Virus record (IMG/VR): IMGVR_UViG_3300027736_000020 | Location: 32,001-96,000 of that record | DNA length: 64,000 bases | Origin: a virus | Direction: 5' to 3' (one strand) | In this document: positions 1 through 64,000 of the stretch, one piece after another | Layout: every line of letters begins with the position of its first letter | How positions within the stretch are numbered: the first letter of the stretch is position 1 | Made by a program: the position numbers and the translations under genes | Notes under the pieces: model-generated | Databases searched by the model: none | The model's input: the letters and a program-made list of their open reading frames with translations, nothing else | Told to the model about the DNA's origin: nothing

Positions 1-966
1 TTCTGCAGTAGGGAAACAAAGATGCTTGCGCTTGCCTTTTTCCATCGGAAAATAGACAACCGTTGGAGTTCCAATGGAAGGCTGTCCAAAATACCGTTGA
101 CTGTACGTATCCTTGATCTTGTATGTTCCGGTCTTGATCAGATAGGAGCGACCACCAAATTCATAGCCAAGAGCCTCTGCAATTTCGTAATGAGTATATT
201 GTTCAAAATCAGGACTGTGCGTATGTCCGGTTGCAACAACATGAGCCGGAAAACGTGTTTGATACAGTCGTTTGTTGCCAGCAAGCTTGTGCGCACTGTT
301 ATGAGAACGAGACTGATGCATGATCAAATGTGTGTAGAATGTGTCACCAATGTATAATTCAACAAAACCTTCTCCATCGAGAGCAATGGTCTTGCCTTTT
401 CGGACTCCTTCGCGCCAAATAAAATTGGCTGCTTCATACCCAATGACTCGCTCATCAAACTCAACGGAATGGTTATCCCATGTGATGATCCACAACTTGT
501 TGGCTTCCACAAGTCGAGAAGCAATGTCTTCAAGAACAAGGTTCTGCAAGTCTCCGGCAAATGCCTGTCCATGTACCGCAGAAACATTCTTGAACGATCC
601 AAAATTGTCCTTGAGATCACCCACCGTTGCCAGTCCCAATCGTGGAGTATTCAGGATGTAATCCAGATCATGTTGCATCTGGTCGTAATCACATCCAAGG
701 CTTCCAAGATGCCAGTCAGACGAATACACGATGGCAACAGGACCGTCTGCATGTCGAAGGTCCAGATATGCCCGTTCCGTTCGATACGATGTTTGCTCCT
801 TGAGTTTCTGGAATTCCTTTGCAACACGAAAAACATCTTCGTATCTGACTTTGCCTTCCGGAGAAAAAGGAATCTGTGGAATGATCTGTCCTGTGTGGTC
901 ATATCCATTGGAAGACAATGGGATTTCTTGCAAGCGAAGTTTTGGGTTTGCTCCTGCGCTTTTCAT
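1..966 (-). CDS. Calcineurin-like metallophosphoesterase (3' end outside window)
   Basis: Hand translation from ATG at 966 (SD AGGAG upstream) is open to position 1: MKSAGANPKL...YSDWHLG...TVGDLKDN...ITWDNHS...IMHQ...ATGHTH. These are the DxH, GDxxD, xNH, H and GHxH motifs. Missing from the ORF track because it has no stop in the window. Confidence 0.88.
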   Translation of the reverse strand, partial: MKSAGANPKLRLQEIPLSSNGYDHTGQIIPQIPFSPEGKVRYEDVFRVAKEFQKLKEQTSYRTERAYLDLRHADGPVAIVYSSDWHLGSLGCDYDQMQHDLDYILNTPRLGLATVGDLKDNFGSFKNVSAVHGQAFAGDLQNLVLEDIASRLVEANKLWIITWDNHSVEFDERVIGYEAANFIWREGVRKGKTIALDGEGFVELYIGDTFYTHLIMHQSRSHNSAHKLAGNKRLYQTRFPAHVVATGHTHSPDFEQYTHYEIAEALGYEFGGRSYLIKTGTYKIKDTYSQRYFGQPSIGTPTVVYFPMEKGKRKHLCFPTAE

Positions 967-999
967 GTTAACTCCTGTTTTTTGCGGCAAATAAACAAG

Positions 1000-1023
1000 A
1001 ATCCCCGCAATAAAGCGGGGATT
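1000..1023 (-). terminator. Probable intrinsic terminator
   Basis: Perfect 9-bp inverted repeat AATCCCCGC-aataaa-GCGGGGATT between the 1054 ORF stop and the phosphoesterase RBS; on the minus strand it is followed by a U-rich run (cttgtttattt). Confidence 0.65.
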
Positions 1024-1053
1024 CAATCACACACTTCAAGAAAGTTTACCAGA

Positions 1054-1452
1054 TTACTTCGGAGTATTGTTCTCGGCTTGCTTGGCAGTTACTGCCTCGT
1101 TGGAGATAAAGAACTTGCCCCAAACTTTTGCACTTGGGAATTCCTGCTCAAGAGCATTCTGCTCACTTACCGCACGGTTCAATCGTTCCGTGGCAGTGCT
1201 CAATCGCTGTTCGTTATTTCGCGTAGACGCAAACCTGACATCAACCTGCGCACGGATCTTCTCGCGCTCAAGTTCTGCCCAGAGTTCTCCTGAGTACTTT
1301 CCTGAAGCAAGAATATCCACGAATTCCTCATACGGCATGTCTCCAGTGCCCTCAGGGGTTTCATCTTCGGGATGTTCCTTGGCAATTCCGTCAATAATCA
1401 TTTCTTCCTCCGAGATCTTGCCATTCCTGTTGTTCTTGGTGAGCGCTGCCAT
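1054..1452 (-). CDS. Hypothetical protein, acidic N-terminus and coiled-coil C-terminus
   Basis: ORF-track 1054..1476; start moved to MAALTK (1452), which has SD AAGGAG at good spacing. Confidence 0.75.
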   Translation of the reverse strand: MAALTKNNRNGKISEEEMIIDGIAKEHPEDETPEGTGDMPYEEFVDILASGKYSGELWAELEREKIRAQVDVRFASTRNNEQRLSTATERLNRAVSEQNALEQEFPSAKVWGKFFISNEAVTAKQAENNTPK

Positions 1453-1485
1453 TGTTCTCTCCTTCTGCCAACACATGTGGCATTT

Positions 1486-1493
1486 GTATTATA
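1486..1493 (-). promoter_or_regulatory. Putative extended -10 promoter element (TGCTATAAT spans 1488-1496 on the minus strand)
   Basis: TGnTATAAT about 36 nt upstream of the 1452 start; no good -35 seen. Confidence 0.35.
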
Positions 1494-2253
1494 GCAGATT
1501 TTTTTTGATTTCTTGAAGAACGGCGCATTTAAGCGACGGATTGAACCTGTTGTATCTCCATTGCAAGGTTTGATAATTCTTGAAATGACTTGTTAACGAT
1601 TCACACGCGATAGCAGATGAATGAAGAAAATTATTTGGACGAAACTCTTTAAGAATTATTTTTTTGTCTGTATAAAACTTTACATACATGGATGGATCTC
1701 CATCTTTACATTTAAAGGTTTTAATATTATTCCACAGAAGATACTCAACATTGAGGGCTCGAAACCATTGACCAATATCAAATTTTCCAGTCACTTGTGC
1801 TCCGTATTGAGAAGCAACAGTGTTGTGCAAATATGGAGGTAAAATTTCCATTTCAAGCGAGTCTTCACAAAAAAAGATAGTTTGAAATTCAAAAGATACA
1901 GACATTCTCTGCGACTGTTGATTGTTTGTTAAAGATGGAACGTTTTCAGCGTTATAGTCTGGATTTCCAATACGCAAAAAATGTGCATTTTTTGGGCTTC
2001 CAATAAGTTTTTTTTCTTCGTCAAATTCAAAATCAGCATCAATTGGAAATTTAAAAAATAACATATTTGATTTTGAATCTTGATGAGCAGGACAAGACAG
2101 CAATACTTGAGACCTCGTATCCTTTTGATTCATATCTATATCGTCTTTGTTTAGGAAAACGGGATTCTCTTGAACTAGTCTTCGTATTGCCCAATCGGTT
2201 TCTCTTGCGTGTATTGCCCAATATACAGTAATAGAATTTTCATTGAGGCTCAT
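1489..2253 (-). CDS. Hypothetical protein (CPA-motif accessory protein)
   Basis: ORF-track 1489..2373; likely start MSLNEN (2253) after AAAGGA. Contains SCPAHQD...FPIDADF and GKFDIGQWFRALN. A dUTPase-like beta fold is only a guess. Confidence 0.7.
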   Translation of the reverse strand: MSLNENSITVYWAIHARETDWAIRRLVQENPVFLNKDDIDMNQKDTRSQVLLSCPAHQDSKSNMLFFKFPIDADFEFDEEKKLIGSPKNAHFLRIGNPDYNAENVPSLTNNQQSQRMSVSFEFQTIFFCEDSLEMEILPPYLHNTVASQYGAQVTGKFDIGQWFRALNVEYLLWNNIKTFKCKDGDPSMYVKFYTDKKIILKEFRPNNFLHSSAIACESLTSHFKNYQTLQWRYNRFNPSLKCAVLQEIKKNLL

Positions 2254-3238
2254 AGCCAAATCCTTTTTGTGCAAACAAAAACAAATCGGGATGCTTATGC
2301 CGAATAATACCTTCCGGAAGCATTGTCTTGGTTTGGAATGCCGATAATATGTCTGCATCTGAAATATTTCCATATCCAGATCCCGGATTGATAAGCTGTG
2401 AATCGGTTATTTTGCCATTAGAATCTGTATCTGTAACAAATATCTCTGCATGTTGTCCGGTGCTTCCTTGTGCGTCAATCACGTCTCGAACTTTATGATT
2501 TTTGCCTCCATCAACAATTGTGTAATTAACTACAGATCCATCAGAACATTTTAATGTTAGCAAACAACCCGATCCTGCGTCAACATCCTCGGAAAATCTT
2601 GGGAGTCCTGCTGGCCCCCCCAAAGATACAAACTGAACAGGAGGATCAAACGGATCCCAACCCTCAATGTGTAAAGCTACATTTTTAAGCATCCAGAAAT
2701 CCTCAGAAGGAATCTCGTGAGATCCAGTAGAATTTTTTCTTCTTTTGCTTAACAGCGGAATATGTTTAAAATGACTCAACTCCCAGATGTCTTCATATTC
2801 ACTGTCATTATCAATTTCTTTAATTTTTGTTGCCCATATACCGGGACTAAAGTTATTTAAAGATTTACACTCAAAAGTAATATATTTTTCAATATTATTC
2901 CACCATAATTCAGAGGATTTTGGATAATTAATAATAAAATGAAGTTTATTATTATAATTTTTTGGTAAATGTCTTTTGTAATAAACTCCATCTTTTTCTT
3001 GCTCGGAATTTTTCATAAAAAAATCAATAAAAATACTTCTTGAAATGGGATTTGTTACAAATAATACATTTTGTTCAAGATATGTTATGAATTCTTTAAT
3101 TGATCCTTCAAATATTTTATAGGGAGTATGTTGGGTATATGGAGTAGTTTCCCAAAATCTAGTAGAAGCTTTTTCATGACTCAAAAACAACTTCTCTGTT
3201 GACTGTTTTTTTAAATCAAAATCAAACTCTTTTTTCAT
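2240..3238 (-). CDS. Hypothetical protein, AT-rich N-terminal part plus C-terminal GSGY-type beta repeat
   Basis: 332-aa ORF overlapping its neighbours; the C-terminal ITDSQLINPGSGY resembles fibre or decoration repeats. Confidence 0.7.
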   Translation of the reverse strand: MKKEFDFDLKKQSTEKLFLSHEKASTRFWETTPYTQHTPYKIFEGSIKEFITYLEQNVLFVTNPISRSIFIDFFMKNSEQEKDGVYYKRHLPKNYNNKLHFIINYPKSSELWWNNIEKYITFECKSLNNFSPGIWATKIKEIDNDSEYEDIWELSHFKHIPLLSKRRKNSTGSHEIPSEDFWMLKNVALHIEGWDPFDPPVQFVSLGGPAGLPRFSEDVDAGSGCLLTLKCSDGSVVNYTIVDGGKNHKVRDVIDAQGSTGQHAEIFVTDTDSNGKITDSQLINPGSGYGNISDADILSAFQTKTMLPEGIIRHKHPDLFLFAQKGFGYEPQ

Positions 3239-4115
3239 ATGAATATTCCAAATCTTCTTCTACTTCTTTGAACCAAAAAATAGCTCCACCAATGGATACC
3301 GCAACCTTTGTCACTGTAACAGTTTGACTACTTGCTGCCCCGCTAACTGGCGGAACAGAAGATGTGTAAATTCTAGCAGAAGAAACTGCACCAGAGGGAC
3401 CAGCCGCTCCACCTCCGTTGTTGCCTGTAGCATTATCGCATACTGTTTCCGTTTTGGGATTATTGTACCAGTCTTTCTGAGATCCACAAGTGCTGGTAGT
3501 GTCAGCACAATTCCAATAGCCACCAGTATATACTGAGCGACAATTCGTCTGATATGTCCAACTGAATGAGGGCCACCCAGTGTTGCCAGTTCCACCCGCC
3601 ATGGAAAGAGTGCCGCTTGTTCCCGAATAATTTTCTGCAAGAATCAATACATATCCTGCACCGCTTCCTCCTTGATTATTGTTGTACGTAACTCCGTTAT
3701 TTCCTCCCCATGTTCCTGTTCCATTGTATCCGCTTGAAATTATCTGCCCATTGTTCACGAATTTTTTTGCCATTATTTTCATGGCATTTGCTCCGTAATT
3801 TGTTCCCCAAGAAGAGGCATAGTTAGCACCATTGGCGCTTGCGGGAAGAACGTCTTGCGGTGAAGCTAACGTGTACGCTGCTCCAGTTCCCGCAGTGTCG
3901 CTAGAAATTAATTGCGCAGATTTAATAACTCCATTATTTGTTAACGTACCAGATACCCTCAAATCAGTTGTCCTACTCAAGGTAATAGTTACCCCTGAAT
4001 TTATTGTCAAATCTCCATAGTAGTATGAAGTATTTGCTGAAAAATCAGTATTTGTGCTGATTGTAACACTATTTGTTGCAGTACCAAAATTTACAACTTG
4101 ATTTGCATAAATCAT
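3222..4115 (-). CDS. Glycine-rich virion/fibre-associated protein
   Basis: 297 aa directly after the tail fibre; GDLTINSGVT, GGSGAGYVLILA and GGGAAG motifs, plus a 4-Cys segment. Confidence 0.75.
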   Translation of the reverse strand: MIYANQVVNFGTATNSVTISTNTDFSANTSYYYGDLTINSGVTITLSRTTDLRVSGTLTNNGVIKSAQLISSDTAGTGAAYTLASPQDVLPASANGANYASSWGTNYGANAMKIMAKKFVNNGQIISSGYNGTGTWGGNNGVTYNNNQGGSGAGYVLILAENYSGTSGTLSMAGGTGNTGWPSFSWTYQTNCRSVYTGGYWNCADTTSTCGSQKDWYNNPKTETVCDNATGNNGGGAAGPSGAVSSARIYTSSVPPVSGAASSQTVTVTKVAVSIGGAIFWFKEVEEDLEYSYEKRV

Positions 4116-4129
4116 TTTTGTGCACCTTT

Positions 4130-7100
4130 TTATGAAAAGACAAGCGATAAACCTAGAAAATTTGCCGCATTTGTAGCAGTGACTCTAAAATAATACCCTG
4201 TATTAGGAGTTAGGGTAGACAGTGCTGTGTACGTCCCCGTTGATGTTGTGCTAGTAGCAATTGAGGCAGTTATGCCACCAGTTAATGTTGCAGTAACAGT
4301 TCCTCCTGAATAATTTCCGGGAACAACCAAGTATACATACGCGATGTTTCCAATAGCCATGGAGTAATAATACTGTCCGCTTGTCGCGTCAGTTGACAAA
4401 CTCACTGTAGAAGTAAAAGCCGAAGCAGGAATAAAACAACGAGGTGCGAATCCTCCAGTAACCGCTGAACTTGTGCTCACATTGCCTGTAGTATTGTTAA
4501 TTGTAAGTGGCCGGAGAGCCGACCAATTATCTCCCGAAGTTCCAGACGTTCCGAAAAGAAAATACACATTAGTGCCATCATTTCTCAACACAAGTGTGCC
4601 AATTCGAAGTCCATTTGCACCAGTTGTGGTAAATTCTCCGGCAGCTGATATGGCTGATCCACCAGACGTAGAAGAAATAGTTCCACTTGCCGATATCGTG
4701 GAAAACGCTCCAGTACTTGCGGTTGTGGCCCCTATGGTTCCGGTGATTCCTCCGCTAGCGGTGATAAGACCACTTGCCGATATCGTGGAAAACGCTCCAG
4801 TACTTGCGGTTGTGGCCCCTATGGTTCCGGTGATTCCTCCGCTAGCGGTGATAAGACCACTTGCCGATATGGTGGTAAATGCTCCAGTACTTGCAGTACT
4901 CGCGCCTACCGTGCCGTTCCATGCTCCAGTGGTAATTGTTCCAACACCGGTAATTCCAGTGTTTGCCAAAGATGCCCAAGCGGGAACACCTGCTGATGTC
5001 ATTGTAAGCAAAGAAGTAGCACTAGCTGGTTTGGTCAATTTGGCAAGAGTCGTTGTTGAATCAGCGTACAGAATATCTCCAACTGCGTAGCCAGTTGTTC
5101 CTGTGCCTCCACTTGAAGCAGAAACACCTGTTCCTCCTCCGCTAACAACAAAACTTGCTGCGGTAACTTTTCCTTGAACAACAATGCTATCTACATCAGA
5201 TGGTTTTGATTGTGCCGTTCGTCCAATGTAAATGGATCCATTATCATAACCGCGAAAAAATTCAGTCAATGCGGTTGTGCTGCCTGCATTGACCCACAAG
5301 CTTAGATATCCTGCGTATTCATTGATAACAGAAGATGCTTTTCGAGCACTGATTCCACCAAATGCGGTAAATGTAGGCGTTGCATTTACTGCTCCACCAA
5401 GGGCAATTCTTGCTCCAGAATCCGCTGCCCAAGCAGCACTGCTGCGAACGTACAACGAAGAAGCCAAGGAAGTATACGTAGATGTTCCAGAAACATCCAA
5501 AGCATTGCTTATTGTTTGAGGAGAATCACCAAATCCAAAAGCAAGACCTCCTTGTCGAGCAATATATGCAGGAAGTGAATGAGTATGATCTCCACGAGAA
5601 ATATTGACAGTTGTTCCAGCAGTGCCTTGTCCATCATTAGGAAGAGTACTGTAGGAAGTGTAATACCCATCCAGTCTTGGATGAGTATGTTCTCTGTGCG
5701 CCGCAAATTGTTGTGTTGATGAAGGATAAACAAGTCCTGTTCCATAGCCAGAAAAATCCAAAGTGGTTACTGCTGACGAAGCAGTAAATGATGATCCTTC
5801 TATGTACGAAGGAGCTGATGCTCCTGCAATGGTATTCCATTGTGCCGTAGTTGTTGTGCCAAGCCATCCAATAATATAATTATTTCCAGCAACTATGTAT
5901 TTGACAGGAAACATTCCCCAATTTCCCGTATCTCCCGGACTAGAAGGAATAGGCGTAAATGTAGCTTTACCTGCGTATACCGTTCCTGTTCCTGTTCCTG
6001 CTCCAGTAGCAGTAAAAATTGTTCCGATCATGTTTGATGCAGCGCCAACCGAAGTAAAATCAGTTGTTCCACGAGTGTAAATAGTATATGTTGTTCCGTT
6101 CACCATTGATGTTGCATTTACAACAGTATATCCAGACGTTGTTGACCATGTGTCTTGAAATCCTGCAACATTTGCCGAAATAGTAAGATTTAAAAAGTCA
6201 TCACTCCATAAGTCATCAAATGTATAATTTGATCCTGCAACTTGTCCACTTGCCAAGGATAAAGTAATGTTTGCTCCGGCAACAAAATTTAATCTTCTTT
6301 TTTGAACAGCACCTGACAAACCGACCGATCCAGTTGCTGTTCCTGAAGAAGAAGTAATTGAAACCCCTACTCTAGCTGTTGCATCCAGAACATGTGAAGA
6401 AGTAAAAGGATCAGAACCACCTATTGCATGAGTTGCAATGTGTGCCGTAGGATTATATGAGGAAGGTTGCGCGTGCACATGATCAATTCGTGCAACTTCG
6501 AATGACGATCCGGATGAAGCCGTAATAGTTGACGCAGTTCCAAGAAACGAGGCTGGTGTTGTTGTTCCCAAATATCCATATGAATACGTTGTTGTTCCAT
6601 TAAAGCCAACGCGCAAGGATTTGGATGTGGAATCCCATTGAACGTCTCCTGTTGCGGTAGGAGCAGCACCTGCGCTATTTTTTAATGTCAACGTAACAGC
6701 AGAAGAAATTGTTCCTCCAGTTATGGCAACATTTGAGGAACTAAAAAGGGTATTTGAAGTAAGTGTTGGCAATGAATTTGCGGCAGAAGATGTTGAAGAG
6801 ATAAAAGCTCCAGCAGATGTCACGTTGCCTGTCAACGTTGATGTACCAGCTACGGATAACGATCCGTATCCTGATGCTCCAATTGAAAGTCCATACACTG
6901 TTGAAGATGTATAAGAAAAGTTTCCTATTGCATTTCCAGCAACCGAGACGCCTAACGTGCTCGGTGTTCCTGTGGTTCTGTAAAAACCAGTATTTCTTTC
7001 ATTGGAACCACTTTCAAACGTAATTGAAGGATTTGCAGCAGTGCCCTTTTCAATCACAGACAATCTTTTTGCAACAACATAACTTAATATGGTGGAATAA

Positions 7101-8272
7101 TCAAATGAATTCAAAAGAATATCTTGGGAAGCACCCGGAGTTCCAGTAACGGCAATTCCGGAAGCTAGATTTGCTTGTCCGGGATTGTTTGTTGTCGACG
7201 TTGCTCCAGCGTATTGCGCAGTTAACGTAATGCTGGCATTATTTGTTGGCCCCACAACGGTAGTTCCCTGCGTACTTGTTGCAATGGTATTTGCAAGAAG
7301 TGCAGATGTATATGTACTACCAGATTTTGTTACAACAGCCAAGGGGAGTCCGTATACTCGTCCATCAACCGTATTGAGCTGTTGCGCATCATCATCTGTT
7401 CCTCTTCCGGCAATATACAAAGAAGAATCAAGATTGTCGGCAAATTCAAGAAAAGATTTTCGCATGTCTGCACGATAAACCGTATCAGACAAGATGCTCA
7501 CTAATGTTTGTGGACTTGACAAAGCAGTCGTATCATAATTATCGGCTCGATAAAAAGTATATGGATTTGTAGAAGCATTTGTTGATATGAAAGAAGAGGA
7601 TCTTCCTCCTTGAGCTTTTACGCTTGAATTTGCAGGAGTTGATACTGTATAGGAAACACCAGTGATGAATCCAAGGCTAACATCATTGGTAGTTATTGCT
7701 GAGGTGCGCAATCTCCAGCGTAACTGAATTCTGCGTGTTGTTTCTGCGCCAAAAACTGGATCCGTCATGATGTTTGTAATAGCATTATCTGCAGTATCAG
7801 TTCCTCCATATTTGTAAATAGTTGCACTTTTGTTTTCAGTTACTGAAGCATTGCTGCTTATTGTTTCACCTGATGCGGCTGTTGGCACTACTTCTTGATA
7901 CCATGCTTCAAGCCAGACAAAAGTATTCACATTTGTACTATCTACTGTAACAGTCATGGTGGAACCAGATGCAGCAGAAGCAATGGTAAAAATATTTCCT
8001 TGAATGTTCACGAAAGATTTTTGAATAGTTAAGGTATTTGAACTAATCGTAATATTGGGATTTGTCAAGAATCCCGAAGACTTATAGATACTTTGAACAA
8101 ATCTCTGTTGATTTTTTGCAATGATATCCTGCATGACATTCAAGTCAAAATCAAGGATACTCTTGCCCTGTTGAAAAACTACCGACTCCAAGGATTGATT
8201 TGCCGTGTCAATTGACGACACGCGACTTGTTCTTGTGGGGTAAATTCCAAGAGCAGAGTTTATCTTCTTCAT
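4130..8272 (-). CDS. Baseplate-anchored tail fibre
   Basis: 1380 aa right after the wedge gene. N-terminal VVFQQGKSILDFDLNVMQDI anchor-type motif, Thr/Ser/Gly-rich shaft, HxH motifs and tandem repeats. Confidence 0.85.
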   Translation of the reverse strand: MKKINSALGIYPTRTSRVSSIDTANQSLESVVFQQGKSILDFDLNVMQDIIAKNQQRFVQSIYKSSGFLTNPNITISSNTLTIQKSFVNIQGNIFTIASAASGSTMTVTVDSTNVNTFVWLEAWYQEVVPTAASGETISSNASVTENKSATIYKYGGTDTADNAITNIMTDPVFGAETTRRIQLRWRLRTSAITTNDVSLGFITGVSYTVSTPANSSVKAQGGRSSSFISTNASTNPYTFYRADNYDTTALSSPQTLVSILSDTVYRADMRKSFLEFADNLDSSLYIAGRGTDDDAQQLNTVDGRVYGLPLAVVTKSGSTYTSALLANTIATSTQGTTVVGPTNNASITLTAQYAGATSTTNNPGQANLASGIAVTGTPGASQDILLNSFDYSTILSYVVAKRLSVIEKGTAANPSITFESGSNERNTGFYRTTGTPSTLGVSVAGNAIGNFSYTSSTVYGLSIGASGYGSLSVAGTSTLTGNVTSAGAFISSTSSAANSLPTLTSNTLFSSSNVAITGGTISSAVTLTLKNSAGAAPTATGDVQWDSTSKSLRVGFNGTTTYSYGYLGTTTPASFLGTASTITASSGSSFEVARIDHVHAQPSSYNPTAHIATHAIGGSDPFTSSHVLDATARVGVSITSSSGTATGSVGLSGAVQKRRLNFVAGANITLSLASGQVAGSNYTFDDLWSDDFLNLTISANVAGFQDTWSTTSGYTVVNATSMVNGTTYTIYTRGTTDFTSVGAASNMIGTIFTATGAGTGTGTVYAGKATFTPIPSSPGDTGNWGMFPVKYIVAGNNYIIGWLGTTTTAQWNTIAGASAPSYIEGSSFTASSAVTTLDFSGYGTGLVYPSSTQQFAAHREHTHPRLDGYYTSYSTLPNDGQGTAGTTVNISRGDHTHSLPAYIARQGGLAFGFGDSPQTISNALDVSGTSTYTSLASSLYVRSSAAWAADSGARIALGGAVNATPTFTAFGGISARKASSVINEYAGYLSLWVNAGSTTALTEFFRGYDNGSIYIGRTAQSKPSDVDSIVVQGKVTAASFVVSGGGTGVSASSGGTGTTGYAVGDILYADSTTTLAKLTKPASATSLLTMTSAGVPAWASLANTGITGVGTITTGAWNGTVGASTASTGAFTTISASGLITASGGITGTIGATTASTGAFSTISASGLITASGGITGTIGATTASTGAFSTISASGTISSTSGGSAISAAGEFTTTGANGLRIGTLVLRNDGTNVYFLFGTSGTSGDNWSALRPLTINNTTGNVSTSSAVTGGFAPRCFIPASAFTSTVSLSTDATSGQYYYSMAIGNIAYVYLVVPGNYSGGTVTATLTGGITASIATSTTSTGTYTALSTLTPNTGYYFRVTATNAANFLGLSLVFS
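4683..4870. repeat. Perfect 87-bp tandem repeat (29 aa) in tail fibre
   Basis: Units start at 4683, 4770 and 4857 (third partial); the first two are identical. Encodes TISASGLITASGGITGTIGATTASTGAFS. Confidence 0.95.
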
Positions 8273-8291
8273 GAGGTTTTCCTTGGATTGA

Positions 8292-10445
8292 TTAAGTCAG
8301 GAGAGGCTCTACCGTAAAGGATACTCCTGCGGGTTTGTATTTGTTTACTAGAGTATAAACAAAATTTTGCAGATTTGGCGACAAAATATTGTTTATCGTA
8401 TCATCAGGAGCAACTTTTACAATAAATGTTCCGGATCCTGTAATTGGCCCGATCCTTGTTGCGTTTGATACAGAATCAGATGGATAAAATGTTGTAGATG
8501 TTGAGCTATTGTATAGTGCCGCGGAATAGGAAATTTCCAATGATCCTAACGTTCCTGCAGTCATTGAAGCTGTTGATTGTATGTTTATGGTGGTCGCAGC
8601 TCCAGATGTAGAGGGTGTTCCTGTAATTGTTACAACTCCAGTTCCTAATGACCCGGTTAAAGGAGTTCCATATATTGTGCTGCTTCCCCATGAAGTTGCT
8701 GGGAAAAAATAAGGCGCAGAACTGCCTATTATTGTAACGTTTCCCAGTATGGTAATAGTTGCGGTGTAATACGTTGCCCCTGATGATACGGTACCAATGG
8801 TTATTGAGTATGGTTTTCCAACTGCTCCTATTGTCGTAGAAGACACTGATTGGCTTGGACTAACAAAATATGTACCGATACCACCAGTACCCGTGCCAAG
8901 GGAGATTATTTGAGTACCTGATGTCACGTTAGTTCCAGATAATGTTTGTCCAATCGCAAGAGAACCAACAATGGACGCTACGGAAACAGTTAACGTCGTT
9001 GTGGAGATGGAACCAGTGACAATTGCTTCTGTAGTATTCCAAGGGGATATGATTTTTGTTTTTGTATACGGCAAAGAACTTGATGTTCGATTAAATGGAC
9101 TGATCTTCAGATCTTTATCCACAGAAGGAAAAATAATCTTGAAAGGAGCAGATCCATCAACTACAGCGGTGGATTGTCCAGTTGCAGAAGAAACCAGCTC
9201 TGCAATAGCCAGATTATTTGATTTTGGAAGTAACGCTTCTCGTTGCATTCTTGATCTGTACATTTCATCCATGTTTATTTCGGAAGTCTGACGGCTAACG
9301 CTAAGGATTTTTCCCCAATATTCCAACCATTCTCCTGTAGCAATATGCTGATTGGTTTGCTGGGTTGCGGCTTGAATTTGCATTTTGTAATCTTTTATCA
9401 TCAATACAATGGGAATCAGAAACCTGAAATTATTATTTGTAAAAATCGGCCAAGAAATTGCATTTGCATCAATATCCAGTCCTCCTTCCAAGAGCAATGA
9501 AGAGGGAATATGTGTGCCATATTCTAGATCATCACTGTATTCAGTTTTTATTCCACCGTACCCGTTGAGGATCTTAGTGTCATATTTTTCTTGAAAATAT
9601 TCAACAAATTCTTTTAGGGAATAGTCAGCAAGATCAATATACTCGGGAGAAAAATAGGAACAGGATGAACTGAGTGAAAAAGATGCATCTGCCACATAAA
9701 TTGAAGGATCTCCTTTGCTTTCTTCCGAAAAAATGGAATATGTGGGGTTTCCAATTAATTCAGAGAATAAAATAGTATTTGCAAAAATTTGTCTTTTCAT
9801 TTTTGCAATATTGATATATCCAGAAACGCACGACGATGTGATCTGTGTGCTTGGTACTGTTTGAATGACATCAAGATAATATGTTCCAGATCCACCACTG
9901 CCAGTTCCCTTGGCAATGATTTTTGTTCCGGAAACTACTCCAACTCCACTCAATACTTGACCAATTGATATTCTTCCTGATGCAATTGAAGCAACATTGA
10001 GAGTACAGACAGTCGTTGACCCTGTCGGTGTCACATACGTATTTTGATAAATATTCGCGGTAAAAACTGCTTGAAGGACAACAGAGGAAAGATCTGGACT
10101 GGATAGTGAGAATATACCTTCTGAAGAATATTCATTGATGTCCCAAATTGCATTGATTTCTTTCATGTTGTTTGACAATGCATACGTCAAATCATATGGT
10201 ATTCCGGATAAAAAAACTGAATCTCCAAGAGCAAAATTCTTGAAATAATTTGTGGTTTTGTGCTTTACAACAATTGTATTATTGTACGGTTTGTCAATGG
10301 AAAGAATTGCAATTGGTTCAGGATGAACTCTTGCAAATGTTATTGCATTTTGAGGAATAGGATCTATGGAAAATAATCCCGGAAGTTCTTGAGAAATTCG
10401 AGACAATATGGTTGAGTTTGGCAAAACATCAAGAGGAGTACTCAT
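8292..10445 (-). CDS. Baseplate wedge protein (P2 gpI / T4 gp7-like) with inserted domains
   Basis: ATGEWLEYWGKILSVSR...MYRSRM and C-terminal LVNKYKPAGVSFTV; lies directly after baseplate J. Start moved from 10514 to MSTPLD (10445), next to the J stop. Confidence 0.8.
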   Translation of the reverse strand: MSTPLDVLPNSTILSRISQELPGLFSIDPIPQNAITFARVHPEPIAILSIDKPYNNTIVVKHKTTNYFKNFALGDSVFLSGIPYDLTYALSNNMKEINAIWDINEYSSEGIFSLSSPDLSSVVLQAVFTANIYQNTYVTPTGSTTVCTLNVASIASGRISIGQVLSGVGVVSGTKIIAKGTGSGGSGTYYLDVIQTVPSTQITSSCVSGYINIAKMKRQIFANTILFSELIGNPTYSIFSEESKGDPSIYVADASFSLSSSCSYFSPEYIDLADYSLKEFVEYFQEKYDTKILNGYGGIKTEYSDDLEYGTHIPSSLLLEGGLDIDANAISWPIFTNNNFRFLIPIVLMIKDYKMQIQAATQQTNQHIATGEWLEYWGKILSVSRQTSEINMDEMYRSRMQREALLPKSNNLAIAELVSSATGQSTAVVDGSAPFKIIFPSVDKDLKISPFNRTSSSLPYTKTKIISPWNTTEAIVTGSISTTTLTVSVASIVGSLAIGQTLSGTNVTSGTQIISLGTGTGGIGTYFVSPSQSVSSTTIGAVGKPYSITIGTVSSGATYYTATITILGNVTIIGSSAPYFFPATSWGSSTIYGTPLTGSLGTGVVTITGTPSTSGAATTINIQSTASMTAGTLGSLEISYSAALYNSSTSTTFYPSDSVSNATRIGPITGSGTFIVKVAPDDTINNILSPNLQNFVYTLVNKYKPAGVSFTVEPLLT

Positions 10446-10446
10446 G

Positions 10447-13400
10447 TTATCGTATCTCGCAGGTTCCAAGCTTGAGTAATGATCCACGAAGAGGGACAAT
10501 AATATTTTGATCAATTGAGCTGGAATCCAGTGCAGATATTGTTACTGCAGAAATTCCCGGAATTCTCATTATTCTTTTTGTCAATTCAGATTTCTGAAAA
10601 TACTTGAGGCTGGGATTTACAAATTCATATATTACTGCGGAATTGAGATTTGTATCAAATAAATCGGTATAATACCATTGTGCTGAATCGCTTGAATACA
10701 CCTTATTTGTAAGATAAACCCAAGATGATCCATTCCACTTGAGAATGTCTACCGAAGCCAATGTAGGCCCATTTGCTGGTTTGGAAAAAGATATCTTAAT
10801 GCTGGAATACGTTCCAGTAATTGATTTTGATACTGAGGGAAATGATTTGTTCCCCTTGTCATCAATACACACAGCCATGTACTGATGCGTGGTTGATGCT
10901 ATACCTGATCCAATGCCAGCAAGGGTTATCGTTGGGATTCCAAATCCATCACTAATATCAAGTTCATTAATATAGTCAGAAACGGTAATGAAAATCTCTG
11001 TGGAAAGCAAATCTATTTTGTATCCATAATCAACAGTGGCAGAGATTGAAAAATCTTGTGTTTGAAATGCCGCGCTTTGAATGGTTACAGGAATTCCTGC
11101 CGCTTTGTACCCCGGATAAATAATTCCACTTGTGTTGTCCGTATACCCCTCAATGATTGTTTTGCACTTCAAAAGTAAATCGGCACTTACTGAGGAAGAA
11201 GTTCCATTTCCCACATAAAGCAAAATGTTATTGCTGCTTGTTTCTGTTGACAATGATTTGGTAATTTGTTCTGTAATATATCCAGCATTATCGGTAAGTT
11301 GTGCATTTTTTGCACCCTCCTCAATGGATTCTTTTGTTCCACGAGAAAGGGATTTTACAACTTTTTCAAAACGAGTTGTCCACTCTTCCTCTGTTTCATT
11401 ATTTGTGCCATTGGACAGAGAAGAAGCATTTGTTACGGAAGAAATACCATATACAGTAGTAAGTATTTCGGTAATCGTATTTTTTGCGGTGTTAAAAGAT
11501 GTTCCTGAGGAAGTTGCAACGACGGTATCTGTTCCTGAAGTGTAGTTTGAAGTACTCAATAATGTTATTGAATCAGCCAAAGAATACGTTTTTGAAGTGC
11601 TTGGAACGCGAACAATGGTTCCGGCTGGAATGACAAGATCACCCGTTGCAAGTTGCGCAGTGTTTGATGAAGGAAAAGAATTGAAAATTTGGCCAATCGA
11701 AGCTAACGTGGGGAAGAAACCATTATCCTCATAATAATAATATATTCCGTTAAACGCGGATGTCAAACTGGTCGTCAGTTTTTTGTATTCAATAATGCAT
11801 GAGTACGGCCAAACATCTGTCGTCCATGACAGTAAATTCAGGGAATTGATTTTTATGGAATACGAAACTCCACTAAATGCAGTGCTAGACACCAATGAAC
11901 TCAGCGTTAATGATGTAGGACTTGAAATAGAACTAATAGTTCTTTCGGGTGCAAGTGTTGGCGCTGAAGTTGATCTGACAACCAATAATGCTCCCAGCAT
12001 TGAAGTGTTCCATCCAGTCGAAACTCCAGTAACGGTTGTAGCACTTGAAGCTACGCTTATTGTTCCAGCACTATAATTTGTTTGTGTTTTCAACGGCGAA
12101 ATAGTATATGCTTGCGACGTTATCGATGTCGGAGTAGAAGATGAAGTGATGTTCTTGTATGTAGACAATGGAGTCTTTATTGATGCGGAAGAAACCCATT
12201 CTGTAACAATTCCGCCATATCCTTGATCTCCTCCTGATGCATTATCTTCGTCAAAGACAAGCTGGTCACCGATAATGGATTGATCGAAAGGAGAAATACT
12301 TCCGGTAACAACAATTCCGGAACTAACAGAAGGACCGGGACCAGATGTATTGGAGAACACTCCTGATATCTGACCGGAATGCATGTACGCATTTTCATAT
12401 GAAACACAATTTGCCATAGGAGACTGTTGTGTTGGCCAAGAGGAAATTGTTTCCTGAAAATTTCCAGTATCCTTTATCGTTAATCGAGGAGTGGCATCAT
12501 TGCTCGTGACAAGACCACCAACCGTGACTGCTCCCGGAGCACTGGCATTTGAAATGGTAATGGTAGTGGCAGAGCTTGTGTTGACAACGTATGTTCCATT
12601 GTATGCATTTGGAGTAAGTCCCGATAATGTTACTGATGTACCGATAGGAAAGGTATATCCTGCACTATGCGTAACCGTCCAGAGAGTTCCATTTGTTGTT
12701 ATTCCACCTGTGGCAATATTTGCGGCAAAAGAAAGATTTTCTGCGGAGGAAGAAGAACTTGAAAACACACTACCTGAGTCAGTAAGGGAAACAAGTGACG
12801 ATGCAACATCTGCCCACTGATACGTGCCACTGTTTGATGCTGTTCTGTAAACTCTATAATGCGTAACGGCAACATCGGATGTTGCCCCCCAAGATACAAC
12901 AACTTGTTGGCTTGCAGTAAGAGTAACGGTTGATGCGCAAGCAATCTTATCACTTTCAATCTCATAAGGAACAGAAACATATTTGCCATTTGTATATGTT
13001 CCAGTATTTTTTATCACACATGAAACATAATATGCATAGGTTCCTGCAGTATTTGATCCTAATGAATATGGAGTCCCGATGGAAATTGTTCCGGGCGTTC
13101 CGATCAATGGTGAATTGATTGGAACGGAAAATTCGGTTGCATTGCTCATGTCAGGAGATGTTGATTTTGAAAAAACATATTTGTTTGCATATTTTGTCAA
13201 CGGAAGACTGAGCCTTGTGACAAGATTTGCAGATCCTACCGATGATGAAGAAGCAGGTGTTGTTGCATAACTTCTTGACTCCATGAAAGTCGAAGGTACA
13301 GCAGTGGCCAAAGCAGGAAAAATATTGTATGTTCCAATACCTCCGGATCCTGTAAGATATCCAGTAATTGTTGATCCATTGGTTCCATTGATCACAATGG

Positions 13401-14712
13401 TTTGCCCTACTGATAAAAATCCGCTTGATACTGCAGTGACAGTCAATGTTGTTGCGGTAATTGATCCGGTAAAACTTGCAAAATTTGATGTTGGAGGGCT
13501 ATAAATATTTTTTTCTTGTGCGGCAACACTGTAATAGTAGTTTGTGCTTGCAGACAAGGTTCCAATACTATCACCAGTTTGACGAATATCGGTTGAAACA
13601 TAGAGCGCAGACGGCATTGCTGCTGCAGAACGATAAAACTTGTATCTTGTGGCACTTGGAATATGGGGAATATTCATTGAACACCAGTTATCATTGAAAA
13701 GTCTGGCTACGGGATATGTGCCAACGGATTCTTTTCCCAGCGAATCAATGCCAATAATGCTATAGAAATAAATTCCTTTTGCTCCCATATTATCAGAAAC
13801 AGTAAAATTTCCATCAGTGCTCAATGTGCCATCGATAATTGGAGAAGTTGAGGAAATTTGCCGGACAGTTGTGTTTGTTTCAGCAGTAATGCTTACAATC
13901 CCTGAACCAAGACTTCCAGTTCCGTCAATTGTTCCGGAAATAAGACGCATGCTTGTTGCGTTGGCACTGAAAGTGGTTCCTGTAACGGTCAGGGTTGCCG
14001 TGTAGGGTCCTGTCCCGGCAGATGAAGAAATGACAAGCGCTGTCGCTTTGCCACTCAACCCAAAATGCGGAGTTACGCCCGTATATCCAGAAAAAGTAAT
14101 CCCAGTTGTTGAAGGCACTGAGTGTCTCATCAAATCGGCATTGAGAATATTTTGACTTAATGTGGTCGGAATGACTGATGACCTATATATCCTGTATGCG
14201 GAATACCCATCTTGTTTTGACCAATACAATTTTGCAGTGGCGGTCCTGTATTGCCCGGAAGGAGCAAGGTATCTTGTAACAGGCTGGCTTTGATTCGCAT
14301 TATTATCCGGCTGAATTCCTGTGACGGAATAATATAAAGCATTTGTGTTTGCAGCAGGCAAGTTTCCTGCTTGATAGGTAAATGATATTCCGGGAAAAGT
14401 TACATCCTCAGTCGAATTTATTACTGTGGGAGATGGCAACATCAATCGTGAAAATACTACCGGACCGTATGCTTTGGAAGCAGGAAGAAGCGGCTTGTTA
14501 AATGCTTGTTTTACGGCAGTTCGAATCGATGATGCAACACTATCTGCAAATACAATATTATTATTGTATATTTCTGAAGATATGGCTTCAACAAGAGAAC
14601 GAATGACAGATCCTTCTGAAAAATCAGTTACTTGATCCGTATGCGTAATTATATGCGCAATGGCCTTTGCTGCAATATCCGGTTGTCTTTTGAGTCGAAA
14701 TGTTTCAACCAT
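10447..14712 (-). CDS. Baseplate J-like (gp6-like) wedge protein with ~930-aa insertion
   Basis: TDFSEGSVIRSLVEA, GDLVIPAGTIV, NGTNNETEEEWTTRF, LSRGTKESIE and GYKAAGIPVTI are baseplate-J-type motifs. Confidence 0.9.
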   Translation of the reverse strand: MVETFRLKRQPDIAAKAIAHIITHTDQVTDFSEGSVIRSLVEAISSEIYNNNIVFADSVASSIRTAVKQAFNKPLLPASKAYGPVVFSRLMLPSPTVINSTEDVTFPGISFTYQAGNLPAANTNALYYSVTGIQPDNNANQSQPVTRYLAPSGQYRTATAKLYWSKQDGYSAYRIYRSSVIPTTLSQNILNADLMRHSVPSTTGITFSGYTGVTPHFGLSGKATALVISSSAGTGPYTATLTVTGTTFSANATSMRLISGTIDGTGSLGSGIVSITAETNTTVRQISSTSPIIDGTLSTDGNFTVSDNMGAKGIYFYSIIGIDSLGKESVGTYPVARLFNDNWCSMNIPHIPSATRYKFYRSAAAMPSALYVSTDIRQTGDSIGTLSASTNYYYSVAAQEKNIYSPPTSNFASFTGSITATTLTVTAVSSGFLSVGQTIVINGTNGSTITGYLTGSGGIGTYNIFPALATAVPSTFMESRSYATTPASSSSVGSANLVTRLSLPLTKYANKYVFSKSTSPDMSNATEFSVPINSPLIGTPGTISIGTPYSLGSNTAGTYAYYVSCVIKNTGTYTNGKYVSVPYEIESDKIACASTVTLTASQQVVVSWGATSDVAVTHYRVYRTASNSGTYQWADVASSLVSLTDSGSVFSSSSSSAENLSFAANIATGGITTNGTLWTVTHSAGYTFPIGTSVTLSGLTPNAYNGTYVVNTSSATTITISNASAPGAVTVGGLVTSNDATPRLTIKDTGNFQETISSWPTQQSPMANCVSYENAYMHSGQISGVFSNTSGPGPSVSSGIVVTGSISPFDQSIIGDQLVFDEDNASGGDQGYGGIVTEWVSSASIKTPLSTYKNITSSSTPTSITSQAYTISPLKTQTNYSAGTISVASSATTVTGVSTGWNTSMLGALLVVRSTSAPTLAPERTISSISSPTSLTLSSLVSSTAFSGVSYSIKINSLNLLSWTTDVWPYSCIIEYKKLTTSLTSAFNGIYYYYEDNGFFPTLASIGQIFNSFPSSNTAQLATGDLVIPAGTIVRVPSTSKTYSLADSITLLSTSNYTSGTDTVVATSSGTSFNTAKNTITEILTTVYGISSVTNASSLSNGTNNETEEEWTTRFEKVVKSLSRGTKESIEEGAKNAQLTDNAGYITEQITKSLSTETSSNNILLYVGNGTSSSVSADLLLKCKTIIEGYTDNTSGIIYPGYKAAGIPVTIQSAAFQTQDFSISATVDYGYKIDLLSTEIFITVSDYINELDISDGFGIPTITLAGIGSGIASTTHQYMAVCIDDKGNKSFPSVSKSITGTYSSIKISFSKPANGPTLASVDILKWNGSSWVYLTNKVYSSDSAQWYYTDLFDTNLNSAVIYEFVNPSLKYFQKSELTKRIMRIPGISAVTISALDSSSIDQNIIVPLRGSLLKLGTCEIR

Positions 14713-14727
14713 AAAAATTCCTCATAT

Positions 14728-16149
14728 TTATATCCCGATGAGTACAGGATACAGATTTACCACAGTAAAATTTTCAGACAATCGAACATAAATGTTATCT
14801 GCTATTATAGCAGCTGAAGTTGCATCATAACGAACATCCATGCTTACAATGCCGGAAACGCGTTCATCTGACATTATTGTGGAATAAATGCTGTCCTTTG
14901 TCGCCTTGACAATTGACGGCGAATACTTTGATCCCACATATTGTATTGCAGCATTTCCGTACGCAGGAAAGGCTTTCAATGATCCATATTTTGTTTTTAT
15001 TTTGTTGTTCAGCGCCTGAATGACATTATCCCGCCCAGAAATTGTCGTGAGATCTGTGGATGAATTTCCGAGAAAAGTTATTTGTCCGCTTGAATCAATT
15101 TTTATGTCTCTTCCGTAAGAATCAATTTGCGTTGAAGAATAGGCATTCAATATTTGCGAAGAGCTACTTCCGTAAACAGGGATTTGTATCTTGTCTCCAG
15201 TTTTCAAGACATACGTGTCATCATAGATTGCTGGATAAAAAAACATCTTTGTTCCAGAAGGATAATAATCATTTATTCCTTTTTTCGGTTTTCCCAAATA
15301 TGATAAGCTCTCTTGGAGCTGAGGATTCTTTGATCCAGTAACAGGAAGTGATGTATTCAAAAGAGTAATGGAAAGTGTTCCAGACGGTGCAGATATATTC
15401 CCTTGAAAATACAAAGAAGAATTAGAAAAATCTGAAAGAGCATAATCTATTTTTGCCACATAGACATTGACGGAATTTGCTCCGTCTGGCCATACAGAAG
15501 GAGCGGAAAAAACAATAGTGGAATTTGCCGCAGGAATAAAATACTCCTTTGCATACGATTGTCCATACAATTTTTCATTGAAAGGAGCAGGTATTGTTTC
15601 ATTTCCATCACCGGAAACGTATGAGTAAGTGAGGTAATACTTATCAGCAGAAGACGTTGCCTCAGTGTAGGAAAATAAATGTGCATTGATTGCACTTATT
15701 GATGGCGGAATAACAACGGCGCTTTCAAATTCTATGTAAAAATATCCATCAGGAATGTTTGGATAGTCTATGGTTTTCTCAAAATAGACATTTCTTATGG
15801 TAATAGTATCATGAGAGTAATCACCATTTTGAAGATATTTTTTCAAGAATATCTTGTTATCAGAAACCAAAACGCTTTTGCTGATTTTTCCCGCAGAAGA
15901 ACTTTGCTGGCTCGAATATAAATACTTTGGAAGCAAAAGGGAAGTTGTGCCTTTTTTCATTTCTTCTGGAATATAAATGGTTCCGCTTGGATTTCCCAAT
16001 TGATCTTCGGGATTATCTGATATATAGGGATTTCTCAATCTGTTTAATGATGCAATAACTGGCCATTGTTTTTCGTCGCCAAGATATTTTTGTGCAATAC
16101 TTTGGATTGTATCTCCACTGTAAATAACTTCTGTCTTGTATTTGGCCAT
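14728..16149 (-). CDS. LysM-domain / gp25-like baseplate wedge fusion protein
   Basis: N-terminal SGDTIQSIAQKYLGDEKQWPVIASLN (LysM), later LKTGDKIQIP; C-terminal GRDIKID...GRDNVIQAL...YG...SDERV (gp25/W-like); directly upstream of J. Confidence 0.85.
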   Translation of the reverse strand: MAKYKTEVIYSGDTIQSIAQKYLGDEKQWPVIASLNRLRNPYISDNPEDQLGNPSGTIYIPEEMKKGTTSLLLPKYLYSSQQSSSAGKISKSVLVSDNKIFLKKYLQNGDYSHDTITIRNVYFEKTIDYPNIPDGYFYIEFESAVVIPPSISAINAHLFSYTEATSSADKYYLTYSYVSGDGNETIPAPFNEKLYGQSYAKEYFIPAANSTIVFSAPSVWPDGANSVNVYVAKIDYALSDFSNSSLYFQGNISAPSGTLSITLLNTSLPVTGSKNPQLQESLSYLGKPKKGINDYYPSGTKMFFYPAIYDDTYVLKTGDKIQIPVYGSSSSQILNAYSSTQIDSYGRDIKIDSSGQITFLGNSSTDLTTISGRDNVIQALNNKIKTKYGSLKAFPAYGNAAIQYVGSKYSPSIVKATKDSIYSTIMSDERVSGIVSMDVRYDATSAAIIADNIYVRLSENFTVVNLYPVLIGI

Positions 16150-16154
16150 CTACA

Positions 16155-16727
16155 TCATATCCTGATAATCATTGTACCATACAGCATTCTTCGCAATATA
16201 TTTTTTGGATTAAAGGAAGGAAGATCCGTTCCACTTGAAAGAATATTGGCAACAAGATCCCAGCTTTCTATGATTTCAAGGCAAGATAGGGCATCAGCGG
16301 TAAAGGTAATTGACGCTGAACCTGATGATCCCTTTTTAGGCAAGTTTTTTTCTGATGCAGTCAATTTCATCTGCAGCATGAGATCATAGACATATTGCAA
16401 GGATTTGGCAAAATATATTTCCTGCTCTATTGTTCCACTGATATTGCTTGTTGATGTTGTCTGATCTATGCCGTTTATTTCAAGCTGAACATGGGAAAGA
16501 CATTTATAGATAGCTCCACAAACACGCGCAGACATGATGCGAAAATCTGCCGTGTGATATTTTTGTGTCGCCCAGCATTTTTTCATGAACAAAACAGTTT
16601 GATCAATTTCAGGATGATATTCAATCAAATCCTGTATTTCTCTTGGAAGATCATTATAAGAAAACGACGATGTTGAGGTGGATGAATTGGCAAATGATCC
16701 TTTGGAAATTCCCATAGATGGCAGCAT
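16155..16727 (-). CDS. Hypothetical baseplate-region protein
   Basis: 190-aa ORF tightly packed between baseplate genes. Confidence 0.7.
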   Translation of the reverse strand: MLPSMGISKGSFANSSTSTSSFSYNDLPREIQDLIEYHPEIDQTVLFMKKCWATQKYHTADFRIMSARVCGAIYKCLSHVQLEINGIDQTTSTSNISGTIEQEIYFAKSLQYVYDLMLQMKLTASEKNLPKKGSSGSASITFTADALSCLEIIESWDLVANILSSGTDLPSFNPKNILRRMLYGTMIIRI

Positions 16728-16754
16728 GATGTTACTCCAGAAAAAAAATTATTG

Positions 16755-18629
16755 CTATAGTATGCGTGGTATGCGTAATTCCGTACCCCATTCTAGTTTT
16801 TTCGTGAAGCTTTCTGAAATATTGCTTTGCACAGCAATCCATGTTGCAATTTCATTGATTTTTGATTCAGTCATATTCTCTAGATTGGGATATTTATTTT
16901 TTATGATTTCAAGAATTGTTTCCTTTAGGGCTTCACAATAGCCTTTATATGTATATTGCTGCTGTAAAAATCCATTAATATAGACCGCAGGTGACAATTC
17001 ATCCTCATTAAAGGTTAATTGTTCGTCATAATTCCATAATTTATTAAAAATATTTATGGCAAAAAGCAAATCTGTTCCCGATCCGTTAGGCAAATCTGAC
17101 ATGTTAACACTGTTGATCAAATGAACAGCATTTGAAACCTCAAGCACAACTGGGCCATCTGGATCTAATATGGATCTTGATCCAAGGAATCTGGATCGAG
17201 TCATTGGTCCAACGATTGTCTTGTTATGCAAATAGTCTATTTTCCCCCTGATTTGACTGTTTTTATATGATACATCATCAAGAGTAGTAAAAGGAGCTGT
17301 TGAAGCATTGAAATATATCTCAGAGTTTATTGAAGGTGAATACGCATTACTAGTAGTGGCAACCATTTGATTGGTAAAAACAAATCCTGTTATATTAGTA
17401 TTGTCTTCCGTTGCCGTCGAATGATACGTGTCAATAATATATGTTCCCACTAATCCGCTTCCGCTATTGATTTTCAGTACTTTTGTTCCAACAATGATGC
17501 CTTTGCCAACAAGTGTCTGACCTACCGTCAAAGGACCTGAACCCGAATAAACAACGGATATTGTAGCAACATTGCCTTGAACCGATCCTTGGCCAGCAAA
17601 TGTGTCCGTATACGCATAATCAGCATTAGGTATATTTGATGCTACCGCAGCAGTACTGTTTCCCAAAGACAGTTTTTTGTATGAATTTGGATTTGTACTA
17701 ATGGGAAAACCTGATGATATTGAATCGTAATACCTGAATTCCGAAAATTTCTGTGTGCTGTCAGGAGGATACCCAAAACGTTCCTTATATTCACTTATCG
17801 TTGGTTTGCTCGGTGTTCTATACGTAATATATTTTTCCGGAGAATATAAATCTAATTGATCCCCTTTAAACGTCGGCGAAGAAAATCCACCAGATGCAGG
17901 ACGAGTTGCATATCTTCCTGTATTAAATCCAAGCTGTCTTCCGTTTCCATCATCCTTATTCCAGAGTTGTGTAATCAAGTTTCTTCTTTTTTCCCTGTAC
18001 ACATCAAACTTGTGAAGATTTGTGGGACTTTTTGAATCAAGCGCCGCAAAAGAAAGTGAATACGAATGCGTCAATGGGCCCTTTGCAGAACGCTCCATCT
18101 TGAAATTCACAATGGTGACATCCCATTGTCCAAAATGGGGGCTGTCATTGAAATCAATGGAAAGCACCAGTCTTGTGCCTTGCGCATTGCCCACTTTGCA
18201 ACGTTCATAATAGGTGTCAACAAACTCCCTGAGCATGCTGAATTGAACCCATCCTATCGGTCCCTGAAGAGGGCTTGGTCCAATGGTTCCCGACATGGTA
18301 ATGGTTGGAAGTCCCGCTCCCAGATGATCCACATAGGAATCGCCGGAAAGAGTTTGATACACGCCAACTCTTCCCGGAATCTCAATACTCAATTGCGAAG
18401 GAGTCACATAAAATTCATGAAGCATGATACGTTCATTTTTTGAATCAAACATCGTAAGTTCCATGATGTTTGAGGCTTCAACCTTGATCATGTGATACGG
18501 AGCAAGACTTGCGCTTGCACTTCTTACGGTGCTATTAGGACGCAATACTTCCTTGTTCAATTTTCGATTGCCGTTGGGATCATCTTGCCAATAACTTGGC
18601 AAGTTAAACGGATTTGTTTGTTCGACCAT
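16755..18629 (-). CDS. Tail tube initiator / baseplate hub-associated protein (P2 gpU / T4 gp48-gp54-like)
   Basis: FYVTPSQLSIE...VYQTLSG.SYVDHLGAGLPTITMSGTIG, then V.IVNFKMERS...HSYSLSF; ends with a LysM-like terminus (LEWGTELRIP). Confidence 0.7.
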   Translation of the reverse strand: MVEQTNPFNLPSYWQDDPNGNRKLNKEVLRPNSTVRSASASLAPYHMIKVEASNIMELTMFDSKNERIMLHEFYVTPSQLSIEIPGRVGVYQTLSGDSYVDHLGAGLPTITMSGTIGPSPLQGPIGWVQFSMLREFVDTYYERCKVGNAQGTRLVLSIDFNDSPHFGQWDVTIVNFKMERSAKGPLTHSYSLSFAALDSKSPTNLHKFDVYREKRRNLITQLWNKDDGNGRQLGFNTGRYATRPASGGFSSPTFKGDQLDLYSPEKYITYRTPSKPTISEYKERFGYPPDSTQKFSEFRYYDSISSGFPISTNPNSYKKLSLGNSTAAVASNIPNADYAYTDTFAGQGSVQGNVATISVVYSGSGPLTVGQTLVGKGIIVGTKVLKINSGSGLVGTYIIDTYHSTATEDNTNITGFVFTNQMVATTSNAYSPSINSEIYFNASTAPFTTLDDVSYKNSQIRGKIDYLHNKTIVGPMTRSRFLGSRSILDPDGPVVLEVSNAVHLINSVNMSDLPNGSGTDLLFAINIFNKLWNYDEQLTFNEDELSPAVYINGFLQQQYTYKGYCEALKETILEIIKNKYPNLENMTESKINEIATWIAVQSNISESFTKKLEWGTELRIPRIL

Positions 18630-18698
18630 GATTTACAAATTCCTTTTCAATAAGTATAACGAAAGATGAAAGAGTAAAAATGTCTTGATCAAAAATTT

Positions 18699-19685
18699 TT
18701 ACACTTTTGGAAATGCCAAAATCACAATTCCCGATCCTCCTGATCCAGAAGTGCCATAATGAACACCGCCACCGCCAGATCCCGTATTGTCTGTTGCGTT
18801 CGCTGCAGTGGCCTGACCAGATGCTCCGCCCCCACCCGCTCCACCCGCTACCGGATTATTGGGATTTGATGTTCCTCCGTATGCACCGTTACCGGCACAG
18901 GAACCTCCGCCGCCTGCTGCTCGCTGAATGGATGTTCCTGTAATGCTTGAAAATGCTCCAGCTCCACCAACACCCGTTCCTCCACCTCCACCAACATTGG
19001 TGTTCCCGCCACCGCCAGCTGTTCCAGCAGCGCCAGCGCCACCGCCACCGCCAGCAGCGCTATCAGTAGCTGATGAGGCCCCCCCATATCCTCCGTTATT
19101 TCCTTGACCAGCAGTTGCAGATCCGGGAACTCCTGATCCATTTCCGCCAGATCCTCCACCGCCAGATCCTCCCGTCTTTCCGTTGACTCCAGCATTGTTT
19201 CCGCCGCCGCCCCCTCCGCCTACAGAAGTAATTGTTGAAAAAGATGAATCATTTCCATTGGTGCCTCCTATAAAAGTGTTTACCACTTGCGCACCGCCTC
19301 CACCAACGACAACCGTGTAGGTTGTCCCCGATGTTATCCCTATAGTTCCCGTGCGATATCCGCCAGCTCCGCCTCCCCCTCCTCGCCAATTTCCGCCCGA
19401 GCCTCCTCCAGCTATAACAAGATACTCAACATTTAGATTTCTGTTTACGGAAATATTTGTCGTTGTCGAAACTGTTCCTGTGGCATTAAATGAATATGTA
19501 TCATAAAGTACTCCATTTCTAGATATTACACCAAGATATGTTCCCGTGGTTGTAAACACGTTTGGATTTGCATCGCTTAATTTTCTGAATTTTTTTACGC
19601 CTGTTCCTTTGTACAAATTAGAAATTGCGCGTTGAGAAATAGCAGATCGAGATATAGATGAGCGTGATGAAGAACTTATGCTCAT
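18699..19685 (-). CDS. Glycine-rich fibre-tip protein
   Basis: VEYLVIAGGGSGG...GGGGAGGY...GGSGIVIL. Start moved from 19844 to MSISSS (19685), just after the adaptor stop. Confidence 0.8.
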   Translation of the reverse strand: MSISSSSRSSISRSAISQRAISNLYKGTGVKKFRKLSDANPNVFTTTGTYLGVISRNGVLYDTYSFNATGTVSTTTNISVNRNLNVEYLVIAGGGSGGNWRGGGGGAGGYRTGTIGITSGTTYTVVVGGGGAQVVNTFIGGTNGNDSSFSTITSVGGGGGGGNNAGVNGKTGGSGGGGSGGNGSGVPGSATAGQGNNGGYGGASSATDSAAGGGGGAGAAGTAGGGGNTNVGGGGGTGVGGAGAFSSITGTSIQRAAGGGGSCAGNGAYGGTSNPNNPVAGGAGGGGASGQATAANATDNTGSGGGGVHYGTSGSGGSGIVILAFPKV

Positions 19686-19689
19686 AGTA

Positions 19690-20019
19690 TCACGGCCCCT
19701 GTAATCCATATGCGGTAATATGCACCGTTGCAGCGCTGGCACTTCCCACCAAATACCTATTGGTTGGATCAAGACAAATTCCCAATTGAAGTGCAACCGT
19801 ATCATTTGCTGCCACCGTTGCGGTGTATGCAATGTACGCTCCATGCGTAGCAGTTGAGTTTGTTCCTGTACTTAGTGTATATGTTGCAGATGTTGACGCA
19901 GTATTACATATTGTTATGCAATTTATTACCGTATAGGTACCGGCTGTAGAGCCATTATCTACAATGTTTGTTACTGCAGTGGCGGCCATGGTTCCTAATC
20001 TTTTAATTACTTCGGCCAT
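19690..20019 (-). CDS. Small fibre adaptor-like protein (family 1)
   Basis: 109 aa; clear paralog of 25633..25974 (KRLG...ICNT...ATY...YIAY..TV.ANDTV.L..G..LD.TN.YL..SASA.TV). Confidence 0.8.
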   Translation of the reverse strand: MAEVIKRLGTMAATAVTNIVDNGSTAGTYTVINCITICNTASTSATYTLSTGTNSTATHGAYIAYTATVAANDTVALQLGICLDPTNRYLVGSASAATVHITAYGLQGP

Positions 20020-20031
20020 TTTCTTTTTCCT

Positions 20032-22062
20032 TTACGATGTGAACATGAACTGACGGTAATAGGTTGTTCCAGAAGACCAGCCAAGAGTTCCTGAGGTGTC
20101 TGTAGCGGCGAGGACTTGCCCAACGGTTGGGGATGTGGGTAATGTCATCCTGACTCCAGCATTATTTATTCGCATACGTTCGTATCTTGCATTAAATGTT
20201 TGCATAGAAATTGCAGAGACTGCAGCAGATTGCGTGGAGCTAACAGTATATGTTCCCTTTCCTCCAAGCACAGTTGTTGGTGTTTCAGTGCTTGTTAATT
20301 GATCGAGAATAATAAGTCCGGAAGGAAGTCCAGCAGCATTTACAATTTCTTGAAAAGGTGCAATAGTTCCTGATGTTATTGCGGATACCGTGAGAATTGC
20401 GCTATTTGATGGAATGGATCCAGTAAAACTTGCTGCCGTACCAGCACCATTTATATAAAAAACATGATTTGCTGCTCCTCCTGCTATATAATCAAGTTGA
20501 CTGCCAGATATTCCAAAACCGAAGAAATTTGACGCGTATGTTGATCCTCCATCCCAAAGAATTATTTTGTTTGCAAATCCTGCATAAGGAGCATATGACC
20601 ATGCAGTAACGGAAAGTGGGGGGGTTACTAACGATAGAGACACGGTTCCTGTTTGCAAAGGCCCAATGGTTGTTTTCCCAGCAGCAGTGATGCGCATTCG
20701 CTCCAAACCTTGAGACATACTTCCCGGATTTGTGTAAAACGTAAGATCTGAAGGAACACTCCCCGTTGCCACTGTTCCGTTAGAAATTCCGTATATTCCG
20801 GCACCTTCTATAAAATTTGTTCCATCATATCCTTCCCATGTAATATGACCCAAATAATCCCCATTAACAACGGTTAACTTTGTTGCAACGGTTCCGCGAG
20901 ATTTTCTTATACGAAGATTGGGAGCATTTGAATTTGCCCCGTTGGCACGAAGCAAATACAAAGACTCTGTTGATCCCTGAATATCTAACAAAGCTCCCGG
21001 AGCAGTGGTCCCAATGCCGACGTTGCCGGATGGATTTAAAATAGTTATCCTTGCACTTAATGATGGCGATAATTTACATAGACCAGTGTTATTAGTAGTA
21101 GGATACACAGTTGTTCCGTTATATGTAAAAATATGTCCAACTGCATAGACCGATGCTCCTATATCAGACCACCAAGTATTTCCCACAACGGTAATAGTGT
21201 ATTTTGTTCCGCTCACTAGCCCTGTTGTTGGATTAAATGCAGTTGCGCTATTATCTCCTTTATCATTTCCGTATAGTGTAATGCTAGATGGCTGATATGC
21301 CATGCCACCAAGGTAACTGTCGGGAAGTGTGGTACCACGAGGTGTATAAGGAAAGATAAGCGGCGCCCAAGAAAAATCATCTGTAGATCGCCCAATTGCT
21401 CTATATGCTTGACCTCCCGTATCAGAATATGAACCAATTTCTGTAAAAGCAGCTTTCCCGCGAACGTCAAGTGCTGCATCAGGACCAGTGGTTCCAATAC
21501 CGACGTTGCCAGCAGAAGAAAAATAAACCCTTGAAGTTCCTACTGCGACATTAACTGCAGATCCACTGCGAAACTCCAATCCGCCATTAGCTCCTCGAAT
21601 AGTATAATTATTGCCGCTTGCAGTAATTCCTGTAAATTGGGTTGGGCTAGATACTGATAAACTGGAAGGATTAGTTACGGAATATGTTCCATTCCCACCT
21701 GCTGTACCAGTGAGTTGTCCTGTAATAACTACAGTTGAAGAAAAACCGCTCCAATTAATTGTTTGTCCAACAGCAAGTGTACCTCCTGCTGACACACCTC
21801 CAACTGATAGTGTTGTTCCAGATACTGTTCCTATTCCAAACGCTGCCACAGAATCAAAATACAGCGCTGTTGACAGTGTTGATAATTCAAAACTATCTGT
21901 TCGCCGCTTCATTTGCAATCCAGCAAAACCAGTTCCGGCTATTTCTAATGTAGTTGCCGGACTCGTGGTCCCAATGCCGACGTTTCCCAATGAAACAGTC
22001 AAGCCATTGGGAAAATCGGGCGTAGAATTTACTAAACTTCTTGTTGGTGCATATCTTGTCAT
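20032..22062 (-). CDS. Tail/head fibre protein with GNVGIGTT repeats
   Basis: Three GNVGIGTT junctions. Start moved to MTRYAP (22062), giving an ATGA overlap with the upstream stop. Confidence 0.82.
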   Translation of the reverse strand: MTRYAPTRSLVNSTPDFPNGLTVSLGNVGIGTTSPATTLEIAGTGFAGLQMKRRTDSFELSTLSTALYFDSVAAFGIGTVSGTTLSVGGVSAGGTLAVGQTINWSGFSSTVVITGQLTGTAGGNGTYSVTNPSSLSVSSPTQFTGITASGNNYTIRGANGGLEFRSGSAVNVAVGTSRVYFSSAGNVGIGTTGPDAALDVRGKAAFTEIGSYSDTGGQAYRAIGRSTDDFSWAPLIFPYTPRGTTLPDSYLGGMAYQPSSITLYGNDKGDNSATAFNPTTGLVSGTKYTITVVGNTWWSDIGASVYAVGHIFTYNGTTVYPTTNNTGLCKLSPSLSARITILNPSGNVGIGTTAPGALLDIQGSTESLYLLRANGANSNAPNLRIRKSRGTVATKLTVVNGDYLGHITWEGYDGTNFIEGAGIYGISNGTVATGSVPSDLTFYTNPGSMSQGLERMRITAAGKTTIGPLQTGTVSLSLVTPPLSVTAWSYAPYAGFANKIILWDGGSTYASNFFGFGISGSQLDYIAGGAANHVFYINGAGTAASFTGSIPSNSAILTVSAITSGTIAPFQEIVNAAGLPSGLIILDQLTSTETPTTVLGGKGTYTVSSTQSAAVSAISMQTFNARYERMRINNAGVRMTLPTSPTVGQVLAATDTSGTLGWSSGTTYYRQFMFTS

Positions 22063-22673
22063 CCGATCACCTCGAAGCCACAAATAGCATGAATGGCATT
22101 TGTTGTTCCGGCCGAAAGATATAAATAATCTGCTTCTTCCAGATAAATACTTGAATCCTTGGACAAAAGCACAAGGGAGGAATTTCCGGGAACAGTGACA
22201 TTCACAGCCAGTGCCCGTTCAACAGCGGGGTTTGTCCATGACAGTGTGGTCAGGGCACCTGCGCTCGCACTCGTTGTGCCCGTGACGGCAATACTGTAAT
22301 TTGTTCCGGAAATGGTAATCGCACCTACGGTAACGCCCGTTCCGGTGCTGATGGGGCTAATTCCTGACCCAGTGATGGTTATGGAGGCAGCAAGGAATGG
22401 TCCAGCAGACATGGGAACAGTCAACGTGTATGCTCCGCTCGTCACTGTTCCTACTGTTCCACTGGTAGCCGTATACGTTTCCGCAGCGCTATACATGTAG
22501 AGCGTGACGGTAGCCGCTGTTGCCGTGACATTCGAGGCGAGAATGGAATTGATCTTGTAGAGTTGGCCGCTCGAAGCAGGATTGGTCACAATCGTGCACG
22601 AGGTCGTAGGCACAAGAATGCTTGTCGTCTTTCCTCGTATTGCGCTTACTCCCATGATGTTTGGATTGGCCAT
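22059..22673 (-). CDS. Small fibre adaptor-like protein (family 2) with ~80-aa insertion
   Basis: MANPNI...I.GKT...KINSI..NV...VPGNSSLVLLSKDSSIYLEE; paralog of 28678..29043. Confidence 0.8.
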   Translation of the reverse strand: MANPNIMGVSAIRGKTTSILVPTTSCTIVTNPASSGQLYKINSILASNVTATAATVTLYMYSAAETYTATSGTVGTVTSGAYTLTVPMSAGPFLAASITITGSGISPISTGTGVTVGAITISGTNYSIAVTGTTSASAGALTTLSWTNPAVERALAVNVTVPGNSSLVLLSKDSSIYLEEADYLYLSAGTTNAIHAICGFEVIG

Positions 22674-22707
22674 TTTTTTTTATTTCCTTGCGTTTTTATT
22701 ATAAAAA

Positions 22708-23559
22708 CTATTTTGCCACGCGTATGATGATTATGCCTTTTCCGCCGCTACCACCAATCGCTCCTGAACTGCCATTATTGTCATTTCTTGTTCCGTATCC
22801 ACCATTTCCGGTATTTGCTGCTCCTGAAGTAGCAGTGGATGCGCCTGTATGCGCACCGCCATTTCCACCAGCACCGTAAACGACACTATTGATCGCCGAA
22901 GTTTTTCCTGTCCCTCCAGTACCAGCAACCTGATTGCCAGCCGCTCCTCCGGCAGCACCTGCGCCGCCGCCGCCGCCGCCAGCATAGGATGAGGCACTTG
23001 CCGTATATGCAGCGCCACCAGAATTACCCTGTCCTGTTGTGCCTACACCGGCAGCTAACCATGACGGAACACCTTCATTCCCCAAGCTTCCTCCTCCTCC
23101 GCTTCCCACTACTCCATTTCCAGTTCCTGCGTCGAAAACGCTACTGTATGTATAATCTCTCCAAAAACTTGCGCCTTTTCCCCCTCCGTACGCAGTGACT
23201 GAAGCGAATGATGACGCTGTTCCACTTGAGCCATTTGGGTATGCTCCAGCTCCTCCACCACCCACTACGACGTTATACACAGTATTTGCGGAACAAGATA
23301 TGACTTGTTCAAGTACACCACCGCCTCCGCCTCCGCCTCCCATTCTTCCTCCGCCAGCACCTCCCCCGCCAACAATCAGTGCCGTTACCGATGTTGTCTT
23401 TGGAAATTTTATTGTTCCAGTGTCAAGAAAAGTATAGTAATAATATGTTGCGTCGCTAGTCTTCGTTCCTATTGTAAATGATAGTGCTGGACCATATTCT
23501 GCAACATATGCGGCAATAGTGACATCTCTATCTGAGACCTGATTGTATAAATAACTCAT
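22708..23559 (-). CDS. Glycine-rich fibre-tip protein
   Basis: YYTFLDTGT...ALIVGGGGAGG...GGSGGKGIIIIR; paralog of 18699..19685. Start moved to MSYLYN (23559). Confidence 0.8.
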   Translation of the reverse strand: MSYLYNQVSDRDVTIAAYVAEYGPALSFTIGTKTSDATYYYYTFLDTGTIKFPKTTSVTALIVGGGGAGGGRMGGGGGGGGVLEQVISCSANTVYNVVVGGGGAGAYPNGSSGTASSFASVTAYGGGKGASFWRDYTYSSVFDAGTGNGVVGSGGGGSLGNEGVPSWLAAGVGTTGQGNSGGAAYTASASSYAGGGGGGAGAAGGAAGNQVAGTGGTGKTSAINSVVYGAGGNGGAHTGASTATSGAANTGNGGYGTRNDNNGSSGAIGGSGGKGIIIIRVAK

Positions 23560-23569
23560 GTCATTCTCC

Positions 23570-25633
23570 CTAAATAATGAACCATGTGTTTGTGCCATCG
23601 GAAACAAATGTATATGAATCATATTGCGCCGGAATTGAAAATGCTGCTCCTGCACTGCCTAATTCAATGAACTGTCCAGCTGCTGGAGTAATGTTTACAG
23701 TGCCGGGCGTCAGTCTTTTTATGATGTACACCCTGTTTGCCGCAGTGGCTGCATTAGGCAGTGTATAAACAACATTCCCTGTTGCCGCACTAGTAATAAT
23801 ATATTGCGTGGCATCAAGCGTTGTTCCACTAGCAAGCAAAGGAGAAACTTTTACTGATTGTGATCCTGATACATGAAATGTAGATTTTGGATCACTCGTC
23901 CCAATGCCGACGTTGCCAGCGGTAGTAATTCGCACTCGTTCCGCCCCGTTGGTGTATATTTCCACACCTCCAACGTTGTATGTTCCTCCTGAACCTCTTG
24001 CAACAAACATGCCTGAAGTGGCGGTTGTCGGACCACCTCGCAGAATAAGTGATCCATCGGCAGTATTTACTGGCCGGTCAATGTATACATCGGCTGTGGC
24101 ACCGTTAACGGAAAGAGATGCGGTAGGACTCGTGGTCCCAATGCCGACGTTGCCAGCATTGGTAATTGCCAAGCGGACTAAGCCATTTGGGCCTCCGCCA
24201 TACGTAGTGTCGGTTTTCCAATCTTCGCGGAAAATTCTGAACAAACCGGAGGCGTTATCTATATTCCATATGACTGGAGTACCAGTCATTGTTGCTGCAG
24301 TGGAAACGGTGGCGAGACTTGTGTCAAGATTGACCGTATATGGGCCAGATCCTGACACACTTGTCACAACGGCTCCCGTAGTAACTCCCGCGACAGACAG
24401 CACTTGTCCCGCAGCCCAAGCCCCGGTTACTGTTCCGGAAGTGGTCATGACTGTTCCAAGTATCGTACCTTGAGACGAAGCAGTGTTCGTAGTCTCGGAT
24501 TCAAGGGTCAGCCGTCCGTTTGTTGGTGCACCAGCGAATCCTTGAGGAGATGTGGCTTGCGGTGCGCGAAGGCGAAGATGCCCGTTGATGCTGACAGGAA
24601 CAGAAAATCGCGCAAGCATGGAATATGTTGAATACTGATAAGCTCCGGTAGTGTACACCTCATTGTATGTAGGAAAACTGAGATCAAAAAATCTTTCGGT
24701 AATATTTGTTCCGCCAGAAACTGTTGCATTTCCCCCGGTATCTGTTCGTTCAGGATATCCCCAAATGCTGTATTGTCTTGCACCCGTAATTTTTGTGTCG
24801 CTTAATGTGTCTACATACGTAGCCCAGTGTATGCCGCCCAAATCCGAAAAAGAATATGTGGAAGTTCCCGCCGTGCTTGTTGTAGTGGAAAAAATGACTA
24901 CATCCGTGGCGTTTGTTATTGATTGAATAATGCAAGAAGTGCCAACGGCTCCTGCAGTTGTCCCTGTGGCAACGCTTGTCACTTTCATTCCAATGTGTAG
25001 TGCGGAAGTTGATGCAACCGCCAGTGTTGCAGTCCTAGCCGAACCAGTGCCACCCACAGCAGAAATTGTTCCACCAATACTGGGCACATCGGTATTTTTT
25101 GCAAAAAGCTGAACTGCAACCCAAGGAGCTGTCGTTCTTGTGGCTTGAATATTTATTTGCGACGTATTCATGAAGGCATAAATTCGATTATTTACCAATA
25201 AGTATTCTTTTGATTGATCAATTGCTCCTGCTGCATTTCCATATCCAATAGTCAAATTTGGATTTGGCGTATTCGTATACGTAAATAATTGAAAATTGTC
25301 AGAAGCAGTTGATGTTAATTGCAGTCCATTAATTGTTCCGGTTCCATTAGAAAATGTACCCGTCACAGAAGTATTATTATTTAAAGTGATTCCACCGGGC
25401 GCACCAACCCACAAACTTTTTCCGGCAGTGCTTGTATAAAGTCGTATTTGATTATTCGTCGGATAGTCATCAATGGTGTATCCAATGGTGCCAATTGAAA
25501 GGGATGAAAGGGACTGCGTGGACGAAACACTCAACGTCGTGACGCCATTCGTTGTCGATGAGGTCAGCCCGGTTCCTCCCAGAACTTGGGCCGCAACATT
25601 CAATCCAGAAACCGTTAGCGTCTTGATAGTCAT
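23570..25633 (-). CDS. Fibre protein with GNVGIGT repeats
   Basis: 687 aa; two GNVGIGT junctions; C-terminal YTLPNAATAANRVYIIKR...YDSYTFVSDGTNTWFII fibre-tip motif. Confidence 0.8.
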   Translation of the reverse strand: MTIKTLTVSGLNVAAQVLGGTGLTSSTTNGVTTLSVSSTQSLSSLSIGTIGYTIDDYPTNNQIRLYTSTAGKSLWVGAPGGITLNNNTSVTGTFSNGTGTINGLQLTSTASDNFQLFTYTNTPNPNLTIGYGNAAGAIDQSKEYLLVNNRIYAFMNTSQINIQATRTTAPWVAVQLFAKNTDVPSIGGTISAVGGTGSARTATLAVASTSALHIGMKVTSVATGTTAGAVGTSCIIQSITNATDVVIFSTTTSTAGTSTYSFSDLGGIHWATYVDTLSDTKITGARQYSIWGYPERTDTGGNATVSGGTNITERFFDLSFPTYNEVYTTGAYQYSTYSMLARFSVPVSINGHLRLRAPQATSPQGFAGAPTNGRLTLESETTNTASSQGTILGTVMTTSGTVTGAWAAGQVLSVAGVTTGAVVTSVSGSGPYTVNLDTSLATVSTAATMTGTPVIWNIDNASGLFRIFREDWKTDTTYGGGPNGLVRLAITNAGNVGIGTTSPTASLSVNGATADVYIDRPVNTADGSLILRGGPTTATSGMFVARGSGGTYNVGGVEIYTNGAERVRITTAGNVGIGTSDPKSTFHVSGSQSVKVSPLLASGTTLDATQYIITSAATGNVVYTLPNAATAANRVYIIKRLTPGTVNITPAAGQFIELGSAGAAFSIPAQYDSYTFVSDGTNTWFII

Positions 25634-25974
25634 TAGCTTATTTCCACGCCAGAAACACTGAATGCCACCGTAACAGCACTCGCAGATACAAGCAAGTATT
25701 TATTGGTCAAATCAAGAGTGGTTCCGACAGTAAGAAAGACCGTGTCATTCGCATTGACGGTTCCTCCGTACGCAATGTATCCCGTATATCCCGAGGCTGG
25801 AAACGTATTTGCGGTAGAAATACACACCCTATACGTCGCACTGGCCCCGGCAGTATTGCAAATGACTATCGTGCTGGCAATGGCCGCAGTGACAGTGCAG
25901 GTATAGAGAACGTCTGCGGTTCCAATGGTTCCACTTGATGTTATTGCGCCCAATCTTTTATATGTTTGCGCCAT
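25633..25974 (-). CDS. Small fibre adaptor-like protein (family 1)
   Basis: 113 aa, MAQTYKRLG; paralog of 19690..20019; SD GGAG upstream. Confidence 0.8.
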   Translation of the reverse strand: MAQTYKRLGAITSSGTIGTADVLYTCTVTAAIASTIVICNTAGASATYRVCISTANTFPASGYTGYIAYGGTVNANDTVFLTVGTTLDLTNKYLLVSASAVTVAFSVSGVEIS

Positions 25975-26028
25975 TATGATGCTCCAATCAATTATACATT
26001 TTTATGAGCTTTTTAATTCGGCATTTTT

Positions 26029-27882
26029 TCATCGAACATATATTTCAAAACGGGCGGATCGGTTGATTCCGGTCGTGTCCTGACAGCAAGCGATGTAATC
26101 GCCTGCGCTTCGAGTACCGTTAGCCATCCCGATGCCTCCAAACACGTCATTCGTTCCGACGTAGATTTGATTAGTGCTTGGCCAAAGACCCTCGCCGTTT
26201 TCGTTCCATCCAAAGCCCCATCGAACAGATCCGGTAACCGAAGGATATAGCGTGTAATTGACTTGAGAATAATTAAATCCATAAAACCTGATATCCGTCT
26301 GACTGGAGAATGAACCATTCGACCACCCAGTAAAGGTCTTGGCGTCTCGCTTGAACAAGCCGCTGCCCCCGTACTGGACCGGATACGACAGGTTGAAGAA
26401 GTTGGTCAGCGATTGACGACTAGTGCCGTTAAAGTCGTTTTCCAACCATGTCCACTGAGTATTGTTGGAGATGCTGCCTCCTGTCCACGTGATCTGGCTG
26501 GTGGTGGTCTTGTAGCAGTAGAAGTCGGCAACGAAGTTGTAGTTCTGACCAGATGCGGCCCATCCGGCGTTGTCAATTCGAAACCTCCCGTGAGTCGTGC
26601 TGGCCGTCGTCGTGAGGGCAATCGTGTTGGCTACACCATCGACCAGAGTTGTCGTCGTCACGATGGTGCCGGACTGAAGTTGCTCGAAGTACATGGCGTG
26701 AGCACTGCCCTTGTTGGTTGTTCCCTTGTTGACGCCAACCGATATGGCCGTATTGGCGGGAACGGAAAATGTCGAGGAGTATGAGCGGTGCGTACTGTTG
26801 TTGGAGATCCACGGCTTGACACCGTTGTCCGTGTTGGCTGTCGGGGAACTGTTGATCGTATACTGGACATTGATGGTGACCGCAGGCGTGACCCGCGCCG
26901 AAATCTCCAAGGGAATCATGGTGACCTGCGTCCCATTGGTGAATGTCGCCGCGGTCGCGCCGCTGAGGTCATCAATGACCACTTCACGGATGTTGGTATC
27001 GGCCTTGACGATCCTGAACGCGTAGTACCGTTCGGCCATGACATTGGCGGGAGTCATGTCGGGCCACAATCCAAGGATATCTTTTGCACCGAAGTAGTTA
27101 AAAGTCTGGTATTTTGCATTTCCAGCATTTGTGGTGGTATCACTGGGATTAAGGGTATTGAAGGTGGTCCAATAGGAAGAAGAATAGGAAAAAGTGGTAT
27201 CACTCAAGGATTTCCCGCCCTTCATTGCTAGCATCCATCCGCCACCGTCGTACGCGGAGTCCATCAGGCAGTAAACCTGCGTTGGACCGACAGTCGGGAG
27301 ATTGATCCAATACACACCGTTAGTATTGGTTCCCGTTAACGTTTTGATGGACATTGCACTGTCTCCGGCAAGGGCAGACGTAGATCCATTACCTGAAGCA
27401 TTTACAGGAGTAATTGTCGATACATTTGCCAATAATATTCCGGAAGAATTTGCAAGTCGTATTTCAATATAAAATGAATCAGTTTCTATTCCATCAGAGC
27501 TTACCAACGTTTTTGTAAATTCTCCCGAAGATGTTGTTCCCCATTCAGAATATGTGGTAAATGTTCCAGTCATTAATCCATCAGTAAAATCTTCTGCTAA
27601 TACTGATCCTGTTAATGGAACAATTGTATAATGTAATGTTAATCCAGCCGTCGCTTTGGATAAATTGATCTTTACGGTAAAAGTCGTTCCTTCGGTGGGA
27701 GTAACTGACGGAGTGACAGATGTCCAATTCGTGCGAATTTGCTGAGGCCACGTCGCCTGCCTGACATGATTGTATGCCTGAAAAGAATCATATATTCCCG
27801 AGATTGACACAGGAGCAAACCCTGTCGCAGATGTTTGCGAGGGAAGATTCTGTGGTCCAATGATTCCGCCGTTTTTTATCAT
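26029..27882 (-). CDS. Fibrinogen-related (FReD / intelectin-like) lectin domain protein
   Basis: IKTLTGTNTNGVYWINLP...TQVYCLMDSAYDGGGWML is the fibrinogen C-terminal signature. C-terminal VRWGFGWNEN...GGIGM; N-terminal Ig/Calx-beta-like stretch. Confidence 0.85.
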   Translation of the reverse strand: MIKNGGIIGPQNLPSQTSATGFAPVSISGIYDSFQAYNHVRQATWPQQIRTNWTSVTPSVTPTEGTTFTVKINLSKATAGLTLHYTIVPLTGSVLAEDFTDGLMTGTFTTYSEWGTTSSGEFTKTLVSSDGIETDSFYIEIRLANSSGILLANVSTITPVNASGNGSTSALAGDSAMSIKTLTGTNTNGVYWINLPTVGPTQVYCLMDSAYDGGGWMLAMKGGKSLSDTTFSYSSSYWTTFNTLNPSDTTTNAGNAKYQTFNYFGAKDILGLWPDMTPANVMAERYYAFRIVKADTNIREVVIDDLSGATAATFTNGTQVTMIPLEISARVTPAVTINVQYTINSSPTANTDNGVKPWISNNSTHRSYSSTFSVPANTAISVGVNKGTTNKGSAHAMYFEQLQSGTIVTTTTLVDGVANTIALTTTASTTHGRFRIDNAGWAASGQNYNFVADFYCYKTTTSQITWTGGSISNNTQWTWLENDFNGTSRQSLTNFFNLSYPVQYGGSGLFKRDAKTFTGWSNGSFSSQTDIRFYGFNYSQVNYTLYPSVTGSVRWGFGWNENGEGLWPSTNQIYVGTNDVFGGIGMANGTRSAGDYIACCQDTTGINRSARFEIYVR

Positions 27883-27892
27883 TTATTTTCTC

Positions 27893-28675
27893 TTATACCG
27901 GGTAATCTGTTGTGTACAGCGACGGGTATCTATTTTTAAAAACATAATAATTCTGCATTATTTCGGCGTAAGACAACACTCTGTTATATGCTAATACAAA
28001 TGATATATAACAACTTGAGAATTCGGATGTAGCATTAAAAGTTCCAAGATAAAATGCATTTGGCCCTTGCGACCCGTAAGAGTTAGGGCCAAAACTCAAA
28101 GCAAGTCCATCGTATAAAGCCCAACTGTCAGAAGTATAATTTCCAGTGCAAGTAAATATTCTCCAGTTTGTATCGTTGTTTTGATAGGTAATATTTGTGC
28201 CTAATCCTGCACTTAGATCGTTAATCCATCCTTCAGAATAATACCTTTCATATCCTCCGCCATGATATCCCAATAAAAAATTATTATATCTTCCACTCAC
28301 CACGCGCCCCTGAATGGCCGTGTTAAAAATTTTTGTTCCTGCCATAATTGTATGATTTGTCGTGGAAAGATTTGGCCCCGCAGTTCGAATATATTGTCCA
28401 ACTGTACTTGATGTAGCAGTACATATCATTACCCCTCCATCTGTGGTTCCGCTCCAAGTAACCCCATTGACAAGAGTGCCATTATTTCCAGATCCGCTAA
28501 GATCAGTCCATGTTGTGCCAGTGCCTGAATAACTTGCAGTATTTCCCGCATCAAGATGCAACACAAGACCCGAAGAAACAACGCCGAAATTTGCTTTGCC
28601 GACAACGTCAATAGTGTTTGATCTTTTTTGCTGACTTGATCCTATGTATCCTGCGTTATTTGAAAAAAACGACAT
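27893..28675 (-). CDS. Concanavalin A / LamG-like lectin domain protein
   Basis: GLVLHLDAGNTASYSGTGTTWTDLSGSGNNGTLVNG ... AYNRVLSYAEIMQNY. Start moved to MSFFSN (28675). Confidence 0.85.
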   Translation of the reverse strand: MSFFSNNAGYIGSSQQKRSNTIDVVGKANFGVVSSGLVLHLDAGNTASYSGTGTTWTDLSGSGNNGTLVNGVTWSGTTDGGVMICTATSSTVGQYIRTAGPNLSTTNHTIMAGTKIFNTAIQGRVVSGRYNNFLLGYHGGGYERYYSEGWINDLSAGLGTNITYQNNDTNWRIFTCTGNYTSDSWALYDGLALSFGPNSYGSQGPNAFYLGTFNATSEFSSCYISFVLAYNRVLSYAEIMQNYYVFKNRYPSLYTTDYPV

Positions 28676-28677
28676 TT

Positions 28678-29043
28678 TTATACACCAATCTCTTCGTATG
28701 AGCAAATTGCTTCCAATTTGCTTACGGTGCTTGCGGTAAGTCTCAAGCTATCATTTTCTTCTAGATATATTGCGCTTTCTTTTGACAACAAAACTAGCGT
28801 TGCGTTGGCAGGAACAGAAATCAAATACGCAATACGATACGCCGTGGTTGCGGCTTTGTAAACATCAGCAGTAATATTATACGCTGTTGTACCGTCAACA
28901 TTTGCAATAATTAATGAATTTATTTTCAATACTTTTCCTGAAGATGACCCGTTGGCTACAATCGCGGTTGCAGTAACTGGAACAGCAAGTCCTGCGGTTT
29001 TTCCGTACATGGTTGCTATTGATACGATATTTGGTGCGGCCAT
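28678..29043 (-). CDS. Small fibre adaptor-like protein (family 2)
   Basis: 121 aa, MAAPNIV...GKT...KINSLIIANVDG...VPANATLVLLSK...IYLEE; follows a fibre ending in AIAFSILFR. Confidence 0.8.
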   Translation of the reverse strand: MAAPNIVSIATMYGKTAGLAVPVTATAIVANGSSSGKVLKINSLIIANVDGTTAYNITADVYKAATTAYRIAYLISVPANATLVLLSKESAIYLEENDSLRLTASTVSKLEAICSYEEIGV

Positions 29044-29054
29044 TTTTTAATCCT

Positions 29055-32000
29055 TTATCTGAATAATATTGAAAATGCAATTGCGCGATTAGCACCTGCC
29101 GCAGTCGTCCAAGCAACCGTCCCCGATGTGTCGGTAGCGGCGAGTACTTGTCCGACTACAGGGGCGGAAGGAAGATTGACCTGCAACGTTCCCGCAGTGC
29201 CAATACGCAAATTTCCATTATCTGTACGCAATGTTGTGGTTCCAATCCCACCATCTCCAGTTCTTGCTGAACTATTGGTAAAGATAACAAATTTTGTTTC
29301 AAGAACGTCATTTCCCATCCTGAATATTGTATAAGAAGTATTTTCTGCGCTTGTATTTCGCAAATAGAAAGCAGCTTCAGTCGTATTGGATTTAACGACA
29401 GAAAGATCACCGGAAGGACTGGTGGTTCCAATACCGACGTTTCCAGCAGAAGTAATTCGCATACGTTCGAGAAATGTGCTTCCGCTCCAAAGCGTATGCA
29501 CCAAATCCGCTGCCCCATTCGTGTTCGTCATTATTGCTTTGATTTGAGCGTTACCCAAATCGCCCGAATACGTAGAACTTTCTAAGGCAAAATTTAATGA
29601 CGCATCATTTCCAATTGTCGCCGTCGCGCCATTGACAATGCTTATTTCTCCGCCTCTTCCTCCCGCAGTATCTTTCCTTACTGAAAGCAAAGATTCTGGA
29701 CTAGTGGTCCCAAGACCCACAAAACCTTCGCGAGAAAAATATATTTTTGATGACCCTCCGCCTGCATTTACCGCAGAATTGTTAAGAAAATCCAAACCTC
29801 CATAAGATGCTCGAATGCTATAATTATTTACGTAGCTAATTGCGGTAGCATTAACTGCGGTGCTTATTGTTTGATTTGTGCTATTTGTTACGGTATATGT
29901 TCCAACACCGCCCGTTCCTCCCGTAGTTGGAATAAGTGCCGTGATAGTCACTACCGAGGTTATGTCGGGTCCGCTAACTACTTGGCCGACTGCCCATGTG
30001 CTGGCAGGCCCAGTTGTCGAAACAACAGTTAGTGTCGTTCCCGAAAGGGTGATTGTTCCATAAGCGGCTACCGAATCAAAATACAGCGCTGTTGACAATT
30101 GAGGATTGTCTGTTCTGCGCTTCATTTGCAATCCGGCGAAACCAGTTCCGGCTATTTCCAAAGTGGTTGCGGGAGTCGTGGTCCCAATGCCGACGTTGCC
30201 ACCAGATTTGAATGTCACCAAGTCGGCAGTGTTAATGCGTATTCGTATATCGTCGGTACTTGCCGTTTCAACACGCAGAACGTTATCTGTTCCTAATCCA
30301 ATGTATGCTTTTGCCACGTCCGCAGCCGAAAATTGCATTAATCGGTTTGTTCCGGCCGCTGCGTTTATTGTCAACAGTTGCCCCGGACTTGTGGTCCCAA
30401 TGCCGACGTTGCCTCCTGTAAAAAGCGCGGAATACGTGGAATTAGAAAACGTCTGTGTCGCTGTCCATGTATTTGCGGTGGAAAGCGAAGCCCCTCCTCC
30501 TCCGCCACTGCCTACTAAAGTCTCTGCTCCAGTCCCTGATTTGTAATACAAGGATCCAGACTTGCTATATAGCGTGAATTTTCCAGTTCCCGGAGCATTT
30601 GGCGCGACAGAAAGATCTGTCAATGTCAACTGGTTGATATTGGAAATCTGTCCGGTAGTACTATCCGGTGCAGGAACTCCAAGGCTAAGACCATCGCTGG
30701 TGATGGAAAAAGAACTTCCGGCCGCAGAAAGACTTCCTCCTGTGATGATCGGCAAATCCGTCCCAAAGATCGTGGCAAACGCCAATGAGGAAGAGCTTCC
30801 TCCCCCGCCTCCACTTCCGCTGCTGAATACCGACTCCGCCCCAGTATCCGTACGCTTGTAGAGGAATCCGTCGTCCTTGAAATACATCTTGATGTACCCA
30901 GTAGAAGGATTGGTAAGAGCCAGTGCTTCCGCTGTCGTATTCAGTTTGTAGGAAATGGACGTGAAAATCTGGTTTGCTGTCCATGTATTTTGTGTTGCCA
31001 ACATCAGGGTGCTTCCTGCACCCCAGCTCAAGTTTCCTGAACCATCAGTGGTTAAAGTCTGCCCATTGCTTCCCGCAGTAGGGGGAAATATATATGTCGT
31101 TGCAGAGGCAGTTGCAGAACCTTGGAAAATTGTGGCTACGGAGTTGCTCAGGAGACCAATGCTCGTCAATCCCGCTATGGTTGCGGAAGTGGCACCCAGA
31201 GCCACCGATGTCGATCCGTATTGCACTGTAGAGCTGACAAGCTTGGCATTCGCTATGGAACCAGCAAGCATGGTGTTTGTTACTGTTGCGCTATCGCCAG
31301 TTCCAATCAATGTTCCCGCAAGAAGAGGCAGTGAAAATGCTCGTGCTGCTGTTTGACTTGCATTTGCCACCAAGGTTGAGGTGTAGGCATTTCCGATCAA
31401 TGACAAAGTAGAACTGCTCAGAACATTTGCCGCGCCAATTTTATATGTTTTTCCGGCCGCAAGATCAAAATTCTCACTCGATGTCCACGAAGCACCTGTA
31501 CTAACCCAATTAAGTGTCTTGTCTGATGCTCCTTTTACGGTTATTCCTGCGCCATCAGCGGTGGTGTCAGTAGGAGACGCAATGCTTGCCAATTCAATAT
31601 TTTTGTCATCTACAGACAAGGTTGTGGAATTTATGGTTGTGGTTGTGCCATTTACCGTCAAGTCTCCGGTTACCGTAAGCGAACTGTTTACGGTAACTAA
31701 TCCACCAGCTGCACTTCCAATATTGACATTTGTCGTTGATGAGGCCGCTCCCCCAGTGCCAATGTTTACGGTCTTTATCGTTGAAGCAGCAACGGCTCCC
31801 GTTGATATGTTTGTCGTACTTGCGGCAGTTCCAGTGTATCCAACGGTCAATGTTGTTGCGCTTGCAAATGCGCCAAAGGTTGCGCCTGAATCCATCGTAG
31901 TCGCGAACGTCGGTGAGGTGGAAAACACCAACGTTCCGCTTCCCGTTTCGTCCGTGACAGCAGAAAGCAAATTTGCACTACTTGGTGTACCAAGGAATGT

Positions 32001-33269
32001 GGCAATTCCTGTTCCGAGGGAGGTGATGCCCGTTCCCCCGTTCGCCACAGGCAATGTGCCAGTAACTCCGGTTGACAGGGGCAACCCTGTTGCGTTCGTC
32101 AACAATCCGCTTGCGGGAGTACCAAGCGCGGGAGTGACGAGTGTCGGGCTTGTCGCAAACACCAATGCGCCGCTTCCCGTTTCGTCACTGATAACTCCAG
32201 CCAGTTCGGCAGACGTGGTTGCTGCAAAAGTACTCAACTTGTTTGCGACATAGGCAGCGGTTCCTCCCGTTCCAAAGGCCACGGAAGCAGCATTTGTGGC
32301 CGAGAAGGTGAGCGTCTCGCTTATCGTGAGGGTCTTGCCATCAGCAACGGTGAGTGTTGAGCCTGATGCCGGTGTAGTAATCGTTACTTTGTTGATGGTG
32401 GTGGCTGTGGCAACGCCGAGCGTTGGAGTCGTCAACGTGGGAGACGTGAGCGTCTTGTTCGTCAATGTTTGGGTAAATGTTCTTAGTACTATTTCATCAC
32501 TTGCCGCACCCGGTAATGTAAATGTCAATGCATCTGTCGTTGCAGAAAGCGTTATGGAGTTATTAACCGAGAGCGTTTTGGCATTGGTAATGGTTAACGT
32601 TCCGGTGGTGCTCGTAACTGTCAACCCGTTAACGGTCTTGCCCGTGAGGGATTCCGTACCAGCTAGCGTCGCAAGCGTCCCTGTTGTCGGAAGAGTGACC
32701 GTTGTGGCGGCTCCAAGCGTCAAGGTAAGTGCATACGCTCCACTCGTTGTAAGATTTCCGCCAAGGGTAATGGTTTTTCCTGTATTGGCAACTCCCGTGC
32801 CACCGTATGTCGGAGAAACGATAGTTCCCTGCCATTGTCCGGCGGAAATGATTCCCGTCGAGGCAAGGGAAAAATTTGGCGCAACACTACTATTGCCAAC
32901 TTTTATCGACCCGCCCGTATACCAATTGCCGCTTGTGCTATTTAGGTCAGATACTGTTTGCGCAGCGGTCCAGTTGTTGGATACTGTGAGAAGACCAACG
33001 GGATCGAGAGGATATTCAGATGTTGATGTTCCGACGCGGTAATAGAGAACGCCAGTCTTGTTATAGATGACAATCCTGTTTGCTCCGGGAGCGTAGGAGC
33101 CAGCAGGAGAGATGGTTGAAAAAAGCAATGACCCCGCATTGACAGCGAGGTCTCCGGAGTTTAATGTAACTCCTCCTTCTGCGGTTATTCCTCCGGATGC
33201 TACTGTCAGGCCTCCTGCAACCGTTGCCATGCCAGAGGATGCAATTCGTAACCTTGGAATGTTTGCCAT
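29055..33269 (-). CDS. Long mosaic fibre protein
   Basis: 1404 aa; [26 protein letters not shown] shaft motif, [18 protein letters not shown] repeats and GNVGIGTT junctions. Confidence 0.85.
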
Positions 33270-33336
33270 GAATTACAATCCTTTTGTGTTTAGAGTATAC
33301 AATATTGATGACAACGGGGCGAATAAAAAAAATATA

Positions 33337-33612
33337 TTAGCAATTCTTTGATTGAGAGAATGCAGAAAGCTCCTTGAGTTTTTCATACAGATGCGCAAAT
33401 AACATCGAATTCTCTATGTTCCCTATGGGGAACGTAAAATTACGTGTTTGCAAAGGTGAACACCCGTTGCGTCTCTGTTCTTCCGACGCATAGGTGTTCA
33501 CTTGCACTTCAATGGTTGTCCCCGGAGCCGCACACGATGCCCAAGAAATCTTGTGATATCCATTGACAAGGGTTATTCCATGAACGGTGAGAAATTTCTG
33601 CTCAAGAGCCAT
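33337..33612 (-). CDS. Hypothetical protein (possible fibre assembly helper)
   Basis: 91 aa; overlaps the upstream stop; lies among fibre genes. Confidence 0.65.
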   Translation of the reverse strand: MALEQKFLTVHGITLVNGYHKISWASCAAPGTTIEVQVNTYASEEQRRNGCSPLQTRNFTFPIGNIENSMLFAHLYEKLKELSAFSQSKNC

Positions 33613-33928
33613 TGGGCGTACCTGAAGGCAACACAGCCGGAATCTTGCTCATTTCCTCAATATATGCATCATACGCAGCGGTTGAAGCAAAATCGCCGGG
33701 AAGAAATACATCTTCATCCGGCACATACCTATATCCAATACCAGCATACATCTTTCTGAAGTTGTTGTTATAGCTGGTCTGTACCCAGTTGCCACCGAGA
33801 AGGCTTTCACAGAAAGCCTTCCCTAGTGCTTCATTTTCTTGTCCGGTCGCATCCTTGAGGACATCGTTTGCCACGACGATGACTCGCTGGACAATATTAT
33901 TGTTATCTAATTCTGCAAAATGTGCCAT
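33602..33928 (-). CDS. Small fibre-associated protein (MAHFAEL type)
   Basis: MAHFAELDNNNIVQRVIVV...NWVQTSYNNNFRKMYAGIGY; start moved to MAHF (33928). Confidence 0.75.
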   Translation of the reverse strand: MAHFAELDNNNIVQRVIVVANDVLKDATGQENEALGKAFCESLLGGNWVQTSYNNNFRKMYAGIGYRYVPDEDVFLPGDFASTAAYDAYIEEMSKIPAVLPSGTPNGS

Positions 33929-33932
33929 TGTA

Positions 33933-34169
33933 CTATTTCTTCTCCGCCGGAATTTCAACAATTTCTTCAACGACAGGTTCTGGCACCGGAGGAAGCGGAC
34001 GGATGATCTCTACGTGCTTCCATTTCTCGATTTGCACGGGAACACCGACATACCATCCGTCTCCAAGTTCGACCATGCGGTGGTTGACCATGATGTCTTG
34101 CACATCTGCACTGGACAATGGGCCATAGATGTACGGATCATCAAATCGTTCGAATAATGTTGGCATCAT
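33933..34169 (-). CDS. Hypothetical protein
   Basis: 78 aa; SD GGAG upstream; packed between neighbours. Confidence 0.65.
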   Translation of the reverse strand: MMPTLFERFDDPYIYGPLSSADVQDIMVNHRMVELGDGWYVGVPVQIEKWKHVEIIRPLPPVPEPVVEEIVEIPAEKK

Positions 34170-34180
34170 GCGCTCCTTTT

Positions 34181-35725
34181 TTAGCTCCAGAATACATAGG
34201 ACACAACAATTCCGCTTGTCCGTATATTCTTTGTGAATGTATTTGAGTTTATCACAATCAAGACCTGTTTGTCCGCTGCCATTGGATCATAATATAGCTG
34301 GAGGTACTTCCATCGGGGAAGAAGTGATGAGGGGCTTGTCAATAATTTTGGATTGGCCGAAATTGCATTGACATTTCCGGCGCGAGAAAAGAAATTCCTG
34401 AATCCCGGCGACGAAACAAGTGACCAAGGCTTCTGTGTCACGGGCGAAGCAGAAATTGCTACTGGATATTTTGCACTGCCAAAATTCGGCACTGCATAGA
34501 TTTTATTGTAAATGATTGAATTTGCAGTCAAGACAACGATTTGCGCACGATTGACGGTGTTCAAATTCTGTTGAATAACCTGTGCGTATTTGTATCGGGG
34601 AATCAATCCCGAGGGAAGCACGATTGGTTCAGCAGACACAATGAACGCATTGCTCTTGTATCGTCCAAAGGGATACCCGAATTTCGTGAAATTGTAGGCA
34701 GTCGATCTGGCGAGGGGCACGGGCAATCGTGCATACGAAGGAGGATTGCTGATTGCCTTGTACAAGGAAAGACTCGGGGCAATATTCTTGTAGACAACCG
34801 AATTGGTGGTCAAGGCAATGATTTGTTGCTTGTCAATGGAAGCGGAGTCATTTGTGATAACCTGTGCGTATTTGTATCGGGGCAGTGCAGAAAAACTCAA
34901 TGGTTGCTGCCAAGGTCGATAATAATAAAATTTTATTTTTAATGACACAAAAGCTTTAGAAATTGAAGGAAATTTTTGCAGACGCGAAAAACTATATGAC
35001 GAAGTGATGTTGTTTCCACCAAATGTTGCGTCATTTGATTGCACGACAAGTCCAGCAAGAAGATAGCGATACAAGTTCATGTCGGTTCCTCCCGTGGAAA
35101 CCGTCCATGACATTGTTGTCGCTACCGAGCTTGTTACCTTTGCGCTTCCCGCTGCCTCCCATGCTCCGTCTGCCGAGGTAGCCCATGGAGTCACAAGTGC
35201 ATTCTGACCTGATCCATATCCAGTGTTTGAAAATGTATTCCATCCCGCAATCGTGTTCACCGCAATGGAACCTGTGGAACTTGCGAGAGAGACTGAAGCC
35301 GTCTGACTTCCTGCCGGATAGATCAATCCTGAAGTAGACGCAAATGAGGCAAGCGGAGTGGTGGCATTGACACCCGAGAACGACCATGCCGCAGCTTGAA
35401 TGTAGTTTGCGGAAGCAAACGTCACGACAACGTTGTAGGAAGCTCCTGTGGGTGGATTCAAGTAATACCAGTACTCAATCCGTGGATAATCACCAGAAGC
35501 TTGAGAGACGCCACCGCCTGATGAACCAGACAGGGAAATGCGCGTCATTCCTACACCGTTGTAGGTAATGTTCGTGGGTGTTACCGAGTTGTCAATGAAT
35601 GTGACAACAACAAGGAGCAGCTTGGTTCCCGCTGCATATTGCGTCGAGCTTACTGTGTGGGCAAATGTCACCGAAGAGACATTTTGCCCACTTGTACTTG
35701 TCAATGCCCCAAATTGTACGGGCAT
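34181..35725 (-). CDS. Surface-type beta-sandwich domain plus three basic/aromatic C-terminal repeats
   Basis: N-terminal VTFAHTV...KLLLVVV...ITYNGVGMT; repeats LPRYKYAQV, IPRYKYAQV and LPRWKYLQL. Confidence 0.75.
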   Translation of the reverse strand: MPVQFGALTSTSGQNVSSVTFAHTVSSTQYAAGTKLLLVVVTFIDNSVTPTNITYNGVGMTRISLSGSSGGGVSQASGDYPRIEYWYYLNPPTGASYNVVVTFASANYIQAAAWSFSGVNATTPLASFASTSGLIYPAGSQTASVSLASSTGSIAVNTIAGWNTFSNTGYGSGQNALVTPWATSADGAWEAAGSAKVTSSVATTMSWTVSTGGTDMNLYRYLLAGLVVQSNDATFGGNNITSSYSFSRLQKFPSISKAFVSLKIKFYYYRPWQQPLSFSALPRYKYAQVITNDSASIDKQQIIALTTNSVVYKNIAPSLSLYKAISNPPSYARLPVPLARSTAYNFTKFGYPFGRYKSNAFIVSAEPIVLPSGLIPRYKYAQVIQQNLNTVNRAQIVVLTANSIIYNKIYAVPNFGSAKYPVAISASPVTQKPWSLVSSPGFRNFFSRAGNVNAISANPKLLTSPSSLLPRWKYLQLYYDPMAADKQVLIVINSNTFTKNIRTSGIVVSYVFWS

Positions 35726-35728
35726 TGA

Positions 35729-38700
35729 TTATGCCCTCAATAACAGTCTGCCTGCATTACCTGCCTGAACATTCTGGAGCGTGTAGGCATTGTTTGAATA
35801 ATAGATATTCGCGCCATAAGAGAAAATAACACGAGGCCCATTCGTCACCAAATTGTTGAATGAATCACCCATGACGTTGGCATTGATGGCTTGTCCAGTA
35901 GATTGCTGCAAATACGTCGGATTCCCTGCTGTGGCATGTGTAGGATCATTCAAGAGCACTCGTGAATTATAGGTTGTTGTTGTTGACCGTCCCTTTGGAT
36001 AGATGTAAAACAATCCACGGAAAGGAACAACACCGAGATCTCCCAAGTAATCCGCATTATTTGCAACACGGTAGGACTGACAGCTGGTTGTCGATGCAGA
36101 AGTGTAGGAACTGCTTGCTGCGGACACCAATGCAGTAGTAACGCGATAGATGGTTCCGGTAGAAGCCGCAGAAATAATGCAGTAAATTGTTCCCGCAGTA
36201 GGGTCAATGTAGAAAGAAGTGGGATTGTATGATGTTGATGATGTGGTTGTGACAACAAGGTTTGCAACGTTGTACACGGAAGTTGCATTATCTGCAGTAT
36301 ACGAAACAAGACGCATGGTTTGTGCTGATGACGCAGTGCCGTTTTGCGTAGCTGCATACGTTGTTCCATTATAGTCAGGAATTGGAGTTCCAAATGCGGA
36401 TGCAAACGCCAGTGCAGTGGGACTCGTATACAATGCTGGCAACGCAACCGTTGCAACAGCGGTCAGGGAACCTGAATAGCCATATCCGCCCGAAATGATG
36501 ACTGGCGTTCCCGTCACCACGCCGCTGGTAACCGCTGCGGAGGCAATGGCAAGTCCCGTTCCTCCTGCAATCTGGAAAAACAGCGTCCCTGTCGTTGCGC
36601 CCAGATATCCCACACCACCGACGTTGATAGCAGCGGCAGTAACCACACCGGATGCAACCGTGGTGTTGACGGTAAACGACGCGCCGTAATTGAACGAACT
36701 ACCCATCGTTGCTGCCATCACGACACCAGATGCAACCGTTGAGGACTGACTCAAGGTATATGTTCCTGTGCCACCAGTGCCGGTACCAAACGCAGTAATC
36801 ACCGAACTTGCTGTCACCCCAGAGCCGGTGATCGTCTGCCCAATTGCAAGGTTGCCAATGGCTACCGCAGAGACAGTCATGGTGGTTGTTGAAATGGTGG
36901 CAGTAAAGGAACAATTCATGATGGCAAGTGAACAGACGGTTGGCTGCAGTGCAGCCTGTCTCTGTGTCACGTACAGGTATTTGTTATCAAGATTCAGATA
37001 GCCCCCGCCCATCATGACGGACGTTGCCAGCGCCGTCCCCGCGGTGTAGCCAGTTCCGCCATACACCACCGTTGCTGCACCAGTGGTGGCACCTGCTGTG
37101 GTCAGCGCGATGGAACACAGTGCGGGAAATCCCGTCTGTCCCGGTATGGTGAAAAACATCGTTCCAGTGATCTGATTGAGATATCCAGTTCCCGCAGCAG
37201 TTACCGTTGCTACAGTAACCGCGCCACCCACCACGGTTGTGGTAACGGTCAATCCTGATCCTGCACCATTTGGAAACGTGTAGCTTGTTGCTGCCAATGT
37301 TTCCGTATCGATCTTTACCACGCCGAAATATGTCGATGCATAAATGCTTCTCGCGCCGTCAAAGACAATATCAATGACCCCGAGGCTTACGCTGTTCGCG
37401 TACACCAGAGTGGGAGAAACCGTTCCCGCACTCATTGGCCACGTATAGACGCCTTCCTGAGCACAAGCCCAGACGTTATCACCGATCACGATCATCTTGG
37501 AGACGTTGGTGGTCATCGCATTCGTTGCTACGGGAGCGGACATCTTGTTCGCTCCATAGGTAATCGATCCGATTTCTGTTCCGCCATTCATCGGCAGGAT
37601 CACGCAATCAGCCGAAGTGCCCGTCGATGCAACCCAACCTCCCGTGGTATCGAGTGTCAGTGTGGTGGTATCGAGGAATGATCCGATCTGCTTGGTGGTG
37701 CTCAAGTTGTACGTCCGCCCAAACGGAATGGACTTGGAAATCGCGTCAATGGAGATCGGAGAAGCAAATGCCTTGGCCGTCGAAGTATCCCATCCATACG
37801 TCAGATTGTAATAACTGGCAAGATGCAAGAGATTGGTATCCACCGAGATGGCAAGGGTTCCTTGTGGATACGAAGGCGGGAACATACCACGGTTTGTCAC
37901 TGGCGCGTAAATCTGCGCTGCCGCAGCACCCGTGAACCCGTCCTGTGTCCTTGGGAATGCATACATGATCCTGCTGATGGTACCCGTCGTCTTTCCGTAG
38001 GGAGTGCCGATCATGACACTGTTTGTCCACGCAAAACACGGTGCACCGTTTCCAACGGTATCTTCAGGGACAACCCGTTCAAACTCGAACACTCCAGTCC
38101 ACATTCCCGGCTCTGACTTGATGAACGGCCACAGGACAAGATGCCTTGCCGTTGCGCCCACCCAGATGAAACAATCCTTGAGATCGTATTGCTGGGGAAA
38201 TGATCCCGCTCCGTTCCACGTCTCATTGGTTGCCACATGTGTCACACTGTTCCAATACTCGCAAACGGATGTGAAGAACTGCACCTTCGCAACATCCCAG
38301 CGCAAAATGAAATACTTCCATGTATACGGATAGGTAGCAACAGCGGTATTCGCAGTATAATTTGTGCCGCCAGAAACAATCGTGATCGTTCCCGCTGGCA
38401 CACCACTCGTCACGCCAATCGTGGCAATTGCCGGAACACCGCCACCAGCAATGGTGAATGTCAGCGTACCTGTTCCAGAGCTCAGGTATGCTGATCCGGC
38501 AGCGTTCAAGGTAGCCGCAGTGACCACACCGCTCGACACCGTCGTGTTGACCGTCAAGCCTGTACCCGTGCCATCATTATTCGGAGCACGATACACATAC
38601 GTGTAGATGGGAGAAAACGCACTGCTTGTCCCAGCACCCGGCACCGCATTCGTGACCGTATCGTAACTTGTCCACCCCAAGGCAGTAATTGCCGTGTTGA

Positions 38701-38788
38701 CGCCGGAAAGAATATTTGCCGACGACAGTTCATTCGTGATGTTCACACGGTAACTATTCGTGCTATATGAAGTGTTTGTTACGGTCAT
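35729..38788 (-). CDS. Large virion accessory protein (paralog A), probably beta-rich adhesin
   Basis: 1019 aa; SD GGGAG; N-terminal domain highly similar to that of 38818..41589. Confidence 0.8.
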   Translation of the reverse strand: MTVTNTSYSTNSYRVNITNELSSANILSGVNTAITALGWTSYDTVTNAVPGAGTSSAFSPIYTYVYRAPNNDGTGTGLTVNTTVSSGVVTAATLNAAGSAYLSSGTGTLTFTIAGGGVPAIATIGVTSGVPAGTITIVSGGTNYTANTAVATYPYTWKYFILRWDVAKVQFFTSVCEYWNSVTHVATNETWNGAGSFPQQYDLKDCFIWVGATARHLVLWPFIKSEPGMWTGVFEFERVVPEDTVGNGAPCFAWTNSVMIGTPYGKTTGTISRIMYAFPRTQDGFTGAAAAQIYAPVTNRGMFPPSYPQGTLAISVDTNLLHLASYYNLTYGWDTSTAKAFASPISIDAISKSIPFGRTYNLSTTKQIGSFLDTTTLTLDTTGGWVASTGTSADCVILPMNGGTEIGSITYGANKMSAPVATNAMTTNVSKMIVIGDNVWACAQEGVYTWPMSAGTVSPTLVYANSVSLGVIDIVFDGARSIYASTYFGVVKIDTETLAATSYTFPNGAGSGLTVTTTVVGGAVTVATVTAAGTGYLNQITGTMFFTIPGQTGFPALCSIALTTAGATTGAATVVYGGTGYTAGTALATSVMMGGGYLNLDNKYLYVTQRQAALQPTVCSLAIMNCSFTATISTTTMTVSAVAIGNLAIGQTITGSGVTASSVITAFGTGTGGTGTYTLSQSSTVASGVVMAATMGSSFNYGASFTVNTTVASGVVTAAAINVGGVGYLGATTGTLFFQIAGGTGLAIASAAVTSGVVTGTPVIISGGYGYSGSLTAVATVALPALYTSPTALAFASAFGTPIPDYNGTTYAATQNGTASSAQTMRLVSYTADNATSVYNVANLVVTTTSSTSYNPTSFYIDPTAGTIYCIISAASTGTIYRVTTALVSAASSSYTSASTTSCQSYRVANNADYLGDLGVVPFRGLFYIYPKGRSTTTTYNSRVLLNDPTHATAGNPTYLQQSTGQAINANVMGDSFNNLVTNGPRVIFSYGANIYYSNNAYTLQNVQAGNAGRLLLRA

Positions 38789-38817
38789 GTTTTTCTCCCT
38801 TGTTCAGTATACAATTT

Positions 38818-41589
38818 TTACGCCTTAACGAGTAGTCTTGCGGTAACTTCACCTTCAGTGCTGTGCATGCTGTAGATATTTTTTATGAGATGAATGGCAG
38901 TATACGATGATCCGGTTACACACATTCTTGGGCCATTAGTAAACATTCCAAAAAGGCTATACTGCTCCAACCAAAACTGGGACATTCCGGCACTAAAACT
39001 TGTGTGTAAATGTAAACCTGAAGTTGAAGCGCCAGCCGTAGCATTATTTGGATCCGAAAAAATTACTCGTGTAAACTGCGTAATTCCTTCATATACTCCC
39101 TTGAAATAAAAACGTCCTTTTATAAATCCTTGAAACCAACTTTGACCACCGTAGTTACCAGTAGAATCCAAAATCGTACCTTGATTTATACTCAAGTCAA
39201 ATGTCACGTAAGATATCGTTAAAACAGCGGTGGGATTTGCTGAGGAACTTACACGAGAAATTATTCCAGATGGATAATAACTAGCAGTAGTTGAAGATTT
39301 AAAATAATATATTGAACTTGTGCATGAATCCATATACAAACCATGAACACCAGATTGATAGGCATTTCCTGGATAATACGCTCCATTAATTGCAGTTATA
39401 TTACTATATGAAGTATTGCTGTTGGTTGTATGAGGAATTGGTGTTCCCGTGGCAGAAGAAATTGTGTGCACATAACTTGCTGAATACGATGGTGGAGTAA
39501 CATTATAACCCAATTGCAACGCATATACATGACCAGAATAATTAGTCATCATACTTAATCCAGAATTACCTGCATCTCCTCTCTGAACTGATGAGGTAAA
39601 TGAGCTTATTTGAGTAAAAGAAGCAAGATCAATTATTGCAATCATTGGGTACACTAATGTATTGGATGACGTTACATAAAGATATTTATTGTCAATTACC
39701 GGCATCTGAGACACGCTTGTAATTGTCGATGTAATAGTAGAAGCAGCCAAAGTTTCTGTATCAATTTTTATAACAGTTTGACCGGTAATTGTTGTTGCAT
39801 AAATACTTCTTTCGCCATCAAAAAGCATTTCTCCCACACCAGTAGTGTTTGCATAAATTTGTGTCCACGTTGGTGCTATTGGACTAATAAACGCGGCTGG
39901 AGTAAAAAAGGTGTTTAAAACGGTCGGAGTAATCTGGGAAGAAACATTCAATCTCCAAATTCCTCCGTTTGCCCCGGAAGCAAAACACGATGCGTATATA
40001 TAGTCTCCAAGTAAAAAAGATCGATAAAATTTAGCAGGAATGTTGATTCTTATGTTATGTAGCCTGTTATTTTGCGCTTGATGCGTGGAAGTAAATCCAC
40101 TAAAAAATGGCGGAAATACAGATCCGCCATTCATTGGAAGAATTACTGTATCGCCAGCACTTCCCGTGCTGCTGGCCCATCCTCCGGAGTTGTCAAGGGT
40201 TGTCTGTGTAACTTCCAATGCTGATCCAATAGGTTTTGTTACTGAAACGTTATACATTCGACCGAACGGCATGTTCTTGCCAATGGCATCGACAGAGATT
40301 GGAGACACAAATGATCGCTCAACCGGGCGGAAACTTGTATCACTGGCTGCTCCCGCCCATGCGTACTGTGAATTATATGCGGATGCAAGATGCAACAGAT
40401 GTGGATCCGCTCCCGAGGTCATTGGCACGTATAGATTACTGTTGTTGGCACTAACAATAAAATTTCCACATTGTTGAGAAATATTTAGATTGTACGTTCC
40501 CGTTTGTCCTGTTCCCGATCCAAAGGAAACAATTCTCGTTCCCGGTACTACTCCGGGACCGCGAATCAAACTTCCAACCGTTATTGTTCCTGCGTTCATG
40601 GTTTGCACGGTAAGAACAGTTGATGGAACACTTTCATTGTTGATCGTACCAATATAGCCCAAAAACGATGCACTACCGTGTGTCAACGTACCACTTGGAT
40701 ACGAGGGAGGAAACGACCCCCTGTTGGTAACGGGAGCATATGCTCCCGCTGCAGCTGCGCCTGTCAATCCATCTTGTGTTCGAGGAAATGCAAACATGGT
40801 CTTGCTTGGCGAAACATGCTGGGCAATAGCCCCGTCGGAAAACTGCGTTCCAATTATTACCGAGTTTGTCCATGCCCAACACGGTGCAGCGTTCGCGACG
40901 GTATCTTCCGGCGCAGAACGCTCAAATTCAAAGACCCCAGTCCACAATCCGGGTTCTCCGAGGATGAATGGCCAAATCACGATATGTCTTGCAGTGGCAC
41001 TGACCCAGATATAGGAATCCTTGATATCGTAGTTCTGAACGAATGATCCGTTATTGTTCCACGCAAGATTGGTCGCCACGTGATTGGTTGCATCCCACGA
41101 CTCGCATGTTCCTGTCCAGAATGCCTGCTTGCGAATGTCATACCAGATAATGCAATACTTGTAGGTAGACGCATCCGCGTTGATTGCACGGTAGACACGC
41201 AGGAACATTGGGGATGCGTTACTGGATACCACGGACATGGCCGTCGCAGAACCCACGGTGGAGGACTGGCTCAGGGTATATGCGCCAGTCAACTGGCTTG
41301 TGGGAGCCACGGTAATGACCGAGTTGCTGGTCACTCCCGATCCGACAACGGTCTGTCCTACCGCAAGTGCTCCTGCGGATACTGCCGAGACAGTCATGGC
41401 AGTTCCGGAAATCGTGGCCGTAAATGAAATTGGGCTACCCGGAATCCAGTTATCCACCGAATCCCACAGCGTCCATCCAAGCCCCGTAATGGCCGTATTC
41501 ATTTTTGTCAGGATATTCGTATACGTAACCTCATTGCTGATGACTACCCGGACACTATTGGTGGTATACGGAATGTTTGTTACTGACAT
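38818..41589 (-). CDS. Large virion accessory protein (paralog B)
   Basis: 923 aa; shared motifs WTGVFEFER..PEDTV.N.APC.AWTNSV and FPRTQDG.TGAAAA..YAPVTNRG. Confidence 0.8.
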   Translation of the reverse strand: MSVTNIPYTTNSVRVVISNEVTYTNILTKMNTAITGLGWTLWDSVDNWIPGSPISFTATISGTAMTVSAVSAGALAVGQTVVGSGVTSNSVITVAPTSQLTGAYTLSQSSTVGSATAMSVVSSNASPMFLRVYRAINADASTYKYCIIWYDIRKQAFWTGTCESWDATNHVATNLAWNNNGSFVQNYDIKDSYIWVSATARHIVIWPFILGEPGLWTGVFEFERSAPEDTVANAAPCWAWTNSVIIGTQFSDGAIAQHVSPSKTMFAFPRTQDGLTGAAAAGAYAPVTNRGSFPPSYPSGTLTHGSASFLGYIGTINNESVPSTVLTVQTMNAGTITVGSLIRGPGVVPGTRIVSFGSGTGQTGTYNLNISQQCGNFIVSANNSNLYVPMTSGADPHLLHLASAYNSQYAWAGAASDTSFRPVERSFVSPISVDAIGKNMPFGRMYNVSVTKPIGSALEVTQTTLDNSGGWASSTGSAGDTVILPMNGGSVFPPFFSGFTSTHQAQNNRLHNIRINIPAKFYRSFLLGDYIYASCFASGANGGIWRLNVSSQITPTVLNTFFTPAAFISPIAPTWTQIYANTTGVGEMLFDGERSIYATTITGQTVIKIDTETLAASTITSTITSVSQMPVIDNKYLYVTSSNTLVYPMIAIIDLASFTQISSFTSSVQRGDAGNSGLSMMTNYSGHVYALQLGYNVTPPSYSASYVHTISSATGTPIPHTTNSNTSYSNITAINGAYYPGNAYQSGVHGLYMDSCTSSIYYFKSSTTASYYPSGIISRVSSSANPTAVLTISYVTFDLSINQGTILDSTGNYGGQSWFQGFIKGRFYFKGVYEGITQFTRVIFSDPNNATAGASTSGLHLHTSFSAGMSQFWLEQYSLFGMFTNGPRMCVTGSSYTAIHLIKNIYSMHSTEGEVTARLLVKA

Positions 41590-41592
41590 GCA

Positions 41593-42564
41593 TTACGTCC
41601 TTGTATACAAAAGAATGACTGCAGCATCGGCTGCGCCATTTGAAGCAGTTACGTCTATTGTAACATAGTCACTTGAAGTAAAGGCAACGTTGACTGCGGT
41701 GACACTTGAGGTATAGGAGCCTGCGGAAAGACTTGCAGTTGCTATTGTCGCGCCATTTTTTTCTACCGCAATTGAAAACGGTCCCGAAGTTGGCGCAGTA
41801 GAAGCATTGATATAGACACTCGTCACCGTGATTGATTGATCGGGATACCAACGCAATGTTCCGTTCTGTACACTAATCGGGCCGACAAAGTTGCATGTCT
41901 TTGTATACGTGGAACTTCCACCTCCACCACCGCTTGATCCGTTTGCCGCTCCGGTGATTCTTCCCTGCGCATCAATCGTGATATTTGCGCTTGTGTAATA
42001 TCCGGCAGTGACGGCAGTGTTTGCCAAGGCGATGGTTACTGCTGAAGAGCCATTGAAGCTTGTTCCCGACAGTCCTGTACCTATGGTGAGCGCGTTGGTG
42101 GTGGTGCCTCCACCGCCACTGCCGCTTGAGGCTGCAGTAATCCTTCCTTGTTGGTCTACGGTAATGCTTGCATTGGTGTATGATGCAGGAGTAACCGCAG
42201 TATTCGCCAATGCAATCGTGACTGCTGAAGAGCCATTGAAACTGCTGCCCGAAAGACCTGTTCCTATTGTAAGCGAATTTGTTGTCGTCCCTCCACCACC
42301 ACCAAAGGCAGTTTCCGCTCCAGATGCTCCATTCCTGTAATAGAATGATCCTGCGCGAGAATAAAAAATGGAAAGACCAGCTCCCGGTGCAGAAGGAGTT
42401 GATCCAAGATCACTTAACTTGAGAGAACCACTGGAAACGGTAACGTCTCCAGTGGCAACCATCAGTCCGCTTGTTACTTCCGTGGTTTGACCAATGGCCA
42501 ACCCACCAGTAATGACTTGGCTTCCAACAACATCCATGCTGTTGGAAGCTGTGAAACTAGGCAT
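41593..42564 (-). CDS. Short fibre-like protein with duplicated ~60-aa repeat
   Basis: Two copies of TN.LTIGTGLSG.SFNGSSAVTIALANTAVT...Y..A.IT.D.QGRIT.A. Confidence 0.8.
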   Translation of the reverse strand: MPSFTASNSMDVVGSQVITGGLAIGQTTEVTSGLMVATGDVTVSSGSLKLSDLGSTPSAPGAGLSIFYSRAGSFYYRNGASGAETAFGGGGGTTTNSLTIGTGLSGSSFNGSSAVTIALANTAVTPASYTNASITVDQQGRITAASSGSGGGGTTTNALTIGTGLSGTSFNGSSAVTIALANTAVTAGYYTSANITIDAQGRITGAANGSSGGGGGSSTYTKTCNFVGPISVQNGTLRWYPDQSITVTSVYINASTAPTSGPFSIAVEKNGATIATASLSAGSYTSSVTAVNVAFTSSDYVTIDVTASNGAADAAVILLYTRT

Positions 42565-45045
42565 TTAGTTTGATCCTGACTCCGTTGTCTCAACTGAGGC
42601 TGTCCAGTTGATTGTGGTAGATGTCAACCCGGTAACCTTCAGTTCAATAGCGTCATTTGCAGTGTCTGCGGCAATCGAAACGGAACATGTTGCCAATCCG
42701 GATTCTGCCGAAGCAAGAACCATTGGATCACCAACGAGGACAGTTCCTCCTGCACTCTTGTTCTTCCTGAATATTCCGACAATTTGCCAAGCTGCTCCAA
42801 TATTATTCGTGCAATCATAGGCAGATATCTTTACCGTGACCCACCATGTCGCTCCCTTGGTTGATTGAGGAAGCTTCACAATATTCGATGCTGTCGCTGA
42901 TCCACCATCTGTGGTCAACGTTGTCTGTGCGTTTCCTGTAGTCTGGACATAAAGCATGTAATATCCAAGACGATGATAATTGGCAGTTGCCGCTGGATAC
43001 GCGAGCGCACTTGTTTGCGATCCGGCCACAAAGGAAAGTCCTGATGCGTCAGTCAGCAATGTTCCACTCGTCGGCAATGTAACTGATGTTGTTCCACTGG
43101 AAACAAACGTGATGGAATTCGCTCCACTGGTGATAAGGGATCCTCCGTTCGCAATGTTGAGCGTTGCAGTTCCGCCTGTTGTAACGGTCAATCCATTGAT
43201 GGTTTTGTTGGTAAGGGATTCCGTACCAGCCACAGTAGCCAGTGTTCCAGACGTAGGCAATGTGACACTCGTCGCTGCGGTAGATGTCAATGTCGTGCTG
43301 TACGCACCAGCCGTTACCAGCGAACCTCCGCTGACAATGGTTAACGTTCCCGTGGTGCTCGTAACTGTCAATCCATTGACGGTTTTGTTGGTAAGGGATT
43401 CCGTACCAGCCAGAGTAGCCAGTGTTCCTGATGTCGGAAGCGTGACACTCGTCGCTGCGGTAGATGTCAATGTCGTGCTGTACGCACCAGCCGTTACCAG
43501 CGAACCTCCGTTGACAACGGTCAACGTTCCCGTGGTGCTTGTAACTGTCAATCCATTTATGCTTTTATTGGTAAGGGCTTGTGATCCTGTCAGTGTGGCA
43601 ACAGTGGAGTCAATCGCAAGGGTGTTTCCGGTCTTGGTTAGACCTGTTCCAGCAAGAATTGATCCTGCACCGGAAAACTGTGTGAACGACAAGCCTGTTG
43701 TTCCTACAGTAATCGTTCCATTGGTTGTCAGCACCCATCCTGTATCCGCAGAAACGGTTCCTTCTTCAACGAAAGCAAACGCACCCGGCGTCACTTCCTG
43801 ACTGCTGTCAAAATCCGTTGCGCGAGTCCATGCGCCTCCTGAAACAACAACGTAAATACCGTTGTCTGCAGTGACAGTTTGATCCTTGACAAGAACACGA
43901 TCTCCAGCAATAACGGCAACACCGTCAATGGTCATTGTTGAATTAAGAGAGGCAATGTTTGCTGTTGTCGTGACGCGGACGGAATCCTTGACATCCAATC
44001 CTACTTTTACGGCATCAACATAGGCTTGAGTGGCAAGTGTTCCACTTGTCGGCAAGGTAACACTTGTTGTTCCGGTGGATACAAAAGTGATTGAATTTCC
44101 GCCCGAAGTAACAATTGAGCTTCCACTTGCCAGAGTCAATGTTCCATTTGTAGAAGTGATAGTCAATCCATTGACGGTCTTGTTCGTGAGAGCTTCCGTC
44201 CCAGCCAAGGTAGCCAGTGTTCCCGATGTAGGAAGCGTGACACTTGTCGCTGCGGTAGAAGTCAATGTAATGCTGTTTGCACCAGCCGTTACCAAGGAAC
44301 TGCTATTTGCCAGTGTCAGTGTTCCCGTGGTACTCGTAACTGTCAATCCATTGATGGTCTTGTTCGTGAGGGATTCCGTGCCAGCCAGAGTAGCAAGCGT
44401 TCCCGATGTTGGAAGCGTGACACTCGTCGCTGCTGTGGATGTCAATGTCGTGCTGTACGCACCAGCCGTTATCAGCGAACCTCCGTTGACAACGGTCAAC
44501 GTTCCCGTGGTGCTCGTAACTGTCAATCCATTGATGGTCTTGTTCGTGAGGGATTCCGTGCCAGCAAGCGTCGCAAGCGTTCCTGATGTAGGCAGCGTGA
44601 CACTTGTCGTGTTGGTAGAGGTAAGAGTCAGTGCAAAATTTCCGGAAGTCGTGAATGCATTGGCAGTGCTAACATTTCCACCAACGGTGATTGTGTTCGA
44701 ACCGTTGTTGATTCCTGTACCACCATAGGTAGCACCAATGACCGTGCCATTCCATGTACCGGCACTGATTGTGCCTAGTGATACGGCCCCAGTGGTATAC
44801 AGGGCATAATTGTTTGTTGCGCCGGTTGGTGCAGCAAGCACCAATCCATATGCAGCAGCAGGACTGCCTGTTACTGCATATGTCTTTACGGTTGCAACGG
44901 CATGACCAGTTCCAGAGAGTGAAGTGCCCCCCTGTCCGTCACGCTTCAGGATCAGTCCATCTTTGTAAGACCCATCAACTGTTGCGTCCATGCCTTCAAG
45001 TGGCACGCTGAAAAGAGATTTATTTGTGCCAACAAATGTAACCAT
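42565..45045 (-). CDS. Fibre protein with 60-aa repeats flanking a globular domain
   Basis: Repeats [38 protein letters not shown]; central GLDVKDSVRV...GDRVLVKDQT...NGIY...WTRATD domain. Confidence 0.85.
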   Translation of the reverse strand: MVTFVGTNKSLFSVPLEGMDATVDGSYKDGLILKRDGQGGTSLSGTGHAVATVKTYAVTGSPAAAYGLVLAAPTGATNNYALYTTGAVSLGTISAGTWNGTVIGATYGGTGINNGSNTITVGGNVSTANAFTTSGNFALTLTSTNTTSVTLPTSGTLATLAGTESLTNKTINGLTVTSTTGTLTVVNGGSLITAGAYSTTLTSTAATSVTLPTSGTLATLAGTESLTNKTINGLTVTSTTGTLTLANSSSLVTAGANSITLTSTAATSVTLPTSGTLATLAGTEALTNKTVNGLTITSTNGTLTLASGSSIVTSGGNSITFVSTGTTSVTLPTSGTLATQAYVDAVKVGLDVKDSVRVTTTANIASLNSTMTIDGVAVIAGDRVLVKDQTVTADNGIYVVVSGGAWTRATDFDSSQEVTPGAFAFVEEGTVSADTGWVLTTNGTITVGTTGLSFTQFSGAGSILAGTGLTKTGNTLAIDSTVATLTGSQALTNKSINGLTVTSTTGTLTVVNGGSLVTAGAYSTTLTSTAATSVTLPTSGTLATLAGTESLTNKTVNGLTVTSTTGTLTIVSGGSLVTAGAYSTTLTSTAATSVTLPTSGTLATVAGTESLTNKTINGLTVTTGGTATLNIANGGSLITSGANSITFVSSGTTSVTLPTSGTLLTDASGLSFVAGSQTSALAYPAATANYHRLGYYMLYVQTTGNAQTTLTTDGGSATASNIVKLPQSTKGATWWVTVKISAYDCTNNIGAAWQIVGIFRKNKSAGGTVLVGDPMVLASAESGLATCSVSIAADTANDAIELKVTGLTSTTINWTASVETTESGSN
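43080..44620. repeat. ~180-bp imperfect tandem repeats in fibre gene
   Basis: 43201-43380 and 43381-43560 are near-identical 180-nt units; further units at about 44040-44620 lie on the other side of the central domain. Confidence 0.9.
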
Positions 45046-45085
45046 TTCTTTCTCCCATTATAGTGTTTGTTTTATTTTACCTTAG

Positions 45086-47494
45086 CTAGCTTATTTCTGT
45101 TGCCTCAATAATTGAAAGCCATTTTATTGCAGTGTTTGTCACACCAAGAACGGTGATGGATACTGCACCCAAGCTAGTGTTTGTGTCAACACTGACGTTT
45201 GCATTATCCAATGCAGTATCAGTCAGTTGTTCATACGTCAATGGACCAACAAAGGTGATTGTGCTTGGACCCAACGCGCGACGATAGATGCCTGAAATGA
45301 TAAATGCTCCAGCAGAAATACCTGCCGCATTTGCAATAATGGTCATTTTTACAAACCATGCAGTATTATTTGTCAAGATTGGCATGTTTGCAGAAGATGC
45401 GGTCAATCCATCCATGGTCATTGTGGCAATTTCATTTGAAGTGGTTGAAGTTTGAAGCATGTATGTGGTGAAATCGTACGAAGTTGATGCGGATACTGGA
45501 GGTACTGATTGGATGGGATAGGAGGAATATGCTGTAGAACTTGCATTATTGTATGCACCCTTTATGGTTACCACAGCTCCCCATGTTATTGATGTGGACG
45601 CAAGACCAATGACTGAAACGACCAATGATCCAAAAGCGGAATTTTCTATGTTGACATAGACTGCTGCACCTGCAAATGCGGAATCAACCGAAACAGTTGT
45701 GGCCATTGGAGTGCCAATGAATTGCGTCGAGGCAATGGTATTTCCTTTCTTGAGCAATCCATTGATTGTCCATCTGCCTCCGCTTGTTCCGGATTGCGCA
45801 TTTGCCACGACATCAACGACGAATGCCCAGACTTGATTGGAAGAAACCACTACATGATTTGTTCCAGACAAGACGCTTGTTGCATATGTTCCTCCGCTTG
45901 TCGTAAGATATGTCGTGTTTGTGTTGTCATTTGTTGTGGCAAAAAGAAGATAACTCTGGTCAGTTTGATTTGCGCGAATGATATTCTGAAGAGAAGTTCC
46001 ATTGATGTTCAATGTACCGGTAAGATTGATTGAAGAACCTGTAAGGTCCATTGTTCCGTCGGAATTCAAATTTATTGATGTTGAGGTATTTGATAATCCG
46101 GCATGAGTATGTGTTGCGGGTGTCCATGTACTTGGAGTGCCGTGTATATGATCCGCTCGCGCAAATGCCGTGGTTGATGATCCAGTGCCTGCTGTTGCAC
46201 CTATGGTGATATTTCCGGGTGTTGCAGACAAAGAAACAATATTCAATCCATGCGCATGATCTCCTCTGGCGACATTATTTGCTGTTCCTGCCACATTTGA
46301 TGTTGAGGAAACCGAAAGGATAGTTGATCCATACGTTACTGAACCAGCTGTGCTCAAGGCATCATGTGTATGGTCTCCATACGCCGCTGTTGTATGACTT
46401 GTACCAAGTTGCAAGTGTATGGTGGTATCAGCAATATGCGTGGAAAGATTTGTAGATACCGTATTGATGTTTGTTTGCAAGGAATTTGTTGCGGTAGTAA
46501 GATTTGCTGCAGTGTTTGTCTGCAATGTGTTAATGCTGGTATATATTGTGGCACTAGTGGAAAGAAGCTGGGCATATGTCGCCACTGTTGTGTCAAGTTT
46601 TGTAAGGGGAAGTGATCCATCTGCAATACTTGTTCCCGGAACAGTCAAGTTGACTGGCGGCGAAGTGGATCCAGACAATGATGGTAATGCTCCATTGTTG
46701 AAAACCGAAGAAATGGAATTGTTTATTTGTGATTGTGTGACATCAGAAAGGGAAACGCCATTAAAATATAGCGTTCCTGATGTGCGTATTCCATATGAAT
46801 CAAACACGGTCGTCTGGAATGCACTATCCTGATCATTTGATTTTGTCGTAACAGAAAACCCCTTGTTTCCCAGCGACAACGTATTCCCTTGTGAGGTGCC
46901 AAAAACTATTTTTCTTTCTCTGTCAAAGGGAATATTCCAAGGATTCGTGACATTGTAGGCATTCTTTGCTTCAAGATCATCGGGGATGTCGAGGCCATCA
47001 GCATCAGTGACGAGAAAATACGTCTTGTCTGGAAACACCATTTCGTATTTCCCAGTTGCGGTAAGTCGTTCGTAGACATTGCTGTAATGTCTATCTATCC
47101 GTGAGCCAGCTTCATTAAATGTTAATTCATTTAAACCCGGGGAAATGAATCCTACGCAAATTGGTATTGAAGAATTTCCTTCAACAAAACAAAGCATTGC
47201 GTATGCATCACGCGTTCCCGTGGGTTTTGCAAGCAAATTATCAGTTACCTGTTTGCTTGGATCAACAAGGGGAAGCCAATTTCTTCCTTCTTTTTGTGAA
47301 TAGACGGTGTTGAGGACAGGAACATTTTGCCATTGAATACCTTGCTGTGTGCCTTCTCCCACACAGTTTATTGTTGCCGTTTGCGTGTTTATGGAAACAA
47401 TTCTTGCAATGATGAAATTTGAGATAGGAGGTCTTGCAGTGATGTCAATATTTTGTATTGCAGATTGCCCATAATATGTTTCTAAAACAGACAT
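45086..47494 (-). CDS. Baseplate central spike (gp5/gpV-like) with long C-terminal extension
   Basis: Follows the hub gene; OB-fold-like N-terminus (IIARIVSINTQTATINC...QNVPVL); HxH motifs; two tandem C-terminal domains. Confidence 0.75.
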   Translation of the reverse strand: MSVLETYYGQSAIQNIDITARPPISNFIIARIVSINTQTATINCVGEGTQQGIQWQNVPVLNTVYSQKEGRNWLPLVDPSKQVTDNLLAKPTGTRDAYAMLCFVEGNSSIPICVGFISPGLNELTFNEAGSRIDRHYSNVYERLTATGKYEMVFPDKTYFLVTDADGLDIPDDLEAKNAYNVTNPWNIPFDRERKIVFGTSQGNTLSLGNKGFSVTTKSNDQDSAFQTTVFDSYGIRTSGTLYFNGVSLSDVTQSQINNSISSVFNNGALPSLSGSTSPPVNLTVPGTSIADGSLPLTKLDTTVATYAQLLSTSATIYTSINTLQTNTAANLTTATNSLQTNINTVSTNLSTHIADTTIHLQLGTSHTTAAYGDHTHDALSTAGSVTYGSTILSVSSTSNVAGTANNVARGDHAHGLNIVSLSATPGNITIGATAGTGSSTTAFARADHIHGTPSTWTPATHTHAGLSNTSTSINLNSDGTMDLTGSSINLTGTLNINGTSLQNIIRANQTDQSYLLFATTNDNTNTTYLTTSGGTYATSVLSGTNHVVVSSNQVWAFVVDVVANAQSGTSGGRWTINGLLKKGNTIASTQFIGTPMATTVSVDSAFAGAAVYVNIENSAFGSLVVSVIGLASTSITWGAVVTIKGAYNNASSTAYSSYPIQSVPPVSASTSYDFTTYMLQTSTTSNEIATMTMDGLTASSANMPILTNNTAWFVKMTIIANAAGISAGAFIISGIYRRALGPSTITFVGPLTYEQLTDTALDNANVSVDTNTSLGAVSITVLGVTNTAIKWLSIIEATEIS

Positions 47495-47499
47495 GTCAG

Positions 47500-49449
47500 T
47501 TATACAATTTCTTCATTATTATTTGCCTTGAATTCATACTCATCAACGACACTATTGTCATATTGAATTTCTGCAACAACGGTGGTTTCTTCTTCTGGGC
47601 TTGAGGCTGTTTCGTCTGAAACAGTAGCGGGAGATGTCATGTACAAGTCAGCAAGCAAGGATTCTGCAGATGGAAGTGTAGTGACAAGACTTGTTCCGGC
47701 GATGGGAAGCCCTTCCCATGCCATACCCGGATCTGTTGTGATATCCTGAGACAATCCAGTCAAGGCATATGGAATTTTTGATCCTCTTGAAACCTTTACT
47801 GAAGTTTGAAAAGCTACTGATGGATGAAAAGTCCATGAATGGGAAACTGTCTCAACGTAATACATTTCATAGTCATCTTTTGTTGAACGCGCTTCGGCAT
47901 TTTTTCCTGCATCAGGCACAATGAATAATTCTTGACCAATGCGTATGTATGGATTTCCAATCATGGAAATCTCTCCTGCAAAGATGTTATGCTGCTGCGT
48001 AAACACATCATACATCCATTGATTTATATTATCAAGTATTCTTGTTATGGTATTTTTTTCGTCAATTTTTTCTGAATCTTTATAGAATCCTTGATTCCAA
48101 AATGGAACTGCAACAATCATTGGCTTGAATCCAAATCTTGACATCCCAAGAACATCATAGAGAGGATTAAACGCATCATTTCCATTGTTTAATGAACAAT
48201 TCAACAAACCGTAATTATCAGGGCCACTGGCATTTGTGAATTGAGGAGAACTACGGCAATCGAATTTTTTGCTTTCAGTTGGAAATTGACTTCCCGAAGA
48301 TGGATTTTCTTCAACAGCGTAATCCCTCCATTTTGTAAAGAAAAAAGTTCTTGTGTCATTGTCATGACGAACCAGTATTTTTGAGAGTATTTCATTCCTT
48401 CCAATGAATGCTCTGTTTCCTGCTTCAACAAATTTTGTCTCATTAAAAAATTTTGCATTGCTAGAATCTAAAGGGATGCTATTTGATGCTTCCACGTTGA
48501 CATTGTTTTCTGAAAGAGAGTCCGCAATGAATCTTCCTTTTGGTGGATAAATACCCCATTTGTTTCTGAATGGTGCCCATCGTAAATGAAAAAATGTTTT
48601 TCCCCTGTATTTTTCCGCAACGGTTGGATCATTCTTGTCGTAGTCAACGACAAGAAACTCAAACATGGGAGCGGGTATGAATGCGGATAACCATGTCCAG
48701 AGTGATCCTTGTGCTTGCAGAATGGTATATTGAGAATTTATTATGTATTCTTCTTGTCCGTCACTCATGGGAATGTTTATTTCGTATTGAATATCTCCAG
48801 CGGAAATTAATTGATTGATTGCATCAAATCCAAGAAATTTATCTGTCAAAACTTCTTTGAACATTTTACTCATAAACTCTGTATACCCAACAAGCGCTTT
48901 GACTGTCCCCTTTGTGTTAGACATTGACACGGGTGTCACAGTGGCATTTTCTGTTGATCGTATGATTGATTGAACACCAACATTTATGAACATTCTTTGT
49001 CTTGCCCTTGAAATCTCATTGATAAATTCAACGGGAGGAACAATGTTCTTTTCAGTAAATATTTTTCCAAAATCTCTTCCAGAGATTGTCACGGATCGCA
49101 CTGGAGATCCTCTTTGAATTGTTTCCGTAACTCTTACGGCATCAACAAGACCTCGCATGATTACGGGAGGATCTTTGATATCATCCCTGATTACGCCTAC
49201 TCGGATTTCACAAAGGTCATTGATATTGATGTCTCCAAGATTCACTACCGTGCCATTGAGAATCGAAGGACGCAGTTCAATCTCCCATTGCCCTGCAGGA
49301 TCAGCAACGGATTTTGTCGTTTTGCCTCGAAGAACAAATTCGGAAACATCATATTTGCCAATCGTGATGCGTTGAGATATTGTTCGAACCTTTTTGGAAG
49401 AATCAAATGAAGAGACTTCTTCTGTGGGACTCTTTCGAAAAGAAATCAT
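47500..49449 (-). CDS. Baseplate hub protein (gp27 / late control D-like)
   Basis: Follows the tape measure; KTTKSVADPAGQWEIEL...MRGLVDAV...SGRDFGK and GEISMIGNPYIRIGQEL...YYVETVSHSW...TSVKVSRG. Confidence 0.82.
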   Translation of the reverse strand: MISFRKSPTEEVSSFDSSKKVRTISQRITIGKYDVSEFVLRGKTTKSVADPAGQWEIELRPSILNGTVVNLGDININDLCEIRVGVIRDDIKDPPVIMRGLVDAVRVTETIQRGSPVRSVTISGRDFGKIFTEKNIVPPVEFINEISRARQRMFINVGVQSIIRSTENATVTPVSMSNTKGTVKALVGYTEFMSKMFKEVLTDKFLGFDAINQLISAGDIQYEINIPMSDGQEEYIINSQYTILQAQGSLWTWLSAFIPAPMFEFLVVDYDKNDPTVAEKYRGKTFFHLRWAPFRNKWGIYPPKGRFIADSLSENNVNVEASNSIPLDSSNAKFFNETKFVEAGNRAFIGRNEILSKILVRHDNDTRTFFFTKWRDYAVEENPSSGSQFPTESKKFDCRSSPQFTNASGPDNYGLLNCSLNNGNDAFNPLYDVLGMSRFGFKPMIVAVPFWNQGFYKDSEKIDEKNTITRILDNINQWMYDVFTQQHNIFAGEISMIGNPYIRIGQELFIVPDAGKNAEARSTKDDYEMYYVETVSHSWTFHPSVAFQTSVKVSRGSKIPYALTGLSQDITTDPGMAWEGLPIAGTSLVTTLPSAESLLADLYMTSPATVSDETASSPEEETTVVAEIQYDNSVVDEYEFKANNNEEIV

Positions 49450-52400
49450 GTGGCTCTCACAATCTGCTTTGATGGATTCAATATTGCATAGTGACTGATT
49501 GCGGCCATGAGATCAACCTCAGTGCTTCCAAGAGAATCACCAGAGGAATTGACAAACTCTATGGTCATCTTGTGAGAGATGGATTGCTGTGACTGTCCTC
49601 TGTCATTGTTGAGACTATTCAAGAAATCATTGGGAAGTATGCGTCCGTTTCCACCCGGCACATAGACTTCCGGACCTTTCTCTCCAACAATGACAGGAGA
49701 GCGGCCAAGGACTTCTCCTCCAGCCGCTTTTTGAGCTAAATCTGAAATGACGTACAGATCATCTTTTGTCACAGAAGTGCCAGTGAAGTCTCTTGGCTTG
49801 CCACCTTCAAGCGTATATGCTTCTCGTACTCTGTCAAGCCAATCAAGTGTTGATTCTGGATTCTCATCGCTGAATCCCGGTGTACCCGACTTTGCGTATG
49901 ATCCATGCCAAAGAAGCAGCGTCTTGTCAATGGCATCGAACGACCGTTGTTTTCCGGAAATCATGCCTTGATTGTAGACAGTTGATCTGATAAGTTGTTC
50001 GTTTCCGTTTTCATCATAGGTGACTTTGTCAAACATGTTGATTTTTTCTGCAATCATTTTGCCTGCAATATCGGCACTGAAAACTGGATTATGGAATGGA
50101 TTCCGATCTTCCTTGGATTTGGAAGGCGCAAGAATTTGAAATAATCCAGTAGCTGATGAGACTGGATTTTCTGCATTGACATCAAAATGACTTTCTTCTT
50201 TCATGAGAGCAAACAGCAAGCGAGGGTCAACAGTGCCGGGGCCATATTTCCCTGAAGCGGCTGATGCTTGCATTGCGCGTTCCTTGAAGAACTCTATGCC
50301 TTCCGGATGACGATTGACAAAATCCACCTCATTGCTCTGCAATGGAACTTTGCTCATGCTATCCTTGAGATCTTTTGCGCTCACTACATAGGAATCGTAT
50401 TGAGGAATAAACGGATGTTCCTGATCAAGCGTGGAAGTCATGCCCCAAGAATTATCCTTTGAGACAAGTGCCTCGCCTGTTTGCATGGATGCCCGCATGC
50501 CTCGATACACAGGTCCACCAAAAGCACGTGCTTCTATGGGCTGAGCAATCATTGCTGTCCTTGCCTGAGGGATCGCGCCTGTATCGAATGCTCTTGCTCC
50601 TCCTGTTATCGCTGCATTTGCAATATCAGTAATCGCTTTTGTAGGTGCGACAATATTTCCTATGACTGCAGATCCAGCATCTGTTATTCCTTTTCCTAAA
50701 ATAATTGGACCTGTAATTGCAGTATTGACTGCAGCTCCTGCAAGCGAAGCAATAGGTTTGTCAATTGGCTGACCGAGCGAGATTGCTGTATATAATTTTG
50801 CAATTGCAGAAGAAAGACTATCTGCTCCAGTTTGAAAAGTGCTTGTAATGCTTGTTATGGCGGATCCAAGCATTTCATTTGCTCTTGTCAATTCTCCGCC
50901 TTCAACCATTGGAGACGTAAGCTGGTTTTTCCCTACCCTATCGGAAAAAATCTCTTGATCAGCCCCCGTTCGTTGATTGCCAGATGGATCAATTACTCTG
51001 CTTCGAATAAATTCATGAATTTTTCCGGCTTGCGCTTGTCGAATCGTATCTTCGTCTTGTCCCGCTTTCACTCCTGCGGAGCGAACATCTCCGAGTTGTG
51101 TGATTAATTCATCCTGAACTTTTTGATTCTTGAATATTCCTTGATTGTTTACCCATCCTGCCAATTCTTCGTCAAACGCTTTGCCTTCATTTGAAGAACT
51201 CAATATGGGAATAAGGGATTTCTGAAGCTGCATTCCCTTTTCTCTTTGTTCTTGCGTATTGGTATCGTTACTTTCAAAAACGCGGGTAAATTGATTCGGA
51301 TTATTATTGAGCGTTCTTTGCCTCGCTCTCTGCGCTTCAGGACTGTTGGTAGCCGCCCTTGCCTTGAGTATCTGCTCTACTCCTGCCGCTCCTGTCTCCA
51401 CTCCCATCTGTTGGGCAACAATACCGTAAACCATGTCATTTTCAAGACTGTCATCAATGATTCCCTTATCATCCTTGCCTGTAAATGATTTCACCATGGT
51501 TGCAATCATTTCATTTCGAAGGTTTGGATCTCCTCCTCGTAATGCACGATTGATTGACATGGGAGAAGTTGGTGCAGAATACGTTTTTTGTTGATCAATA
51601 AGTTTGGATTGTCGAGCTTCCAATTCTTCTTTTGCCGCTTGATCTTCTGCGCTGTTACTAAATTTAGTACCTTGCAATTGTTTTTCAACAGATTCCAATT
51701 CGCTATTTGTACGCTGAAGTAATCCTTGACGTGCTGAATCATATCCAGCAACCATCATCCCCGGAAGTTGTGTTGACCCTATGGCTCCACGAGACACAAG
51801 CGAAGCGTCAAATTTCTGGATTGCTTGTGTGCCAAAACCAATCATTGAGGCATCTCGTTGATTATTAAGCTGACCCATTCCCTGTGAAGCTTGGAATATT
51901 GACGTTTGTGTATCGATTGCATTTCCAATGGAAATATTGCGTCCACCTGATGCCACTTGACCAAGCGCACTGCTTGCTGCATTTTGCAGTGCTTGATCGC
52001 GAAGGGCACCAAATTGACCTTGGCCAATCGCTGCACCAAAATTCCTGTTGAAGCCTATCTCAGTGGCTCCATATCCCTGCCCTCTGCCAAATGTTCCAAC
52101 CAAACCTGAACCACGAAGAGCGTCAACAACTTGACCGTATTGGTTCAAGTTCATTCCAGTCATTCGCGCAGAAGCAATGGTGTCTCCTGCGGAAACTTGA
52201 GAACGAACAACTCTTGTTGATGCACTTATCGAATCAGTAAATCCTTGCAATTCGCGCATGGAAGAAGTCATGAATCGCGTATGTTCAGCAACACTGGTTC
52301 CCAAACCAGTGGATACTTGCTGCACCTTGGTCCTGAAATCAGTCAAGGACATGCCTATATCACGAATTTGCCTGCTGAATTGTCCAAGTTCGTAGTCATT

Positions 52401-52580
52401 ACCCTTTGAGTTAATGACTCCTTCACGAACTTGTCTTTCAAGCCCTTCTGGGGTAAGACCTGCAGTTGTTGCTTGCCATGATCCAAAAACAGAAGCACTG
52501 GAGAGCCCAGCTCCCAGCACTCCCTTCATGACCCCTGTACCCAAGCTTCCTAGATACGGTAAAAGACTCGGTCCGCCCAT
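49446..52580 (-). CDS. Tape measure protein with C-terminal lytic transglycosylase (SLT-like) domain
   Basis: Follows the chaperone ORFs; helical, Gly/Ala/Gln-rich; VDPRLLFALMKEESHFDVNAENPVSSATGLFQI; AAGGEV...VGEKGPEVYVP. Confidence 0.9.
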   Translation of the reverse strand: MGGPSLLPYLGSLGTGVMKGVLGAGLSSASVFGSWQATTAGLTPEGLERQVREGVINSKGNDYELGQFSRQIRDIGMSLTDFRTKVQQVSTGLGTSVAEHTRFMTSSMRELQGFTDSISASTRVVRSQVSAGDTIASARMTGMNLNQYGQVVDALRGSGLVGTFGRGQGYGATEIGFNRNFGAAIGQGQFGALRDQALQNAASSALGQVASGGRNISIGNAIDTQTSIFQASQGMGQLNNQRDASMIGFGTQAIQKFDASLVSRGAIGSTQLPGMMVAGYDSARQGLLQRTNSELESVEKQLQGTKFSNSAEDQAAKEELEARQSKLIDQQKTYSAPTSPMSINRALRGGDPNLRNEMIATMVKSFTGKDDKGIIDDSLENDMVYGIVAQQMGVETGAAGVEQILKARAATNSPEAQRARQRTLNNNPNQFTRVFESNDTNTQEQREKGMQLQKSLIPILSSSNEGKAFDEELAGWVNNQGIFKNQKVQDELITQLGDVRSAGVKAGQDEDTIRQAQAGKIHEFIRSRVIDPSGNQRTGADQEIFSDRVGKNQLTSPMVEGGELTRANEMLGSAITSITSTFQTGADSLSSAIAKLYTAISLGQPIDKPIASLAGAAVNTAITGPIILGKGITDAGSAVIGNIVAPTKAITDIANAAITGGARAFDTGAIPQARTAMIAQPIEARAFGGPVYRGMRASMQTGEALVSKDNSWGMTSTLDQEHPFIPQYDSYVVSAKDLKDSMSKVPLQSNEVDFVNRHPEGIEFFKERAMQASAASGKYGPGTVDPRLLFALMKEESHFDVNAENPVSSATGLFQILAPSKSKEDRNPFHNPVFSADIAGKMIAEKINMFDKVTYDENGNEQLIRSTVYNQGMISGKQRSFDAIDKTLLLWHGSYAKSGTPGFSDENPESTLDWLDRVREAYTLEGGKPRDFTGTSVTKDDLYVISDLAQKAAGGEVLGRSPVIVGEKGPEVYVPGGNGRILPNDFLNSLNNDRGQSQQSISHKMTIEFVNSSGDSLGSTEVDLMAAISHYAILNPSKQIVRAT

Positions 52581-52586
52581 GTTTTT

Positions 52587-53141
52587 CTAGCCTTCGTCGG
52601 TTTTTTCTTCTTCTTCCTTGACCCACTTCCAGAAGTCTTCATCATCAAGACCGAATTCGCTTTCCTCGTTCTTTACCATGCCTCCTTGTGATTTTCGTAT
52701 TGGTGTCTTGAGATGTGGAGGGATGTTTGGATTTATACTTTCTTCTGGAACAGAAAGTTCCTCTGAATCTTCTTCTTCAAATTCTTCTTGATTTCTTCTC
52801 TTTCCACTCTTCAGATCCGAATTGCTTACGGTGTTTGAATCAGTATACTGAAATCCATTCGGAGCAGGAAGAGCGCCTCCAAATTGTTTCAATAATATGA
52901 ACGATGGCATATTGAATTTTATATCTTTGTTTTTAAAATCACGTAATCCATATTGAATTTCATGATAATATTGTCTTCGGTAAAAATCCCTCATTGCCTC
53001 CTCTTCAGAAACTTGGGTAAACCGAGGATCATTTATTGAAAAATTGTATTGAATTCTATACCACTCAAGGATGTCCGAAGATAGAACATCAAGAAGTGCT
53101 TGTTTCTTGATGAATTCCTCACTTGCTGGGTCTGGAAACTC
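52587..53141 (-). CDS. Tail assembly chaperone, second (frameshift) frame
   Basis: +1 frame relative to 53119..53550; no convincing independent start; lies directly before the tape measure gene. Confidence 0.75.
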   Translation of the reverse strand, partial: EFPDPASEEFIKKQALLDVLSSDILEWYRIQYNFSINDPRFTQVSEEEAMRDFYRRQYYHEIQYGLRDFKNKDIKFNMPSFILLKQFGGALPAPNGFQYTDSNTVSNSDLKSGKRRNQEEFEEEDSEELSVPEESINPNIPPHLKTPIRKSQGGMVKNEESEFGLDDEDFWKWVKEEEEKTDEG

Positions 53142-53550
53142 GAAAAGATCCCCTCCATGATTCCCACTCACGATAATAATGAGAAAGATCATCAAATTCG
53201 TAAATGTTTTCCAAGAACTTGTCAATATTTCCATTACAATACGCAGGAAGATATCCCGGAGCTTGTGTAACCATCTGAAGCATGATAGACATCCATGTCA
53301 TTTCATAAGTGCGTTGATCAACGGTGGATCCTTGCAACGCCAAAGCAACCGCTTTTCCTGCGGTTCTTTGAAGATTGAGATGTCCCCTGACCACACCAAT
53401 TGTTCCACATGGGCCGTCAATCTCGTGACACTTTGAAGGATCGTATGACACAGAGTCTTTTGTATACGCAGGCTTCGGAGGTTCTGATGCCTTTGCAATG
53501 ACAGCCGTAATGCTTTCCTTTTCAACGATGGATGTTGTTTCTTCGCTCAA
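53119..53550 (-). CDS. Tail assembly chaperone (G-like)
   Basis: Between tube and tape measure genes; SD AAGGAG places the start at TTG 53550 rather than ATG 53574. Confidence 0.78.
   Translation of the reverse strand: MSEETTSIVEKESITAVIAKASEPPKPAYTKDSVSYDPSKCHEIDGPCGTIGVVRGHLNLQRTAGKAVALALQGSTVDQRTYEMTWMSIMLQMVTQAPGYLPAYCNGNIDKFLENIYEFDDLSHYYREWESWRGSFRVSRPSK
53140..53154 (-). promoter_or_regulatory. Putative programmed +1 ribosomal frameshift site AGG GGA UCU UUU CGA
   Basis: SD-like AGGGGA, a 3-nt spacer, UUU followed by C (Phe tRNA can re-pair to UUC), then a CGA codon; same layout as prfB AGG GGG UAU CUU UGA. Confidence 0.72.
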
Positions 53551-53586
53551 TGTATTTCTCCTTGTGAAATGCATGCTCAGTATAAC

Positions 53587-53620
53587 ATAAAAACCACCCG
53601 TAAATCCGAGTGGTTTTTAT
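53587..53620 (-). terminator. Intrinsic terminator after tail tube gene
   Basis: Perfect 11-bp inverted repeat ATAAAAACCAC...GTGGTTTTTAT with U tails on both strands. Confidence 0.75.
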
Positions 53621-53643
53621 TTGCGTTTGCCACAAGAAAACTT

Positions 53644-54408
53644 CTATCCTCTGGAATACAAAGAGCTTTCCGCAGAATCCTTGTCTCTTGCATAAAATGT
53701 CACATTGTGCATGAGCACACGATTCGCATCAATGTTGAGATCTCCACCAGCAAAGAAACAATCCTTGTACTTGACAATGGTTCTTGGCCATCTGTTGACA
53801 GCCGGTGTGGAACCCGCTGCATCGACGTGAGAGACTGTTCCTCCTGCAGCGTTCTTAGTGGCTTCGTTACCAGTGTACAGCTGGGCATCCTTGACCTCTA
53901 TATCAAAAACCTTGGAATGGATCACTCTCCAGACTTGAGAAAAGTCTTTGGTTGCGTCCGGACCATTGATTACGTTTCTTGCGCTATTATCTGATGTGGG
54001 GAGCAAATCAAGATTGTCCGCCGCTGTGTCGGTACTAGATCCATATGGCTGAGCCTGCTTATTGTACATTGCGGCACCCGGATCCATTTCCATGTATCCA
54101 TCACCCAATGCATCCCTGCCTCCCCCTGACTTCAGCAGGCCAAAGGATCCAGCTCCCGTAGGCTCAAGTCCCAGCTTTGAAAGACTGATGTTGCGCAACA
54201 CAAGAACAGAAATGGTAATTTCGTGTCGTGCATGCATGGGAACATATTCAATGGTCTGGAGTTGACCAATCACGTTGACGGGTTCAAGTCCATAATCGTC
54301 ACGGAAACGTGCGGATTGTGCAAAGGCAATGGGAAAACCATCCATGTAGATGACGACCTTTCCTCCTGTCCGTACGCCTGTATTCCAAAGCTTCGCTGTT
54401 GTTGTCAT
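53644..54408 (-). CDS. Tail tube protein
   Basis: Directly after the sheath; TGGKVVIYMDGFPIAFAQS...DDYGLEPVNVIGQLQTIEYVP...IVKYKDCFF. Confidence 0.88.
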   Translation of the reverse strand: MTTTAKLWNTGVRTGGKVVIYMDGFPIAFAQSARFRDDYGLEPVNVIGQLQTIEYVPMHARHEITISVLVLRNISLSKLGLEPTGAGSFGLLKSGGGRDALGDGYMEMDPGAAMYNKQAQPYGSSTDTAADNLDLLPTSDNSARNVINGPDATKDFSQVWRVIHSKVFDIEVKDAQLYTGNEATKNAAGGTVSHVDAAGSTPAVNRWPRTIVKYKDCFFAGGDLNIDANRVLMHNVTFYARDKDSAESSLYSRG

Positions 54409-54427
54409 GTCATTTTCTTCCTTTTCT

Positions 54428-57400
54428 TTACAAGATATGTGCGGTGATAAGCAGGTAATTTGCGGGAATTGCCGGACTTATGGAGAAGTCCACATAGATT
54501 GCATCACCAACGGTGCGCACATCAAGATCTTTGTACGCCGGATTGAATGCATTTCCCACAATCAGTCCTGCGCTATCTGCATAGATAAGAGTCGTATTGA
54601 CCCTTCTTGTAATCTCCTGAATGAGCGCTCCATCCAATCTCGACCCAACAAGATCTCGTACGGAATTCCTGACTCGTTTCATGACAATATCTGCACAACG
54701 CATCGTGCTGATTTCGCGTCTGACATAACGTGTATCACCGGTCCATGTCGTCAATGACTGGGCAACGACAAATCCGCGAGAAGCCTCATATTTTATTGCA
54801 AGAACTCCATTGGCCGCAAGATCGTCAATATCGGACGGTTTGGCAATTGTTTCCAAAGCCAACAGGTTGACAGTCTTGTTTGTAAGCGGAATTGATGGAT
54901 CCCTCTGCGCATAGAGAAGTCCGGCAATATATGGGGCAAGATAAACAGGAGACCATGTAATAAGGTTTCCATCTTCGTCATAATCCTTGATTCCCGGCCA
55001 GACAACAACGGCTCGTTTGTCATTGAATGAAGAGGCAAGCGTCTTGACATCTGTAACGCTCTGCCCTGAAGGACCACCAAAGACCGCAAAGCGTTCCTTC
55101 TTTCCAGTTGGAAGCGCCATGTTCTTGCAATGCTCAAGCACTGCAGACTGAATGACCGAGTTAGCGGTCATTGGACAGATAACTTCGACTGTTTCTGCGC
55201 TTTCCAGTTGCGTCAATGCATAGTCCCAGTGATAGGCAGTAACGGCACTCTGTACCGCACCAGAAAATCCATATGATCCGTTGGCGATGGATGATGCAGT
55301 GCCTGTTTTCACAACAGAGAAATGCGGAGAGTACACATCACCGAGGAGTGTCTGATAAATGCGATAGATGTTTCCCCGTAGAATAGTATTCGCAGTAGAG
55401 GAAGCCACAGCAATGGCAGAAGAACTTGGAACTGTTGTTTCAGCAAGAATGTCAAGATTTGTCGAAGAAAATCCAGCGTCTGTATTGCCAGATGCAAGAG
55501 ACAATTTCCAGCCAGTTCCGTTTGCAATATAGCCTTGATTTACTTTTTGAATGATTGAAGAAAGCTGAGGATATTTTGCCCACGTCAACTGGTCTGTTGT
55601 ATTATCAAGTCTGAAGTTTGACCCGGAAATGTCTGTGGGAACACTTGTGTAAGTAACCGTTCCTGTTCCCTTTCCTCCGGCAGCTGATGCGGTAAAACTA
55701 GTGCCTACTGCGTTAGGTGTTGTTCCGGAAGAACCCAACAGTCTGAAATCTGTTGCAAATGCGGTAGTGAATGTTACCTTGTCTGTAACCGCAGCAATGG
55801 GAGCAACAGGCGCAGTCGGAACTCCATATCCTGTTTGTCCAGCAACAGTGACAGTGATCGTGTACGCTGTACCGTTATCTGACACCGATGCAATGACAGG
55901 ATTTAGACCGAGGGAAGAAACAGGAGTTGCCGTTCCTGCCGTAGCAACTGCTGCGACAGTACTGGTATTTGCAATAGTAAACGATGTTCCTGAAATGCTT
56001 GTATTGACTACATGCGTACCGTTATACTCAGTAGGACTAAGACCAGCTAACTTTACCAACGTTCCCGGAGGAAACTGATATCCTGCACCATGAGTAACAG
56101 TCCAAATCGTTCCGTTTGTCGTAATTGCCCCTGTAGCAACAGTTGCAGGAGTGGTTGCTGCTACAGTTATGACAGAAGTCGGATTGATTATTCCATTGGA
56201 AACCAATGCGCCAGTAAGAGCATACGTCCATCCATAGGCTATGGAATACTGGCAGGATGCAATGGTGCCCGTTGAGTCTGTAAGAAGAGTCTGTGCATCT
56301 GTGACGCTGACAATTTTCGCAACAGTTGAAAAAGCTACCATTGTTGTTGAGACAACGGTCTGGCTTGTTGCAGCACCGTTTACTTGCACGGTGTAGGTGC
56401 CAACACCAGTTGTGCCTGTTCCCAATGCGCTGATTTTTGTTCCGGGAAGGACTCCAGTTCCGCCAATCGCCACATTGACGCCAAGAGTAGCTGTTGCAGC
56501 GGTGACGGTCAATGTTGTTCCAGAAATTGATCCAGTAAATACACCCCCATCTCCAAAGGTAATTGTTCCTTCGGTCATGATTCCAGAAAATCCAGTTCCT
56601 GTTACCGTATATCCAGCTCGCGATACAGTATTCACTGCTGTCGCAGGAATCACGCTTGTTCCTGCGGTGACTGTTCCAACGGTCATCGCTGAGTTGGCAT
56701 TTAATGCATTGCTGGTTAATGTTGCTGTTTTGACAACGTTAGCGGGAGCGGTGTTTTGCGAGATTGTGTAGTATCTTCCCTGTACAAGATTCCCTGCGGT
56801 TACCGTAGATGTCTCTGAAGGATTTCCCGATGTTGCTGTCAGCTCAATTCCTGTTCCTGTTATTCTTACCTTGGGAATAATCGATGCAAGGTTTGCCGCT
56901 GCATTGACATTACTAGCGCCATCATTGTTGATATACTCAACCTTGAGCAAATCCAATCCGACATTATCCGTGACAAAAGTCGCACCTCCATCACGAGTCA
57001 ATGTGATTTTCTTGTATCCGGTTTTTCCATTGGAGGCATTTGCAAGTGACAATAGCCAAGAATTTCCGTAGTAGCCATATTCCTTCGCTGTCAAGGTAAA
57101 AGGGGAAAATGAAGTGGTTGCTTGCGAAGCAGTCGCAGCAATTGACGAACCTGCTGCAGTGGTTGTGGTAATAGGACTTCCGATTCGTACGGCAATGACT
57201 CTTGGAGCGCCAGCATTGAACGCCTTCCTGAGACCAAAAACCAAAGGATTGGTTACGGGATCTGGGTCTCCATAATAGGCAAGTGCGGTATTGTAATTGC
57301 TGAAAGCCAACGGCTTGCCGGGTTCTCCTCGCACAGCTTCACCCATGATGACCATCTCTGGTCCAGTGCTTGGCGCTGCTGCGAATGATGCATTATTGTC

Positions 57401-57460
57401 ATCAATGTAGGATGCTACTCCCGGAGCGATCAATGTTACTCCATTAAATGAAACTGCCAT
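54428..57460 (-). CDS. Tail sheath protein with large internal insertion
   Basis: MAVSFNGVTLIAPGV; MGEAVRGEPGKP; HCKNM...KKER; NGVL; RREISTMRCAD...VGDAIYVDFSISPAIPANY. Confidence 0.95.
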   Translation of the reverse strand: MAVSFNGVTLIAPGVASYIDDNNASFAAAPSTGPEMVIMGEAVRGEPGKPLAFSNYNTALAYYGDPDPVTNPLVFGLRKAFNAGAPRVIAVRIGSPITTTTAAGSSIAATASQATTSFSPFTLTAKEYGYYGNSWLLSLANASNGKTGYKKITLTRDGGATFVTDNVGLDLLKVEYINNDGASNVNAAANLASIIPKVRITGTGIELTATSGNPSETSTVTAGNLVQGRYYTISQNTAPANVVKTATLTSNALNANSAMTVGTVTAGTSVIPATAVNTVSRAGYTVTGTGFSGIMTEGTITFGDGGVFTGSISGTTLTVTAATATLGVNVAIGGTGVLPGTKISALGTGTTGVGTYTVQVNGAATSQTVVSTTMVAFSTVAKIVSVTDAQTLLTDSTGTIASCQYSIAYGWTYALTGALVSNGIINPTSVITVAATTPATVATGAITTNGTIWTVTHGAGYQFPPGTLVKLAGLSPTEYNGTHVVNTSISGTSFTIANTSTVAAVATAGTATPVSSLGLNPVIASVSDNGTAYTITVTVAGQTGYGVPTAPVAPIAAVTDKVTFTTAFATDFRLLGSSGTTPNAVGTSFTASAAGGKGTGTVTYTSVPTDISGSNFRLDNTTDQLTWAKYPQLSSIIQKVNQGYIANGTGWKLSLASGNTDAGFSSTNLDILAETTVPSSSAIAVASSTANTILRGNIYRIYQTLLGDVYSPHFSVVKTGTASSIANGSYGFSGAVQSAVTAYHWDYALTQLESAETVEVICPMTANSVIQSAVLEHCKNMALPTGKKERFAVFGGPSGQSVTDVKTLASSFNDKRAVVVWPGIKDYDEDGNLITWSPVYLAPYIAGLLYAQRDPSIPLTNKTVNLLALETIAKPSDIDDLAANGVLAIKYEASRGFVVAQSLTTWTGDTRYVRREISTMRCADIVMKRVRNSVRDLVGSRLDGALIQEITRRVNTTLIYADSAGLIVGNAFNPAYKDLDVRTVGDAIYVDFSISPAIPANYLLITAHIL

Positions 57461-57503
57461 ATCGTTCTCCTTTTATCGTTGTTTCTTTTTACTATTTTCT
57501 CAT

Positions 57504-57929
57504 TTATATGGGTTCATGCATCCAGCTTGTGAATTGATGCTCCCAAAATGAAGGGGGCGCGTAATACCATCCATTTCTTGCGGCTATGATCCTGAATCCA
57601 GCAAGCAAAGGGCGGGAATGATATTTCAATTCCTCTATCCATTCATCATATGAACAGGCTCTTTCTGCTTCCGGCTCCGGAGGAGGATCACCAACCCACT
57701 CAGCTAATGGCTGCACAGGAACAGGAACTCTTCCTCTTGTGAGGAAGAAGATGTGTTCGCGTAATGCTTCCTCTTCCTCTGCTTGCTGCAATGCAAGCGC
57801 TTCTGCGCTTGGTTCGACAACCGCTTCGGCCACTGGTTCTTCAGCTACAACTTCCTCAACAGGCGCATCTTCCACGATTGTCTCCTCGCTTGTCTCACCA
57901 ACAACTGGTGTTTTTCTGGACCTTGCCAT
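57504..57929 (-). CDS. Hypothetical protein upstream of sheath
   Basis: 141 aa; acidic disordered N-terminus and compact Trp-rich C-terminus. Confidence 0.7.
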   Translation of the reverse strand: MARSRKTPVVGETSEETIVEDAPVEEVVAEEPVAEAVVEPSAEALALQQAEEEEALREHIFFLTRGRVPVPVQPLAEWVGDPPPEPEAERACSYDEWIEELKYHSRPLLAGFRIIAARNGWYYAPPSFWEHQFTSWMHEPI

Positions 57930-57949
57930 TTTTGTTCTCCAATTTTATT

Positions 57950-58600
57950 TTATGTGTTTACCGTACCCAATTCAATGCTTGAGGCAAATCCATATTTACC
58001 AAAGGAGCTTCCTCTCCATTGATGAATGTAACTACACGTAACACTAAGTGTTCTGGCAAATGCAACATTAGGAAGAAAGTTTTGATCAGGACGAAGGTCT
58101 CCACCGGAATACGATAGATCCGTGATTCCCATTTGTTCATAGGGCACAATGTATGGCTCGTTGCTTGTGGGAGTTTCTCCCTCAGCAAGAGCCCGTTGAA
58201 TAACCAGATACATTGCGGTGATCATGTCTGAATTTGGAGCGACAAGAAAAAAATTGAATCTTGCCGTCTTTATCCTTCCATGCAAGTCATAGTGAGCAGT
58301 CTCAATACCCTTGGCATCATAGGAGGTATCCTGACCCATGTAATTGCCAAGTACCTGCTGCCTGTCCGATTCAATATCCATTGTCTGCGCAACGATGGGA
58401 GGAGTCTGGGTAAGCAGACTCCATCCCTTGCCAATCGTCCACTCGAATCGATCATCCATGAGCCATTTCTTGGTCATGACCTTGCTTTTCTCGTCAAGGA
58501 AGTAGAAGATCTCATCGAGTTTTTCGGGAAATTCCCCAGCACGCATTCGCTTGTAGAAATCATTGATCCTGTTGATGAACACGTACTCGGCAACAGACAT
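57950..58600 (-). CDS. Probable tail terminator / tail completion protein
   Basis: Position before the sheath; YSGGDLRPD...FARTLSVTC. Call rests mostly on synteny. Confidence 0.55.
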   Translation of the reverse strand: MSVAEYVFINRINDFYKRMRAGEFPEKLDEIFYFLDEKSKVMTKKWLMDDRFEWTIGKGWSLLTQTPPIVAQTMDIESDRQQVLGNYMGQDTSYDAKGIETAHYDLHGRIKTARFNFFLVAPNSDMITAMYLVIQRALAEGETPTSNEPYIVPYEQMGITDLSYSGGDLRPDQNFLPNVAFARTLSVTCSYIHQWRGSSFGKYGFASSIELGTVNT

Positions 58601-58604
58601 GATA

Positions 58605-58985
58605 TTAGCTTCGCACCGCAGAGAAATGAGCAGTTACATTCGATGCTGCAGTCAATCGGTAATACCTGAACGCAGTTGCCGTATTGAAATTAAATGTCTG
58701 TACCGTTGCTGCCGCAGTTGTACTGCAAATGGTTAGAAATGTCGATCCATCAAGAGATCCTTGCACATTAATTATTGTTGCTGTCTTACTGTCAACAACA
58801 AAACTATTTCGGCCCGGAAGATCATAAATATCACTTGCCTGCGACGCATTCAAGGCATTCAAGATAACCGTTGGTACTACAGACAAATACCAATACCTCA
58901 TTGCATCATTGACATCATCAATTACAAAGGATCCACTTGGCAATGTGGTAAGTTTTGCCAGTCTTGCTTGTCCTAGTGTAGCCAT
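58605..58985 (-). CDS. Small beta-sandwich virion protein (possible head decoration)
   Basis: QGSLDGSTFLTI...AFRYYRLT resembles the discoidin / F5-8 type C motif. Confidence 0.5.
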   Translation of the reverse strand: MATLGQARLAKLTTLPSGSFVIDDVNDAMRYWYLSVVPTVILNALNASQASDIYDLPGRNSFVVDSKTATIINVQGSLDGSTFLTICSTTAAATVQTFNFNTATAFRYYRLTAASNVTAHFSAVRS

Positions 58986-59431
58986 CAGTTTTCCTCAACT
59001 CTCGCGAAATGATCCGGATACTTTTCAACCATGTAATCCACAGCATATTTGGGAAGCGCAATTGGTTCATGATTCCTGACAACAAAACTCATGATTTCAC
59101 CATTGGGATGACGTTCAAGAACGTCAAATTCAATCGACGATGAAGCTGAATACGCAGGAATCTCTTCGGGAATCCAACGAATGTGATGCATCATTTTTTC
59201 TTCCGGCAATATCTCTGGAGGACGCTGATCTGATTGATCAGAAAGTTGCACGGCAGATCGTGAAGATACGGACTTTGCCGCTTCTTCCGCAATCATGATT
59301 GCAAGTTTTGGATCAGCACCATTTTCTATGGATTGAATTGCCTGAAGAGCAATCTCCTGCTGCTTCTCACTTGAAATTCTCAATCTCTCCCTTGCTTCCT
59401 CTGCAAGCTGTTCTGCACTTTTTCTGGCCAT
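58985..59431 (-). CDS. Hypothetical protein downstream of capsid gene
   Basis: 148 aa; SD GAGG upstream. Confidence 0.7.
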   Translation of the reverse strand: MARKSAEQLAEEARERLRISSEKQQEIALQAIQSIENGADPKLAIMIAEEAAKSVSSRSAVQLSDQSDQRPPEILPEEKMMHHIRWIPEEIPAYSASSSIEFDVLERHPNGEIMSFVVRNHEPIALPKYAVDYMVEKYPDHFARVEEN

Positions 59432-59445
59432 GAAAATCCTCTTTC

Positions 59446-59494
59446 CTGAAAAAGAAAAACCGCCGGGAATGGTTACCCGTTTCCCCGGCGGTTT
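59446..59494 (-). terminator. Intrinsic terminator after major capsid gene
   Basis: Stem AAACCGCCGGG / CCCGGCGGTTT followed on the minus strand by a U-rich tail. Confidence 0.8.
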
Positions 59495-59520
59495 CTCAAC
59501 GCTATTGAAGTATAGCAGTA

Positions 59521-61266
59521 TTAGTTGAGCGCACCAACGTTCTTGAAGATGAACTGGCGCTCAGGCGACTTGAGAACAAGTGTATGATACAGAAGCAGCA
59601 AGTACTCAAACGTGGTGTTCGTCGGAGCGAGCGGCATCTTGAGCAGTGGCGACATCTGCGCGATACAGAGGTCAGCCGAATTGCGGCAGATCAGCGGCGC
59701 AATGTTCGTGCCACCACGGAAGTTGTTGTACAACTCCGGCGTGCCATTGCGATCCGTGAACGTACCAGCCGTTCCCGGAAGATGTCCGACATACTGCCAG
59801 CGATTGGCACCACTGCTGTCAGTAGCACCAAATCCCGGAGTCGCTTCTCCGGAAGCATTCAACTTGCAACGATAGATTCGGAAAGACTTCGCCTTATCAA
59901 CCGCAGGAACAGTAAGAATGACCGAATCTCCAGCAGCAACGCTCACCTCAGTTCGCGAAACTGTCGAAGTTACATTGGCAACACTATTCAGTGCAAGATC
60001 AGTAAGACCTGTAGCAGAAGCGATATTGGTGCCGGTAGTGCCAGATACTGCTACGCCATATATAACAGCCGTAGGTGCACTTTCACCTGCATCACTTACT
60101 GCCGAGATGCCATAGGCATAGTAGCCAACTTCCATGTTGGAAACAAAGCCAGATGAAGCATTATGCGCCGCAGTGATGACCAATTGACCACCAGACGCAG
60201 GAGCAGCAGGAACACCAGTTCCAGAATCACCAGTGGTAAGCGGGGCTCCACCTTCCACCGGCTCGGTGAAGATCGACCACTCGAAAGGAATGACTCCGAA
60301 CGATGTGGACTGTCCGACAATCGACAAACCGGCGAGAAGATTGGTTCGAGCCGAAGTCGAAAGATCAGAGCGATCAACACTGGTGCCCGGTCCAAACGGA
60401 ACGTTGGCAACGTTATTGATGCTTCCCAACTGTGTAGAGTAGCGCAGCTTGCCAAAATCCTCGATGTTCTGCGGGCTCATGAACAATGTGACATCCTGAA
60501 ACGAAAGAAGCTTGCCTTCCGTCACGAGACGGGAAGCAGTATTCGCCAGAACATCCATCGTGAGCGGCTTGCCCTTCATGTCAATGATGTTCTTCTTGCG
60601 TTTGGTTGTAAGCTGCTTGAGAAGACCATCATAGTTCGAATCCGAACCCGAAGCATCCAGAATCGCTTCGTCACCATACATGACGGCTCTTTCGATTCTT
60701 TGCATGAAATCCATGGTGCGGCCAAGCTGATCCTCAGCAACCGGATCGACGGACATTCCGCCAAGGATGTTGGTCAGCACTGCCGGATGAGTCACACCAC
60801 CGCGAGTTCCGAGGAACTTCACGTATGCCCCATTACGGCTCCACTGACCAGCTCCACCCGTAGGAGCGCCACCTTCGGCAAATCCGAAATGTCCTCTGGT
60901 CGAACCATAGGAATCACGACGGTTCCACTGATAGAATGGCTGCTTCGACGGCTCCTTGTGAAGGAAGCGAAAAATCTTGAGATGCTCGGCAGTCGCAAGA
61001 ACGCTTGTCATCGTGTTGTCAAGGTTCTCAAGACGCAATGCACTGCCTTGTCCAGCTCCCTGACCACCCGAGTTTGGGTAGACAGGACCATACTGATTCG
61101 ATCCAGCCGTGGTGACAATACCCGTGTTGAGAGCCTTGCGAATCTCGTCAACGATGTCATCTCCTCCGAACTGCTGACGGCTCCAGTCCCGGACAGTCAT
61201 ATCGAAGCTTTTGTTCAGGGGCTCCGGCCTGCGGTACCCCGAAGGGAATTCTGTTAAAAGCGACAT
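59521..61266 (-). CDS. Major capsid protein
   Basis: GSALRLENLDNTMT...FAEGG...VKFLG..GGVT...MDFMQRIERAVMYGD...FDGL-like YDGLLK...IIDMKGKPLT...QMSPLLKMPLA; similar in layout to SPO1/Twort-type capsid proteins. Confidence 0.92.
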   Translation of the reverse strand: MSLLTEFPSGYRRPEPLNKSFDMTVRDWSRQQFGGDDIVDEIRKALNTGIVTTAGSNQYGPVYPNSGGQGAGQGSALRLENLDNTMTSVLATAEHLKIFRFLHKEPSKQPFYQWNRRDSYGSTRGHFGFAEGGAPTGGAGQWSRNGAYVKFLGTRGGVTHPAVLTNILGGMSVDPVAEDQLGRTMDFMQRIERAVMYGDEAILDASGSDSNYDGLLKQLTTKRKKNIIDMKGKPLTMDVLANTASRLVTEGKLLSFQDVTLFMSPQNIEDFGKLRYSTQLGSINNVANVPFGPGTSVDRSDLSTSARTNLLAGLSIVGQSTSFGVIPFEWSIFTEPVEGGAPLTTGDSGTGVPAAPASGGQLVITAAHNASSGFVSNMEVGYYAYGISAVSDAGESAPTAVIYGVAVSGTTGTNIASATGLTDLALNSVANVTSTVSRTEVSVAAGDSVILTVPAVDKAKSFRIYRCKLNASGEATPGFGATDSSGANRWQYVGHLPGTAGTFTDRNGTPELYNNFRGGTNIAPLICRNSADLCIAQMSPLLKMPLAPTNTTFEYLLLLYHTLVLKSPERQFIFKNVGALN

Positions 61267-61287
61267 AGTAGTTCTCCTTTTTCCTTT

Positions 61288-62886
61288 TTAGTAAGACTGC
61301 GCCTTGTTCAAGATCCGCTCTTGCAACTTCGGAGGAAGCTGCTTGAACACTCCCACTGGACCAGTAGTCGGACTATCAGTCTCAGTTAACCACCGCAGGG
61401 CTTCTTTCGGCGAAAATTCGCCATCAAGAACAGATTGTTGAATGATGGAACCAACCAACGACTTGGTAAGACGTTGCTCAGTGTCCGTTCCATCGACAAT
61501 TGCACGACCTGTGTCATCGATCATGACGTTTGCCTTGCGAAGGGCCTGACCCTCAACAAGAACCCTGCCATTCATGAGCACTCCGGGGTTCATTTCGCGC
61601 ATGTCTTCGCCGCCATTGGCAAAGGACTTGTTCAATGTTCCACCGTTTTGTGCAAGCGCAGCTGTGGATTTCGCCATTCTTTCAAGACCCAAGGCAAGTG
61701 CGGCTTGAGACTTGACAACAGTGCTTACCGCATTGGCAAGCATTGCCGTGGACTGATACTGCTCTTCGCGAACTGCCTCCACCTGCTCGGAAATGTCAGA
61801 GAGGAAACGTCCGAAAACATTCACCATCTGAGCAAGTTCCTTGCTGGCTTCGACAACTTCGGCGACTCGGGCACCGTCAGGACCATCAACGAGAGCCTTG
61901 TGAATATCACCGAGTTGAACAGGCGAAAAGCTCTTCTTGGTCATCTTCTTCTTCGCTCTGGCACGGGCCATTGCTCGAAGACGTGAATCCTGCTCTTCAT
62001 CCTCTTCCTCGTCCTCATCATCTATGCCATCGCCATCCGCATCGTCCTCGTCGTCTTCTTCGTCATCGTCGTCTTCTTCGTCGTATTCGTCGTCTTCGTC
62101 GTCGTCATCGTCATCGTCATCGTCGTTACGACCGTATGCCTTACCCATGGGCATACCCTTGCCATCTTCTTCTTCTTCTGGGTCCATGTCATCATCGGCA
62201 CCCTGAGCACCATCACCGGCACCCATTCCGCCCGGACCACCCGGACCACCCGGACCACCCGGACCACCCGGACCACCCTGTTGGGATTGCATTCGGCGCT
62301 GCAGTTCCTGCATCACCATCTGCTTCTGTTCTGGGGTGAGCTTGGCCCACATGGCGGGATCAATGCCCGGAGGACAAGGAATGTCTCCGCCCTCGTCATC
62401 CTCGCCACCCGGAGGAGGTCCACCTTGAGGAGGTCCACCCATCGGTCCACCCGGAGGAGGCCCACCCATCGGTCCACCCGGAGGAGGTCCACCCATCGGT
62501 CCACCCGGAGGAGGTCCACCCGGCATGGCCTTGCCCATCTTGGGAAGAGCAGTGCTCTGCTGATTCTTGGCATGCTTGCCCCTGCGCTTGTTGCTGCTTC
62601 CTTCGACATTCTGCGCATTGGAATAGACACCCGCAAACTTCTCGGGATTGATCAGTCCACGCTTGCCCATTCTCAGGATGTCAGGCGATCCGCCATCGAT
62701 TTCCTTTCCAAAAGGCGAAGTCAGAATCTTACCCTGAAGATTTCCCTTGTCGGTGATCGTGCCACTCTTGGCCAGATCGATCAACCCGGAAACAGCTTTG
62801 TCCAAAACGGACAACGCATCAGGGATGTTATGCTGATTCAATTCCCTTTCTAACTTGGCACGAGCCGCGTTCATTTCATTAGCCAT
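61288..62886 (-). CDS. Probable capsid scaffold protein with large low-complexity regions
   Basis: Between protease and capsid genes; coiled-coil C-half; Gly/Pro repeats and a poly-Asp/Glu tract. Confidence 0.6.
   Translation of the reverse strand: MANEMNAARAKLERELNQHNIPDALSVLDKAVSGLIDLAKSGTITDKGNLQGKILTSPFGKEIDGGSPDILRMGKRGLINPEKFAGVYSNAQNVEGSSNKRRGKHAKNQQSTALPKMGKAMPGGPPPGGPMGGPPPGGPMGGPPPGGPMGGPPQGGPPPGGEDDEGGDIPCPPGIDPAMWAKLTPEQKQMVMQELQRRMQSQQGGPGGPGGPGGPGGPGGMGAGDGAQGADDDMDPEEEEDGKGMPMGKAYGRNDDDDDDDDDEDDEYDEEDDDDEEDDEDDADGDGIDDEDEEEDEEQDSRLRAMARARAKKKMTKKSFSPVQLGDIHKALVDGPDGARVAEVVEASKELAQMVNVFGRFLSDISEQVEAVREEQYQSTAMLANAVSTVVKSQAALALGLERMAKSTAALAQNGGTLNKSFANGGEDMREMNPGVLMNGRVLVEGQALRKANVMIDDTGRAIVDGTDTEQRLTKSLVGSIIQQSVLDGEFSPKEALRWLTETDSPTTGPVGVFKQLPPKLQERILNKAQSY
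62231..62278. repeat. 9-bp tandem repeat (cccggacca)x5, encoding GGP
   Basis: Directly visible at 62231-62278. Confidence 0.95.
62406..62521. repeat. 27-bp tandem repeat encoding GGPPPGGPM
   Basis: ccacccggaggaggtccacccatcggt units, about 4 copies. Confidence 0.9.
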
Positions 62887-62897
62887 AAATTTTCTCC

Positions 62898-63944
62898 TTA
62901 ATGGATAGTTTGAGCCTTGAATAATCTGGAGTTCTTGGCAAGAACTTCAGCAGCCAACATTGGCTGTATTCCACAACAGTACACAAGATGATCTAATGCT
63001 CCTTGATATCCTTTCTTGAATTGTTCATTCATTTTGCAGTTATTATCATCCATGCAATCATCATACAACATGGAGATAATTTCTGTAAAATCGTCCATGG
63101 AATACAGCGATTTCTTAAGACGGGAGTTACCCACTGCTGCATCCATTTTCTTCCTCTGGGCAGTTTGAGAAACAAGATTTTCTGTTGTCAAAACAGCAGG
63201 CCCAGTTGATCCGGGCCCCATGTTTCCTGTATTGCCAAGCCCAAACGTTTTTTCAAAATACAAGGACTTCACAAGTTCGCCAAAGCTCTTGAAAATGAAA
63301 TGAGGAACATTATTGTCAAGGGTGTCAATCATCACTGAGTCCTGAACCTTGAATCCTTGGCTTTTCGCCATGACACAACGGGCTACCGCTTGGGCATTGA
63401 CAGGTTCATGTGTTGCCGCCATGTGACGAACCACTGTTTCAGCAAGAACCGTTCCCTGACGGACCCGAACTCCGCCTTCGACGGAGAACCCTAGGAAACG
63501 GTCTTCTCCAATCCCTGATGCATCCTCCAGAGCCTTGGAAAGACCCCAGACTGCTTCGGATCTTGGCATGCTTTCGAAAAGGAGTGCGCGGAAAAATGTG
63601 GCAGGAAGTCCATTTGGTGTATTTGGGCCACCCGGAAGCTTGATGACTTCAAGGGGCTTTCCAATCTGGTCTTCTGGAGCGTGACTATGATTCCAATTCA
63701 AATATCCTTTTTCGAGCAAATACGAGCAATCCATTTTGTCCTGAATGACAACCTCCCCTTGTTGATCCTTGTCTTCAGTAGACGCAATACCCTCGATGAT
63801 GCGACCTGTCTTGATATCACCGGTCTTGTTCGTATATTGACCAACAAATGCCTTGCTAAACATGAGCGGAACCTGAAATGTCGCAGTGACGCCCTCGCTT
63901 ACCAAACTTTGCCGATGTTGTTTCAGAGATTCAAGCTGATTCAT
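62898..63944 (-). CDS. Prohead protease
   Basis: IIEGIASTEDKDQQGEVV...GYLNWNH...GKPL...LGFSVEG...PVN are HK97-like protease motifs; located upstream of scaffold and capsid genes. Confidence 0.9.
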   Translation of the reverse strand: MNQLESLKQHRQSLVSEGVTATFQVPLMFSKAFVGQYTNKTGDIKTGRIIEGIASTEDKDQQGEVVIQDKMDCSYLLEKGYLNWNHSHAPEDQIGKPLEVIKLPGGPNTPNGLPATFFRALLFESMPRSEAVWGLSKALEDASGIGEDRFLGFSVEGGVRVRQGTVLAETVVRHMAATHEPVNAQAVARCVMAKSQGFKVQDSVMIDTLDNNVPHFIFKSFGELVKSLYFEKTFGLGNTGNMGPGSTGPAVLTTENLVSQTAQRKKMDAAVGNSRLKKSLYSMDDFTEIISMLYDDCMDDNNCKMNEQFKKGYQGALDHLVYCCGIQPMLAAEVLAKNSRLFKAQTIH

Positions 63945-64000
63945 TGTTTTTGGCCATCCTCAAAAAAAACAGACCATCTTTATCACCGAGAATGCAATAC

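What the first reader, a model, noticed from the sequence alone, without database searches (positions are those of the whole stretch)
8540..56810. A kit of small beta domains plugged into loops of nearly every virion protein
One ~65-aa domain (consensus F-T-G-S-I-S-x-T-T-L-T-V...L-x-x-G-Q-x-I-x-G-x-G-V-x-x-G-T-x-I...G-T-G-x-G-G-x-G-T-Y) occurs about 12 times in 9 genes: wedge (~8830-9020, ~9835-10030), baseplate J (~13270-13480), tube initiator (~17410-17585), 683-aa fibre (~20210-20430, ~21640-21840), 687-aa fibre (~24290-24460, degenerate), 1404-aa fibre (~29860-30065), paralog A (~36715-36912), paralog B (~40470-40655, ~41235-41430) and sheath (~56340-56545). At least three further domain types are dispersed the same way. 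Conserved core proteins are much longer than usual because of them. Inference: a virion-wide decoration system coating head, tail and baseplate with many copies of weak adhesion domains, spread by domain-level recombination.
Basis: partly seen in the sequence, partly recalled or inferred. Interest (0 to 1): 0.8.

Follow-up and report, generated by a model that had tools for sequence, protein, structure and literature searches.

The report
Mobile beta-barrel studs on phage tail
An uncultured 184-kb lake phage carries twelve copies of one small, unnamed, self-folding protein barrel in nine of its tail, baseplate and fibre proteins, and related phages gain, lose and swap such barrels, so they are probably optional surface studs like the known phage Ig-like domains, though what they touch is untested.

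Summary
Confirmed: exactly 12 copies of a ~70-aa domain (X) in 9 genes at the stated places, none elsewhere in the genome; leave-one-out E 1e-6 to 1e-18. X folds as a closed six-stranded EF-Tu-II/FCCH-type barrel (pLDDT 96); the closest phage structure is the Bridgette capsid decoration protein (8ECI, Z 7.5). It has no Pfam model but occurs in 7,172 protein clusters. It is mobile: orthologous sheath, wedge, arm and tube-initiator proteins of relatives lack it or carry it at other sites. In one relative a second barrel (Y) was recently copied from the baseplate-J gene into a loop of X in the next gene. Overstated: X is in 9 of 39 ORFs, not in capsid, tube, tape measure or hub; it explains 7-22% of the extra length of three core proteins; only Y is clearly dispersed the same way; adhesion is untested (X is 3% charged, 33% Thr/Ser, lacks Trp). 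Verdict: a new variant of a known kind (promiscuous accessory virion domains), with unusually wide spread. The scan reported a similar or identical barrel before in an E217-like phage (e1-3416807).

The parts
8292..10514 (-).
   Evidence: phrog_7378/1160 baseplate hits; relatives 517-1232 aa with 0-6 X and 0-3 Y
8805..9029 (-). Domain X, copy 2 of the 740-aa protein (aa 496-570)
   Evidence: interrupted by a nested Y barrel in L083
9819..10034 (-). Domain X, copy 1 of the 740-aa protein (aa 161-232)
   Evidence: absent in the 41%-identical orthologue in L080
10447..14712 (-). 1421-aa baseplate J / wedge protein: phi812 gp116 core with one ~930-aa insert (about aa 90-1020) that holds X, an FN3-like module and Y
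   Evidence: PF04865; phi812 4-84 matches 8-88 and 94-209 matches 1027-1144
12514..12720 (-). Barrel Y (FCCH-like) in baseplate J (aa 665-733); donor type of the copy found in the L083 arm protein
   Evidence: 70% DNA identity to the sheath copy
12763..13047 (-). FN3-like module in baseplate J (from motif resemblance only)
   Evidence: no Pfam hit
13270..13479 (-). Domain X in baseplate J (aa 412-481)
   Evidence: absent in P0286-P0289, at other positions in P0290 and P0291
17388..17603 (-). Domain X in the C-terminal extension of the 624-aa tail tube initiator (gene 16755-18629)
   Evidence: PF23980 at aa 69-200; relatives of 285-318 and 510 aa lack X
20188..20439 (-). Domain X, copy 2 of the 683-aa fibre-like protein
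21622..21849 (-). Domain X, copy 1 of the 683-aa fibre-like protein; part of a 182-aa segment shared with the 1404-aa fibre
   Evidence: 50% aa over 182 aa; 79% DNA over 187 nt beside the domain
24284..24487 (-). Degenerate domain X in the 687-aa fibre-like protein
   Evidence: leave-one-out E 2.7e-6
29826..30071 (-). Domain X in the 1404-aa fibre-like protein
36449..36685 (-). Type Z beta module, copy 3, paralog A
36704..36916 (-). Domain X in paralog A (aa 625-695); the copy that was folded
37022..37264 (-). Type Z beta module, copy 2, paralog A
38333..38569 (-). Type Z beta module, copy 1, paralog A (found in no other gene of the genome)
40435..40635 (-). Domain X, copy 2 of paralog B (aa 319-385), at a site where paralog A has no insert
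41221..41430 (-). Domain X, copy 1 of paralog B (aa 54-123)
54428..57460 (-). 1010-aa phi812-type tail sheath; a variable segment (about aa 181-620) at the outer-domain position holds X and Y
   Evidence: (Z 24 to phi812); the 682-aa relative aligns only to 1-177 and 619-1010
55931..56143 (-). Barrel Y in the sheath (aa 440-510)
56312..56542 (-). Domain X in the sheath (aa 307-383)
59737..60132 (-). Variable FN3-like insert in the major capsid protein (aa 379-510); not X; present in all six family members aligned

Best explanation
Domain X is a ~70-residue, independently folding, closed six-stranded beta-barrel (EF-Tu domain II / FCCH type) whose two ends lie together, so it can be spliced into a loop without breaking its host. 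Shown: fold prediction, clean in-frame insertions, and presence, absence or different sites among orthologues. Rare illegitimate recombination drops X and its cousin Y into the already variable, outward-facing lobes of sheath, wedge, arm, tube-initiator, fibre and propeller proteins, sometimes inside each other, and ordinary segment swaps between co-infecting relatives then spread the products. Shown for Y in L083; inferred for X, whose window copies are old. On the virion the barrels form knobs and stalks: about 200 on the sheath and tens on baseplate and fibres (inferred from phi812 stoichiometry and tape-measure length). Most likely benefit (inferred, about 45%): weak, many-copy contact with host-surface or extracellular polysaccharide that holds the particle near cells before the true receptor proteins bind, as proposed for phage Ig-like domains. 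I put 85% on the mobile surface-module part.
For: 12 copies, significant by leave-one-out. AF2 pLDDT 96, pTM 0.83. Fold matches include externally displayed phage domains: Bridgette capsid decoration gp7 (Z 7.5, rmsd 2.2 A over 66 residues, 29% id), Mystique tail-tube domain (Z 6.0), lambda J insert (Z 6.0), tailspikes; FCCH barrels face outward on siphovirus tubes (PMC13576161). Clean insertion of X at a second sheath site in P0272, on a branch apart from the window's clade. The arm protein carries X,X (window), X,X,Y,Y (L079, 81% id), Y nested in X (L083, 78%), no X (L080, L081) or six X (L082). The L083 insert is 86% identical over 218 nt to the baseplate-J Y of sister L084 and 31/38 identical at four-fold sites, against 34% by chance. 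pN/pS of X is mostly 0.1-0.4. Elsewhere X sits on capsid cement proteins, sheaths, P22 gp10-like hubs, tail collars and a PilY1-annotated protein.
Against: No binding data of any kind. X is 2.8% charged and 33% Thr+Ser, with almost no Trp and with Tyr/Phe conserved at single positions, unlike typical glycan-binding modules that stack sugars on exposed aromatics (own knowledge). Conserved positions are Gly and hydrophobic, as expected for fold alone, and there is no sign of diversifying selection. The sheath insert is poorly modelled (pLDDT under 50 except X itself at 50-65), so surface exposure rests on homology with phi812 (PMC13433997). The tube initiator lies in the baseplate core in phi812, so its X may not be exposed. 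All Z-scores are under 8, the range of a common fold. Many relatives do without X.
Confidence: 0.55

Rival explanations
1. Structural filler or shield. X is a cheap, rigid, uncharged building block that lengthens outer lobes and fibres, or gives the particle a hydroxyl-rich non-stick, protease-resistant surface, or cements neighbouring subunits. It recognises no ligand.
For: Composition; the whole sheath insert is equally uncharged (4.4%) whatever its domain type; arrays of 22-28 copies in giant proteins, with a 60-residue period in which one strand seems to run on into the next barrel; X, Y and other modules replace each other at the same site; stability was proposed for extra sheath domains (PMC9230969).
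Against: Single copies in many unrelated hosts and on a stand-alone capsid decoration protein (8ECI) fit a surface function better than a spacer; no stability data.
Confidence: 0.3
2. Near-neutral passenger. The barrel spreads because it folds anywhere and does no harm; selection only removes mutations that unfold it.
For: Patchy presence in relatives with no obvious compensation; pN/pS higher than in the cores, up to 0.6-1.0 for paralog B copy 2; one degenerate copy.
Against: About 200 extra barrels per particle are costly; copies are kept intact across silent-site-saturated distances and in strains from three independent lake studies; deletion would be easy if they were useless.
Confidence: 0.1
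3. Docking sites. X binds a phage-encoded partner (for example the family of small 109-204-aa paralogues in the fibre cluster) and so recruits appendages along the tail.
For: Four small paralogous genes lie among the fibre genes; barrels of this fold often bind proteins (EF-Tu domain II, E1 FCCH; own knowledge).
Against: X occurs in 35-53-kb phages and in RHS-repeat and PilY1-annotated proteins, where no such partner was looked for or seen; its surface residues are generic Thr/Ser.
Confidence: 0.05

Closest known systems
Promiscuous Ig-like (Big_1/Big_2/FN3/I-set) accessory domains of tailed phages (Fraser et al. 2006 as cited in PMC9230969; tail-tube examples in PMC8718954)
   Same: Small beta domains added to many unrelated virion proteins, exchanged horizontally, outward-facing, often dispensable, proposed to bind surface carbohydrate weakly (unverified there too).
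   Different: X is a closed barrel, not a beta-sandwich. It is inserted inside loops and nests inside other barrels, where the Ig examples read here are mostly terminal additions. It occurs in nine genes of one genome.
E1-FCCH-like barrels on phage tail tubes (PF16190; gp39/gp13 of NBD2 and MED16, PMC13576161)
   Same: Six-stranded closed barrel of similar size, displayed on the virion exterior; structural match to E1 FCCH Z 5.9; ESM feature hit 0.84 to an FCCH cluster.
   Different: No copy of X or Y hits PF16190 even at E 1; X and Y are only weakly alike (hhalign 39-46%); X has its own sequence family.
Arthrobacter phage Bridgette gp7 capsid decoration protein (PDB 8ECI)
   Same: Best phage structural match: Z 7.5-7.6, rmsd 2.2 A over 66 residues, 28-29% identity, top Foldseek PDB hit (E 0.07, TM 0.75).
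   Different: gp7 is a stand-alone dimeric head decoration protein; X is an internal insert in tail proteins; no sequence-level match; function of gp7 unknown.
Multi-domain (type 3) tail sheath proteins (PMC9230969) and the Staphylococcus phage 812 tail and baseplate (PMC13433997)
   Same: Conserved sheath core with extra domains away from the tube; phi812-type sheath, wedge and initiator proteins.
   Different: The extra domains described there are mostly Ig-like and were not traced across genes; here one barrel family is shared among sheath, wedge, arm, initiator and fibres, and the inserts are far larger (about 930 aa in the wedge protein).

Membership tests
Phage Ig-like accessory domains | Immunoglobulin beta-sandwich fold | tested here: not met
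   A confident model (pLDDT 96) aligns over its whole length to closed barrels of the EF-Tu-II/FCCH type; antibody sequence hits were non-significant (E 0.02 or worse).
Phage Ig-like accessory domains | Found on many unrelated virion proteins and exchanged horizontally | tested here: met
Phage Ig-like accessory domains | Exposed on the virion surface | tested here: inconclusive
   X lies in the segment that replaces the outer sheath domain of phi812, but that segment is poorly modelled.
Phage Ig-like accessory domains | Weak carbohydrate or surface binding; dispensable for assembly | not testable with these tools
   Needs binding and deletion experiments; absence in relatives suggests it is dispensable in evolution.
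E1_FCCH-like barrel (PF16190) | Six-stranded closed antiparallel barrel | tested here: met
   Z 5.9, rmsd 2.3 A over 65 residues to human E1 216-297; this is a common fold.
E1_FCCH-like barrel (PF16190) | Match to the Pfam profile | tested here: not met
   0 of 44 X and 0 of 7 Y sequences hit PF16190 at E up to 1; X against the FCCH segment of P0008 gave hhalign 0.2%, Y 28%.
Bridgette gp7 decoration protein family | Same fold with detectable homology | tested here: inconclusive
   Z 7.5 and 29% identity in the structural alignment, tied with an archaeal protein at Z 7.7; no HMM hit.
Bridgette gp7 decoration protein family | Stand-alone protein bound to the capsid as a dimer | tested here: not met
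   All 12 copies are internal parts of 624-1421-aa proteins.
phi812/SPO1-type contractile tail (host scaffold) | Sheath, wedge, tube, tube initiator and sheath initiator homologous to those of phi812 | tested here: met
   capsid protein 24-25% identical to Bacillus and Lysinibacillus phage capsid proteins. Formal taxonomy not tested.

The most novel reading that the evidence does not exclude
X and Y are the core of a second, barrel-based class of promiscuous surface modules, parallel to Ig-like domains and shared by phages, giant viruses and bacterial adhesin-like proteins. They grow by nesting inside one another and give lake virions a defined surface property: either avid binding to a common freshwater polymer or an uncharged non-stick coat.
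Probability: 0.2. Interest if true: 0.72.

Novelty: new variant of a known kind. Interest (0 to 1): 0.45.

Why it matters
Accessory virion domains are thought to raise encounter and adsorption rates in dilute habitats, but the idea rests almost wholly on Ig-like domains and is little tested. X is an abundant family (7,172 clusters at 50% identity) with no Pfam model and no tblastn hit among 50,697 GenBank phage records. It is tiny and predicted to fold alone, so it is easy to express and assay. This phage family supplies natural with/without pairs at defined sites and one recent gene-to-gene copy, which shows how structural genes grow by nested domain insertion. A profile for X would also annotate many hypothetical phage and giant-virus proteins and mark insertion-tolerant loops.

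Tried and rejected
Thr/Gly bias as the cause of similarity: rejected. Recent copying among the window's X copies: rejected; four-fold-site identity is 364/1120 = 32.5%, about chance. A genome-specific X clade: not supported but not formally rejected (10 label changes against 11.1 shuffled; p-AU 0.092; only 68 columns). Pfam, PDB-sequence and INPHARED tblastn searches with X found nothing significant (the low-complexity filter may hide hits); PHROGs 21413 and 38233 contain X but do not name it. Glycosylation scaffold: I checked the two charged ORFs beside the fibre genes and found no glycosyltransferase match; the rest of the genome was not screened. Ice binding: the model is a barrel, not a solenoid; not pursued. 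Fraser 2006 is not held and is cited through PMC9230969.
Full report
Setting. The window is positions 32001-96000 of a 184,088-nt virus record, and near-identical DNA occurs in freshwater and lake metagenomes of several studies. Almost all long ORFs are on the minus strand and form one virion module. It contains a major capsid protein (phrog_752), a protease and a tube, a sheath (phrog_279), a tape measure with an SLT domain, baseplate J (PF04865), a LysM sheath initiator, a tube initiator (PF23980) and a large fibre cluster. Sheath and baseplate J have phi812 proteins as their best solved relatives, so the tail is of the phi812/SPO1 type.

Observation. The next hit scored 6.4 bits and the best of 20 shuffled proteomes 8.1. 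Every copy is recovered when left out of the model (E 2.7e-6 to 1.4e-18). A model of 806 copies finds the same 12. I call the domain X. It occurs in 9 of 39 ORFs of the module and in none of the capsid, tube, tape-measure, hub, sheath-initiator or head-tail genes. A second module, Y, has three copies (sheath, baseplate J, and a 208-aa gene next to the ribonucleotide reductase outside the window). Z has three copies, all in paralog A. The capsid protein and baseplate J each hold an FN3-like insert by motif, but the two are barely alike. The other repeats are fibre modules. X explains 17%, 7%, 22% and 63% of the excess length of sheath, baseplate J, tube initiator and the 740-aa protein, and relatives with no X have sheaths of 920-1121 aa.

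What X is. AlphaFold2 on 44 sequences gives pLDDT 96 and pTM 0.83, all beta. It aligns end to end with closed six-stranded barrels: an archaeal protein (Z 7.7), the Bridgette capsid decoration protein gp7 (Z 7.5, 29% identity, also the top Foldseek hit), IF2/EF-Tu domains, the Mystique tail tube, lambda J and the E1 FCCH domain (Z 5.9-6.6). These scores show a common fold, not descent or function. No Pfam family covers X. It is nonetheless abundant: 7,172 clusters at 50% identity. It is found on capsid cement proteins, sheaths, P22 gp10-like hubs, tail collars, RHS-repeat proteins and a PilY1-annotated protein. In predicted viral structures it matches at TM about 0.9, including an HK97-type capsid protein and Indivirus collagen-like proteins. 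Nine near-complete 32-53-kb phages that carry X have 1-5 copies in 1-3 genes, so 12 in 9 is the most seen here, though in a much larger genome. X and Y are weakly alike (hhalign 39-46%). Y has an FCCH-like pattern by eye and was not folded.

Where it sits. In baseplate J, phi812 residues 4-84 and 94-209 match 8-88 and 1027-1144, so X and Y lie in a single insert of about 930 residues and not in separate loops of the core. In the sheath, phi812 27-178 and 309-521 match 27-181 and 733-946, and a 682-aa relative lacks 178-618. The model is confident for the core and poor for 235-600, with X at pLDDT 50-65. In phi812 the middle of the chain forms the surface domains III and IV (PMC13433997; the assignment of residues to domains is my inference), so exposure is inferred. 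With a 1044-aa tape measure I estimate about 200 sheath copies per tail (own knowledge: about 0.15 nm per residue, 4 nm per ring).

Is it mobile? Yes. Sheath: X is at residue 307 in the nine closest proteins, weak in the next, absent in 15 others, and inserted cleanly at a different site (window residue about 697) in P0272 on another branch. Baseplate J: X is at 412 in the close clade, absent in P0286-P0289, at 467 in P0290 and at 107 and 562 in P0291. Tube initiator: X only in the close clade. The 740-aa protein has X,X in the window and L084; X,X,Y,Y in L079; a Y nested inside X plus two more Y in L083; no X in L080 and L081; six X in L082. Paralogs A and B and their L080 homologue carry X or Z at different loops of one scaffold. 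L083 records a recent event. Its gene is 92% identical to sister L084 up to nt 1445, then holds 218 nt that are 86% identical to the Y of the neighbouring baseplate-J gene of L084, and matches L084 again at 87% from nt 2260. Four-fold sites in the insert agree at 31/38, like orthologous DNA of the two phages (70-80%) and far above chance (34%). A barrel was therefore copied from one gene into a loop of another barrel in the next gene. The window's own X copies are saturated at silent sites (32.5%) and scatter among outside copies on an unresolved tree, so their spread is old or came from a shared pool. Whole blocks also move: G001 has paralogs A and B at 91% and 69% identity while its core tail genes are about 30-55% identical and X-free. 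Strains about 97-98% identical keep the baseplate block but differ in the fibre cluster, and one swaps half of the baseplate-J Y.

Function. X is under moderate purifying selection (uncorrected pN/pS mostly 0.1-0.4, against 0.02-0.19 for cores). The window's copies are 2.8% charged and 33% Thr+Ser. Across 806 copies Trp is 0.1% and the conserved sites are Gly, hydrophobic residues and one Tyr. That fits a generic hydroxyl-rich surface and is unlike a classical sugar-stacking module. The literature offers both adhesion and stabilisation for extra sheath domains (PMC9230969), notes that carbohydrate binding by tail Ig domains is unverified (PMC8718954), and shows FCCH barrels facing outward on siphovirus tubes (PMC13576161). 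I rank weak multivalent adhesion first, structural filler or shield close behind, then neutral passenger and partner docking. Shown: repeat, predicted fold, mobility, selection. Inferred: exposure, copy number, benefit.

Novelty. The kind is known: promiscuous accessory domains on virions. The variant is an unnamed barrel family, inserted internally and nested, spread over nine genes of one tail machine, with one transfer caught in sequence. I found no paper on this family. An earlier report of this scan describes an unnamed 65-70-residue barrel in four proteins of an E217-like phage with the same closest structure (e1-3416807). I reached 8ECI before reading it and could not compare sequences, so it may be the same domain. 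Interest 0.45.

Noticed in passing
Outside proteins P0073 (aa 126-321), P0076 (812-1058), P0025 (167-442): Tandem X arrays have two periods, about 60 and 70 residues (145 and 139 of 543 pairs). In the 60-residue form the next copy lacks its first strand, and the previous copy's last strand seems to run on into it, which would give a rigid strand-sharing rod.
   Followed up: partly
window 59737-60132 (major capsid protein aa 345-510): The capsid protein has a variable FN3-like insert, kept in all six family members aligned (574-631 aa). If anything coats the head, it is this and not X.
   Followed up: partly
window 35729-41589 and L002 (G001): The paralog A/B block is 91%/69% identical in a phage whose core tail genes are only about 30-55% identical, which points to horizontal transfer of the block. 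The Atlas model of paralog B (low confidence) resembles seven-bladed propellers over aa 400-886.
   Followed up: partly
window 19690-20019, 22059-22673, 25633-25974, 28678-29043: Four small paralogous genes (109, 204 with two units, 113, 121 aa) interspersed with the fibre genes; possibly fibre adaptors or chaperones.
   Followed up: no
window 1489-4115: Three genes (294, 332, 297 aa) are 75-85% identical in distant relative L082 but replaced by single unrelated genes in close relatives L079, L083 and L084: a swappable cassette after the last fibre gene. No functional family found.
   Followed up: partly
window 4683-4916: An 87-nt tandem DNA repeat (92% identity) in the 1380-aa fibre gene, in the Gp34-trimer-like region.
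   Followed up: no
genome 135831-136457 (L088:10532-11158): A 208-aa gene directly after the ribonucleotide reductase, far from the virion module, carries a Y barrel; no family or structure hit.
   Followed up: partly
L075:13326-14703 and L078:6912-8285: Two relatives have tandemly duplicated tail tube genes.
   Followed up: no
BFVD entries A0A1V0SCQ2 and A0A1V0SDM6: X occurs in collagen-repeat proteins of the giant virus Indivirus ILV1 (43% identity, TM 0.90), so it is not confined to tailed phages.
   Followed up: no
L080:8350-14497: In this relative a different module is shared between the sheath initiator and baseplate J (E 1.7e-6), a hint that other lineages spread other domains the same way.
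   Followed up: no

Follow-up and report, generated by a model that had tools for sequence, protein, structure and literature searches.

Why does one 23-nt word recur in the fibre genes of an uncultured freshwater phage, and does it serve to switch fibre modules within a clone or as a seam for their exchange in evolution? We analysed a 64-kb window, that is, the whole stretch of DNA considered here, and the 184,088-bp virus record to which it belongs.

The repeated word and the genes that carry it

A mismatch-tolerant search of the window yielded eight matches to the word with at most three mismatches, four of them exact, whereas the shuffle control gave an expectation of 0 (100 shuffles). No further copy was found in the complete record. 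Fifteen of the 23 nucleotides are G or C, and the word encodes GNVGIGT. All matches are on the plus strand and co-oriented, antisense inside three minus-strand ORFs. This agrees with the preliminary description, which had reported eight direct copies (four exact, the rest with one to three mismatches) and the same G+C content. The ORFs are the following.

20032..22083, minus strand: fibre gene 1 (P0001), PHROG phrog_9942 tail fiber; three copies, motif at aa 33, 192 and 353
23570..25633, minus strand: fibre gene 2 (P0002), phrog_9942 tail fiber; two copies, motif at aa 494 and 573
29055..33269, minus strand: fibre-like gene 3 (P0003, 1404 aa); three copies, motif at aa 953, 1024 and 1276; one further copy, decayed, at aa 1182

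The start of gene 1 is likely the ATG at 22062, with an ATGA overlap with the upstream ORF. The three genes had all been called fibre genes. This stands for genes 1 and 2, while the PHROG call of gene 3 is virion structural protein only. Neither Pfam nor NCBIfam has a family for the three proteins, and megablast of region 20000-34000 against GenBank phages gave zero matches. A search for P0002-related loci among viral contigs found nothing, and a metagenome scan with P0001 returned only an already known relative. The fibre locus of the phage spans ~28 kb; one relative has a single fibre gene.

The copies are listed below; L140 is a relative with the same cassettes, X4 a metagenome run, and P0012 a protein relative of gene 2.

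21005..21027, minus strand: copy 1, exact, in gene 1; 3' (right-hand) end of the L140-shared block
21488..21510, minus strand: copy 2, two mismatches (GGT ATT GGA variant); inside the L140-shared block
21965..21987, minus strand: copy 3, one mismatch; 5' limit of both the L140-shared block and the cassette in common with gene 3
23895..23917, minus strand: copy 4, two mismatches; opens the gene 2 tip
24132..24154, minus strand: copy 5, exact; joined to copy 6 in a relative's metagenome contig; the 80-aa cassette in common with P0012 starts here
29422..29444, minus strand: copy 6, three mismatches; joined to copy 5 in run X4
29706..29726, minus strand: ninth, decayed copy (GFVGLGT, 14 of 21 nt); paralogue of copy 2
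30178..30200, minus strand: copy 7, exact; start of the gene 3 cassette paralogous to the first cassette of gene 1
30391..30413, minus strand: copy 8, exact

The C-terminal 210 aa of gene 2 match the Bdellovibrio MAT fibre Bd2133 (PDB 8OND, E=6.9e-10) through ERMRIDTSGNLGLGT. The capping-loop sequence of the motif, at the start of the beta-helix module, is also matched in 8OJN and 8OL4. The beta-helix domain of Bd2133 begins at the glycine of the motif, G683 (PMC10769870). By this match, GNVGIGT is predicted to open each triple-beta-helix module of the fibres, and homology suggests an intertwined trimeric beta-helix fold for the window proteins. GNVGIGT(T/S)xP is probably the opening "capping loop" of modules in a tail-fibre family that is widespread and to which the Bdellovibrio MAT fibres belong; this degree of confidence applies jointly to the whole seam explanation given below. 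No Pfam match to the C-terminal chaperone Peptidase_S74 was found in the three window proteins, and thus they resemble the non-S74 subgroup. L140 carries PF13884.

Codon choice within the motif

The motif is spelled in minor codons of this genome (GGC 18%, AAC 32%, GTC 19%, GGG 10%, ACC 19%), where A/T-ending codons predominate; genome codon usage thus confirms the codon preference noticed earlier. The mean pairwise codon identity of the eight copies is 0.78 versus 0.37 expected, and none of 200,000 simulations reached this value. The choice of glycine codons is position-specific, with GGC at positions 1 and 4 and GGG at position 6. Control codons in the same cassettes stay near the codon-usage level: the conserved threonine and proline just past the motif vary freely in their codons (Thr+8, 0.19 versus 0.27 expected; Pro+10, 0.21 versus 0.27). 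Flanking leucine codons differ between copies, and the codons of the upstream ERMRI motif vary too. The claim that conservation goes beyond what GNVGIGT requires is upheld by this synonymous-site excess over the codon-usage expectation. In the orthologous blocks of the phage and L140, conservation of the motif codons does not significantly exceed that of other synonymous codons (3 of 21 versus 47 of 240 differ, p=0.77), the power of this comparison being low.

Could the copies be alike merely through recent duplication of genes or cassettes? One true paralogous pair does exist.

29695..30200, minus strand: gene 3 cassette, paralogous to gene 1 21479-21987; nucleotide identity 79% falling to 68%

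The similarity of this pair begins exactly at the motif. However, its inner motif copy has decayed as fast as the flanks and shows how an unmaintained copy looks. In all other pairs, detectable DNA similarity is confined to a core of 29-47 nt, and the Thr, Pro and Leu codons beside the motif vary as described above. The short cores and varying flank codons contradict duplication as the source of repeat identity, an account that the preliminary description had itself raised, and we regard it as hardly credible.

The synonymous excess and raised GC3 recur across ~113 unrelated viral contigs carrying the motif. Within-locus codon identity is 0.29-0.85 versus 0.33-0.49 expected, and it is above expectation in 20 of the 21 loci with at least four copies. 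The GC3 of the family motif is 0.40 versus 0.28 expected (p=2e-6), whereas the flanks have no such excess. The family codon consensus, GGC AAC GTC GGy ATy GGG ACG, is again position-specific. The synonymous excess is a trait of the whole GNVGIGT fibre family and not peculiar to this phage. As an exact string, the 23-mer was found in only 11 IMG/VR contigs, with a single occurrence in each; thus the exact spelling is not universal, only its consensus. In the searchable literature we found no description of a synonymous or GC3 signal at the capping-loop motif, and the string NVGIGT is absent from it.

Another possibility is that the motif is a structural capping loop only, that its spelling is set by selection on mRNA or translation (a rare-codon pause or another nucleic-acid signal), and that the block limits described below are the domain boundaries which chimeras need. 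The use of minor codons in this genome and the family-wide enrichment of G/C-ending, hence rarer, codons are consistent with this, as is the coincidence of the domain boundary with the motif (PMC10769870). So is the fact that the phage tRNAs Gly-TCC, Thr-TGT and Asn-GTT do not serve GGC, GTC or ACC. On the other hand, the position-specific glycine codons point to sequence identity and not to mere rarity, and AT-rich loci use common motif codons yet are homogeneous (L094, 0.80 versus 0.42 expected; L041, 0.83 versus 0.46). On balance, selection of this kind is unlikely to have set the spelling. Translational optimisation via phage tRNAs was rejected, since the eight tRNAs of the phage read A-ending codons.

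Block limits at the motif

The two-cassette block shared with L140, a distant relative, extends over 987 nt, from 21987 to 21005, is 85.7% identical, and has both ends in motif copies. In L140 it is part of an 869-aa protein whose N-terminus differs and whose tip is S74; between the two phages, neighbouring genes have only 22-52% aa identity. A 653-nt contig of run X4, which comes from another study, is tiled by segments of gene 2, gene 3 and gene 1 at ~95% identity. Its two joints are both in frame: 24153|29442 lies inside the motif (copy 5 to copy 6), and 29161|20128 at the edge of a second conserved seam.

20070..20124, minus strand: second conserved seam, a 13-residue protein block common to 29102-29156

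The X4 joint belongs to a relative diverged by ~5%, from another sample, and not to the source phage's own population. Joints were read from Logan contigs, in which rare variants are invisible and a chimeric contig is possible in principle; stretches without cover in runs X4 and X7 were left out of the evidence. Several loose contig ends near copies (e.g. 30440) proved to be homologous sequence that has diverged; they mark no new junctions and were left out of the count.

In five protein relatives of gene 2, the partner changes at the motif. P0012, which has a C1q tip, shares aa 493-593 of gene 2, and P0006 shares aa 563-687, both with protein-level breakpoints. P0005 shares aa 339-594, while P0008, P0009 and P0011 share aa 1-43 and 565-687 (the P0009 breakpoint is again at the protein level). 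Near copy 4, P0006, P0008, P0009 and P0011 have in common only the part that runs from 8-10 aa upstream (aa 563-565) to the C-terminus. The contig encoding P0006 is 182.6 kb long. Between loci of the family, 11 of 180 alignment ends fall at the motif versus 1.6 expected, with whole loci as the null and related contigs included.

The copies had been placed at module junctions with exchange of cassettes, and this proves correct both between genes and between phages. Judging from these sequences, chimeras with breakpoints in or beside the motif exist in nature. From such products we infer crossovers within the motif itself; none was seen directly. At the DNA level the block limits are exact to the base and free of indels (L140 block, X4 contig), which argues against selection on mRNA or translation as the sole origin of the pattern. 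Limits at a domain boundary could also result if recombination were illegitimate and selection then retained the proteins that fold.

Switch or seam

The shufflon (R64 Rci/sfx) and the Gin/Cin/Hin inversion systems combine a dedicated tyrosine or serine recombinase with inverted repeats and are reversible within a clone. As here, short repeats bring diversity to the C-terminal region of a tail fibre or adhesin. However, the present phage has no recombinase match and no inverted repeats, all eight copies being direct. In the 97%-complete genome, serine and tyrosine recombinases (Resolvase, Phage_integrase) had no match while the search controls gave hits, nor was there a match to RecA, Rad51, AAA_24, RecT, ERF, Rad52 or YqaJ. 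The reported lack of a recombinase in the window thus extends to this genome. The comparison with a direct-repeat analogue of a shufflon, on the other hand, is not supported: neither a recombinase nor an annealing protein was found, the repeats are direct only, and they lie in three separate, complete genes.

Programmed high-frequency rearrangement, in which direct-repeat recombination deletes, duplicates or swaps cassettes within the population and so diversifies host range, is very improbable. Eight co-oriented in-frame repeats would suit it, as any pairwise exchange keeps the reading frame, and in the source run several copies coincide with contig breaks (21026/20998, 24153), a possible sign of branching between variants. 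However, apart from the missing recombinase and annealing families, exchange within the genome deletes DNA and is irreversible because the repeats are direct; between genes, 2-9 kb of structural genes would be lost. The source-run contigs contain no in-register joint between copies, at the resolution of contig data, where rare variants do not appear. The only source-run joint near copies, 23919|24126, skips 206 nt, is out of register with the 237-nt spacing and has 30 letters on its short side; it was discounted for these reasons. The clean joint, the only in-register one found, is that of the diverged relative from another study.

The motif is probably an evolutionary crossover seam for fibre cassettes, like those of T-even phages, and not a dedicated switch. 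Given an invariant protein motif, its ~21-23 coding bases would be the longest identity among otherwise unrelated modules. For this reason homologous, microhomology-guided crossovers would resolve there, between fibre genes as well as between co-infecting phages. Each such crossover would automatically be in frame and on a domain boundary, so that the chimeras would be functional. Repeated exchange would homogenise the spelling of the motif, a case of concerted evolution that may be GC-biased; crossovers would thereby be the cause of its homogeneity. General recombination, by host RecA or unrecognised phage functions, would suffice, and the outcome would be a seam for swapping, gaining and losing fibre cassettes.

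It is conceivable, but doubtful, that the 21-23-nt spelling acts as a DNA "universal seam" across the family and is maintained either by GC-biased gene conversion or because exchangeability is selected for. If so, very distant phages and bacteria with MAT-like fibres would trade modules in frame, and the codon consensus and GC3 excess would be the footprint of a shared recombination signal and not of protein constraint.

Several known systems are similar. According to the account in Trojet et al. (2011, PMC3157838) of Tetart et al. (1996, 1998), recombination at conserved motifs involves the "His boxes" of T-even gp37 and the glycine-rich motifs of gp38. There, as here, short, highly conserved motifs separate variable host-recognition segments of fibres and adhesins, and the window contains such a motif, conserved in both protein and DNA between variable segments. 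However, the two differ in protein family, in fold and in motif, with a beta-helix capping loop here and a His box or GRM core there. Within one phage, the present motif links entire modules of 70-160 aa in several paralogous genes. The evidence here is comparative only, with the synonymous and GC3 excess quantified across many phages. The motif, in the form ERMRIxxxGN[VL]G[IL]GTxxPxxxLHV, is also present in the mosaic adhesive trimer (MAT) fibres of Bdellovibrio bacteriovorus and in S74-type phage fibres (Caulton et al. 2024, PMC10769870; 8OND, 8OJN, 8OL4). As in the present family, capping loops open beta-helix modules, stalks are similar, tips have been exchanged in evolution, and both S74 and non-S74 endings are found. 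However, MAT fibres are located on the bacterial surface and have a signal peptide. Caulton et al. treated the motif as structural and did not address its DNA spelling or recombination (PMC10769870). For tailspikes of E. coli phages, Pas et al. (2023, PMC10408124) suggested that conserved DNA motifs on both flanks of the receptor-binding domains are recombination hotspots. Like the present motif, these motifs, 20-95 bp in length, are conserved in DNA across phage genera; they lie on either side of an exchangeable receptor-binding part. However, the proteins are different, and the motifs surround a single exchangeable domain, whereas fibre genes here contain up to 8-25 repeats.

The seam is best seen as a new case of a known route by which phages remodel the fibres that recognise their hosts, and not as a programmed switch. 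Tail fibres set the host range of phages, and exact in-frame seams would explain how a large freshwater phage built a fibre locus of this size. Such seams may also provide a rule by which to interpret mosaic fibre genes, which are frequent in metagenomes. The synonymous and GC3 signal at a single capping-loop motif, in more than 100 unrelated viral contigs, makes the idea of conserved motifs as linkers numerically testable.

A 23-nt repeat conserved beyond its protein sequence

The phage, present in freshwater metagenomes, is represented by an IMG/VR virus record of 184,088 bp that is 97% complete; the window is bases 32001-96000. A search for the 23-mer produced eight matches with at most three mismatches in the window, where none is expected by chance, and no further copies were found in the whole 184,088-bp record. 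Counts and orientation agree with the preliminary description (eight direct copies, four exact and the rest with one to three mismatches, in three genes). All eight are antisense to the three minus-strand ORFs that contain them, and all eight encode GNVGIGT.

Copies of the 23-mer and the genes that contain them
20032-22083, minus strand: gene 1 (product P0001), match to a PHROG tail-fibre family
23570-25633, minus strand: gene 2 (product P0002), match to a PHROG tail-fibre family
29055-33269, minus strand: gene 3 (product P0003), match to a PHROG virion structural family
21005, 24132, 30178, 30391, plus strand: exact copies
21965, plus strand: copy with one mismatch
21488, 23895, plus strand: copies with two mismatches
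29422, plus strand: copy with three mismatches
29706-29726: decayed ninth copy, encoding GFVGLGT

For gene 1, the start codon is probably the ATG at 22062 rather than the TTG at 22083; it would overlap, as ATGA, the stop codon of the preceding ORF (22059-22673), and translation of the two may be coupled. Gene 2 may have another start: the protein collection includes a 472-aa version (P0004, window 23570-24988) beginning at residue 216 of the 687-aa ORF. Outside the window (G000:C1:136834-141234), the phage carries a cluster of eight tRNA genes (Gly-TCC, Arg-TCT, Asn-GTT, Thr-TGT, Leu-TAA, Gln-TTG, Lys-TTT, Met), most of which read codons ending in A.

As had been proposed, the DNA of the copies is conserved beyond the requirements of GNVGIGT. 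The seven motif codons have a mean pairwise identity of 0.78 versus 0.37 expected, the observed value being reached in none of 200,000 simulations (simulated maximum 0.70), and the codons used are minor in the genome (GGC 18%, AAC 32%, GTC 19%, GGG 10%, ACC 19%). The conserved threonine directly after the motif is encoded by ACT, ACG, ACC and ACA (identity 0.19 versus 0.27 expected), the invariant proline after the motif uses all four codons (0.21 versus 0.27), and the upstream ERMRI motif, as read from the sequences, is variable at synonymous sites too. Similarity between the copies across the three genes is limited to 29-47 nt, except for one paralogous cassette pair (gene 1 nt 97-605 and gene 3 nt 3070-3575), where it starts exactly at the motif and falls from 79% to 68%. 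Since the similarity is so confined and the flanking Thr and Pro codons vary, recent duplication was rejected as the reason why the other copies are so alike. The internal gene 3 copy of the paralogous pair has decayed to 14/21 nt, an example of drift in an unmaintained copy.

The codon conservation is family-wide and extends beyond this phage. A degenerate GNVGIGTT pattern matched more than 120 viral contigs; among the matches listed, a single locus has as many as 25 copies. Among the same listed matches, 21 loci have at least four copies; their motif codon identity is 0.29-0.85 versus 0.33-0.49 expected, exceeding expectation in 20 of the 21, and the proline codon is near expectation. Codon enrichment in 113 loci among the matches listed is position-specific: GGC at position 1 (0.42 versus 0.20 expected), AAC (0.51 versus 0.37), GTC (0.25 versus 0.13), GGG at positions 4 and 6 (about 0.20 versus 0.10) and ACG (0.34 versus 0.13). 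In these 113 listed loci motif GC3 is 0.40 versus 0.28 expected (Wilcoxon p=2e-6, 75/113 loci), and the excess in the flanks is not significant (0.25 versus 0.24). The window phage is extreme, with motif GC3 of 0.75 versus 0.30 expected. The exact 23-mer is rare, occurring once in each of 11 contigs.

The motif in the fibre proteins

The copies are the openings of consecutive cassettes of 71-161 aa, of the form GNVGIGT(T/S)xPxxxL...ERMRITxA followed by the next GNVGIGT. Over its C-terminal 210 aa, P0002 matches Bd2133, a Bdellovibrio MAT fibre of solved structure (8OND, E=6.9e-10), through ERMRIDTSGNLGLGTAAPTSALHV; the matches to Bd3182 and Bd2439 are weaker. The first beta-helix domain of Bd2133 starts at G683, the first glycine of a GNVGIGT-type motif (PMC10769870), and thus the repeat is predicted to mark where a fibre module starts.

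Block limits at the motif

Comparison of cassettes with relatives, suggested in the preliminary description, revealed differing contexts and block limits at the copies in a distant relative (L140), a contig from another study (run X4) and protein relatives of gene 2. L140 (IMGVR_UViG_3300027782_000079, 68.8 kb) aligns with window 21987-21005 over 987 nt (85.7% identity), the ends of the alignment being the first base of copy 3 (21965) and the last base of copy 1 (21005). There the two-cassette block forms residues 352-678 of an 869-aa protein whose 350-aa N-terminus is unrelated and whose tip is Peptidase_S74; in P0001 it is preceded by about 25-32 aa and followed by a different 320-aa C-terminus. 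As the contexts are divergent and syntenic neighbours share only 22-52% amino acid identity, the block was moved by horizontal exchange.

The 653-nt X4 contig consists of three segments of about 95-96% identity, 24432-24153 (gene 2), 29442-29161 (gene 3) and 20128-20038 (gene 1). Of its two joints, one (gene 2 to gene 3) is within the motif and the other (gene 3 to gene 1) borders a further shared block (20070-20124 / 29102-29156); both are in frame, as computed from coordinates. Gene 2 shares with P0012, which has a C1q tip, only aa 493-593 (82%), the cassette between its two copies; with P0006 aa 563-687 (93%); with P0005 aa 339-594 (91%); and with P0008, P0009 and P0011 both aa 565-687 and the first 43 aa. 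At the protein level, these relatives change partner at the motif. Of 180 internal alignment ends in the fetched loci taken together, 11 are no more than 6 nt from a motif versus 1.6 expected, the null being rough and some contigs related.

The N-terminus of gene 2 (25505-25633) looks like a second seam, an anchor domain: its first 41-43 aa are 91-93% identical in P0007-P0011, with differing middles. In X4 contigs, position ~25523 is joined directly to positions adjoining motif copies, with short sides of 26-31 letters. Between homologues of 46859-47494 and 18039-18419, L140 carries only one fibre gene, of 2.6 kb; the fibre-like genes of the window phage at this place (18600-46900) span about 28 kb, and the L140 N-terminal anchor (aa 20-109) matches another window gene, 41593-42564 (53% amino acid identity). 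A second distant relative, L013 (IMGVR_UViG_3300027736_000041), has scattered 60-430-nt patches of 67-93% identity with many separate parts of the window, at 433-861, 17581-17640, 18535-18681, 32392-32609 and 33669-33929, and mosaicism is therefore wider than the motif-bearing genes.

The repeat, its synonymous excess, the family-wide pattern and the block limits are shown directly; the mechanism inferred from them, which is likely, is that the motif is the only identity common to unrelated modules, so that homologous or microhomology-guided crossovers would resolve in it. Such crossovers, in frame and at a domain boundary, would create functional chimeras, and recurrent exchange may homogenise the motif spelling and perhaps add GC. 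The main rival is selection on mRNA or translation acting on the spelling, combined with a domain-boundary filter on breakpoints. Three results speak against this rival: which glycine codon is used depends on the position, AT-rich loci are homogeneous though they use common codons, and the block limits are base-exact. In a comparison that might have distinguished the two explanations but was without power, motif codons of the window phage and L140 differ at 3/21 sites versus 47/240 elsewhere (p=0.77).

Recombination genes and programmed switching

The preliminary description reported no recombinase gene in the window, and the same holds for the whole 97%-complete genome: Resolvase, Phage_integrase, RecA, Rad51, AAA_24, RecT, ERF, Rad52 and YqaJ had no match, with controls matching. 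The sole recombination-related domain found is DprA (DNA_processg_A, E=7.5e-22; G000:C1:111041-111571, L142), part of a 2228-aa ORF that is not in the window; as a lead only, this ORF possibly encodes a RecA mediator.

The copies, all direct repeats, are spread over three complete genes, and thus intragenomic exchange would irreversibly delete 0.2-9 kb. No in-register joint between copies was observed among contigs of the source run (X1), which cannot show rare variants; no result of the analysis supports programmed switching, the earlier analogy with a shufflon. One X1 joint, 23919 to 24126, lies between the two gene 2 copies; it leaves out 206 nt, out of register with their 237-nt spacing, and rests on 30 letters. 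Long GGGGxG runs occur in two glycine-rich proteins (18699-19844 and 22708-23655), both of which match phrog_2295. The Gly-codon repeats of these genes (19025-19250, 23316-23371) are where most of the joints and loose ends in metagenome contigs lie, and the probable cause is ambiguous alignment or assembly of the repeats.

'NVGIGT' was not found in any paper of the searchable literature. Receptor-binding domains of tailspikes are flanked by conserved DNA motifs (PMC10408124). The principle is the same here, in the MAT-like beta-helix fibre family.

Follow-up and report, generated by a model that had tools for sequence, protein, structure and literature searches.

A predicted programmed +1 frameshift at a UUU_CGN site in the tail assembly chaperone locus of an uncultured lake phage

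Results

Tail genes and overlapping frames at the locus

The window, i.e. the whole 64,000-nt stretch of viral DNA analysed here, belongs to a 184-kb single-contig phage genome that was detected in lake metatranscriptomes. The minus strand carried genes for the capsid, sheath and tube, followed by a pair of small ORFs and then the tape measure gene (Table 1); the pair lies in the position between tube and tape measure that is classic for the G/T chaperone. Isolated relatives of the tube protein were PHB04/Dolphis-like myoviruses and Herelleviridae, and the best explanation of these genes is that the window derives from an SPO1/phi812-like, contractile-tailed lake phage; for the G/T locus, no match was found in isolated phages or GTDB genomes. 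The capsid gene was preceded by a 532-aa gene (61288-62886) that was scaffold-like by position and whose product contains GGPPPGGPM repeats and an extended stretch of Asp/Glu.

Table 1. Tail genes and frameshift-related features in the window. Pairing energies are in kcal/mol.
Feature	Position	Strand	Evidence or remarks
Tail sheath (contractile tail)	54428..57460	-	phrog_279, E 3e-36
Tail tube protein	53644..54408	-	phrog_985, E 6e-17; Pfam Phi812_tail_tube in relatives
G ribosome-binding site AAGGAG, 7 nt ahead of TTG	53558..53563	-	-8.5 with anti-SD
Tail assembly chaperone G (predicted), 143 aa from TTG	53119..53550; stop TGA 53121-53119	-	Tube/tape-measure position; 36 homologues; PHROG chaperone link via P0039
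SD-like run GGAGGGGA	53149..53156	-	AGGGGA 3 nt ahead of the P-site codon, as in prfB (-6.0); a stronger GGAGG with 6-nt spacing (-8.7) overlaps it; clade-specific
Frameshift cassette TCT TTT CGA (predicted)	53140..53148	-	E-site UCU, P-site UUU (53145-53143), A-site CGA; TCN TTT CGN conservation
T extension, 184 codons, +1 frame	52587..53141	-	EWYR.QYN, DFYRRQ and GG.LP.PNG motifs conserved; acidic tail
First in-frame ATG past site, T codon 50	52992..52994	-	GAGGAGG-CA ahead; a start there would drop the EWYR motif
Tape measure protein with SLT domain	49446..52580	-	Start 7 nt past end of T

Read in frame with G on the minus strand, positions 53154 to 53140 were AGG GGA TCT TTT CGA, followed by a G. 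The +1 frame stayed open from 53297 until its stop codon at 52589-52587, and the -1 frame was closed by 17 stops. Unlike TTG 53550, a longer alternative start of G at ATG 53574 had no SD upstream. The predicted products were G (143 aa, 16.1 kDa) and a G-T fusion of 320 aa (37.0 kDa) with the junction ...WRGSF-EFPDPASEEF and the diagnostic peptide GSFEFPDPASEEFIK, to which a -2 shift would add one residue. The sequence, frames and lengths of the original prediction, including a 320-aa fusion counted from TTG 53550, were thus reproduced on the minus strand.

The site was crossed without an indel by RNA-library contigs from two lake studies (X1 record 1 and X5 record 21), so the slip site is not an assembly error, although such assembled contigs carry no information on strand, level or rare variants. 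Among the genome's 98 other long genes, none had an in-frame TTT CG within its last 11 codons (0/98), which, together with the invariance of the site in relatives, speaks against a chance occurrence. When the window was shuffled 100 times, the pattern AGGGG-N4-TTTCG alone arose in 9 of the shuffles. A 9-bp hairpin with a T-rich tail just past the G stop (53112-53087) was rejected as a 3' stimulatory structure: it had a broken pair already in L001, and was not conserved.

Eight tRNA genes were located outside the window (genome C1 136834-141234), including one for Arg(UCU), which fits the use of AGA as the most used Arg codon. None of the eight was for Phe or for CGN codons, and decoding of CGN therefore relies on host tRNAs. 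Codon use in the phage, per 1000, was 6.8 for CGA, 8.3 for CGU, 6.2 for CGC and 3.4 for CGG. CGA was thus not rare, and the earlier suggestion of a slow CGA in the A-site found no support in codon usage or in the relatives, most of which have CGU or CGC at this position.

Conservation of TCN TTT CGN in the lake family

Conservation among 36 G homologues extended through the motif W-E-x-W-R-[NG]-S-F-R, beyond which the protein was variable. At the DNA level we compared 24 distinct lake-family loci; scanning viral contigs by DNA, in a way unbiased as to codons, added no loci to this set. TCN TTT CGN was present in all 24, which bears out the expectation that the slip motif is conserved. In the 23 close relatives, the slip-site Phe was TTT in every case and never TTC, cf. 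77% TTT elsewhere in G and 11 TTT to 12 TTC at the other invariant Phe of G among the same relatives. The slip-site Arg was likewise CGN rather than AGR in 23/23, cf. 76% CGN elsewhere in G. With rows taken as independent, the invariance of TTT and CGN gave p ~0.003 and ~0.002, respectively, values that are overstated because the rows are related. The A-site codon was CGU in 12 relatives, CGC in 8, CGA in 2 and CGG in 1. The E-site codon was UCN in 24/24 loci and never AGY, with UCU in the window and UCG the commonest, cf. UCC in influenza. The P-site and A-site codons support, from sequence, the predicted site and a P-site change from UUU to UUC. The Arg after Phe could partly reflect protein constraint on G.

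Across lake-family loci, the G stop fell 1-9 codons past the slip-site Phe, and in L015 it was the codon directly after CGT. The +1 frame opened just 39 nt upstream of the site in L005, L029 and L030. The T region lay in the +1 frame in all relatives, which, with the closed -1 frame, agrees with the predicted direction of the shift. One distant G relative, P0039, known from protein, has SFE in place of SFR and its next gene is still in +1; it is possibly an exception or uses a different slip site.

At the place of window 53154-53146 in 23 relatives (L002, L005, L008, L015, L022, L030 and others), the third base of the Arg codon that lies three codons ahead of the slip was a purine in every case (CGA 14, AGA 5, AGG 4), although in the rest of G CGC/CGU are the prevailing Arg codons. 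CGAAAC-TC-GTTTCG, the ancestral context, forms an inverted repeat retained across deep branches; as a mini-hairpin it was not supported, with a mean energy of -4.0 vs -3.6 +/- 0.4 for synonymous shuffles. A shared 3' stimulatory structure was also rejected, as the 60 nt after the site had no common fold.

The SD-like run is restricted to one clade

The SD-like AGGGGA at prfB spacing (3 nt) was real in the window, and the original prediction had called the shift prfB-type and SD-stimulated. The review by Atkins et al. (PMC5009743) describes 3-nt SD spacing as favouring +1 stimulation and prfB sites as being without a competing SD directly 5'. We weighed a variant of the same +1 slip in which, within the window's clade, 16S rRNA pairing to AGGGGA drives or tunes the event as in prfB. 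Pairing of AGGGGA in the prfB register was -6.0 kcal/mol, weaker than the -8.3 of prfB AGGGGG, and extending the 16S tail gave no gain; pairing as good was reached at only 2% of the genome's 225 in-frame TTTC sites. A competing GGAGG(G) at 5-6 nt spacing, of the kind avoided by prfB sites, overlapped the run and paired better (-8.7 to -9.8). AGGGGA arose through six changes in nine otherwise constrained bases, including Asn to Gly, and was kept in the window, L001, L007 and L050; however, these belong to a single clade (3 of 24 loci counting L007/L050 together, support 100/97) and so amount to one event, and retention of the three codons between the window and L007 is expected about one time in four at 62% synonymous identity. 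This clade was nested among relatives reading CGA AAC TCG, and 14 of the 23 close relatives had CGA AAC and no SD. An SD-like run at the site was likewise absent from 9 of 9 Herelleviridae tested for one. Conservation, which had been proposed as a check on the motif, thus went against its AGGGGA part.

A purine-rich SD-like run was also present at the site in four of seven PHB04/Dolphis-group phages (-5.7 to -6.1), although there it encodes a conserved Lys-Glu. PHB04 and Touem01 have AAGGAGG five bases ahead of UUU. It is conceivable, though doubtful, that an internal SD run tuning a +1 slip on a sense codon was added to the ancestral UUU_CGN site in the window's clade and, in a separate event, in the PHB04/Touem01 group; if true, nature would have a prfB-like stimulator that works with no stop codon and sets the G:G-T ratio. 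Overall, we consider pairing-driven or pairing-tuned slippage unlikely: since AGGGGA is clade-restricted, GGAGG competes with it and the A-site holds a sense codon rather than a stop, the locus is not a prfB-type member and the SD is not required.

Independent starts and other slip routes

The T extension was 171-234 codons long in 23/23 complete relatives, and its EWYR motif lay 26-27 codons past the slip site in 22/22. No start codon was common to the T regions, and six relatives had no ATG, GTG or TTG in the first 60 codons; both the predicted fusion and the predicted lack of a conserved start for T are consistent with these sequences. Gene callers annotate T as a gene in its own right, which would start at ATG 53234 or at ATG 52994 behind GAGGAGG. 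The former yields a 215-aa ORF, but it has no SD (+0.5) and arises from Asn-Gly codons of G, and 8 of 22 relatives have ACG or CAG in its place. The latter is preceded by an SD-like run (-7.9), but falls past the best-conserved T motif and is present in 4 of 23 loci, making it at most a possible, unconserved internal start. No internal sigma-70 promoter for T was found on the minus strand. As a separate gene would also leave the invariant TTT CG unexplained, we regard this reading as very improbable.

Equally improbable are two other routes into the +1 frame. One is a -2 slip of the Mu kind at GGG GA, where in the window's clade GGA might shift back by two bases and pair as GGG; the other is slippage of RNA polymerase along the four consecutive T of the window. 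Both lack a conserved substrate: the G run occurs in just 3 of 24 loci, most lake-family loci have only three T, and the RNA contigs cross the site without an indel, though contigs drop rare variants.

Wider phage families with the same site

In 17 of 17 isolated phages examined, the conserved part of G closed with NNN TTT CGN and T followed in +1. Ten of these were Herelleviridae, namely JL and nine others that span five host genera, and seven were PHB04/Dolphis-like phages. For most of the Herelleviridae, the +1 frame opened 6 nt before TTT and G stopped three codons after it, which leaves a 14-nt interval for the shift and pins it to TTT CGN. GenBank records of related Bacillus and Staphylococcus phages (BillyBob, Nigalana, JL and Terranova) already annotate +1 joins (length 3n+1), and a +1 shift in the tail chaperone of the SPO1-like Bacillus phage Moonbeam has been published as an "unusual +1 frameshift" (PMC4299906), with the direction named, but neither a site nor an experiment given. 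HSTV-2 is listed as a likely +1 G-T case in the review by Atkins et al. (PMC5009743). A +1 shift in a G/GT gene, put forward as notable, thus does set the locus apart from the -1 shift of lambda, but it is not new to phages. A literature search, thin on subscription journals, found no paper naming UUU_CGN as a phage site or proving the fusion.

The lake G and T are, from profile evidence, homologous to the chaperones of PHROG 1038, 4988 and 25000 through intermediates, although the homology is distant. P0039 matched the lake profile (E 7e-9), phrog_25000 (4e-8) and phrog_1038 (3e-7). In profile comparisons, lake T matched PHB04/Dolphis-group T (probability 95%, E 3e-8) and PHB04 T matched Herelleviridae T (probability 89%); the direct match of lake G to known chaperones was weak (probability 47%, E 2e-4). 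Neither G nor T of the window had a direct Pfam or PHROG match, and tblastn of 50,697 phage records gave no direct match to the locus. In a check for the TAC fold, the predicted structure of G was of low confidence (pLDDT 59) and fold searches returned no clear structural match. The top ESM Atlas matches for the locus were unnamed, with chaperone families at 0.88-0.89, which we treat as a lead only.

In public records, the TTT CGN +1 site found in all seven of Dolphis, ST4, fHe-Yen8-01, PHB04, ECML-606-1, Touem01 and Mecenats66 (L034, L043-L048) lies in what are annotated as two separate hypothetical genes. Many Herelleviridae records, such as L033, L037, L039 and L040, wrongly name the T region 'RNA polymerase (beta subunit)' (phrog_1316), whereas it is a chaperone frameshift extension.

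Discussion

We conclude that the locus most probably carries a programmed +1 frameshift of the UUU_CGN (PA-X-like) kind in a G/G-T tail assembly chaperone, to which we assign a probability of roughly 85% from comparative sequence evidence. Under such a mechanism, most ribosomes would read UUU CGA in frame and stop seven codons on, giving G. In a minority, peptidyl-tRNA-Phe (anticodon GAA), held on UUU by a wobble pair during the wait for decoding of CGN in the A-site, would re-pair one base forward to UUC, a better match, in a single P-site slip that would not need an SD; translation would then run through T to give G-T. We infer that the fusion is made, that it arises by P-site slippage at low efficiency, and that the products have a chaperone role. 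By analogy with lambda, G would coat the tape measure protein and T would recruit the tube protein, with the slip setting the G:G-T ratio.

The closest relatives of this arrangement are the +1 chaperones of Herelleviridae (PHROG 1038, 4988 and 25000), which occupy the same gene position, use the +1 frame, close the conserved part of G with N(C)N TTT CGN, and have the G C-terminal motif W..W..[ST]FR and a related T motif, W...[FY].L...DPR[FY]. The lake locus differs in being highly diverged, in belonging to an uncultured freshwater clade and in its longer overlap, and an upstream SD-like run is found only in the window's sub-clade. Like lambda gpG/gpGT (Xu, Hendrix, Duda), it would yield a short and a long chaperone from two overlapping ORFs that lie between tube and tape measure, of which the second lacks a start of its own. 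However, lambda, as summarised in PMC5009743, shifts -1 on an X_XXY_YYZ heptamer, and Mu shifts -2, whereas the lake shift would be +1 on a single P-site tRNA.

In influenza A PA-X, a +1 slip on UCC UUU CGU was proven by mass spectrometry at ~1% efficiency (Firth 2012, PMC3498833). The likeness that had been proposed to this site is upheld, as both have UUU_C in the P-site, CGN in the A-site and no obvious stimulator; the E-site codons agree only as far as UCN. The lake site differs in its bacterial ribosome, its E-site UCU (any UCN in relatives) and its unrelated protein, and its shift is predicted from sequence.

The prfB gene (RF2) combines an A-site stop codon and RF2 feedback with a P-site CUU_U, on which CUU slips to UUU. 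The window shares with it the +1 direction, a single P-site slip and an SD-like run 3 nt upstream, but its A-site is a CGN sense codon, it has no RF2 feedback, the slip would be from UUU to UUC, the SD-like run is not conserved and a competing upstream SD is present. From these sequence features, the lake site probably works like influenza PA-X and not like prfB, an indication that the minimal signal of PA-X also acts on bacterial ribosomes. Beyond cultured Herelleviridae, the +1 UUU_CGN chaperone shift is thereby extended to a freshwater clade without cultured members and to PHB04/Dolphis myoviruses, and the natural series of 5' contexts (AGGGGA vs CGAAAC) is suited to asking whether an SD tunes a UUU_CGN site.

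The surroundings of the cassette also varied among the lake-family loci. No long tape-measure gene was called directly after T in L016 (3670-5344), the gene following T in L003 opened with Pro-rich PGPNP repeats, and L019/L020 (1111-2423) had a tandem pair of tail-tube genes ahead of G.
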